A stretch of 30,741 bases of DNA, taken from positions 1-30,741 of IMG/VR virus record IMGVR_UViG_3300032216_001053. One strand, 5' to 3'. The translations under genes and the position numbers were made by a program. How positions within the stretch are numbered: the stretch's first letter is position 1; every line of letters begins with the position of its first letter. The notes under the pieces are model-generated. The model saw nothing but the letters and a program-made list of their open reading frames with translations, ran no database searches and was not told where the DNA came from. Shown here one piece after another: positions 1 through 30,741 of this stretch. Source of the stretch: a virus (lineage: Duplodnaviria > Caudoviricetes).

Positions 1-327
1 ACCTTTAGTATAACGAGCAGACAAAGAGTCATACAAGTTATCTTCAATAGCCTCTTCAGTCAAACTGAAGCCCATTGCGATAGTTTCGTGGTTGTAGCGA
101 GCTGTCCATGCTTCTTGACCGTTGTCGTAACGAATAGCAGAGCCTTCGTTTTTGACAGGGGCGGCGCTAAAGCCAGACAATTTGGTTTCTTCTTCAAAAG
201 AACGCTCAGAAGTCTCTGTTTCGTAGATTTCTTTATGTTCTTCACCGTAGCGAGCATACTCAAGTCCGAACAATGCATTCAAACCTGGGAGCAACTCTTT
301 TAGTAGTTGGGCACGAGAAATAGCCAT
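1..327 (-). CDS. Major capsid protein, N-terminal part (runs off the window start)
   Basis: Not in the ORF track. ATG at 327 with GGAG upstream; reads MAISRAQLLKELLPGLNALFGLEY...FEEETKLSGF...ARYNHETIAMGFSLTEEAIEDNLY, a recognisable Mu gpT-like major capsid N-terminus; downstream of portal and scaffold. Confidence 0.9.
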   Translation of the reverse strand, partial: MAISRAQLLKELLPGLNALFGLEYARYGEEHKEIYETETSERSFEEETKLSGFSAAPVKNEGSAIRYDNGQEAWTARYNHETIAMGFSLTEEAIEDNLYDSLSARYTKG

Positions 328-343
328 TTAATTACTCCTTAGA

Positions 344-1249
344 TTAGCTGTATACAGAGCCTGTTGCGTTGTAATAACTATGGATACCAAAGTTAAACTT
401 CACAATTGCTTCTGGATATTGTGTGAATACAAATGTCGAGCCACTTGCGATACTTGACACTGCGCTTACTGCTGCACCACCTGCGTTAACAGTTACGGCT
501 TGGGTATTAATTGTTACAGATGTTGCGCCAGCAGCAGCAGCTACTGAAACATATGAACCTGTTGCAATATATTGACCGTTAGGAGCCAAATAACCAACTT
601 CAGTACCAATTGGAAGTGCTTGTGATAAGCCACCAGTACATGCAATAGTAGTAGAAGTTACAGCAGATGTTGACAATACAGAACTTGTAATAGCTGTATC
701 AGGAACTACGCTAACCAGACGTAAAGGCTGGGTTGTAGAAGCTGAACCAGTAGTGTTGCTGTTTGCCAACAAACCGTTTGAAGAGTTACCAGTGTTTACT
801 GAACCAGCTAAGTTGGTTGCACTAAAGTTCTGACCAACTTGGAAGTTGTTTACAGAACCAATAGTTGTACCAGCAGCGGCAGTAACAGCAGCAACTTTAA
901 ACAGTGTGTCTGGATCATCACAAATAATAGCTTGGCAATCGCCAGCTAATGTACCAGCGGGCCAATACTGAGCAAATTGCTTCTGCTTAGTAGTAGGGCT
1001 AGTGTATGTGCAACCCAAGAAAATACCAATTTGACCATAAGTCGCTGCACCAGCAGAGCCTGCGCCACCATCGGTGACAGCCATACGAGTTACAAGACCT
1101 TTAGTCAATGCTACGACATCGCCATAAAAAATATTGACGTTATATCCGTACTGGATGGGAATGTTACGTGTAGACCCAGCAAATACTTGACCGCCAATAA
1201 GATTAATAGGCTTTAGCCCGTAAGGGGCTGATATTGTAGGATAAGCCAT
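344..1249 (-). CDS. Virion structural protein (putative capsid decoration/minor head protein)
   Basis: 301 aa, G/A/S/T-rich, MAYPTISAPYGLKP start; GGAG RBS; immediately upstream of the major capsid gene. Confidence 0.65.
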   Translation of the reverse strand: MAYPTISAPYGLKPINLIGGQVFAGSTRNIPIQYGYNVNIFYGDVVALTKGLVTRMAVTDGGAGSAGAATYGQIGIFLGCTYTSPTTKQKQFAQYWPAGTLAGDCQAIICDDPDTLFKVAAVTAAAGTTIGSVNNFQVGQNFSATNLAGSVNTGNSSNGLLANSNTTGSASTTQPLRLVSVVPDTAITSSVLSTSAVTSTTIACTGGLSQALPIGTEVGYLAPNGQYIATGSYVSVAAAAGATSVTINTQAVTVNAGGAAVSAVSSIASGSTFVFTQYPEAIVKFNFGIHSYYNATGSVYS

Positions 1250-1264
1250 TTAAATCTCCTAAAA

Positions 1265-1711
1265 TTAAGTTCCTTTTCCAAAGCTTGTCGAAGATTTTGA
1301 TTCTTTAAAAATCGGCATCCGTGAGTCACTTTGGCGCATAAGATTATTGTCTACAGCATCCGTCTGGGCTTGTGTCTGCTGGGCATAATACTCAGCACGT
1401 TGTTTCACAAACTCTTCTGGAGTCTTGCAAAGCAATAAACCACCAATCTCAATATTGTCGGGGTAACGACTATTGGGATCGATTAGCAGTTTAAACCTCG
1501 GTTGTTCCTCTGCTCTTACAGGCTCCCAGCCTTCTCTTATTTTGGAAGAGATATTACGGGGATCTGCTGCGCCAAGCATTGAAACTCTAATCCAGCGATA
1601 CATATAACCCGCCTGTTTGTCTGGCTCTGGGAGCAATTCTGGTGGTCGCCAACTGTTGGGACGCTCACTGGTTGCTCGGTTATCTGTTTCTCTATCAATT
1701 CTTTTAGTCAT
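1265..1711 (-). CDS. Conserved head-module hypothetical protein
   Basis: 148 aa with YRWIRVS...REGWEPV...IGGLLLCK motifs; in the head operon. Confidence 0.75.
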   Translation of the reverse strand: MTKRIDRETDNRATSERPNSWRPPELLPEPDKQAGYMYRWIRVSMLGAADPRNISSKIREGWEPVRAEEQPRFKLLIDPNSRYPDNIEIGGLLLCKTPEEFVKQRAEYYAQQTQAQTDAVDNNLMRQSDSRMPIFKESKSSTSFGKGT

Positions 1712-1712
1712 T

Positions 1713-2666
1713 TTAGTTCTCCAATTTAATTACTTCACGGACGTACTGCTCAGGGGTTAAACCAAGTTTCTTCGCAAGTGCTACTTGTGAAGTGCTTAAT
1801 TTGACTTTTTTCGCATTTGTGCTGCGAGTCGCAGGTGCTACAACCGTAGAAGTCTTTTTAGGAATTTCCTTAAATGACTCTTCTTCCCCAAAATTCTCTG
1901 GGAAACGCTTGCGAATCGTTTTGTCCAATGTCGCATAGTACTCATCAGATCCAATCTGTACGCCTTGCCGCTTAAGCTTTTCATGTAAGCCTAATGCAGC
2001 AGCCGTCATCTCTTCGTCTTGTCCGAACCAAGTGTTGCGCTCTTGCCACGCTTGCACTTTTACATCAGGCTTCGGTACAGATTGGTACTGTTGCTCTCTT
2101 TGTACATCAAATTTCTCTTCTTGTAAAGAGGGCAGCTTAAAATTATTTACACGATCCAATTTCATGGTCGTTTCGGTAATTTTTTGCTGGGCATCCATCA
2201 TTCTGTCGGTTTCGCCAGATTCATAAGCCTCACGATACTCACTTTTGGCTTTTTCTAGTTCCATTTCAACCGAAGTTTTGACGGCAGCTACATATTCCTT
2301 TTCGCCAGTAGCAAGCATTTCTTTAATACGCTTGTTTTCTGACAAAAGGCGGTTTGTAGCCTCAATAGCTTCCTTTTGCTCACGCAAAGCAGCTTCTTTT
2401 TCCCTGCGTTCATCGTGATAAACCTTACGCATTTGCACTAAACGCTGTTTTACCTCTTCGTCATACTGGTCTAGTTCATCCCGATCCAAATCTTCCACGA
2501 TTTCTTTGGGCATTGGGGTGCGATTTCGATCTCTTGGGTTAATATCGTCCTCGACAACCTCTACTTCAAAGTCTGGTTTGTCTTGTTCACCACCAAAATT
2601 GACTTCTTTACCTTTAATTTCCACTTCATCAGGGAATTTAAAGTCATCTTTTTCAAATTCAGGCAT
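1713..2666 (-). CDS. Putative capsid scaffolding protein
   Basis: 317 aa; acidic N-terminus, coiled-coil middle, C-terminal QVALAKKLGLTPEQY helix; lies between portal and capsid genes. Confidence 0.7.
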   Translation of the reverse strand: MPEFEKDDFKFPDEVEIKGKEVNFGGEQDKPDFEVEVVEDDINPRDRNRTPMPKEIVEDLDRDELDQYDEEVKQRLVQMRKVYHDERREKEAALREQKEAIEATNRLLSENKRIKEMLATGEKEYVAAVKTSVEMELEKAKSEYREAYESGETDRMMDAQQKITETTMKLDRVNNFKLPSLQEEKFDVQREQQYQSVPKPDVKVQAWQERNTWFGQDEEMTAAALGLHEKLKRQGVQIGSDEYYATLDKTIRKRFPENFGEEESFKEIPKKTSTVVAPATRSTNAKKVKLSTSQVALAKKLGLTPEQYVREVIKLEN

Positions 2667-2680
2667 TTTATTGCTCCTTT

Positions 2681-3103
2681 TTAAGCACGTTTGATACCAC
2701 GTGGGTCATCCACGATAGCTTCTACGGTGTCATCGTTAATCATTCGGAATTCCCTGCCATGAATCAGCAGTCTGGTTCCAGCGTTAGGTCGAACAATGAC
2801 AAAATCACCTTTTTGACACCAAGGTCCGTTAGGGAATCTGTCTTTATCGCTGTAACAATCTGGTCCTAGTTCCACCACAAAGAGTACTGTTGCCAGTTTT
2901 TCTTCAAAATTGATGGTTGAATCCGCCTTTAAGATGCCGCTTTCAAACGATTCCTCTACTTCAGGAATGGCACAAAGGATACGGTAGCCCGATGGTTTGG
3001 GTAACTGACTTGCCTTTTCAGCGTTTGTAGCTGCAAAGTTTACTGCTCCTACTACTTCAGGCTTATCGGGGTTTGTGCCGATAAGAATGGTAGTTTCACT
3101 CAT
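2681..3103 (-). CDS. groES: GroES/Cpn10-like co-chaperonin
   Basis: PKPSGYRIL...SGILKA...VVELGPDCY...GDFVIV...GREFRMINDDTVEAIV matches the Cpn10 fold pattern; likely start ATG 3103. Confidence 0.8.
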   Translation of the reverse strand: MSETTILIGTNPDKPEVVGAVNFAATNAEKASQLPKPSGYRILCAIPEVEESFESGILKADSTINFEEKLATVLFVVELGPDCYSDKDRFPNGPWCQKGDFVIVRPNAGTRLLIHGREFRMINDDTVEAIVDDPRGIKRA

Positions 3104-3284
3104 CCGAGTTCTCCAATTTTTGTTCAAGATCTGTTATTTCTCTACGTGCAGTCCACAGACCTTTGATAAAACCACACGCATTTTGGTATTCAGCGTAGTC
3201 TTTGGCTACCCCTTCTCCAATACTTTCCTGACTTGCCACTATCAATTCGTCTATTTTTTTGATTAAGACTTCAAGTGCGGTCAT
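3096..3284 (-). CDS. Small head-module protein
   Basis: 62 aa, DYAEYQNACGFIKGL motif; overlaps neighbouring genes. Confidence 0.7.
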   Translation of the reverse strand: MTALEVLIKKIDELIVASQESIGEGVAKDYAEYQNACGFIKGLWTARREITDLEQKLENSDE

Positions 3285-5812
3285 TTATTCCCCTTTTTGA
3301 CAGGTTTATTTTCAGGTTTAGCCAATGCATGAGCCGATTGCAAGCCCTGTGCGTATAGCTGTTTGTTCTGAGTGTGATGTTCATGGCTTTGATTAGACAT
3401 ATGTTTGAGTACATCTAACCCCATAGACATTTTTTCAGACTGTTTCTTAGCTTCTATGCCCGCAACAGTTTTGACCATCTCAGTTTGGGTTTGAGCGGCA
3501 ATCCGTTGACGTTCAGTTGCGATCTGTTCCTGACGGATTTGTATGTCAGCCTGATCTTTTGCAGCTTTACGCTGCTGCTCTTGAGCCTTAATCTGCAACT
3601 CTTGTTGTTGCATTTGAATGATTGGGTCTTGAGCCTGTTGTTGCGCTTGCTGTTGTGCAGCTTTCGCTTGGTTCTGTTGAAGCACTCTTTGTGCGGCTTC
3701 AGCAAGAAGTGGTGCAAGGCGAGCCTCAACTTCTGGATCCATATTGATCTCTTCTCCAGAAGCATCCTCTTGTGGAGGAAGGTTCATACCTAGTTGTTGT
3801 TCAATCTGTTTGCGATATTCAAAACCTAAATGCTCATTAACGTGGGCTTGCATAGCCGCCTGTAAAGCCTGAGCCTGTGGGCTTTGACCTAAAATCTTGA
3901 GGATTTCTGGGTCTTTAATAGCGTTTAAATGAACAGTTAAATGGGCTTTATGGTCTTGATACATAAACGCTTTAACAGGTTTCATCATCAAAATGTTTTG
4001 ATTTTCTGTAACAGGATCTTGTGGTTTTTGATCTTCAGACATTGGGAGTAGCTTGGCGCTATCCTTAATGCCCATTGCATCTAACATCTGGCGGTGCAAT
4101 AGGGGCATGTTGTACATCTGTGGCGCTTGTTGCGCTAGTTGTAAAACAGCCTGATATTGAACAATTTTTTGCGCCATTGTAGAGGCATTTGGATCAGATA
4201 CAGGAATAACATCCACGTTATCGTAATCAGATCTCTTAGCTTGACGAGTACCGCTAGTAGGATCGTATGCATAATCGGGAGGAGTATTCTCCGCAATAAT
4301 TCCCTTAAGGAGTTTTAATTCTTGTTTAAGGGAAAAGTGAATACGAGCCTGAACCGCAGACATCACTTTGAGCGTACGTTCAAGTATTGCTAAAGTAGTG
4401 CCTACGGGGGCTTGACTAGACATGTCAGAAATCTGCAAGTCTGCTGTATTAGCAAATCTGCGTCCTTCTTCCACAATTTGATTAAGTAAAGATAAGAGAG
4501 TTTGGCTTGGCTCCTTGTATGGGAGCGGCATGATGTTCTCTTTCATGGCTCCACTAGGAACATCCACGTCACGGAATTCACCAGGACTTATTGGAGTGTC
4601 ATCACCTTTGATACGCAATCCACGGGTCTTAAAGCCACCTGGCAGATTTGCAAGTGATCCAGCATCCACGAGTTGCCGAATAATACTAGTGCCAGACTTA
4701 GCAAAAGCACCGATAAGGTGAATAAGCCCGAAACAATAAAAGCCAAAGCCAGGAATATATCCATAATGGACAAAATGCTGCCGTTTTTTGTGCGTATCAT
4801 CTTCTGGTTCCCAATTTCTGCGGATAGCTAATACTTGATTGCTACCCTTTTCGATTGTGACAACGTAAGGAAGAGCAATGCCAGTAGGCTTACCATCCTT
4901 ATCTTTATGCTCGTATCCCTCTAAATCAAGGTCAACGTGCATTTCCAGCAATTTGTAACGGTCATCTGTAGTGGCAGAGAATCCCAATTTTTGGGCAATT
5001 TTCTTTTCTACATCATCTAATGTGTTGTTTGGTTCACCAATATCAATGTCTCGGTAAAAACCAGATACTTGCAATCTACGCAAGTCGTTTTCATTTTTAC
5101 GCATCACGTGGGTAATACGCTCTGCCGCCTCTAGTGAGGTTGCACCGTATGGAACTACGACATCTTCTGCTGGTACAAAGACTGCCGCAGGGCGATCCGT
5201 ATTGGGATCAAAGTACACTTTCTTAAAAGCATTACCCGCTAAACCCAAACCCCACAGCATTCTTTCTGTCTCAGGTCTGTACTCAGGCATTTTTTCGGTC
5301 AAGCGATAATTCATATCATCTTGAACACGAGAAGCAGCTTCTTTCTTTTCAGGGGTTTCTTTACCAATAACAATTGTCCGTACAGGACCTGCTGCTGGGA
5401 ACAAAGACATCATAGTCTCTGCTTGGAATTTAACTAGGGCTTCGGAAAGCAGTGGATGATAAACACCACAGGCTCCTTCCCAAGGTTCAGTTCTTTCCTC
5501 AATCTTCAAACCTAAAAGTTCTAAACCGTCCACATAAGTTTGAATCCAATCTTTGCGAGCGCCTATATCTGCTTCAAAATCACCTACCAATTCTGAAGCT
5601 AATTCGCCTAAAAGACCATCATCCATGTACTCTGCTAAGTTAGCAGTAAAATCATCTTCGGATTCTTTTTCAGGTTCAATGACAATTTCTAATCCATCCA
5701 TACCAATGGTGACGGATTCTGGATCTTCGATTTCAATTTCAATCGGTTGTTCTTGTTCAGCTAAAGCTTCGATGCCCTCTGGGGCTTGGTATAGCGCTTT
5801 ATCAATTGCCAT
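3281..5812 (-). CDS. Portal protein
   Basis: 843 aa directly after TerL; EPWEGACGVYHPLL, GNAFKKVY and Q-rich C-terminal coiled coil typical of P22-like podovirus portals. Confidence 0.9.
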   Translation of the reverse strand: MAIDKALYQAPEGIEALAEQEQPIEIEIEDPESVTIGMDGLEIVIEPEKESEDDFTANLAEYMDDGLLGELASELVGDFEADIGARKDWIQTYVDGLELLGLKIEERTEPWEGACGVYHPLLSEALVKFQAETMMSLFPAAGPVRTIVIGKETPEKKEAASRVQDDMNYRLTEKMPEYRPETERMLWGLGLAGNAFKKVYFDPNTDRPAAVFVPAEDVVVPYGATSLEAAERITHVMRKNENDLRRLQVSGFYRDIDIGEPNNTLDDVEKKIAQKLGFSATTDDRYKLLEMHVDLDLEGYEHKDKDGKPTGIALPYVVTIEKGSNQVLAIRRNWEPEDDTHKKRQHFVHYGYIPGFGFYCFGLIHLIGAFAKSGTSIIRQLVDAGSLANLPGGFKTRGLRIKGDDTPISPGEFRDVDVPSGAMKENIMPLPYKEPSQTLLSLLNQIVEEGRRFANTADLQISDMSSQAPVGTTLAILERTLKVMSAVQARIHFSLKQELKLLKGIIAENTPPDYAYDPTSGTRQAKRSDYDNVDVIPVSDPNASTMAQKIVQYQAVLQLAQQAPQMYNMPLLHRQMLDAMGIKDSAKLLPMSEDQKPQDPVTENQNILMMKPVKAFMYQDHKAHLTVHLNAIKDPEILKILGQSPQAQALQAAMQAHVNEHLGFEYRKQIEQQLGMNLPPQEDASGEEINMDPEVEARLAPLLAEAAQRVLQQNQAKAAQQQAQQQAQDPIIQMQQQELQIKAQEQQRKAAKDQADIQIRQEQIATERQRIAAQTQTEMVKTVAGIEAKKQSEKMSMGLDVLKHMSNQSHEHHTQNKQLYAQGLQSAHALAKPENKPVKKGNK

Positions 5813-5824
5813 AATATTCTTTCA

Positions 5825-7336
5825 TCAGTAATAACCCGCATGCCGCTTAGATTTAAATTCTCTTATTTCATCTTTTTCATCCGTGTTTAAACGAATAAAC
5901 CCGCCCTGACGAAATCTTAAAAGGGCTTGGCTAGTCGAATCCACTAAGTCGTCATGGTCGCCATTGGGGAAGGAAGCACATTCCTCCATTACCTCATCAG
6001 CCCATCTACGGTTAGGACACCAAACCATTCCCGAAGCAAACAAATCCGAAATAGCGTTTACACGGGCTATCTTATCACTTCCTTTGCCTGGCGTATACTC
6101 TGATAATGGTATACCCATCCTACGCATCTCATAGATGAGGGGCGCTCCTGCCGCCTTTTTTTCTACAATCAGGGTGTCGGGGTTAAATTCTTTGTACTTG
6201 TTAAACGCTTTTGCTTTTAATTCTGGGAACTCCATACGTTCTTTGACCGCATCCAATAGGATAATGTTGGCGGTTTCCTCGCCATTTTCGTTGGGTTTGT
6301 AAAAAATTCCCCATGTAGTACAGGCGGAATAGTCCGCACGGTTATTTTTTTCAAAAGCGGTATCCCATGATTGAATAATGTATTCGCAGTAGGGAGGATC
6401 GTCCTCTTCCCAGATTCTCCACATTTCCCGTTTAATGATTGCGCCCTCTTCTGAGGTTGGATTTTGTTGATACTGGGCTTCCCACTTGCCTACAGGTAAT
6501 TCAGCCTTGATCGCTTCCAATTCTTTCTGTGACCAGAATTCGGGCCAAAGTGGTTTGCCAGAGGCAAGTAGGGCTGGAAACTCAATTAACTCCCATTGAT
6601 CGCCCTCCCGCTGGGCAGCATTCTGTAGAATCTGACCTGTCAAATCTTTTTTTGACCAGCGGGTCATTACAATAATGATGGCTCCACCTGGTTGCAGACG
6701 CTGACGAGGACCAGAGTTGTACCATTCAAAGACCTTGTCATAGACGTTAGCCGTGCCTTGCATGGCTTCTTGTTCTGAGTGGGGATCGTCAATAATCAGC
6801 ACGTCCGCACCTTTACCTGTTACCGCACCTCCTACACCAATCGCAAAATAATCACCGCCCTTGTTGGTGTTCCAGCGCCCCGCTGCTTTGGAGTCTGAGG
6901 ACAGCTTAGTAGGGAAAACCCTTTGGTACTCAGAGGTGGCTACAAGGTTACGTACCTTACGACCAAAGCCCACCGCTAGTTCTGCTGTATGAGCCGTTTG
7001 AATAATTTTACGCTCAGGAAACCTACCAAGATACCATGCAGGAAACAGATAGCTGGCGAATTCAGACTTGGTATGGCGAGGAGGCATATTAATAATAAGA
7101 CGCTTAAGACTGCCATTAGCTACCCTTTCAAAGGCATCAGCCATATCTTTGTGGTGTTTACCCGCAATAAATGCAGACCACATATTGTTAACAAAAGGAA
7201 TGAAATGAAAACGGCAACGCTCTTTCTTGTCTTCGTCAAGCAACATCTTAATCTTGGGAATCTGCGGGGAATCCGAAGGAAGATGGTCTAGCAGTTCTAA
7301 ATACTGCTTTATTTCATCTGGCGTTAATAGACTCAA
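5825..7336 (-). CDS. terL: Terminase large subunit
   Basis: INMPPRHTKS Walker A, LIIDDP Walker B, MTRW coupling motif, QSWDTA and HDDLVDS nuclease motifs. Confidence 0.96.
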   Translation of the reverse strand: MSLLTPDEIKQYLELLDHLPSDSPQIPKIKMLLDEDKKERCRFHFIPFVNNMWSAFIAGKHHKDMADAFERVANGSLKRLIINMPPRHTKSEFASYLFPAWYLGRFPERKIIQTAHTAELAVGFGRKVRNLVATSEYQRVFPTKLSSDSKAAGRWNTNKGGDYFAIGVGGAVTGKGADVLIIDDPHSEQEAMQGTANVYDKVFEWYNSGPRQRLQPGGAIIIVMTRWSKKDLTGQILQNAAQREGDQWELIEFPALLASGKPLWPEFWSQKELEAIKAELPVGKWEAQYQQNPTSEEGAIIKREMWRIWEEDDPPYCEYIIQSWDTAFEKNNRADYSACTTWGIFYKPNENGEETANIILLDAVKERMEFPELKAKAFNKYKEFNPDTLIVEKKAAGAPLIYEMRRMGIPLSEYTPGKGSDKIARVNAISDLFASGMVWCPNRRWADEVMEECASFPNGDHDDLVDSTSQALLRFRQGGFIRLNTDEKDEIREFKSKRHAGYY

Positions 7337-7563
7337 AGCTTAGTGATTTCTTTAATAGAGTTATCAATAGGCTTTAAAGACCGCACAGTGTATGGCTGGA
7401 TCTTTAGGAACCCTCTATGCTTTAGAGTATGTACTAACCTGTGGATATTGGATTTGCTCCGCAATTGCAGACCATTAGCAATATCCATATAACTAGGGGA
7501 AAACCCTTTGATTTTGATAAATTCTTCTATAAACCGTAATACCTGCATTTGACGTTCAGTCAT
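7333..7563 (-). CDS. LexA-like winged-helix DNA-binding protein (no peptidase domain)
   Basis: MTERQMQVLRFIEEFIKIKGFSPSYMDIANGLQLRSKSNIHRLVHTLKHRGFL matches the LexA N-terminal domain pattern. Confidence 0.85.
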   Translation of the reverse strand: MTERQMQVLRFIEEFIKIKGFSPSYMDIANGLQLRSKSNIHRLVHTLKHRGFLKIQPYTVRSLKPIDNSIKEITKL

Positions 7564-7678
7564 TGGGTTCCTCTTCTCTCTTAACCAAATACATTAAAGT
7601 TAATAGGCTTACCAGACGCTGTCTTTCAGAATGTGGCAGCAATTTAACGTATGCCAGTATTTCATTGACATTCTTCAT
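7556..7678 (-). CDS. Small hypothetical protein (40 aa)
   Basis: MKNVNEILAYVKLLPHSERQRL...; fills the gap and overlaps both neighbours. Confidence 0.5.
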   Translation of the reverse strand: MKNVNEILAYVKLLPHSERQRLVSLLTLMYLVKREEEPND

Positions 7679-7850
7679 CGTCTTCCCATCCCTCTAATTG
7701 ATGCACCATATCTACCGCAGAAGCAAGGCATGTAGGACAGAATGCTACTGGCAGTATTCCAAACTCTCCAGCGCAGCCACCTTCTAGCGCTAGAGAAAAA
7801 GTTACATCACATACAGTGCATTCCATTTCTGAATGGTCTATTGCTTTCAT
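7662..7850 (-). CDS. Small Zn-ribbon-like hypothetical protein
   Basis: CTVC...CPTC pair, GGAG RBS. Confidence 0.7.
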   Translation of the reverse strand: MKAIDHSEMECTVCDVTFSLALEGGCAGEFGILPVAFCPTCLASAVDMVHQLEGWEDDEECQ

Positions 7851-7990
7851 TTAAGTAACTCCACGCATTTTCTAATGTTTAGTATTGCATCCGTTAACAA
7901 CTCTTTTTCTTTACCACGCAACTCAGCTTCTAATGCCATCAGACTCAGAATTAGGTTTTTTAATTTACTAACCACTAATTCATTTTTCAA
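7847..7990 (-). CDS. Small hypothetical protein (47 aa, TTG start)
   Basis: Open frame ending in an ATGA overlap with the next gene. Confidence 0.45.
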   Translation of the reverse strand: MKNELVVSKLKNLILSLMALEAELRGKEKELLTDAILNIRKCVELLK

Positions 7991-8088
7991 AATATATATA
8001 CCCCCCTAGGAACAAAAACGAAACGTTCCTGAAATGTTACCACAAAGTTTAAACTAGGTGTAGGAAACAAAATGATATGGGGTGGGGG

Positions 8089-8104
8089 TGTTTCACGTGA
8101 AACA
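8089..8104. promoter_or_regulatory. parS: parS centromere site (perfect consensus)
   Basis: TGTTTCACGTGAAACA, exact 16-bp canonical chromosomal parS palindrome, intergenic. Confidence 0.85.
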
Positions 8105-8251
8105 TTGAGTAGTGAACGTTCGTATAGCTATATGTGTGTAATTGTTGGAGTGGATTAGAGCGTATTAGGGCGGCTAGGTGCGTCCACGTATTATGGGGGT
8201 GCGGGTATCGTGGGGTCGGCATTCTACGATTCGAGGTGGAGTGGCGCAGTG

Positions 8252-8908
8252 TCAGTGCTTCTTACCAGTTCCTAATGAGTTCGCATGCTTGCTACTGTTA
8301 AGTAGTGACAACGATGATTGCAACTCAGCCTTGAGACTGTCCACGTTGATCTCTTCTACCTTCTGCTCTACCTTATCCACAAACATGCCAACTGCTTTGC
8401 CCATTAGTTCTAATGCTCTCAGCTTGGCACTCACTGGAACGTCCTCTGCATCTGCATGCTTGAGTAGTTCTTTCATGACGTGTCTACGTGTCACTGCTTG
8501 GTCAGTAAGGATCATCTCTTTTTTAGCCTCAAAGAACGGCTCTAAAAGTAAAGTGATTCGACTATCTCTCATAAGCTTGTTCGCATTGCTAATCATCGTG
8601 TTACGTGATGATCCAGTAGGCTGATAAGACTTCTCATATGCTTGCAATGGTGTGTGACCTTCCATCACATACTGAGCGAATAGCATAGCCTTTGGGCTTA
8701 GTCTTTTATCTCTGCCTGATGCCTCTACGTTATCTTGATCCTTCACACCTCTTGGTAGTCCATTACGCTTTACCTTTATCTCTAATGCATCAATAGCTGA
8801 CCGCATCCCTTCGGGGTCTTGCCCCGCTTTTAATGTGCTATCACTGTTCGCATTTTCTGTGCTATCGCTCAATGCATGCTGATTAATTACTTGACTGGCT
8901 TGTTTCAT
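8252..8908 (-). CDS. terS: Terminase small subunit (probable)
   Basis: RLSPKAMLFAQYVMEG...AYEKSY HTH region and C-terminal KLRALELMGKAVGMF, both TerS-like; upstream of TerL. Confidence 0.75.
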   Translation of the reverse strand: MKQASQVINQHALSDSTENANSDSTLKAGQDPEGMRSAIDALEIKVKRNGLPRGVKDQDNVEASGRDKRLSPKAMLFAQYVMEGHTPLQAYEKSYQPTGSSRNTMISNANKLMRDSRITLLLEPFFEAKKEMILTDQAVTRRHVMKELLKHADAEDVPVSAKLRALELMGKAVGMFVDKVEQKVEEINVDSLKAELQSSLSLLNSSKHANSLGTGKKH

Positions 8909-8948
8909 GTCGATCCTTAAGTTGGTTTGTACTCATGTATTCCAATGC

Positions 8949-8977
8949 ATGTTGACTGTGTAAACACTGCATGTCAA
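8949..8977 (-). promoter_or_regulatory. Putative sigma70 promoter for terS
   Basis: TTGACA-N17-CAACAT on the - strand, 40 nt upstream of the terS ATG. Confidence 0.5.
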
Positions 8978-9397
8978 TAAGGTTCGTGCATCGTTCACTG
9001 ATCGTTCTCAGTACTGTCAGTTGACTGCTCCCAGTGCATGCGAGTGTGACTTCCTATATCTAGTACCATCACATCCCCTTATCACTAGACCGCAAAGTGT
9101 TTAAACCGACTGTCGTGCTACGCACAGGCTCACCCGATGAGCCACCCGATTGCTACTATTTATTCAATGCACTGGGTTTATGTACATGCCTCTAAAACGC
9201 ATCAGATCGCTCTGTATTCAATTTGATGCTTGTATGGTACTAAGCCCTATGCTAGTACGAGATCTCTAGTAATCCAGTAACCATGCGGGTTAGCGGGCGG
9301 TCAAGGCTCATTGCCTGAGCCATTGCCAATACAAGTCTTATATAAGACGTAAGACTAATACCTGAGTAAGTTGTGTGGGATTAAACAACACTGATGC

Positions 9398-9426
9398 TTG
9401 CATCGTTTAAATCTGCATGCTAACAT
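9398..9426 (+). promoter_or_regulatory. Early sigma70 promoter
   Basis: TTGCAT-N17-TAACAT with extended -10 TG; the spacer contains GTTTAAAT. Confidence 0.7.
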
Positions 9427-9432
9427 CTAGCC

Positions 9433-9780
9433 TGTTGTTGCAGTAAAGCGGTGAGTAACCACCGACACGTCAGAGCCTAGTGCGTGGATAAAGTAAAGAG
9501 GTGATCGCTGATACCAGTCAGATCTAAAACGAGGGTAGTCAATATCAGGACTTAAAACTGTGCGTCAAAGGCTAGTAGGCTCTGCCCCCTGATGGGATCA
9601 GGCAACCGAACGAGATGCGAGACGTGGCAAGCAACGATCCTACTGTGACAAGGTAGGGGAGCGCAGTCAGGGAGCGATCCCTAGTTCTTTGAGATTTAAT
9701 CTCATTGGGCTTTAACTAGACACCCACCTATCCTATCGGGGTCTGACCTAAGTCCAAGAGGATGCAATCTCGCATCTTTT
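9433..9780 (+). ncRNA. Structured ncRNA or 5' leader, family unrecognised
   Basis: Gene-free stretch after the promoter with nested helices: 9449-53/9460-64, 9471-79/9576-84, 9508-13/9543-48, 9588-93/9597-602, 9613-22/9768-77, 9639-43/9653-57, 9669-82 (GCGA tetraloop), 9681-86/9714-19, 9690-9704. Confidence 0.6.
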
Positions 9781-9795
9781 ATGGAGGCTTAAACC

Positions 9796-9954
9796 ATGTC
9801 TATTCAATCACCAATAGCAATCGTTGAGATCTTTAATCGTCATTCTTACTACCCTACTGACGTAGAGGGTTTCCATGTAGTTCATTTTGAAGAGCAGTAT
9901 CAGCCTGATACCAAGGTTGGTGCTATTCCCGCAAACTTTTTCTTTTCACTGTAA
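9796..9954 (+). CDS. First early small protein (52 aa)
   Basis: GGAGG RBS; MSIQSPIAIVEIFNRHSYY...; not in the ORF track. Confidence 0.65.
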   Translation: MSIQSPIAIVEIFNRHSYYPTDVEGFHVVHFEEQYQPDTKVGAIPANFFFSL

Positions 9955-9964
9955 GGGGGCTTTT

Positions 9965-10219
9965 ATGAGCGCATTAGTACGCTTTGTAGCAGAAAAAAAT
10001 GGATGGAATGCCATTGTTGGTAGACCACCCTATGACTTGTCTGATCCCGCTGATCGTCAGCGGTTAGCAAGGCAAGTTGACTTTGAACTATCGCCTGAGA
10101 ATTTGACATGCGATGGTGAGTTGTCTCGCAGTCAGGTACAGGCTAAGTACAACCGCCTGATCAAGGTGTCACGTGAGTTGATCAAACTTGATCCGCTCGT
10201 TCAATTTGAGGAGGTGTGA
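9965..10219 (+). CDS. Conserved phage hypothetical protein (LSPENLTCDGE motif)
   Basis: Start re-called at ATG 9965 after GGGGGCTT; motif is familiar from phage early genes. Confidence 0.8.
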   Translation: MSALVRFVAEKNGWNAIVGRPPYDLSDPADRQRLARQVDFELSPENLTCDGELSRSQVQAKYNRLIKVSRELIKLDPLVQFEEV

Positions 10220-10314
10220 TGGATCACCTTATCAGGCTTGCAGTTGGCATCGTTGTTGCAGTGGTGGTGGGCAATATTTTGATTGCCATTGCCAATCATT
10301 TTTTAATTCACTAA
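10219..10314 (+). CDS. Single-TM membrane peptide (31 aa)
   Basis: MDHLIRLAVGIVVAVVVGNILIAIANHFLIH; GAGGAGG RBS and TGATG overlap. Confidence 0.6.
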   Translation: MDHLIRLAVGIVVAVVVGNILIAIANHFLIH

Positions 10315-10325
10315 TCGGAGGCTTT

Positions 10326-10424
10326 ATGCAATATCAAGGTAAGTTGTGGGATCGTTACCAGTGTTACTTGGCTTATACGGATGATCCCCATCCTAAAAGC
10401 TTTGACGAGTGGCTTAACTCGTAG
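10326..10424 (+). CDS. Small protein (32 aa) ending KSFDEWLNS
   Basis: GGAGGCTT RBS, ATG 10326. Confidence 0.65.
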   Translation: MQYQGKLWDRYQCYLAYTDDPHPKSFDEWLNS

Positions 10425-10498
10425 CAGTGCCCATCTCAATGCCTCCCTTGGGGGGCATGAGGATGCGCCTTGCATCTAACTTTTTTGGAGGTTCAATC

Positions 10499-10756
10499 AT
10501 GGCAAAAATTCCACATGGCATTTGGAAAAAAATTAATTTTCAAAAGGGCTTGGAACACGTTGAGTATTTCGGCATAGGCAACGACAGGGTTACCTATCAG
10601 ATTGAACGTGTGATTGGCAACCCGCTTTATAAGTGGGTTGCAAAGCACCCAACCAATTACACTGTTTTCTTTTTTGGAAAAACCTTGGATGAGGTCAAGC
10701 GCAAGCTTGATGGCATTCCAAAATTAACATCAAACTTAGGAGGGCTTTATGCCTAG
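10499..10756 (+). CDS. Hypothetical early protein
   Basis: GGAGG RBS before ATG 10499. Confidence 0.7.
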   Translation: MAKIPHGIWKKINFQKGLEHVEYFGIGNDRVTYQIERVIGNPLYKWVAKHPTNYTVFFFGKTLDEVKRKLDGIPKLTSNLGGLYA

Positions 10757-10853
10757 AAATTTTGTAGCTAAACATGCAAAGCGTTGCGGTGCGGGTAGCC
10801 ATACCCCCCGCAAATACAGTCGTAAAACTAAACATAAAGGAGTTGCACAATGA
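10749..10853 (+). CDS. Basic 34-aa peptide, ArfA-like
   Basis: MPRNFVAKHAKRCGAGSHTPRKYSRKTKHKGVAQ; GGAGG RBS; ATGA overlap with the next gene. Confidence 0.6.
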   Translation: MPRNFVAKHAKRCGAGSHTPRKYSRKTKHKGVAQ

Positions 10854-11413
10854 GTACTCGTGAAGAGTGGCTTAACTCAGCCGTAACCGAGTTGCGTTCC
10901 ATATTCGATGCGAACGGCTTTCCATTACCCGCACACATTCGTGTGACGTGCGGTTTCCCATCCAAACGGGCACGTAGCCTGTACAAATCCATCGGTGAGC
11001 ATTGGTCTTCCAGTGCATCGGACGATGCCACCCACGAGATCTTGATCTCGCCTGTAGTTGACGATCCTGTCGAGGTATTCGCAGTGCTATGCCACGAGTT
11101 GGCGCACTCTGCGACTGATGGCGATGGGCATCGTGGTCGCTTTCCCTTGTGCGTTAAAAAGCTTTGGCTTGAGGGCAAGCCGACTTCCACTGTTGCGGGT
11201 CAGAAATTCAAGGATGCCTTTAAGGATCTGATCGAATCATTGGGCGAGTATCCGCATGCTCGTTTAAATGTGGGTAGTACTCATAAAACGCAGTCGACAC
11301 GTATGCTCAAGGCATCGTGCCCACACTGCGGTTACACGATTCGCCTGTCTAGTAAATGGGCTGATCAAGGCTTACCTGATTGCCCGATTGATGGCACTCA
11401 GTTTTCACTTTAA
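10850..11413 (+). CDS. SprT-like Zn metalloprotease with C-terminal Zn ribbon
   Basis: HELAH...H zincin motif; CPHCG...CPID. Confidence 0.8.
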   Translation: MSTREEWLNSAVTELRSIFDANGFPLPAHIRVTCGFPSKRARSLYKSIGEHWSSSASDDATHEILISPVVDDPVEVFAVLCHELAHSATDGDGHRGRFPLCVKKLWLEGKPTSTVAGQKFKDAFKDLIESLGEYPHARLNVGSTHKTQSTRMLKASCPHCGYTIRLSSKWADQGLPDCPIDGTQFSL

Positions 11414-11431
11414 TTTCACAGGAGGCTTACC

Positions 11432-12913
11432 TTGAATATCGAAAAAACAATTTCACTTACACCTTTGGGTGTTCTCAATACTGTTCTCGCTGAGAACAAT
11501 GTCATCACCACCACCAACAAGACTGAGGCAGTCTCTGCGGTGATCGGCTTGATCAACAATGGCATCGTCAGTGTTGATCAGGTTCGTGCCAAGAAAGCCT
11601 CGCCTGTCGCATCTGTGGGCATTCCTGATGACGTGCGTAAGCAGATCATCGAGGCGCAAACTCAGGTGACCAATGCTCTCGCTCAGGTTGAGGCAATCCG
11701 TAAGGTTGCCGATGCAAATCTTGATCGTGCGCTCAGTCAATCGACACAGATCGATAAGCAGTTTAGCGATTTGGCTACACGTTTAAATGCTAAGGTCGAT
11801 GCGGTAGAAACACCTGATGCCAAGTTGATTGCCGACACTATTCGCACTGAGGTGTCCAAGCTATTTGATTCTTTTCGAGCCAGTTCCCCTAAAGAAGTCG
11901 TAGCCAAGGTTGCTCAGTCAATCCCTAAAGTTAAACGTAAGCCAGTGCGTGACGTGTTTGCGGGTCAGCAGTTGTCTTATGACTTCGAGGGTGAGCATGT
12001 CGACTTCAGCGGTCTTGAGGTTGAGGTATGGGACGATCCTAATGCGCCTGAGTTGGTTGCTGATTACGTTTTTAATCCACGTAATCTGCATCAGGCTTTA
12101 TGCGCTCTTGACGATTCACTACCCGATAACGTGTGGCTTGCGGGTGAGCGTTCCACTGGTAAAACTGAGTTCGTAAATCAGATTGCTAATCGCCTTGGTC
12201 GCAGATTGTTTCGTGTAAATTTTGACGAGGCAATGGAACGTGCTGAGTTTATCGGTGCTGACAAAATCAAAGCGAACGCTAAAGGTGTTAACGAGTGCGT
12301 GTTCGTTGAGGGTGTGATTGCCAAAGCAATTCAACATGCGGGTGCAATCATTTTGCTTGACGAGTTGGGCTTTGCTAGAGCGCAGTCTATTGCTACTCTG
12401 CATGCCCCTACCGAGCGCAGTCCGCATCGTTCAATTGTGATTGCTGATTCGGGCTTGCGTATTCCTGTTGCATCGCATGTTGCATTCTTTTGCGCTGATA
12501 ACTCGAACGGCTATGGTGATCAGTCAGGTAACTTTGCGGGTGTGCGTGATCAGAACACTGCATTCATTGATCGCTTTAGCTACACGCTTGAGTTCAATTA
12601 CTTGCCACAAGCTGAAGAGACTGCATTGATCAGCAAGCGCACAGGCTTGCCAGTTGATGCGACTGAGGTGCTAGTCAAGTTTGCTAATGTTGCACGTGAA
12701 AAAGCACGTGCGGGTATTCTTACTCAGCCACCAAGCTTGCGCTCGTTGTTTGCTTGGGCACGTGCTATCACCAAGGGTGTGCCTGTTGGTCTTGCGTTTA
12801 ATAGCGCAGTGGTCAATAAGTATCCCGCTGATTGCGAGGCTGAGTTGCGTGGCATTTATAGCGCAACGATTGACGTTAACAATTTGAAATCTTATTTATC
12901 TAAGGGGGTTTAA
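11432..12913 (+). CDS. MoxR/CobS/CbbQ-like AAA+ ATPase
   Basis: Walker A GERSTGKT, Walker B IILLDE, sensor ADN, AFIDRF; N-terminal coiled coil; TTG start after GGAGG. Confidence 0.9.
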   Translation: MNIEKTISLTPLGVLNTVLAENNVITTTNKTEAVSAVIGLINNGIVSVDQVRAKKASPVASVGIPDDVRKQIIEAQTQVTNALAQVEAIRKVADANLDRALSQSTQIDKQFSDLATRLNAKVDAVETPDAKLIADTIRTEVSKLFDSFRASSPKEVVAKVAQSIPKVKRKPVRDVFAGQQLSYDFEGEHVDFSGLEVEVWDDPNAPELVADYVFNPRNLHQALCALDDSLPDNVWLAGERSTGKTEFVNQIANRLGRRLFRVNFDEAMERAEFIGADKIKANAKGVNECVFVEGVIAKAIQHAGAIILLDELGFARAQSIATLHAPTERSPHRSIVIADSGLRIPVASHVAFFCADNSNGYGDQSGNFAGVRDQNTAFIDRFSYTLEFNYLPQAEETALISKRTGLPVDATEVLVKFANVAREKARAGILTQPPSLRSLFAWARAITKGVPVGLAFNSAVVNKYPADCEAELRGIYSATIDVNNLKSYLSKGV

Positions 12914-13911
12914 TGCTTGCTATTCATGCTAAACGTGGTGTCGAATCGACACTCGAACGTATCTTCAAAAACACTGGTCGTGCATTCGATAGGCTAGAGT
13001 TTTTGTGGAGCGGTACTACTGCGGGTATTTCATTTGAGCGCAATGGCAGTGCGTTACATGCCAAGGTAATCTTTCCCGCAATCAATGAAGTTGCTCAGGT
13101 ATCACGTGAGCGTTTCAATAATCTGATTGCTTATGCAGTGCATGAGTTGGGTCATGCATGGTTCACTGACAATCAGCCTTGGGACGTTGCAAGACGTGAG
13201 CATGGCGGGTTCGTTAGTAACTTGATCAATGGGCTTGAAGATCCTCGCATCGAGCGTAAAGTAATCGAATCAGGTTACGCTCCCAATAGCAAGGCTCTCT
13301 TCGAGGATTTGATTAACTCAGTACTTGGTAAGGATGGGTACGTTGATGCGCTTGATATTAAGAACGTGCCGTTCCTACTTGCCGTAGAGGGTAGACGTTT
13401 AAATGGCTATGCAATCAATGTGCCAAGCATCGTTAATGATGCGCCTTGGTCTGCTGATTTGCACTGGGCATTGGCACAGGCGCAGTCTGCACGTAACACT
13501 CAGCAGATCGTTGACGTTGCGCTTGAGTTGTATAAGCGTTTGCAACAAACCTCAGAGCCTGAGCCACCTCAGCCACCTGATGATGAAGAGCCACCAGTTG
13601 GCGGTCAGCCTTGTGATGATGGTGAGCCTACTGAGGGTGGTGATCAGCCCAGTGATGAAGAGGGCGAGGGCGAGGGAGAGGGTAATGGCGAGGGCAACAA
13701 GCCTAGCGATAAGCCTTCTGATAAGCCTTCTGATAAGCCTAATGACAAGCCTAACAAAGGTCGTGGCAAGTCTGACTTCGAGGGCGGTCGTGATGTTGAG
13801 CCTAGCGACTTTATCGAGCGTGAGATGAAAGACGAATCGTTTACTGTCGATAGTGGTAAGGCACGTCCATCAGTTGGTAAACCTAAGTATGCAATTTTTG
13901 AATGGAGTTAA
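12913..13911 (+). CDS. CobT N-terminal-like protein (HExxH) with acidic linker
   Basis: HELGHAWFT and NGLEDPRIER motifs, followed by an E/G/D/P-rich low-complexity tail. Confidence 0.8.
   Translation: MLAIHAKRGVESTLERIFKNTGRAFDRLEFLWSGTTAGISFERNGSALHAKVIFPAINEVAQVSRERFNNLIAYAVHELGHAWFTDNQPWDVARREHGGFVSNLINGLEDPRIERKVIESGYAPNSKALFEDLINSVLGKDGYVDALDIKNVPFLLAVEGRRLNGYAINVPSIVNDAPWSADLHWALAQAQSARNTQQIVDVALELYKRLQQTSEPEPPQPPDDEEPPVGGQPCDDGEPTEGGDQPSDEEGEGEGEGNGEGNKPSDKPSDKPSDKPNDKPNKGRGKSDFEGGRDVEPSDFIEREMKDESFTVDSGKARPSVGKPKYAIFEWS
13699..13757 (+). repeat. Coding 12-bp tandem repeat (KPSD/KPND)
   Basis: AAGCCT(TCT/AGC/AAT)GAY repeated about five times. Confidence 0.8.
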
Positions 13912-13912
13912 T

Positions 13913-14719
13913 ATGGCTTTCAATAAAGCACAATGCGAATCAAATTTTTCTTTTCACTTTGGCAGTCAGCCTAACGGCTTGGGTGCTACCCGCTCTAACA
14001 TCATGCGCCTGTTGCGTTCGGTTGACTTGATGGGTTGGTCAACGCATGAGGAATCAGGTCGCTTAGATCGCAAGGCTTTCACACGCTTTGCTACTGGCGG
14101 TACGAACGTCTTCAGCAAACGTCACCACATCGAGGCTCAGAAGTCTGCGGTCAGCGTACTGGTTGACTGCTCAGGTTCTATGAGTACTGATGGTCGTATA
14201 CAAACCGCTCAAGCGGTATGCATTCAGTTGGCTAAGTTGCTTGATAAGTCTAGCGTTGCATACAACGTGACAGGCTTTTGCGGTGGCAAGGGTAATGACT
14301 ATGCATGGACTAGCAATACGCTCAAGCATGACTTGGTAACACCAATTGAGCGCACTACGTTCATACCATTCAAGACGTGGAAAGATTCCTTAACCAAGGC
14401 ATCAGCCAAGCTTGGATCGATGCATGGTTGGGCGCATGCTAGTACCCCTGATTATTCATCTATCTCGTTGACACTGGAGGATCTAGCGAGACGTGAAGAG
14501 AATCGTAAGATACTGTTCTTATTGACTGATGCCGATGGCTATGACAAGGTTCACATGCAACATCTTCAAGGGGTTGCTGATAAGCTTGGTATTAAAATCA
14601 TAGCTATAGGTATTGGCTACACTAAGGTTGCTCAGTGCTTTGACAACGCACAGAACGTGCAAAATGTAGAGGGTCTTGCATCTGCATCGTTCAACAAGTT
14701 GCTCAAAGAGTTACGTTAA
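13913..14719 (+). CDS. VWA-domain protein (CobT C-terminal-like)
   Basis: SGRLD, MIDAS DCSGSMS, TPD, LLTDADG, IIAIGIG; GGAG RBS before ATG 13913. Confidence 0.88.
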   Translation: MAFNKAQCESNFSFHFGSQPNGLGATRSNIMRLLRSVDLMGWSTHEESGRLDRKAFTRFATGGTNVFSKRHHIEAQKSAVSVLVDCSGSMSTDGRIQTAQAVCIQLAKLLDKSSVAYNVTGFCGGKGNDYAWTSNTLKHDLVTPIERTTFIPFKTWKDSLTKASAKLGSMHGWAHASTPDYSSISLTLEDLARREENRKILFLLTDADGYDKVHMQHLQGVADKLGIKIIAIGIGYTKVAQCFDNAQNVQNVEGLASASFNKLLKELR

Positions 14720-14751
14720 TGCGGGGGGCGATGCCCCCCATTGGGGGTGAT

Positions 14752-14970
14752 ATGCAAGACGATTCTGACCAGTTCCCTGACCTGATCGAAAGCGTGGGAA
14801 ATTCCCTCACTGGGAAAGATGCTGACACTGTTGTTACAGTGTTGGCTTTGTTGTTGGCTAACGCAAGTTGCATGGGCGGTTTAAACGCTGAACATGTGCT
14901 TAGTTATGTTGCAAGGGTTATGCGTGGAGTTTACGCAGAAGTTGATCATGAAGATGAAACAATCCATTAA
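14752..14970 (+). CDS. Hypothetical protein
   Basis: ATG 14752 after GGGGGTGA; ends in ETIH. Confidence 0.65.
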   Translation: MQDDSDQFPDLIESVGNSLTGKDADTVVTVLALLLANASCMGGLNAEHVLSYVARVMRGVYAEVDHEDETIH

Positions 14971-14987
14971 TAAAGAGAGGCTTAATA

Positions 14988-15233
14988 ATGAATGTACTTG
15001 AACTTGAAAGACGTTTTCCAAAACACGTTGTAGATCACATGCTTGATGTTATGTATTCCACTCCTGTAAGTGATTTAGTAGATATGGTTTTTGAGGGTAT
15101 GAGTGATGCTCAAATAAACGAGTGGGCAAAAGGTATAGAACAGGATATTTTTGATGAAATTGCTGATGATGAAACAGATGAAGAAGATCCTGTGCATCCA
15201 TCCTTTGATCCAGTATTTAAAAACGAAAGGTGA
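14988..15233 (+). CDS. Acidic hypothetical protein
   Basis: GAGGCTT RBS; 81 aa. Confidence 0.7.
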   Translation: MNVLELERRFPKHVVDHMLDVMYSTPVSDLVDMVFEGMSDAQINEWAKGIEQDIFDEIADDETDEEDPVHPSFDPVFKNER

Positions 15234-15235
15234 TT

Positions 15236-15433
15236 ATGTCAAAAATTAAATCATGGAAGTTGGAGTTAACTTGGGATGACGGCACAGTCAATGATGTAAG
15301 TAACTATGTGCCTGTGTATACCAGTAAAGCAGTAGAAGAGTTCATCGATTATTGGGAAGAGCGTTACAACGATGATGACTATGGCGATGATGAAGAGGAG
15401 GAGTTACGCTCAGAAAGGGCTTGCAATGAATAA
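15236..15433 (+). CDS. Acidic hypothetical protein
   Basis: AAGGTG RBS; tightly packed in the operon. Confidence 0.65.
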   Translation: MSKIKSWKLELTWDDGTVNDVSNYVPVYTSKAVEEFIDYWEERYNDDDYGDDEEEELRSERACNE

Positions 15434-15608
15434 CTTATCCGCTGAATGCATCGAGCAAAACGATGCCAAGGAAAAGGTGTTGCATCTTATTCGTGGTGAC
15501 ATTGATGGGATGAAATACAAAATTAAATTTAGTGCGCCATGTCCAATGACTGCAATTGAAATTGCACGTAGCGTACCAATTGCGTACTGGGAGCGTGATG
15601 AAAATTAA
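15426..15608 (+). CDS. Hypothetical protein
   Basis: Overlaps both neighbours. Confidence 0.6.
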   Translation: MNNLSAECIEQNDAKEKVLHLIRGDIDGMKYKIKFSAPCPMTAIEIARSVPIAYWERDEN

Positions 15609-15762
15609 ACCAATTAATCCTGTGGTAAAGGTGCTTTCCTATACACCGAAACATGGTGGGAGACACACACCTTATGAGTTTAAAAATAAAACCAATCAAG
15701 CGGTAAAGTTGGAGTTAAGTCAAGAGGCTTTAGATTATTTAAATGAAAGGAATAAAAAATGA
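15598..15762 (+). CDS. Basic hypothetical protein (INPVVK...GGRH)
   Basis: GGAG RBS, ATG 15598. Confidence 0.55.
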   Translation: MKIKPINPVVKVLSYTPKHGGRHTPYEFKNKTNQAVKLELSQEALDYLNERNKK

Positions 15763-16040
15763 TCAACCCTGATCGTTGGTTGCAAAGATGTGCTGAAGAT
15801 TATCAAAGTGGTGACGATGAAGATCGTTGGGATGAAGAGCATGAGTGCATCATGCGTGATCTTAGAATGGGTGGTGTTGATCCAAAGAATTGTGATCTGC
15901 ATGACAAGATTTATCCATTGCAAAAAGAATTAATGCAAGCCCTTGCAAAGGATGACAACCCAACAATCTTGTCAATCCTGTATTCAGCTTTTGATATAGA
16001 AGTAAAAGAGATGGTTGATCGTGCGGTTGAAAATTACTAA
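15759..16040 (+). CDS. Hypothetical protein
   Basis: AAGGA RBS; 93 aa. Confidence 0.7.
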   Translation: MINPDRWLQRCAEDYQSGDDEDRWDEEHECIMRDLRMGGVDPKNCDLHDKIYPLQKELMQALAKDDNPTILSILYSAFDIEVKEMVDRAVENY

Positions 16041-16048
16041 GAGGACTT

Positions 16049-16273
16049 ATGGATACACAAAACCGATTGCGTTTGAATAGTGTTGTATTAAATGTAATGT
16101 CTGTTCAGCACTTGCTTGAGACAGAAAAGATTAGCGACAAAGAGGCTTTAAGAAATTTCAATCAAGCTTTTGATACTTTGATTGACATGAGGTTTGATTG
16201 TCCTGATGATGACATAGAGGGTTATGTCAATGCGGTTTGGGATCACATAGAAAAATTAACTTTTAAAAAATAA
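16049..16273 (+). CDS. Hypothetical protein, last gene of the early operon
   Basis: GAGGA RBS; followed by a terminator. Confidence 0.7.
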   Translation: MDTQNRLRLNSVVLNVMSVQHLLETEKISDKEALRNFNQAFDTLIDMRFDCPDDDIEGYVNAVWDHIEKLTFKK

Positions 16274-16278
16274 TAAAA

Positions 16279-16315
16279 CCCCCCTTTGACTTCGGTCATC
16301 GGGGGGATTTTTTTT
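16279..16315 (+). terminator. Rho-independent terminator
   Basis: CCCCCC..TGAC-TTCG-GTCA..GGGGGG followed by an 8-T run. Confidence 0.9.
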
Positions 16316-16398
16316 GCTTCAGGATTTGTTAGCCGTTTAAACTTTCTAACTCTAACCAGCAGGTACGCCAGAATGTACTGTTAGTTTAAACGTGAAAC

Positions 16399-18096
16399 TT
16401 AGAATGCTTCTTGCTCGTAATATGTGCCTGTGACCTTGTTGTAACCCAAAGTTGTTTCCCCTTGTGTACCGATCCAACGATAGCGACACTTCCATACCGC
16501 AAGTTCTACCCCATGATCCTTGGTTCTGTGGATGGTAATACCGCAGTCAGCCTTAGCCCACCATGCCATCGATCCACTGATTGCCATGCCATCAGGTCTT
16601 GGAAGATCCATTCCTGAGCGGGTGATCTTGGAGGGATGCGCCACAAACCAAATATGCACCCCATAAGCTTTAGCAAACGCTTGGATGCGGGTCAACATTC
16701 CTGATATAAATTCATGCTCCGCTTGACCGCCTTTGTTTTCAATGTAGTTATAAGGGTCGATTACTAATCCCCTGATACCCATGCGTACCACCGCAACCTT
16801 TGCTCGCTCTAGGATTGATTCAATCGTGGCGGGTTCTGCTCCCTCTGAATCCAAGAAAAGAAAATGATTCTCAACGAATTCAAATGCCTCTTTCTTTTCA
16901 TCTTCACTCATGCGATTACTGCCATCAAAAAATCTTTTTTCTTTGTAGATCTCCATCAAGCGTGAGATATGCACTTCGGGTTGATTCTCAAACGAACACA
17001 ACGCAAACTTCCAATCATGCGCCTTGGCAAGGTTAGTCATTAGTTGATCTACAAAGTTAGACTTACCGCAAGATGGATAGCCTGTCACGATAGTGAGTTG
17101 TCCTTGAGCCACTGTGTAAATTTCATCTACGTTTGAGTAACCTGTGGAAATTCCTTTTCCCGTACCTTTTCCCCATAAGTCATTTAAACGATCAGAGAAC
17201 TTGCTGGCGGAGGACAAGCCCGCTACTGGGTACGGCTCTGCCTTATCAATAATCTGTTTAACTAAGTCCGCTCCCTCTTTTAAAAAGACTTCGTTCAAAT
17301 CTTTGTAGTCAAACTTAGCAATACGGCACTTGTCTTTACCAATCCTTCGAGCCAGTTCCTCAGCAAGAGCCTGACCCGCAGTGTCGGTGTCGGTTGCAAT
17401 CGTGACGTAAGGCACTTTGTTCAATATGTCAAACGCATTCCAAACAAAAGAAAATTTCTTATCCTCTGAGGCATCCACTTTGCCATCTGAAACTTTCATG
17501 GGCGCACCGCTTGGCACTGAGAGTACATTCTTTACTCCGCACTCCATCAAAGTTAATGCATCAATCTCGCCCTCAACAATGACCACTGGCTCGTTGACAT
17601 CGATGTTATCAATCCCAAAAAAATCCTGTGCGCCACCTAAATCTTGTACAAAATCTTTTTCAACAATACTGCGATATTTTGCTGATACATATTTGCCGTC
17701 TCTGAAATATGGAAAACCGATGGCATCTGTTTTCTTTTCTAACTTTTGAAAATATTTTTGTGCGGAGAATAATTTCATAACCTCCGCAGTTTTTGCGGAG
17801 ATCCCCCTTGATTTTAAAAAGTCGTAATGTTGTGTTTCTAGTTTTGTTGTGTCAAGATTTCTCATTGGTATCACGTTATTCTCCGCTCGATAGATAGGTT
17901 GGTTAGTATATTTTTTAAATGGCACAAAGCCCGCAGTCTGACAGTGATGGCAATAATATTTCCACCCATCATCCTTGCGATGTATTGCTAAATCTTTGAT
18001 ATTGTATTTTTTCCTTTCCTGTGAACACTCAGGGCAATGAACACGATCTGAATCGTTAACACGCAAAGATGAAACTAATTCTGCAACAGAATTCAT
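16399..18096 (-). CDS. Bifunctional DNA primase-helicase (T7 gp4/Twinkle-like)
   Basis: Zn finger CPEC...CHHC, TOPRIM VEGEIDAL and DTD, SF4 helicase GYPSCGKS, VIDPYN, VAHP. Confidence 0.95.
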   Translation of the reverse strand: MNSVAELVSSLRVNDSDRVHCPECSQERKKYNIKDLAIHRKDDGWKYYCHHCQTAGFVPFKKYTNQPIYRAENNVIPMRNLDTTKLETQHYDFLKSRGISAKTAEVMKLFSAQKYFQKLEKKTDAIGFPYFRDGKYVSAKYRSIVEKDFVQDLGGAQDFFGIDNIDVNEPVVIVEGEIDALTLMECGVKNVLSVPSGAPMKVSDGKVDASEDKKFSFVWNAFDILNKVPYVTIATDTDTAGQALAEELARRIGKDKCRIAKFDYKDLNEVFLKEGADLVKQIIDKAEPYPVAGLSSASKFSDRLNDLWGKGTGKGISTGYSNVDEIYTVAQGQLTIVTGYPSCGKSNFVDQLMTNLAKAHDWKFALCSFENQPEVHISRLMEIYKEKRFFDGSNRMSEDEKKEAFEFVENHFLFLDSEGAEPATIESILERAKVAVVRMGIRGLVIDPYNYIENKGGQAEHEFISGMLTRIQAFAKAYGVHIWFVAHPSKITRSGMDLPRPDGMAISGSMAWWAKADCGITIHRTKDHGVELAVWKCRYRWIGTQGETTLGYNKVTGTYYEQEAF

Positions 18097-18111
18097 TAAG
18101 CCTCCTACTTA

Positions 18112-18417
18112 CTACTTGGTTTTTGGTTTATTTATTTTAACAGTGTGATTACTGTTGCGGGTAAAAGATCTGTTCGCTGATTTGGATTTGATCTTTAAAT
18201 TTTTAGGTGAGTTAGTTCCACCCTTAGATAGAGGCACGACATGATCGATGTCTTTGCCCTCACGCATATCCGCTTTTCCGTTGTGGTTTTTGTCCACACC
18301 TTTTTTATCTACTGCGTATCTTGCTCTTGCACGTGCATCACGTTCGGGTTGCTCACCTCTTGCACGTTGTTGTTGATATTCTTTTTTATATGGTCTTGGT
18401 TTGTTGACGTAAGGCAT
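18112..18417 (-). CDS. HNH endonuclease
   Basis: DIDHVVPLSKGGTN...NL...N motif. Confidence 0.85.
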   Translation of the reverse strand: MPYVNKPRPYKKEYQQQRARGEQPERDARARARYAVDKKGVDKNHNGKADMREGKDIDHVVPLSKGGTNSPKNLKIKSKSANRSFTRNSNHTVKINKPKTK

Positions 18418-18445
18418 AAGTATTCCTATATATATTGTTTCTATG

Positions 18446-18648
18446 TACTGCCCTCTTGGAGGAGGGCAGACCTAGCCTAAACTAGGTTGCCTTCACAATC
18501 TATGCCCACGTTGGTATCGATTGACCCGAAAGACTTTTCGTGCAAAGGGTTCTTTCTTCGCCACCCTTTTCTGATCTCTAATGCACTAACCCTAGTATCA
18601 GCAATAACTGTTTCACCCCTAGTGTTTTTCATCGCTGAATGAAACAGG
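18446..18648 (-). ncRNA. Structured leader or ncRNA upstream of HNH and primase-helicase
   Basis: Seven near-contiguous stems (+ coordinates): 18448-69, 18470-87, 18496-523, 18527-40, 18544-69, 18571-601, 18608-47; begins just after a promoter. Confidence 0.55.
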
Positions 18649-18653
18649 ATTCC

Positions 18654-18683
18654 ATGTTAATGAAGTTCGTATACTTTTTGCAA
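18654..18683 (-). promoter_or_regulatory. sigma70 promoter for the replication operon
   Basis: TTGCAA-N18-TAACAT on the - strand; same -10 as the early promoter. Confidence 0.6.
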
Positions 18684-18808
18684 GAAGTTTTGGTGCAAGC
18701 ATGGGTAAATCCTAATAAGAAAGTTTAAACATGTTTGCCACAGCCAGGCGCAGCGCTTCGCAGCCGGGCTAACAGCGTAAAGTTTAAACATCCATGTGCC
18801 ACGAGTCC

Positions 18809-18835
18809 AAAAAAAGAGGACACCGAAGTGTCCTC
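18809..18835 (-). terminator. Rho-independent terminator
   Basis: GAGGACAC-TTCG-GTGTCCTC-T7 on the - strand. Confidence 0.85.
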
Positions 18836-18954
18836 AAACCTAACCTAAAGGAAATACACATGAAACAATTCCATTATTAAATACTTTGTGTATAATTACA
18901 ACAACTTTCCTCAAGAATTAAGCCTCCTGATAAAGTTAGACCAGTAGGTCGGAG

Positions 18955-18983
18955 AGCCACCCTTAAAAAAGGTGGCTTTTTTT
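18955..18983. terminator. Terminator-like hairpin at the end of the rusA-like gene
   Basis: AGCCACC...GGTGGCT followed by a T run on +. Confidence 0.55.
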
Positions 18984-19341
18984 ATACCCTTGGAGACACT
19001 TCTATCTCGCAACGAGGGCTTTCCTTGTCCACTCCCATCCAGTAAATATGCTTTTCTTTTACCTGACGATCATTGGCATATGCCACGTCTTGCAACAGAT
19101 CTAGAATCAGACTTTCATCTAAATCAGGTCTGCGAGATGCGTACCAAATACGAATCGTTACCACCACGTCCCCAGAAAACATTTGTTGTTTCTGGTTATT
19201 TGCTTGAAGTTTAAACGCTTTAGCATACGACAATGCCTTTGCAGACTTGATAAACATTGACTTACCGCCCGCAAAGACTTGCCTACGTGAATTTGCTTTA
19301 CTGGCGGGTTCGCCAAATATTTTTAAGGATAGTGTTTGCAT
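18982..19341 (-). CDS. rusA: RusA-like Holliday junction resolvase
   Basis: GEPASKAN, RRPDLDES..LDLLQ...NDRQV, PRCEIEV; likely start ATG 19341. Confidence 0.8.
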   Translation of the reverse strand: MQTLSLKIFGEPASKANSRRQVFAGGKSMFIKSAKALSYAKAFKLQANNQKQQMFSGDVVVTIRIWYASRRPDLDESLILDLLQDVAYANDRQVKEKHIYWMGVDKESPRCEIEVSPRV

Positions 19342-19364
19342 TTTTAAAAAAGTTGTATTAGTAT
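19336..19364 (+). promoter_or_regulatory. sigma70 promoter for the recombination/middle operon
   Basis: TTGCAT-N17-TAGTAT, 30 nt before the TTG start at 19394. Confidence 0.65.
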
Positions 19365-19393
19365 TGAAGTTCGTATTAAAGAGGAGGCTTAAG

Positions 19394-20287
19394 TTGAAGA
19401 TTACCAATATACATAATGTACCCGAAACACTAGTGGCTCTTGCTAGTAGAGACTACTACACAAAGGGTGATTCTGACTATTCAGTTACAGAAATCATATC
19501 CCCGCCACGCATACAGAGGCTCAGGCGCAAGCATTACGCTGAGATTGAGCAAGATGTATCCGATATGCTTTGGATGCTCCTAGGCACTGCTCTGCACGTT
19601 GTAGCAGAACGCTCTGAAGTGGAGGGTCATACCAATGAAGAACGTCTATCCGTTGAGGTCAACGACATCATTCTCTCAGGTGCTATTGATTTGCAAAAGA
19701 ACGATGCAGATGGCATTACTATCACCGATTATAAGTTCACATCCGCATGGGCATTGATGCATGACAAGCCTGAGTGGGAGCAACAACAAAACATCTACAA
19801 GTATCTTGTTGAACGTGTCAAGAGAACTCCTGTCAAGGCTTTAAAGATCTGTGCTTTTGTGCGGGATTGGTCACGCAGAGAGGCAGATGTCAAGCCTAAC
19901 TATCCGCAATCTCAAATCCAAGTAATCGACATCCCGATGTGGACATTTGATCGTGTTGAGCATTTCATCAAAGAACGTATTGAGATGCATCGTGATTCTA
20001 AAGTGAGTGCTGATTGGAACGAGGAACTTCCATTGTGTACCGAAGAGGATCGTTGGGTACGTGAAACTAAATATGCAGTAAAGAAAGAGAATCGTAAAAC
20101 TGCGGTGCGTGTGTTTGATACACACGAAGAGGCTCAGGAATTACTTGCGGAGATGCCTGAGAAAGATAAAGCTTTTATTGAAATTAGAAAAGGTGAGGCA
20201 GTACGTTGTACAGGAAATTATTGCGGAGTATCGCAATGGTGTAGTCAGTATCAAGCAACATTAAAAAAGGAAATAGAAAATGGATAA
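19394..20287 (+). CDS. PD-(D/E)XK exonuclease (Cas4/RecB-like, Cys cluster)
   Basis: GTALH, E, SGAIDL, TDYK, Q..IY motifs; C-terminal RC...YC....WC; GAGGAGG RBS and TTG start. Confidence 0.88.
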   Translation: MKITNIHNVPETLVALASRDYYTKGDSDYSVTEIISPPRIQRLRRKHYAEIEQDVSDMLWMLLGTALHVVAERSEVEGHTNEERLSVEVNDIILSGAIDLQKNDADGITITDYKFTSAWALMHDKPEWEQQQNIYKYLVERVKRTPVKALKICAFVRDWSRREADVKPNYPQSQIQVIDIPMWTFDRVEHFIKERIEMHRDSKVSADWNEELPLCTEEDRWVRETKYAVKKENRKTAVRVFDTHEEAQELLAEMPEKDKAFIEIRKGEAVRCTGNYCGVSQWCSQYQATLKKEIENG

Positions 20288-20672
20288 TGAAATTAGAAGT
20301 TTTATAAAAATTGGTGCGGGCATAGCTTGCGTAGCAATTCTTGGTGTCGGTGGGTGTATGAGTGGTATGCCGATGTATAACGTCTACCATCAGAGGATGG
20401 AGGGCGAGGCTGAATTAGCTAAAGCAAATTATTCAAAACAAGTTGCAGTTCAAGAGGCTCATGCCAAGATGGAATCTGCCAAACTTTTAGCCGATGCCGA
20501 AGTGTTGAGAGCAGAGGGTGTTGCAAAAGCAAACAAAATTATTGGAGATTCACTTACTAACAATGAAGCTTACTTACGTTATTTGTTTGTCAACAATCTT
20601 GAACACACAAGTAATCAGGTTATCTATGTACCAACAGAAGCAAACCTACCCATTTTAGAAAGAAGAAAATGA
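20280..20672 (+). CDS. Membrane-anchored coiled-coil protein (SPFH C-terminus-like)
   Basis: N-terminal TM helix, AEGVAKANKII, VIYVPTE. Confidence 0.7.
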   Translation: MDNEIRSFIKIGAGIACVAILGVGGCMSGMPMYNVYHQRMEGEAELAKANYSKQVAVQEAHAKMESAKLLADAEVLRAEGVAKANKIIGDSLTNNEAYLRYLFVNNLEHTSNQVIYVPTEANLPILERRK

Positions 20673-21286
20673 AAGTGTATAAAAAACTAATTGATGCCCG
20701 CATTAAGTTGCAAGCAACAGAGTTGACCAAGTCAGGTCATAACAAGTTTGCGGGCTATAAGTACTTTGAGTTGGGAGACTTTCTCCCCGCAGTGCAATCA
20801 ATTTTCAACGAAGTGGGATTGATTGATGCTATATCTTTTACCGAAGATTTAGCGACTATGGTGGTCTATGATGTGGAAGATGGAAGTTCAGTTACCTTTA
20901 CTTCCCCTATGGGCACTGCGAACCTCAAAGGTTGTCATGAAGTTCAAAACATTGGTGCTTGCGAAACATATCAACGTAGGTATTTATATACCACTGCGCT
21001 TGCTATTGTTGAGCATGATGCCCTTGATGCGGTTACTGGATCTGCGCCAGTAGAAGTCAAACCAGTAGCAAAAATCGAACCAGTTCCTAAGAAGATAGAT
21101 GAGGATCTTGAGCCATTAGCCGAAGTATTGATCACCTTTGGTGAAACGTGCGAAGACTTAAAAGAATTGTCTAGCTTTTGGAAAAAGAATCAGGCGGGAA
21201 TCGACAGAATGAAGTCGCAGAAACCTGAGTTATTTAAAACAGTGCAAGATGCTTTTGCACAATATAAAGCTAAATTTAAGGAGTAA
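20669..21286 (+). CDS. erf: ERF-family ssDNA annealing protein
   Basis: KSGHNKFAGYKYFELGDFLP and QNIGACETYQRRY motifs. Confidence 0.88.
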   Translation: MKVYKKLIDARIKLQATELTKSGHNKFAGYKYFELGDFLPAVQSIFNEVGLIDAISFTEDLATMVVYDVEDGSSVTFTSPMGTANLKGCHEVQNIGACETYQRRYLYTTALAIVEHDALDAVTGSAPVEVKPVAKIEPVPKKIDEDLEPLAEVLITFGETCEDLKELSSFWKKNQAGIDRMKSQKPELFKTVQDAFAQYKAKFKE

Positions 21287-21289
21287 TAC

Positions 21290-21574
21290 ATGGCTTACGA
21301 TAAACCATACGAAGAAAAACCAAACACAGGATCATTCTTTGCTAACAAAACAAAAACCAATCCTAAAGCCCCTGATTATCGTGGCACAGTCACGTTGGAT
21401 CTAGGCGATTACGAAGTCATCAATAACACCATCAAAGTGGAGTTGGCGGGATGGAAACAAACATCCAAGGCGGGCAATACTTATTTGCAATTAAAAGCAC
21501 AAAAGCCAAGAGAGCAAGGTCAGGCACAACCACAACCTAAATCAGAGGATCTAGACGATGACATCCCCTTCTAA
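21290..21574 (+). CDS. Single-stranded DNA-binding protein
   Basis: NPKAPDYRG...LAGWK; acidic DDDIPF tail. Confidence 0.8.
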   Translation: MAYDKPYEEKPNTGSFFANKTKTNPKAPDYRGTVTLDLGDYEVINNTIKVELAGWKQTSKAGNTYLQLKAQKPREQGQAQPQPKSEDLDDDIPF

Positions 21575-21836
21575 ATTTCCATTAAAGAAAAGACGTGGTA
21601 GACCTTTGGGTTCTACAAACAAAAAGAAACCCGCAGCGGCACGTAAGTCGTTTAAACAGCCTAATGCCGCAGCACGGGAAGAAAAATTGTTGCAAGCCCA
21701 TATTGAATTAATGGTTAAAGCTAGTGATCTACGCAAAAACATTGCCAATCTTGAACACCAAGCAATTGGTTATCAAGCGGTGATTTCTTACCTTGAACAT
21801 CAATTGGAAAAAACAAATGAACGCTCTTCAGTTTGA
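21558..21836 (+). CDS. AT-hook-containing basic protein
   Basis: KKRRGRPLGSTNKKK plus a coiled coil. Confidence 0.7.
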   Translation: MTSPSKFPLKKRRGRPLGSTNKKKPAAARKSFKQPNAAAREEKLLQAHIELMVKASDLRKNIANLEHQAIGYQAVISYLEHQLEKTNERSSV

Positions 21837-22230
21837 GGCGATAAAGGTTGCTCTTAAGCAAGACAAAACTGGATTTGTTTTAACTCTGAATATCCACCCT
21901 GATGAGATCCCCGATGAACTAATGCGGGATTTTGTTGGGGCTAGGTATGGAGTTGCGATGGTTCGGATTGAGGACAACGAAACTGCCAAGCACTATGACA
22001 ATCGGGTTAAGCAAGCGGGCATCTTAGGTAAAACTAGGGTGTTCCATATTTGGCTTAATAAAATACATGGATTAGATATTGATGGCGAAGATGATGCGGT
22101 TGAAGCTATCCGCACGATCTGTGACATTGGCTCTCGCACTGAGTTAAACGGAAACAAGGTAGCACAACAAAAATTTGACAAGATGTTAGCGGAGTACGAA
22201 AAGTGGAGCGAAGAAGATGAGCCGTTTTAA
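21817..22230 (+). CDS. Conserved phage hypothetical protein
   Basis: QFEAIKVALKQDKTG...IHPDE...SRTELN. Confidence 0.75.
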   Translation: MNALQFEAIKVALKQDKTGFVLTLNIHPDEIPDELMRDFVGARYGVAMVRIEDNETAKHYDNRVKQAGILGKTRVFHIWLNKIHGLDIDGEDDAVEAIRTICDIGSRTELNGNKVAQQKFDKMLAEYEKWSEEDEPF

Positions 22231-22528
22231 AACTGTTGTACCACTCATGGTTTATGTTGATCCATCGGAAAGAACCAAGATTCAAAACTATGCAAAAAAA
22301 GAAAAGACCAACGTCAGTCAATTGGCGAGGGAAGCTTTCCGAATGCGTATGTCTGGTGGTGACGACCCATTTAACCAAGGATTTAATCATGGTTTAAACG
22401 AGGCATTAAGAATTATCAACAGCACGGATGGAGCAAAGTTAGCATTTCCATCGGGAAAAACTGTAGCGAAGTTATTAACCGATGAAATTGAAAACTTTTT
22501 ACGTGAAACTAAGGATGCAAAATCGTGA
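22217..22528 (+). CDS. Putative ribbon-helix-helix DNA-binding protein
   Basis: PLMVYV...KIQNYAKKEKTNVSQLAREAF pattern. Confidence 0.6.
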   Translation: MSRFKTVVPLMVYVDPSERTKIQNYAKKEKTNVSQLAREAFRMRMSGGDDPFNQGFNHGLNEALRIINSTDGAKLAFPSGKTVAKLLTDEIENFLRETKDAKS

Positions 22529-22722
22529 GCGATGAAGACTTTATTGATGCCTGTGCAATGTTAAGTTTGGTAGGAATTATTATCAGAGGAAACATTCTAT
22601 CTAACCACCATGAAGATGCAATGGAGGCTTATTCAAGGGCGCAAAAAATGTTGGAATATCGAAACATGAAAGATGAAGAAGGTATTGTGTCTATTAAAAA
22701 AAGAACGAGGAAAGCTAAATGA
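22525..22722 (+). CDS. Hypothetical protein
   Basis: GTGA overlap, AAGGA RBS. Confidence 0.65.
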   Translation: MSDEDFIDACAMLSLVGIIIRGNILSNHHEDAMEAYSRAQKMLEYRNMKDEEGIVSIKKRTRKAK

Positions 22723-23012
22723 AAAAAGTTTTATTTGTTTTAATGTTTTATGTATTGCAAACACAGGCACAAGTGCCTTGGAAAGACAATGCATATAACT
22801 ATGATGTAAGCCAATACAATCTTGCGAATACCACGTATGACTTTAACAACTCGCCTTACAACTTTAAGAACTCTGAGTACAACTACAACTCAACCAATGG
22901 GGTTTATGACAATGGTAAGCGTGTTGGTTACGAAGTTACCAATTCTTATGGGGTAACTAACGTGTTTGACAACAATGGCAACCGCATAGGACATACACGT
23001 GAACGTCATTGA
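22719..23012 (+). CDS. Secreted protein with YN/YD heptad repeats
   Basis: Signal peptide; repeated N-S-x-Y-N-F/Y units; DNNGNRIG. Confidence 0.7.
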   Translation: MKKVLFVLMFYVLQTQAQVPWKDNAYNYDVSQYNLANTTYDFNNSPYNFKNSEYNYNSTNGVYDNGKRVGYEVTNSYGVTNVFDNNGNRIGHTRERH

Positions 23013-23928
23013 GTTTGGCGATTGCCGACAAATTATGAGCAAATGGCGGGATGAAGGCATCAAGGTACAAACTTGTGTGACTTCTCCCCCTTACTTTGGA
23101 TTAAGGGACTATGGAAACAAAGGACAGATTGGACTTGAAGCTACTGTGGCAGAGTACGTTGATGCTATTGTGGATGTTTTTGACCATGTTTGGGATTTAC
23201 TTGATGATTCGGGTACTGTTTGGTTAAACCTTGGAGACAGTTATTACAACTATCGACCAGGAAAAGGGCAGTCGCTGGTTAAGCAAACTATTGCTAATAC
23301 TGAACAGGACTTACCGCAAAATTGCGCTAGACGTGGGAATAGGCAAGAGGGTTTGAAAGAAAAAGACTTGATTGGTATTCCTTGGCGGGTAGCATTTGCA
23401 TTGCAAGCCAAGGGATGGTATTTGCGCCAAGATATTATTTGGCACAAACCTAACCCCATGCCTGAGTCTGTGCGAGATAGGTGTACAAAAAACCATGAAT
23501 ATATTTTTTTATTATCTAAGAATTCTAAATATTATTTTGATAACGAGGCTATTAAAGAGCCAGTTAAAGAAGATTGGGGAACAAGAGATAGATCCGATGG
23601 CAAATACCACAACGAAGGATCGGGTCTTAGCCCCCATTCGGGACTAGAAAAGTCTTATGAAACGGCTAATAAGCGGTCTGTATGGACTGTTACTACTAAG
23701 CCTTTTAAAGGGGCACACTTTGCGGTATATCCCCCTGAGTTAATTGAGCCTTGCATTATGGCGGGTAGTCGGGTCGGTGACATAGTGCTTGATCCTTTTA
23801 TGGGATCTGGAACTACGGCTGCCGTTGCTCAACGTTTAAACAGGCTATACCTTGGCTGCGAGTTAAACGAAGATTACAAAGTGTTACAAAAAGAAAGACT
23901 TAAACAACCATCATTGGAGTTACTATGA
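22999..23928 (+). CDS. DNA methyltransferase, beta class (N4-cytosine or N6-adenine)
   Basis: TSPPY catalytic motif precedes LDPFMGSGTT SAM-binding motif; HFAVYP. Confidence 0.95.
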   Translation: MNVIEFGDCRQIMSKWRDEGIKVQTCVTSPPYFGLRDYGNKGQIGLEATVAEYVDAIVDVFDHVWDLLDDSGTVWLNLGDSYYNYRPGKGQSLVKQTIANTEQDLPQNCARRGNRQEGLKEKDLIGIPWRVAFALQAKGWYLRQDIIWHKPNPMPESVRDRCTKNHEYIFLLSKNSKYYFDNEAIKEPVKEDWGTRDRSDGKYHNEGSGLSPHSGLEKSYETANKRSVWTVTTKPFKGAHFAVYPPELIEPCIMAGSRVGDIVLDPFMGSGTTAAVAQRLNRLYLGCELNEDYKVLQKERLKQPSLELL

Positions 23929-24077
23929 AAGAAATTTTAGGGGCAGTTTGTGGGCTTTTGTATGAAATATTTTTATGGTTTGTACTTGTATTTGCATTTT
24001 TTATTGGGTTATTTTTAATGGGTGTTGCATCATCATTTCTTGTAAATGTTTTTATGGCAGGATTTAGAATGTTATGA
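23925..24077 (+). CDS. Small hydrophobic membrane protein (50 aa)
   Basis: MKEILGAVCGLLYEIFLWFVLVFAFFIGLFLMG...; ATGA overlaps at both ends. Confidence 0.65.
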   Translation: MKEILGAVCGLLYEIFLWFVLVFAFFIGLFLMGVASSFLVNVFMAGFRML

Positions 24078-24325
24078 AAGAAGAATTTTTGTTGTGGGCT
24101 AAAAGAAAAAAATTACTTGATGAAAAGAATGAGCAAGTTACTGATCATATGGTGCAATGGTTATGGCTTTCTTGGCAAACCGCATGGAATGCATCTACCA
24201 GCAGTCATAAAACTACTATAGATAAACTGCGAATGGAACGTGATGCATATAGCATTGAAGTGGATAAAATGTTGTATGAAAAACATTGCTTTGAAGCGTT
24301 AACTCAGCCAGAGGAGAAGTTATGA
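24074..24325 (+). CDS. Hypothetical protein
   Basis: WLSWQTAW motif; tightly packed. Confidence 0.65.
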   Translation: MKEEFLLWAKRKKLLDEKNEQVTDHMVQWLWLSWQTAWNASTSSHKTTIDKLRMERDAYSIEVDKMLYEKHCFEALTQPEEKL

Positions 24326-24486
24326 CAAAACCATTTTGTGTTGATTTAGAAAAATTTGCGGACAACTTTGAGGCTATTTTTGGTAAAAAGAAAAAAGCCA
24401 AAATAGAAAAACTTGATGATGGTGTTTATGTGGTAGAGGTTGTTAACAAGGAAAATGAAGATGAAAATATCAGTAAAGATAATTAA
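24322..24486 (+). CDS. Small protein (FADNFEAIFGKK)
   Basis: GAGGAG RBS; not in the ORF track. Confidence 0.6.
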   Translation: MTKPFCVDLEKFADNFEAIFGKKKKAKIEKLDDGVYVVEVVNKENEDENISKDN

Positions 24487-24706
24487 GGAGAATAAAGATG
24501 GATCAGCCAACGCTGAAGTTAACTTTGATAAACAAGGACTTGAAGTCCTCGTCCAATGGGGAATTGTTGCTATGCTTACCAAAGCAATTGATGAATACAA
24601 AGTTCGAGATGACGAAACTGAAACATCTATTCAACCCAAGCCTAGAATTCGGTCAACCAAAAAGAAGCCTTTGGCGAAAAAGGCAAAGAAAGCAAGTAAA
24701 AAATGA
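24455..24706 (+). CDS. Hypothetical protein with Lys-rich tail
   Basis: IKENKDGSA motif; AAGGA RBS. Confidence 0.7.
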   Translation: MKMKISVKIIKENKDGSANAEVNFDKQGLEVLVQWGIVAMLTKAIDEYKVRDDETETSIQPKPRIRSTKKKPLAKKAKKASKK

Positions 24707-25446
24707 TATTTAAATTTCCAAAAAAGAAAATTGTGCTTGATTGTTTTGTAGATTCTAAACTTTTGTTAGAAACAGCGCCAATTGAATTGGCTACAAAACA
24801 TATACCAGAATGGTGGCGGAAGTTACCAAAACAAGCATATGAAGGGGATGATTTTTTTCCTTATCCTACAATGAAAACTTGCGTTGGTCTTGTGGATTAC
24901 TATAGAAATTCTGTAGCGATACCTTTATGGTCAGACTTATATATAAAGGTAGATGGAACCCAATACCAATGGCAATTTGCTGATAGAAATACCAATGCAA
25001 CAATTCACCCTATTCAAAATCAGGCAAAAGGTTTTTTACCAAATCATGGTCATATGAAAATAGGCTCTCCTTGGTTTTTAAGAACAAAAGAAAATATCAA
25101 TTGGGTTTGGTCACAGCCTTTATATAATTTTAATGAAGATAATATAAATTTAAAAATAGTGCCAGGAATTCTTAATTATTTAAAGCAAGGAACAACCCAT
25201 GTAAATTTAGTATTAAAATTAAATGAACAAAAAATATATACTTTAAAACAAGGGCAAGTTTTAGTACATATAACCCCTATGACGGAAAATAAAATTCAAG
25301 TGGTTAGACATTTGGTTTCTAAAGAAGAAATTGAAAGACTTAGAGAAAACCAAGGGCGCATATCTTTTATAGAAAAATACAAAACAATTTCAAAACAAAA
25401 GCAAAAGTTTTCCGATTGTCCATTTCATAACCACATTGAAAAATAA
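24703..25446 (+). CDS. AT-rich hypothetical protein
   Basis: 247 aa; IPEWW...TMKTC...IPLWSD. Confidence 0.75.
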   Translation: MIFKFPKKKIVLDCFVDSKLLLETAPIELATKHIPEWWRKLPKQAYEGDDFFPYPTMKTCVGLVDYYRNSVAIPLWSDLYIKVDGTQYQWQFADRNTNATIHPIQNQAKGFLPNHGHMKIGSPWFLRTKENINWVWSQPLYNFNEDNINLKIVPGILNYLKQGTTHVNLVLKLNEQKIYTLKQGQVLVHITPMTENKIQVVRHLVSKEEIERLRENQGRISFIEKYKTISKQKQKFSDCPFHNHIEK

Positions 25447-25607
25447 AAGAAAATGAAATTTTTTGCTATTGTAGGGTTTACCCTATTTCTTATTGCTTTT
25501 TTTAATCTTATATATGTTGGGGTTGAAATGTTTATGAAAGAGCCTGTTTATCTTTGCTCTGAAGTAACCAAGAAAGATCCCATTAATGTTCAAAGGAAAT
25601 GTAAGAA

Positions 25608-25817
25608 ATGACTTGGAATTTGCGTTTAGTAAAAATGGAATCAGAATTTCCTGATGATGAGTACATTGAAATTCGAGAAGTTTATTATGACCAAGTGGGT
25701 AAACCTTTAGGTCATTGTCCCGCAACCATAGGCGGTGAAAACATTGCTGAAATTAGGCAATACATTGAATGGGCAATAGATTGTTTAGATAAACCAGTAT
25801 TAACTTTTAGAGATTAA
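25608..25817 (+). CDS. Hypothetical protein
   Basis: MTWNLRL...IREVYYD...LDKPVL. Confidence 0.75.
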   Translation: MTWNLRLVKMESEFPDDEYIEIREVYYDQVGKPLGHCPATIGGENIAEIRQYIEWAIDCLDKPVLTFRD

Positions 25818-25818
25818 C

Positions 25819-26142
25819 ATGACAACTTTTACAACTGAAGATCGTTTAAATGCAGAAACACTTAAAGAAATTGCTGCGTCACTTTTTAATACCGACAAGC
25901 TAACTAAGAAACAACAGAAACAATGTCATCCCAATAACACTCCTTACACGACATCTACTGGGATTCAAATTGGAAAGTATTATCAAAAGCCTAAGTATGT
26001 AGAGCAAGATCCTGACATGCTTAGATTGCAGTCTTATTTAATTTATGATCCTGATAGATTAAAAAAAGAATATTGGTTAAATGTTGCGTATAGATTTGCA
26101 GTGGGTTGTATTCTTTTAATTCTTATATTGGCAAACAAATGA
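25819..26142 (+). CDS. Hypothetical protein with C-terminal TM segment
   Basis: MTTFTTEDR start; PYTTSTGIQIG. Confidence 0.7.
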   Translation: MTTFTTEDRLNAETLKEIAASLFNTDKLTKKQQKQCHPNNTPYTTSTGIQIGKYYQKPKYVEQDPDMLRLQSYLIYDPDRLKKEYWLNVAYRFAVGCILLILILANK

Positions 26143-26426
26143 AAAATAAAATTGATTGGGTAGACGGAGAGCCAATTCCTTTTGTTGGTTGGATTCAACA
26201 TAGCGATGACACTGTGACTGTTAAAAAAGACATGGTTAATCATCCAAAACATTACACAAGCCACCCATCGGGGGTGGAATGTATTCAGATTACAGAACAC
26301 ATGGGATTTAATCTTGGTAACGCTATCAAATACATATGGCGGGCAGATGAAAAAGGCAATGACGTAGAAGATTTGCGTAAAGCCGTGTGGTATGTCCAAC
26401 GTGAAATAGCCAGAAGAATTAAATGA
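26139..26426 (+). CDS. DUF3310 family protein
   Basis: DMVNHPKHY...VECI...FNLGNAIKYIWRA...DLRKAVWY. Confidence 0.9.
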   Translation: MKNKIDWVDGEPIPFVGWIQHSDDTVTVKKDMVNHPKHYTSHPSGVECIQITEHMGFNLGNAIKYIWRADEKGNDVEDLRKAVWYVQREIARRIK

Positions 26427-26869
26427 AAATTAGTTTATCGGGGGCTGAAATTCAGATGGCGGCTTTTGTGGGATGCCAAAGGATGGTAGAGAACATTGTT
26501 CGTAAAACCAAACCTAGGTATGGCGCAGAAGATGAAACTGATTGGCAAATTAATATTGAGGGTGCATTAGCTGAGTGTGCTTTGGCTAAACACTTGGGCA
26601 AGTTTTGGGCAAAAGGAGAAACGGGTGATTTAGACGTTGGTCGTGTAAACGTTAGGTCAACTCGTTGGGAGTCTGGATGTTTGTTACTTCATCCAAGTGA
26701 CGAAGATGATGTACGTTTTTACTTATTAGTGGGTGTAAACGGACAATATCGTTTAGCGGGATCAATCCTTGCCAAAGATGGTAAGCAAGAGAAATATTGG
26801 GAAGACCGACAGAAGACTAATCGTTGGGCTTATTTTGTGCCCCAAGAGGCACTAGAGCATGGCTACTAA
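26423..26869 (+). CDS. Hypothetical protein (possible restriction-fold nuclease)
   Basis: GALAECALAK...DLDV...VRST...FVPQEAL. Confidence 0.7.
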   Translation: MKISLSGAEIQMAAFVGCQRMVENIVRKTKPRYGAEDETDWQINIEGALAECALAKHLGKFWAKGETGDLDVGRVNVRSTRWESGCLLLHPSDEDDVRFYLLVGVNGQYRLAGSILAKDGKQEKYWEDRQKTNRWAYFVPQEALEHGY

Positions 26870-27140
26870 AAAAGAAAAGGAATACTATGGAAAATTGGCG
26901 AGATTTGGCTGCATCCTTTGTTACCACCTCGGCTACGAAGGGACTCCAGCGGAATTGCATCACATTAGAAGAGGTGGCATACGAAGCAAGTCTCCTGTTA
27001 TCCCGCTCTGCCCCGAACATCATCGAGGAAATTCCAGTATTCACGGAATGGGTAGAAAGCAATTTGAGCGCACCTTTAAAACGACAGAAGAGGAACTCTT
27101 GGAAATGGTATCAGCCAAGTTCCCTCCACCAAGTGTATGA
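26859..27140 (+). CDS. Ref/DUF968-like HNH nuclease
   Basis: GCILC...PAELHHIR...VIPLCPEHHRG...IH. Confidence 0.82.
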   Translation: MATKKEKEYYGKLARFGCILCYHLGYEGTPAELHHIRRGGIRSKSPVIPLCPEHHRGNSSIHGMGRKQFERTFKTTEEELLEMVSAKFPPPSV

Positions 27141-27149
27141 GGGCAGAAA

Positions 27150-27398
27150 ATGAACAATGAACCAGTATTTTGGCTTTTAGAAAGAGAGAATGGTGAACAT
27201 TCTTTTATCAAAAATAAAACTATGCAAGAGCATTACAAATCTAAGAATGTTGATTTAATTCCACTCTATACCCATCCAGCAAAGACATTAACAGATGGTG
27301 AAATTTTAAATATGTATCTTGAGAAAACAAATGGAAATAAAGATTTGGACATATTTGAATTTGCTAGAGCAATACTAAGAAAGGCACAAGAGAAATAA
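27150..27398 (+). CDS. Hypothetical protein
   Basis: PLYTHPAKTLTD...FARAILRKAQEK. Confidence 0.75.
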   Translation: MNNEPVFWLLERENGEHSFIKNKTMQEHYKSKNVDLIPLYTHPAKTLTDGEILNMYLEKTNGNKDLDIFEFARAILRKAQEK

Positions 27399-27550
27399 TG
27401 GCTACGATAATTCCAGCAAAAGATGTCGGCAAAGTATTGCTTGATGCCATTAATGAAGCGTTGGCAGAAATACCTGATGACAAAACAAAACAGGCGGTGT
27501 TAGAAGCGTTTAGCAAGCAGATGTTTTATGGAAAGGCACAAGAGAAATGA
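27398..27550 (+). CDS. Small hypothetical protein (50 aa)
   Basis: TAATG overlap; ends in KAQEK like the preceding gene. Confidence 0.6.
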   Translation: MATIIPAKDVGKVLLDAINEALAEIPDDKTKQAVLEAFSKQMFYGKAQEK

Positions 27551-27723
27551 ACGGACACCAATTAGCTGAGGCTTTAGCAAATGCCAAAAATATCAGCGAG
27601 ATTGCAAGATTAGTAAAAGAAGAGGTTATTCCAACTTTGAATTTTCAACAGTCTGATTTAGATTTATTAAGAGAACAAGTTAAACACCTTGAAACACAAG
27701 TATACGGAGGTATTACCAAATGA
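27547..27723 (+). CDS. Small hypothetical protein (58 aa)
   Basis: ATGA overlaps at both ends. Confidence 0.6.
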   Translation: MNGHQLAEALANAKNISEIARLVKEEVIPTLNFQQSDLDLLREQVKHLETQVYGGITK

Positions 27724-27881
27724 TTGAAACAATAGTAAAACCGCAATCTTTAGACAATGACGTTGCGGTAATGAAAATTATCCAGCTTATGGGGCAACTA
27801 AGTTTAAACGACCTAAGTTATGTTTTAAGGCTGGTTGCAAAAGTTTATCGTGCTACAGAAGAATCACATAGAAATGAGTAG
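27720..27881 (+). CDS. Small hypothetical protein (53 aa)
   Basis: GGAGG RBS; MIETIVKPQSLDND... Confidence 0.6.
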   Translation: MIETIVKPQSLDNDVAVMKIIQLMGQLSLNDLSYVLRLVAKVYRATEESHRNE

Positions 27882-28020
27882 CTGGCTAATTATTCTAACT
27901 GGGCTAATTTATGCGTATATCGCAGTTGAACAAGGATTCAAAGGTAACTTTCCTATGTGTATTTGCTACGCTTGTTATGCTGGCGCTAATGTGGGTTTGT
28001 ATATGATGGCTTCCAAATAA
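27874..28020 (+). CDS. Small two-TM membrane protein
   Basis: MSSWLIILTGLIYAYIAVEQ...ANVGLYMMA. Confidence 0.7.
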   Translation: MSSWLIILTGLIYAYIAVEQGFKGNFPMCICYACYAGANVGLYMMASK

Positions 28021-28026
28021 AACATA

Positions 28027-28050
28027 TGCTACAATTGTTGCACCGCAACA
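28027..28050 (+). promoter_or_regulatory. Extended -10 promoter followed by a palindromic operator
   Basis: TGcTACAAT immediately followed by TGTTGC-ACC-GCAACA. Confidence 0.55.
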
Positions 28051-28068
28051 TAAACTATGGAGATCATT

Positions 28069-28194
28069 ATGTTTACATTTGATGAGCAATACAAAAAGTT
28101 TGAAGAAGTATTAGATCGTACGAAGCAGATGTATGAGTTTTGGTACAACTGCGTATTAGATACATGGAAAGACTTGTATAGCAAGAAGAAGTAA
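28069..28194 (+). CDS. Small helical protein (41 aa)
   Basis: GGAG RBS; MFTFDEQYKKFEEVLDRTKQMYEFWYNCVLDTWKDLYSKKK. Confidence 0.65.
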   Translation: MFTFDEQYKKFEEVLDRTKQMYEFWYNCVLDTWKDLYSKKK

Positions 28195-28196
28195 AG

Positions 28197-28219
28197 AAAG
28201 GGGCAAAAGCCCCTTTTTT
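28197..28219. terminator. Bidirectional terminator
   Basis: AAAGGGGC-AAAA-GCCCCTTTTT between convergent genes. Confidence 0.85.
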
Positions 28220-28565
28220 ACAATTCCAACGGATCGAAACCTAGTTCATCGCTAATAACTTTGGTGCGCCTACGGAATTCGGCATCGTGATGTGACCACT
28301 TATTGGTTTTCCAACGGCTCATATGAACGCATTCATGGCAAAGCACTCTAATAACTGTCGCTAAATGACCACACCTTTTGGTTGAAATGGTGATGACATG
28401 TTCAAACTGCTCTCCATCATCATAAAGGTAGGTTCCCATTACTTCTGGGTCTTGGTCAACTATAAAACTAATTTGCTCAGGCAAAGGCATATTCCAGCGA
28501 TCAAACGGCTTCATGCAGTAGATTGCTGAATATAAATTGCGAAGGATTGACGGGGTAAGCTTCAT
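28218..28565 (-). CDS. SprT-like minimal zincin
   Basis: HECVH...HH..EF motif. Confidence 0.75.
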   Translation of the reverse strand: MKLTPSILRNLYSAIYCMKPFDRWNMPLPEQISFIVDQDPEVMGTYLYDDGEQFEHVITISTKRCGHLATVIRVLCHECVHMSRWKTNKWSHHDAEFRRRTKVISDELGFDPLEL

Positions 28566-28567
28566 GT

Positions 28568-29530
28568 TTAAACTTGGTTAATGCAGCCACGAAATTCAAA
28601 TTCATCCTCTCCACAAACTTGGATTAATTCTGGCAGTATTAACCGACCTCGTTCAAACGACAACAAGGCAAATCCTGACCGCCAATCTTTTGCACCATCT
28701 TCTGTGTAATGGACAAATTGCTCTGCATTTGGGTCAGCCAATGTTCCTGTCTGAATCCCATATCTCGTTCCATTATAGTCAGTCAGCGGATGGATTGTTA
28801 ATTGGTGCGTATGCCCAGTAACTATATTTACCCCGCTGTTTAAACTGTTAGACCTGCCAGCAGACCAACCGCCTTTCCAGCGGTGTTTAATACAGGTATC
28901 TTCATTAATCCAATACGACCAACAAGGTTTCCATAGCGGGAAATGGTCTTTAAGGGTAAACCCTGATACTCCTTCATATTGAGGAACCTGAGCCGCTAAG
29001 AAGGTTTCAAATCGTGCGTCATGGTTACCCATTGTCCACACCAATTCAGCGCCTGTAGACACCCTTTCTATGCCCGCCATAAACTCTTGACAGGCTTCCA
29101 ACTCTTCTCGGACTGAGGGGCTATGAGTCCACCCAATTCTAGGGTGCCTGCTATTTTGACTTCCATCGAAAACATCTCCGTTGGCTATAACAACCTTGGG
29201 TTTAAACTCTTTAATAATCATTAATAAAGCTTTGTAGGCAGTAGTGTAGTCATCGGGCCAAAAATGAGCATCTGAGAACACTACTATTCTGCCCTTTTCC
29301 ATATCCATGCCACGTCTAGCGTTGCCAATAACTTGCTCTAATTTGCGTACTGGAGAATACCTATTGTCGTCTGATGTGGGTAATTCAATCTTTAATCTAG
29401 ATTCAATGGATCTTCGCCTGTTATATACAGAACGTACATCCATGCCATGTTTTTCTGCAAATTTTTGCGGACTACCTATTTTTTTCCATGATTCTATAAA
29501 TTGATCGTCAGTAAGATAATAACTTGCCAC
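28568..29530 (-). CDS. Calcineurin-like metallophosphoesterase
   Basis: SDAH, NGDVFD, GNHD, GHTH motifs. Confidence 0.9.
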   Translation of the reverse strand: MASYYLTDDQFIESWKKIGSPQKFAEKHGMDVRSVYNRRRSIESRLKIELPTSDDNRYSPVRKLEQVIGNARRGMDMEKGRIVVFSDAHFWPDDYTTAYKALLMIIKEFKPKVVIANGDVFDGSQNSRHPRIGWTHSPSVREELEACQEFMAGIERVSTGAELVWTMGNHDARFETFLAAQVPQYEGVSGFTLKDHFPLWKPCWSYWINEDTCIKHRWKGGWSAGRSNSLNSGVNIVTGHTHQLTIHPLTDYNGTRYGIQTGTLADPNAEQFVHYTEDGAKDWRSGFALLSFERGRLILPELIQVCGEDEFEFRGCINQV

Positions 29531-29595
29531 AAGAAGCCTCCGTAAAGTATTGAATTACAACAATAAGTTACGACAATAATATGACATATTTGTTA

Positions 29596-30741
29596 TTATT
29601 CATACTGTTTTTTCAATATTCTGATACGTTCAGTCAATTTAATTTGAGCATCATGGATTCTGTCTAAAGCAACCCGTTTTTCATCGCCATCCATTGTTTT
29701 GGATTGGTTAATAATTTTGGTCATGTTGTTTAATTGCTTCATGTTTTGATCAATAACATTGATGTAGTTCTTCAAACCATACAGTTTTTGATTGTCTTTA
29801 AGGTATTCCTTCAAATCATCTTGATTTCCTGTGCGGGCAAGGTTATTGACTGTTTGAACAACAATATCAACTTCACTCTTTAAATCATAAAATGCGGCAA
29901 TAGTCCCAGTATCAGTTGCAAAGAAACGTTTAATTACTGGCAACTGCTCCAAACGTTTGGTAGCTTTTGCTGGATCGCCTTCGCTAGTCAATGTGGAATC
30001 AATCATCATTGTTGCGTATGTACCCATCGTGCCTGTGTAACCACGAATAAAGTTATCTACTTTAATTGGAGAAATTTTCATATCCTCTGGCAATGTGGAA
30101 TTAATACTAGCCGCCAAAGTTTTAGCCAATTGAGATGTAGATTGGTTAGCTTGGAATTGTGGAGCAATACCTTGCATTCCTTGGCTGACAATTGGATCCC
30201 CAGTAAAGAATGAATAGTTAGCAATATTCTCTACAATAGGCAAGACCGCCTGTGGTATTGGGTTAAACGATAGGGTGGACATTGCATTACGCAATAATGA
30301 ATCACGCAAATCTTTGCCAGTATCTGTGCCAAAGTTATACTCAAGGATACGCTCAGGTATGACTTTAAACACCACACCTAATTCAAATGGGATTGGGAAA
30401 CGGAATGGCTTGCCATTGATTTCAAAACCAGGCGCAATCCAATAATTATCACGTTCTTCTTTGGTCAGTTTCTTGTATTCATCGTCATCAGATACCGCTG
30501 CCCAATACATAACAGACAAACCTAGCAATGTGAGGGCACGGAACATAAAGGCTTTTTGAATTGCCTCTTTGTTTTCAGTAGCCATCTTGCCCCAGCCTGA
30601 GCGATACAGAATGTCAAGACCTTGTACACGTGCGTTAAAGAATGGAACCATAGCCGACATAATGCGAATCACGGCTGAGTTACCTTTGCGGGAGAAGTTA
30701 AGGACTTCCATCGCTTGGTACAAAGCTTCAGCTTCCGAACC
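29596..30741 (-). CDS. Large virion/internal protein, C-terminal LPD38-like domain (starts beyond the window)
   Basis: NFSRKG...PFFNARVQGLD...ERDNYW...PIPFELG; the frame stays open to the window end. Confidence 0.75.
   Translation of the reverse strand, partial: GSEAEALYQAMEVLNFSRKGNSAVIRIMSAMVPFFNARVQGLDILYRSGWGKMATENKEAIQKAFMFRALTLLGLSVMYWAAVSDDDEYKKLTKEERDNYWIAPGFEINGKPFRFPIPFELGVVFKVIPERILEYNFGTDTGKDLRDSLLRNAMSTLSFNPIPQAVLPIVENIANYSFFTGDPIVSQGMQGIAPQFQANQSTSQLAKTLAASINSTLPEDMKISPIKVDNFIRGYTGTMGTYATMMIDSTLTSEGDPAKATKRLEQLPVIKRFFATDTGTIAAFYDLKSEVDIVVQTVNNLARTGNQDDLKEYLKDNQKLYGLKNYINVIDQNMKQLNNMTKIINQSKTMDGDEKRVALDRIHDAQIKLTERIRILKKQYE

Follow-up and report, generated by a model that had tools for sequence, protein, structure and literature searches.

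A purge of putative restriction-modification (RM) target words sets in abruptly near 8.1-8.2 kb of the window (the whole 30,741-nucleotide stretch of DNA analysed here), is near total over the first 8 kb and has faded out by ~24 kb. We consider it probable that the first-entering end of a linear podophage genome has lost the targets of many distinct host RM systems, and that targets at 8-22 kb survive mainly under a protein predicted to bind the repeated octamer GTTTAAAC. Two zones can be delimited:

8175-16355, no strand: fully purged zone, with 28 of the 512 strand-merged 5-mers missing.
16356-23250, no strand: partly purged zone, with 12 residual SCNGS sites, each beside an GTTTAAAC anchor (11 perfect, one a 7-of-8 match).

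The original prediction, made by eye, held that SCNGS words other than CCCGC/GCGGG (that is, GCNGC, CCNGG, CCDGC and GCHGG) were absent between GCGGC at 8170 and CCAGC at 16356, with only 12 more up to 23250. Both counts (zero in 8170-16356 and exactly 12 in 16356-23250) were reproduced, and the exempt CCCGC/GCGGG occurs 22 times within 8175-16355. Under a dinucleotide model of 8175-16355, GCNGC would be expected 34.2 times and CCNGG 15.9 times; neither occurs. Codon bias offers no explanation, since the zone's zero was never reached in the codon-preserving shuffles which the prediction had called for (300 shuffles of the annotated genes of 8175-16355, under two schemes): expected numbers of non-exempt sites in these genes were 66.7 ± 7.3 (minimum 45) when codon order was shuffled and 33.0 ± 4.5 (minimum 20) when synonymous codons were. 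Head genes use such sites freely, as claimed (75 versus 77-82 in shuffles). The description of the zone as sharp-edged applies to its left side; on the right, recovery is stepwise.

The source of the window is an uncultured lake phage, and the purge is seen, next to TerS (the terminase small subunit gene), in its relatives as well. Pooled over 10 records, the ratio of observed to expected words (O/E) was 0.82-1.05 across the 10 kb left of a parS site at the purge edge, 0.26, 0.15, 0.11 and 0.17 over 0-8 kb, 0.32-0.38 at 8-14 kb, 0.53-0.72 at 14-20 kb and ~0.85 from 24 kb, bearing out the predicted positional, selection-driven purge from ~8.1-8.2 kb as a property common to relatives. Its supposed restriction to SCNGS did not hold, as CCAGA, ACAGC, GGNCC and GGNNCC are missing from the zone too. 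In 19 non-redundant loci pooled, GCWGC was found once (281 expected), CCWGG once (162), GGACC not at all (133) and CCAGA 8 times in the zone (181) versus 291 times in head genes (234). Relatives lose or keep CCAGC, CCTGC, CCGGC and CCCGC independently: locus L023 kept CCAGC (23 vs 16) and lost CCTGC (1 vs 13), L039 lost CCAGC (0 vs 13) and kept CCTGC (20 vs 16), and L107 kept CCGGC (14 vs 5) and lost CCCGC (1 vs 4), with Ala-Gly and Pro-Ala codons switching in step with the kept and lost SCNGS words. GCWGC, GCNGC, CCWGG and CGCG are described as methylation motifs in the source extracts available. Gapped scans (3+3 and 3+4) of the 19 loci, which would miss a bipartite motif private to one relative, yielded no purged bipartite Type I motif beyond the head-gene control. 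Asymmetric sites showed no strand bias of the T7-like Type III kind, both strands being purged over 0-8 kb and both used elsewhere.

Genes and elements to the right of TerS, the terminase small subunit gene, were as follows:

10850-11413, plus strand: SprT-like zinc metalloprotease (HExxH).
11432-12913, plus strand: AAA+ ATPase of the CobS/MoxR kind, bearing a small helical domain at its N terminus; candidate reader of GTTTAAAC.
12913-14719, plus strand: two halves, a CobT-like N-terminal one and a vWA one, that partner the AAA+ ATPase.
14719-16273, plus strand: variable small ORFs, several of them acidic (pI 4.1-4.8).
16399-18096, minus strand: primase-helicase, free of Ala-Ala and Pro-Gly.
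18524-18646, minus strand: Betaproteobacteria-1 RNA motif (RF02932, Rfam).
22999-23928, plus strand: N4/N6 DNA methyltransferase (SPPY motif), with two GCTGC sites, one on each side of the GTTTAAAC at 23834.
29596-30723, minus strand: C-terminal LPD38 part of a giant polyvalent protein, likely ejected, an alternative candidate protector.

At the protein level, Ala-Ala and Pro-Gly are missing from the zone genes, as predicted (15.9 and 6.0 expected from shuffles). Between 8175 and 23000, all 18 Ala-Gly pairs have GCG as their first codon and all 8 Pro-Ala pairs have CCC. The further claim that the purge rewrites conserved residues was upheld at some alignment columns and failed at both peptides named for it. 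The latter, one in the AAA ATPase and one in the helicase, are without Ala-Ala or Pro-Gly in all 36 AAA and all 20 helicase rows, purged or unpurged, and are therefore not evidence of rewriting. In the SprT-like protein, a conserved His-Ala-Ala has become His-Ser-Ala, and one SprT column holds Ala-Ala in 7/7 unpurged rows versus 9/30 other rows. TerL, taken as a control, kept Ala-Ala, Pro-Gly and Gly-Pro at four columns in 23-24 of 24 rows. The commonest replacements were Ala to Ser transversions, and Ala and Pro codon use was alike across zones.

Three features lie at the left edge:

8089-8104, no strand: parS palindrome of the host type, perfect in sequence, immediately to the left of where the purge sets in; a boundary marker.
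8159-8250, no strand: candidate left genome end and G-rich element, with a drop in word density and shared contig starts.
8252-8908, minus strand: terminase small subunit (TerS), a packaging gene, yet purged.

The 16-bp palindrome is identical with what we take to be the canonical chromosomal parS and is conserved among relatives (45 loci within two mismatches), while none of the window's 55 scanned ORFs matched ParA or ParB. In the fine profile, word density drops ~150-200 bp to the right of parS, which marks the boundary of the purge but is not its cause. Word O/E is 0.22 in TerS versus 0.87 in the adjacent TerL; position, rather than gene class, thus decides. Three contigs (L041, L047 and L014) begin at a word homologous, as judged by eye, to 8159, and L046 begins at the same start. 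Of the true left contig ends, 42 in number, 22 lie in the 700 bp that precede TerS on its left, a rate of 0.67 per kb compared with 0.12 and 0.05. The cultured Caulobacter phage RW was deposited with a 2,940-bp terminal repeat containing TerS. Several assembled contigs bridge 8159 with no depth step, depth hints from one check were not repeated in a second, head-side contig ends are scattered with no common stopping base, and G/C runs near 8159 could break assemblies and mimic ends. A genome terminus near the 8.1-8.3 kb edge is accordingly supported but unproven. A scan for promoters and terminators at the edge stayed at chance level.

The octamer GTTTAAAC, a palindrome, occurs 17 times in the window versus 0.8 expected, and its excess is 20- to 45-fold. 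Residual sites cluster around it:

16335-16391, no strand: island I1, non-coding DNA in which two GTTTAAAC flank CCAGC, GCAGG, ACGCC and CCAGA.
18723-18789, no strand: island I2, in which two GTTTAAAC flank two CAGCCNGG repeats, at the same place in relatives.
21633-21673, no strand: four residual GCNGC sites that encode Ala-Ala runs in ORF 21558-21836, distributed to either side of the GTTTAAAC at 21650.

Eleven of the 12 residual sites of the window, five of which are held by island I2, lie 14.5-25.5 bp from GTTTAAAC (14-36 bp for residual sites overall), and only 4.2% of bases are within 35 bp of it. The same is true of 48 of the 56 residual GCWGC sites in relatives, versus 5-9% of bases, and 193 sites near it compare with 30 (maximum 45) in 22 shifted controls. 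Because relatives have sites in common, the pooled counts cannot be taken as independent; GCWGC represents about a dozen separate gene contexts. One-mismatch versions of GTTTAAAC did not attract sites, profiles around it were flat for control words and in late genes, and in unpurged relatives GTTTAAAC and sites were not linked. Neither parS at the edge nor the GTTTAAAC anchors had been noticed in the first reading of the sequence; the octamer accounts for the residual sites.

The association is not uniform. GCWGC peaks at 14-21 bp (22/28), tighter than plain tolerance predicts, and some words ignore the octamer (16/111 GAAGG and 26/79 GAAGC near it). GTTTAAAC is densest in the first 8 kb, yet only 13 of 86 copies there have a neighbouring site, compared with 103 of 120 at 8-22 kb. 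Since it is densest where few sites remain and is also kept by unpurged relatives, shielding may be a by-product. In favour of a shield, the one complete relative that lacks AAA-vWA has six GTTTAAAC in 64 kb and an abrupt recovery at 8 kb. The link between AAA and GTTTAAAC amounts to this one loss; G019, which keeps a divergent AAA, has only five copies, and G020 has 24.

Among other genes, the methyltransferase at 23 kb is present in seven purged records and missing in purged G002. Several purged words do recover near it; the idea that it alone sets the right edge was rejected, because CCWGG, GGNCC and CCTGC show no recovery near the gene and G002 is purged with no such gene. Early ORFs gave no match to known anti-restriction families. 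ORF 15759-16040 is Gam-like by feature score alone (0.80), its model (pLDDT 76.9) had no significant fold match, and searches returned no Gam sequence or fold for it. The modelled AAA+ N-terminus would consist of four short helices followed by a long helix (pLDDT 70.9) and matched no DNA-binding family. No tRNA genes were found, nor an RNA polymerase in the window. The Betaproteobacteria-1 RNA motif is a weak host hint. A Terrimicrobiaceae MAG, the only genome-collection match, was discarded as host: the match is a 4.6-kb contig and the MAG's own parS differs, pointing to probable mis-binning.

The explanation we favour has four steps. Virion DNA would end near 8159 and that end would enter the cell first; in the first 8 kb, which would be naked, any target would be lethal, and the purge would go as far as giving up Ala-Ala, Pro-Gly and Gly-Pro. 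This first stretch would encode a protein that binds GTTTAAAC and blocks host enzymes within ~35 bp, allowing needed codons or signals to be retained beside the octamer. Beyond ~22-24 kb the pressure would be lifted by some general protection, whether by the phage methyltransferase, by host shut-off or by a nuclease inhibitor. The first two steps, taken jointly, are likely; first entry of the purged end we infer from the early-type genes beside it. A protein footprint of some kind at GTTTAAAC is rather more probable than its absence, and the SprT-AAA-vWA module is a tentative candidate for binding and blocking there. More speculatively, and with considerable doubt, SprT, AAA+ and vWA might load at GTTTAAAC and cover or strip enzymes within ~35 bp, a relative with divergent AAA having drifted to a variant word; such site-addressed protection would divide the genome into three regimes, with no targets, targets only beside GTTTAAAC, and free use.

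Other readings account for part of these data. The single host defence reading SCNGS that was originally proposed could draw on the absence of 7/8 strand-merged SCNGS words from the window's zone, but the component words segregate independently (L023, L039, L107) and non-SCNGS words are purged equally, so that it is refuted, short of assuming one enzyme relaxed in a different way in the host of every relative. We regard it as highly unlikely, while the several RM systems which the prediction gave in brackets do fit. Improbable, too, is that the phage avoids host methylation marks triggering modification-dependent nucleases in the next host, with GTTTAAAC blocking methyltransferases. This would yield the same words and the same geometry, and the source extracts available describe BisI, of a modification-dependent family cutting methylated GCNGC, and avoidance of host methylation by T5-like phages (PMC10644984); one nuclease, however, explains a dozen separately segregating words less simply than a dozen RM systems. 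Biased codon use, or a mutation bias from deamination of methylated C, acting with no selection, is scarcely credible: the shuffles, the even codon use and the transversions refute it and the effect is positional, even if many of the lost words are cytosine-methylation targets according to such extracts.

It is very unlikely that the early block came from a phage infecting a different host and has not yet re-equilibrated. Module exchange does occur, as pairwise identities of AAA and TerL show only a moderate correlation (Spearman 0.53, 30 loci) and which relatives are nearest to the window depends on the gene, but the same edge is found in 19 non-redundant loci, whose AAA proteins share 51-70% identity with that of the window. 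Recovery is gradual, taking 15 kb, each syntenic relative has purged a word subset of its own at the same place, and the boundary recurs in independent clades with different word panels. ParB loaded at parS and spreading to one side is an equally unlikely maker of the zone. In its favour, 70-200 bp separate the site from the edge, and the broad purge coincides with parS in one clade; L061, L062 and L067, however, are purged with no clear parS, L031 combines parS with a narrow purge, 13 of the 80 parS-bearing viral loci sampled fall in the wider superfamily and lack a one-sided GCNGC/CCNGG/GGNCC purge, and coating by a protein would shield sites instead of selecting against them. Finally, sites beside GTTTAAAC might be kept as bait or as a composite signal (GTTTAAAC plus a C-rich word 15-20 bp off). 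At 10-20 bp from the octamer there are 50 sites per kb in the 8-16 kb zone, 3x the late baseline of ~17, and island I2 holds 95 forbidden words versus 59 in shuffles (17 islands) with conserved CAGCCNGG repeats. Island I1, however, is at shuffle level (32 vs 28.7, 11 islands), late GTTTAAAC copies lack such flanks, and many paired sites encode Ala-Ala, which fits GTTTAAAC recruited beside a needed codon pair and leaves this reading rather improbable.

The purge matches known leading-region restriction-site avoidance in T5 and Murciavirus, with sites missing near one end and present elsewhere in both window and relatives. For T5/BF23 (Tequintavirus), the portion of the source available states that restriction works only with sites in the first-entering ~10 kb and that something made early protects later sites (PMC10644984). 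The present case differs in its podovirus-type genome of ~60 kb, a purge that takes 15 kb more to fade, more than a dozen words, some asymmetric, and residual sites tied to an octamer. In Murciavirus (Autographiviridae), selection on the first-injected sub-genomic segment was demonstrated experimentally for one bipartite Type I motif, and its authors predicted that leading-region avoidance needs fixed ends, according to the part of the report available (PMC12455610). Selection here likewise acts on a sub-genomic segment, but on words of 4-6 bp, with no bipartite motif purged more than in the control. A survey of lytic phages found genome-wide RM site avoidance mostly for orthodox Type II sites (PMC6286503); similarly, CCGG, GGCC, CGCG and CGNCG are close to missing across the whole window, whereas the asymmetric 5-mers CCAGA, CCAGC, CCTGC, ACAGC and GAAGC are purged on both strands near one end only. 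Bacillus phage phi29 carries host-type parS sites (PMC2731898) and is, like the present phage, a lytic phage with a chromosomal ParB site; here a single parS lies beside TerS and the host is probably not a spore former. Closest in gene content are HTVC023P/CHUG-type podoviruses and Caulobacter phage RW, which share a portal 34-47% identical, a GroES-like gene and the order TerS-TerL-portal. RW has neither GTTTAAAC nor a comparable purge, and the SprT-AAA-vWA module and GTTTAAAC anchors mark this freshwater family off from these phages.

P1 DarA/DarB and lambda Gam are phage anti-restriction proteins. T7 Ocr is another, as noted in the available part of PMC12455610. The protection proposed here resembles theirs in that later DNA is protected by an early or injected protein, but all of these act with no dispersed DNA word, unlike the proposed GTTTAAAC shield, and a literature search found no shield limited to ~35 bp around a repeated octamer.

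The purge adds an abundant group of uncultured podoviruses to the phages that follow a known strategy, marks the likely entry end of their genomes and lists the presumed restriction words of the host; it also lets DNA-level pressure be seen rewriting conserved residues, with matched controls. What is new is a dispersed octamer next to which forbidden sites persist, suggesting local shielding by a DNA-bound protein. Should GTTTAAAC prove to be a protein footprint, local protection addressed by sequence in this way would be new in kind. It would bear on the means by which phage DNA that enters later avoids restriction, and the AAA-vWA ('CobS/CobT') pair common in phages could be assigned a role open to testing.

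The window comes from a podophage that looks lytic, and its principal features are as follows.

Minus strand: portal, TerL and TerS genes.
After TerS, in this order: SprT-like protease, CobS-like AAA+ ATPase, CobT/vWA halves, primase-helicase.
Further genes: RusA, exonuclease, ERF, SSB and an N4/N6 methyltransferase.
8089–8104: parS, a perfect palindrome; 45 of the fetched loci carry it with at most 2 mismatches.
18524–18646, minus strand: Rfam Betaproteobacteria-1 RNA motif, also present in 3 of 5 distant relatives.
21558–21836, plus strand: basic protein with a predicted coiled coil and one copy of the octamer GTTTAAAC (hereafter, anchor) within its own gene.

The closest cultured portals (34–47%) were those of Pelagibacter phages HTVC027P and HTVC023P, Roseobacter phages CRP-901 and CRP-902, and Caulobacter phage RW. 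Complete relatives measured 58–64 kb, and the source samples of the records, where labelled, were lake and freshwater metagenomes; the RNA motif gives a weak hint as to the host. The basic protein carries an RGRP stretch, which we take to be AT-hook-like. An acidic, all-helical product of 93 aa (ORF 15759–16040, plus strand) received a weak Gam-like feature score, for which fold searches gave no support. Giant proteins of 2,550–3,430 aa with ART-PolyVal, LPD38 and often DUF7178 domains were seen at L109:8470–17853 and in eight other relatives, and just the C-terminal end of a giant LPD38 protein lies in the window.

Exact counting bore out the site depletion originally predicted by eye: GCNGC, CCNGG and CCDGC/GCHGG sites (collectively, non-exempt SCNGS) were entirely absent between 8170 and 16356 and numbered 12 up to 23250, and the exempt form CCCGC/GCGGG was present in 22 copies inside the empty zone. 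A dinucleotide model predicted 34 GCNGC and 16 CCNGG sites there. The codon-preserving control proposed with that prediction (300 shuffles of each kind, genes of 8175–16355) gave 66.7 ± 7.3 sites when codon order was shuffled and 33.0 ± 4.5 with synonymous shuffling, against 0 observed; the head genes (1–7.8 kb) used the sites as freely as had been claimed (75 observed versus 77–82 in shuffles), and Ala and Pro codon usage was alike between zones. Across 10 records, the observed/expected ratio of the avoided words was 0.82–1.05 in the 10 kb left of parS, 0.11–0.26 over the first 8 kb to its right, 0.32–0.38 to 14 kb, 0.53–0.72 to 20 kb and ~ 0.85 from 24 kb. Word density dropped 150–200 bp right of parS, with TerS purged and TerL not. 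A 1-kb stretch between TerS and the early genes (8908–9965), without long ORFs and rich in short hairpins, was purged like the genes.

Strand-merged 5-mers missing from the zone numbered 28 out of 512, including CCAGA (37 copies outside the zone), ACAGC (21), CGGAA (13), ACCGT (13), CACGG (12) and GACTC (11); GGNCC, GGNNCC and CGNCG were likewise missing. Of 108 related loci fetched, 35 combined parS with 3.5 kb or more of the zone; we pooled 19 non-redundant ones, the window included. Pooled observed/expected counts in the zone were 1/281 for GCWGC, 0/133 for GGACC, 1/162 for CCWGG, 8/181 for CCAGA, 10/122 for GCSGC, 41/248 for GAAGC, 48/249 for CCTGC and 68/182 for CCAGC. In these 19 loci, head genes showed partial depletion of GGACC and CCWGG, and the other six words were close to expectation there. 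The word panel differed from relative to relative, and codons at Ala-Gly and Pro-Ala tracked it: the window used GCG and CCC only, as the original prediction had noted (GCG-GG and CCC-GC), L107 used GCC and CCG only, L023, L053 and L015 mostly GCT, and L052, L039 and L006 included GCA. The suggestion of one defence reading SCNGS was thus not upheld, since relatives have their own panels and words outside SCNGS are also missing; relative-specific panels with matching codon choice show that SCNGS arises by chance from the union of several specificities. The literature describes GCWGC, GCNGC, CCWGG and CGCG as methylation motifs. Bipartite motifs were purged no further than in the control, and sites were not seen to be confined to one strand. 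A sub-clade (L060, L064, L067, L071 and L107), unlike the window, had neither GATC nor AGCT in the zone and the examined head genes, which suggests a different host group.

The purge extended to protein sequence. As predicted, the zone genes encoded no Ala-Ala (15.9 expected) and no Pro-Gly (6.0 expected); Gly-Pro was also missing (6.0 expected), and TerL, outside the zone, retained all three dipeptides. The claim that conserved residues had been rewritten failed at both peptides named for it, given that N-T/S-A-F occurred in 36/36 AAA rows (QNTAFIDRF) and G-Y-P-S in 20/20 helicase rows (GYPSCGKS), purged or not. It stood at one SprT column, where the window has Ser-Ala after HExxH and 7/7 unpurged relatives have Ala-Ala, and at two AAA columns behaving in the same way. 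In SprT, AAA and CobT together, Ala-Ala occurred 0 times versus 202 expected in 20 loci without any GCNGC (a consequence of how the class is defined), 60 times in 9 loci without GCWGC only, all beginning GCC or GCG, and 113 times in 7 unpurged loci.

True left contig ends numbered 42 in the 61 AAA loci with TerS included; 22 of these ends fell within 700 bp left of TerS (0.67 per kb versus 0.12 and 0.05 on the flanks). L041, L046, L047 and L014 begin at one word homologous, as judged by eye, to window position 8159, and the deposited genome of phage RW has an identical repeat of 2,940 bp containing TerS; the available parts of PMC11053796 give no statement of how the RW ends are set. Against a genome end here, contigs span the 8159 region, ends of head-side contigs were scattered, and G/C runs near 8159 could break assemblies. 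Judging from contig sequences, a virion terminus near 8159 is likely. parS and the broad purge fell in one clade of weak support (81 in a quick tree), with exceptions in both directions. The parS site was present in ~ 9,500 IMG/VR stretches, and 13 of 80 sampled flanked parS loci belonged to the wider superfamily, with parS close to packaging genes and no one-sided purge. parS is a marker of the edge and not the cause of the purge; phi29 offers a published precedent for a host-type parS in a phage (PMC2731898).

The anchor occurred 17 times in the window, from 1489 to 29200 (0.8 expected from base composition), 17–47 times in each of 14 relatives and 40 times in the related genome G001 (3.2 expected under an order-3 model). 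Its family-wide excess is 20- to 45-fold, and it is densest within the first 25 kb. Inside genes it occupied only two of three frames. It was absent from RW and found 19 times in 819 kb of other viral loci; in RW another word family, ACCTCAGC and its overlaps, was strongly over-represented (34 versus 4.1 expected).

Of the 12 residual sites at 16356–23250, eleven had an anchor 14.5–25.5 bp away, and the remaining one had a 7-of-8 match at 19.5 bp; 4.2% of window bases lie within 35 bp of an anchor. At 8–16 kb in 10 pooled records, there were 50, 36 and 15 sites per kb at 10–20, 20–30 and 30–40 bp from an anchor, and 1.2–1.4 beyond 100 bp; profiles around anchors were flat for control words and late genes. 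Residual GCWGC was near an anchor in 48/56 cases (28/28 at 8–16 kb), versus 18/454 in late genes, and in 13/14 cases in 18 further loci, many being one same island; sites recur between relatives, so that the GCWGC counts represent about a dozen distinct gene contexts. GAAGG and GAAGC followed anchors weakly. The association leaned alike in 9/9 tested records (cluster-level p from 0.09 to 5e-6), and shifting anchor positions left 30 nearby sites instead of 193. One-mismatch words had no effect on site placement, and unpurged relatives showed no anchor-site association.

Two non-coding islands between paired anchors bear on whether such sites are tolerated or act as bait. Forbidden words were at shuffle level in the island at 16335–16391 (32 versus 28.7, over 11 islands) and 1.6-fold over shuffles in that at 18723–18789 (95 versus 59, over 17 islands), which fits tolerance better than bait. 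The latter island, between divergent replication genes, holds two CAGCCNGG repeats ~ 20 bp apart, a possible origin or control element, and uses CCSGG instead in relatives without CCWGG.

The shield proposed for sites beside anchors would be an anchor-binding protein produced from the first 8 kb. This fits the finding that neighbouring sites appear mainly from 8 kb on, accompanying 13/86 anchors in the first 8 kb (background 1–5%) and 103/120 at 8–22 kb (background 13–49%). Genes common to all records covering the first 8 kb were TerS, SprT, AAA and the CobT/vWA halves. The complete genome G017, in which AAA, the two CobT halves and the greater part of SprT are missing, had 6 anchors over its 64 kb, and the purge there stopped abruptly at 8 kb. 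G019 (L374–L376), with an AAA 28% identical and a divergent AAA-vWA module, had 5 anchors, and a related word, TGTAAACA, was over-represented in it (19 versus 4.9); G020, its AAA likewise divergent, had 24 anchors. Gene content and anchor counts in these three genomes are suggestive of a link between the AAA module and anchors. The AAA N-terminus was modelled as a small helical domain, with no family match. Other candidate binders are the giant LPD38/ART-PolyVal protein (found in 9/9 relatives scanned), LexA-like or Arc-like proteins, and a host protein. Seven purged records have the methyltransferase at 23 kb, and G002 and the four controls do not; it coincides in position with the recovery of several words and may supply part of a late, general protection.

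End-restricted site avoidance is already established (PMC12455610, PMC10644984), contrasting with the genome-wide avoidance surveyed in PMC6286503. A narrow literature search found no published report of restriction sites persisting next to a dispersed octamer. The purge itself is known biology. What surprises is the survival of sites beside anchors, and both the protein behind it and its purpose are our inference.

Follow-up and report, generated by a model that had tools for sequence, protein, structure and literature searches.

A phage early-operon leader predicted to be a mosaic of small, exchangeable RNA modules

The early genes of phage T7 are preceded by RNase III sites, in which about one helical turn of duplex stands before the ribosome-binding site (RBS). 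The first host-polymerase transcript of T7 (A1–A3 promoters to gene 0.3; NC_001604) begins with a long untranslated leader. Several other RNAs invite comparison. The put RNA of HK022 has 70 nt, two abutting stems, and conserved G35, A9, and U28 (PMC9378689). The Nus-factor boxA has the consensus GYTCTTTAANA (bioRxiv 091223). Hammerhead ribozymes flanking prophage genes have been proposed to process long transcripts (PMC3088659), and twister sister and other ribozyme classes are found in such contexts (PMC6765202). The CptI and TenpI antitoxins and the pseudo-ToxI of phage TE are tandem H-type pseudoknots of 37–39 nt in variable copy number (PMC4627078, PMC13682666, PMC3475682), and type III antitoxin repeats measure about 31–62 nt. 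CptI has an A27–G35 loop, a kink at U30, and a G13 (PMC4627078).

The leader described here lies in a 30,741-nt stretch of DNA (hereafter, the window) from a Caudoviricetes virus (IMG/VR record IMGVR_UViG_3300032216_001053; 30.7 kb, 50% complete, 42% GC). The window encodes portal, terminase, GroES, and primase/helicase proteins, and its large terminase subunit (TerL) is nearest to those of HTVC027P/HTVC023P-type phages (49–59% identity). The habitat of the uncultured phage family that carries the leader is probably fresh water. Our guess for the host is a freshwater betaproteobacterium, the betaproteobacterial part being based on an Rfam hit and the 42% GC content. A Betaproteobacteria-1 RNA (18524–18646, minus strand; 68.8 bits, above the gathering score) precedes the HNH and primase/helicase genes. 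The leader sits between a leftward small terminase (TerS) gene (8252–8908) and a rightward operon, in which small variable ORFs are followed by genes for a HEXXH-motif protein, a MoxR-type ATPase, and VWA proteins. A conserved early cluster (10850–14719, plus strand) encodes the HEXXH-motif protein with C-terminal cysteines, the MoxR-type AAA ATPase, and two overlapping ORFs, one matching the N-terminal and the other the C-terminal part of a single PHROG (1576), which may represent a split or frameshifted VWA protein. The first early gene is hypervariable, with 41 different strings of the first 12 residues (many of them related) among the first ORFs of 50 leaders. No small ORFs were found within the leader, where stops break all three frames. 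In agreement with the first-pass annotation, a search found no tRNA or tmRNA. Two relatives have tRNA genes near the early region (L391:400–471 and L395:66–137, both minus strand), and the window has none. In blastn searches against GenBank phages, the leader region had no match, and module D (Table 1) gave just two weak coding hits.

Homologous leaders were gathered through TerS and early-gene neighbors and by motif scans. The 117 complete leader extractions, many from shared contigs, were reduced to 50 non-redundant leaders (<97% identity). No conclusion drawn here depends on the unpublished genome G065. Matches lacking the upstream ATCTCA (62 of 106 in the metagenome scan) or the inner stem (83 of 142 in the D locus search) were discarded. 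All 50 complete leaders are 235–565 nt long and none is short; in distant relatives the leaders are also long and structured, with a different composition. Rfam 15 gave no hit to the window region at E ≤ 1, none to the leaders of 18 module-sharing loci at E ≤ 2, and none at the gathering score in 20 more loci; a 19th module-sharing locus, L027, gave a hammerhead. The 50 homologues and the lack of an Rfam match thus bear out the first-pass annotation in its central claim, namely that a conserved, uncatalogued, structured non-coding leader heads the phage early operon. From covariation, this leader is predicted to comprise about nine small RNA modules, arranged in a row, that fold separately (Table 1).

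Table 1. Predicted features of the leader and its flanks, in window coordinates.
Feature	Description	Position	Strand	Basis or occurrence
Early promoter	Predicted sigma-70-type; −35 TTGCAT 9398–9403, 17-nt spacer, extended −10 TG-n-TAACAT 9418–9426	9398..9426	+	Sequence
A	5-bp hairpin, 6-nt A-N-N-N-A-C loop	9449..9464	+	27/50 leaders
B	37-nt H-type pseudoknot, A-rich loop 3; S1 9466–70/9482–86, S2 9476–78/9499–9501	9466..9502	+	Covariation
C	H-type pseudoknot; S1 9503–06/9521–24, S2 9513–15/9534–36	9503..9536	+	Generic pseudoknot descriptor; variants keep both stems by eye
C2	24-nt H-type pseudoknot; S1 9537–40/9549–52, S2 9546–48/9558–60	9537..9560	+	Generic pseudoknot descriptor
F	Long hairpin: basal stem, purine-rich internal loop, AGUA/GAA motif, variable top	9562..9618	+	35/50 leaders
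E	Divergent in window; hairpin 9639–43/9653–57, UGAC-containing loop	9619..9665	+	Covariation
G	A-GCGA-U tetraloop hairpin, stem varying freely	9669..9682	+	Covariation
Heptamer	GYUCUUU	9684..9690	+	Equals positions 1–7 of the 11-base Nus-factor boxA consensus
D	3′ pseudoknot; 5′ strand 9691–96 pairs with loop 9766–71 of terminal hairpin 9761–65/9772–76; inner stem 9705–12/9750–57	9691..9776	+	Inner stem, loop pairing, and terminal stem covary
I	Hairpin inserted in the stem of D, displays CACCUA (9725–30)	9718..9744	+	24/50 leaders, 1–3 copies
RBS and start codon	First early gene	9783..9798	+	Sequence
Second D copy	Lies 10 nt upstream of the RBS for the ORF at 10499	10426..10476	+	

Transcription from the predicted promoter would start near 9433. 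The first-pass annotation's good promoter stands in so far as it has sigma-70-like boxes and a TAnnAT-type hexamer at the equivalent place in 49 of the 50 leaders (the same hexamers served to delimit the leaders), but a simple promoter scanner made no call at 9398–9426. Near-palindromic RTGCTAGCAY-like sites at 9394–9403 and 9417–9426 overlap the −35 and −10 boxes, with others at 8835 and 9249. Such sites recur around the promoters of relatives at about 1.4 per promoter (a figure without a control) and are perhaps a candidate operator for a LexA-like (7333–7563) or Arc-like (22217–22528) protein.

Pseudoknot B, the GCGA hairpin G, and module D covary strongly. The shuffles behind the values given here (10000 and other numbers) ignore relatedness; paralogous copies inside one genome show the same compensatory differences. 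The copies of B, chosen by loop motifs alone, number 72 in 36 of the 50 leaders, and every one is fully paired in both 3-bp stem cores. Each leader has zero to four copies, with a single one in the window and in 18 of the 36 B-bearing leaders, and the repeats are spaced 38–39 nt apart in relatives. Eight versions of the pseudoknot stem form 24/24 pairs, compared with 11.9 after shuffling (0/10000). Among 40 distinct copies, 97 compensatory cells were counted overall (0/500 shuffles), S1 columns 1–4 and S2 columns 11–13 are paired in 100%, pair 6–16 never forms, and pair 10–37 fails in 17. The invariant bases are the loop end AAA-N-(A/U)A-N-N-G and a G in loop 1. B occurs once per genome, in the leader only, in G000 and G002, and is absent from three more distant complete genomes. 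C is probably related to B, and C2 shows one compensatory change per stem in only two versions, which alone is not significant. The 5′ hairpin A, with 15/15 pairs in three stem versions, is also not significant (1668/10000 shuffles). A generic descriptor found 97 A-rich pseudoknots in the 50 leaders, compared with 8–18 in ten shuffled sets, and none in 16 leaders. Three stand back to back in the window (9466–9560), a number that 0/200 shuffles reach, and 38 of the 41 short gaps between pseudoknots measure 0–3 nt. Where B meets C, near 9497, stands a 16S-complementary GAGGTGATC; it is variable among relatives and was set aside as chance.

B shares with the type III antitoxins an H-type pseudoknot of similar size and variable copy number, in which S1 is long, S2 is short, and the long A-rich loop lies along S1, contains AAA-kink-AA, and ends in G (PMC4627078, PMC13682666, PMC3475682); a tandem arrangement may be common to both, with B repeated in some relatives and single in the window. 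Unlike them, it has no toxin gene and no terminator, has extra loop bases, is mixed with unrelated modules, and is separated by 0–3-nt spacers without the single-stranded tails that the toxin cuts and binds. On sequence grounds, B appears to echo the CptI antitoxin loop but to fall outside the class. Searches with ToxN-type Pfam and PHROG families gave no hit among the early ORFs. Of 401 genomes in the order sampled, which may not be that of the host, one has ToxN, with a repeat unlike B by eye. One bacterial genome has a full ToxIN-type locus (L438:2050–2160, minus strand), in which a terminator accompanies about three short repeats. It is reported that cptIN was not found in Proteobacteria (PMC3401426). 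The four pattern matches to B in the genome collection stand outside arrays and were put down to chance, and the B model gave weak matches in 2 of 150 genomes, both in coding DNA, from a sampled group that may not be that of the host.

In the middle of the leader, the partners in the basal stem of F change together by eye, and a test of 2 bp above its AGUA/GAA motif, which we take to be of the loop-E type, was not significant, with too few versions. For E, 86/110 pairs form, compared with 48 after shuffling (0/10000, mis-registered rows counted in). G has 15 stem versions with 57/60 pairs, compared with 31.9 after shuffling (0/10000), and is missing from 14 of the 50 leaders; its GCGA (9674–77) is the GNRA loop seen in the first-pass annotation. 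GYUCUUU follows G in 29 of 36 leaders, occurs also in L412, L418, L402, and L414, and varies at its Y position, as boxA does. A complete boxA follows G in 0/36, and its last four bases are never all present. Compared with the Nus boxA, the arrangement here is thus a hairpin and then the first seven bases, incomplete in 36/36 and absent from about two in five leaders. The CACCUA displayed by I, which presumably resembles the 3′ end of 16S rRNA, appears in unrelated stems and is biased toward the sense strand (33 sense vs. 5 antisense; 57 vs. 7 in 28 more distant loci). It is the most widely shared element, with several copies in some leaders (L050, L066, L089, L367, L392, and others).

At the 3′ end of the leader, D is kept as a shape and not as a sequence. 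Its inner stem forms 87/90 pairs and beats all 10000 shuffles, and its terminal stem covaries in four related versions. The strand 8–3 nt before ATCTCA pairs with the terminal loop at 38/45, compared with 31.0 (1/10000 shuffles), and at 51/60, compared with 46.1 (54/10000); slid controls are lower (15–31). A search by structure only at 520 Shine–Dalgarno (SD) sites found 42 D-like elements, a set that includes one hammerhead false call and one mis-parsed row, and the distinct D-like loops are fully paired in 18 of 26, compared with 6.3 after shuffling (0/2000). The inner stem-loop spans 20–32 nt, or 51–53 nt where I is inserted; compared with the duplex of a T7-type RNase III site, the covarying pseudoknot is an additional feature. 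In the wider family the bases at the junction show no conservation, and many copies offer the 5′ strand two potential partners (local and terminal loop). All 61 copies end 5–12 nt upstream of the SD, and 14 further internal copies, duplicates among them, are listed in relatives.

D resembles the hammerheads flanking prophage genes as a repeated RNA element directly before early-gene RBSs, and differs from them in having neither a hammerhead core nor an Rfam hit. The window itself has no hammerhead core by inspection and no hammerhead hit in Rfam. Among 63 distinct relatives, 10 have a full-core hammerhead ahead of an SD. These hammerheads represent about three lineages, and the predicted cut (type I, complete core) falls 13–14 nt before the SD; controls in 80 loci gave 0 on the minus strand and 0 downstream. 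Compact canonical examples are L391:3265, L393:2562, L394:3269, L405:1331 and 578–633, and L035:344–395. Of the type I hammerheads, Rfam scored that of L035 (E 0.17) and missed the rest at E ≤ 3; it also scored a type III hammerhead at the leader end of L027 and L405 (E about 1e-3, below the gathering score). In L394, D stands at the leader end, and internal slots are filled by a hammerhead and a variant of D. An apparent mutual exclusion of D and hammerheads (0/20, Fisher p = 0.023) was rejected, given that 4 of the 10 hammerhead loci have a broader D at the leader end. Long irregular hairpins fill the pre-RBS slot in L028, L033, L036, L037, and L039 (by eye). Another repeated pre-RBS hairpin, with an internal loop, occurs in L033 and L036 (twice each), L393, L420, and L421, and the L033-type hairpin is a possible RNase III-type site. 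A likeness to the NAD-II/mini-NAD riboswitch was dropped, with no supporting literature found and no Rfam hit.

Across the 50 leaders, related phages exchange, duplicate, and lose these modules as units, and six marker modules occur in ten combinations of presence and absence. L002, with a TerS 90% identical to that of the window, lacks A–E and has only G, I, and D in common with it. L019 and L020 (TerS 52–53%) have C and C2 100% and F 97% identical to the window and lack I. The F–E–G–heptamer block is kept in relatives at about 40% TerS identity. In L007, L122, L261, L051, L235, L014, and L050, entirely other 5′ module sets are joined to the same D, and these sets are further undescribed folds, including another pseudoknot type (K, 6/50).

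This mosaic of separately covarying small modules contradicts the architecture first proposed, in which two large domains are closed by long-range helices and a 3′ terminator/antiterminator switch gives two conformations. Both helices exist in the window. Helix 1 (9471–79/9576–84) is in the minimum-free-energy fold, but it is intact (9/9) in 1 of the 27 leaders that carry both strands, the sole case being the window itself; its strands belong to two separate modules, and a pattern based on it had 0 matches in viral contigs. Helix 2 (9613–22/9768–77) reaches at least 9/10 pairs in 12 of 32 leaders without compensatory change, all 12 sharing an identical 5′ strand; 7 of the 32 rows are mis-registered, and 6 of these read AGATAA, which is unable to form it. 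Helix 2 may be an alternative pairing in one sub-clade. The GATGC/GCATC hairpin (9761–76) with its TTTT is present, and an RBS follows shortly, at 9783, as had been noted; the U-run is not conserved (at least five T in the 8 nt after the last hairpin in 11 of 49 leaders). The folding energy of the whole region (z = −1.03; 14/100 shuffles as good) is no better than chance. Because helix 1 is kept in 1/27, helix 2 lacks compensation, and the U-run is found in 11/49, the switch model is unsupported; both long helices also clash with covarying local modules, and we regard the model as barely credible. The proposed check for covariation among homologues thus failed for the long helices and succeeded for local modules, including pseudoknots that had been missed.

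By eye, the order of elements is similar to that of the T7 leader, where a hairpin and a small A-rich pseudoknot are followed by boxA, hairpins, and the RBS. The T7 leader differs in its three promoters and complete boxA, whereas the leaders described here have a single promoter, only part of boxA, as many as six pseudoknots, and exchange of blocks between relatives. The T7 leader does not match model R1 built here, and the generic descriptor finds only one pseudoknot in it, not above shuffles. The put RNA shares the early-promoter-proximal position, but it is a two-stem RNA of 70 nt compared with a variable array, and no module here has its layout by eye, judging from its description.

The readings of function are not all exclusive, separate modules may have separate jobs, and the three functions suggested in the first-pass annotation (antitermination RNA, protein sponge, and anti-defence RNA) remain live. 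Tentatively, at somewhat less than an even chance, we favor a cis-acting role, in which the leader would shield the early mRNA and punctuate it, in a layout resembling that at the start of the T7 early transcript. RNase E scans RNA, and a 5′-OH end is protective. Host RNA polymerase would start near 9433, and the stacked pseudoknots (0–3 nt apart) would fold during transcription and block nuclease scanning and Rho loading on the untranslated leader. The hairpin with GYUCUUU would serve for weak NusB/S10 loading or as a nuclease cut site, and D would give each downstream cistron a structured, insulated 5′ boundary, as a hammerhead does by cutting. This cis reading is favored because every relative has a long structured leader though the parts are replaceable, because the pseudoknots are stacked without linkers, and because D occupies the slot where relatives use hammerheads; long leaders of differing composition suggest one job with interchangeable solutions. 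However, the boxA match is 7/11 and missing after 7 of 36 G hairpins, 16 leaders have no pseudoknot by the generic descriptor, the T7 leader has one, no more than its shuffles, and the hammerheads come from about three lineages, with the compact type I mostly unscored by Rfam. Moreover, one roadblock would suffice, yet there are up to six pseudoknots and sequence-conserved loops (CACCUA, GCGA, and loop E), which point to specific binding partners. Conserved loop sequences and copy-number change are better explained by an RNA decoy or anti-defence cassette, in which the leader would be cut off near D and each module would bind a different host protein (defence nucleases, Rho, and ribosome factors are the proposed ligands) under arms-race exchange. 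This is a possible but unlikely reading, to which the mosaicism (L002 vs. L019/L020), the zero to four B copies, the hypervariable first genes, and the strand-biased CACCUA in one to three copies in unrelated stems lend weight. So do the invariant bases of B, which echo the A27–G35 loop, U30, and G13 of CptI (PMC4627078), and the precedent of pseudo-ToxI in phage TE (PMC3475682). Nevertheless, no conserved terminator for release is seen, the tandem pseudoknots lack the tails bound by type III toxins, and the sampled groups, which may be the wrong ones, offer ToxN in 1/401 genomes and no host copy of B, and cptIN is reported as not found in Proteobacteria (PMC3401426). As a joint claim, an RNA counterpart of an anti-defence island, in which shuffled decoys would be made first and freed at D (possibly a new ribozyme), and the CptI-like pseudoknot and anti-SD-like CACCUA loop would neutralize host proteins, is a shade less likely still.

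Alternatively, the main job of the leader may be antitermination, with a put-like or rrn/nut-like RNA altering host RNA polymerase for read-through of the 7-kb early operon. The position after an early promoter, the hairpin-then-GYUCUUU order with its varying Y, and the persistence of the F–E–G–heptamer block at about 40% TerS identity would fit, and the sampled bacterial family has GTTCTTTAACAA sites in pairs about 2.1 kb apart, which we infer to be the boxA of rRNA operons. We consider this improbable: the last four boxA bases are complete in 0/36, G is missing in 14/50, candidate hairpin-U terminators are few (14276 and 14847 inside coding DNA, and 16308 at the operon end), and put is a 70-nt two-stem RNA and not a variable array (PMC9378689). 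D itself may be a new type of self-cleaving ribozyme or a site dedicated to an RNase III-type enzyme, either of which would be compatible with both the cis-leader and the decoy readings. D shares its slot with hammerheads and with long irregular hairpins, is a compact three-helix pseudoknot, and has ribozyme classes as precedents in such contexts (PMC6765202), but, in contrast to ribozyme cores, its junction is not conserved in sequence, it has no ribozyme hit in Rfam, and the apparent exclusion between D and hammerheads does not hold, which leaves this idea slightly less probable than antitermination. A gene-32-like pseudoknot is the comparison for D as a translational operator or enhancer, through which one protein would co-control several early genes. 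The fixed 5–12 nt to the SD and the two possible partners of the 5′ strand agree with such a role, but the SD lies outside every covarying helix, no candidate protein was found, and the upstream modules are left unexplained, so that we rate it as very unlikely.

The literature search found no description of these motifs or of a leader of shuffled RNA modules. The motif terms are absent from the searched part of the supplement of Fremin et al. 2023 (PMC10690425), although the modules may be among the 10,000 candidates of that study. The locus holds a genuine and uncommon collection of new RNA folds at a site of a familiar kind. At least five uncatalogued covarying RNA folds (B, D, E, G, and the CACCUA hairpin) stand in one short locus and are recombined as units. 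Recombination by units is well known for phage protein genes. Natural swaps define the module borders, and therefore each module can be tested alone. As a possible substitute for the hammerhead upstream of phage genes, D is a concrete candidate. The layout also offers a way to approach the leaders of T7-like early transcripts, which lack an explanation. Should the modules prove to be decoys, they would represent a new class of RNA counter-defence.
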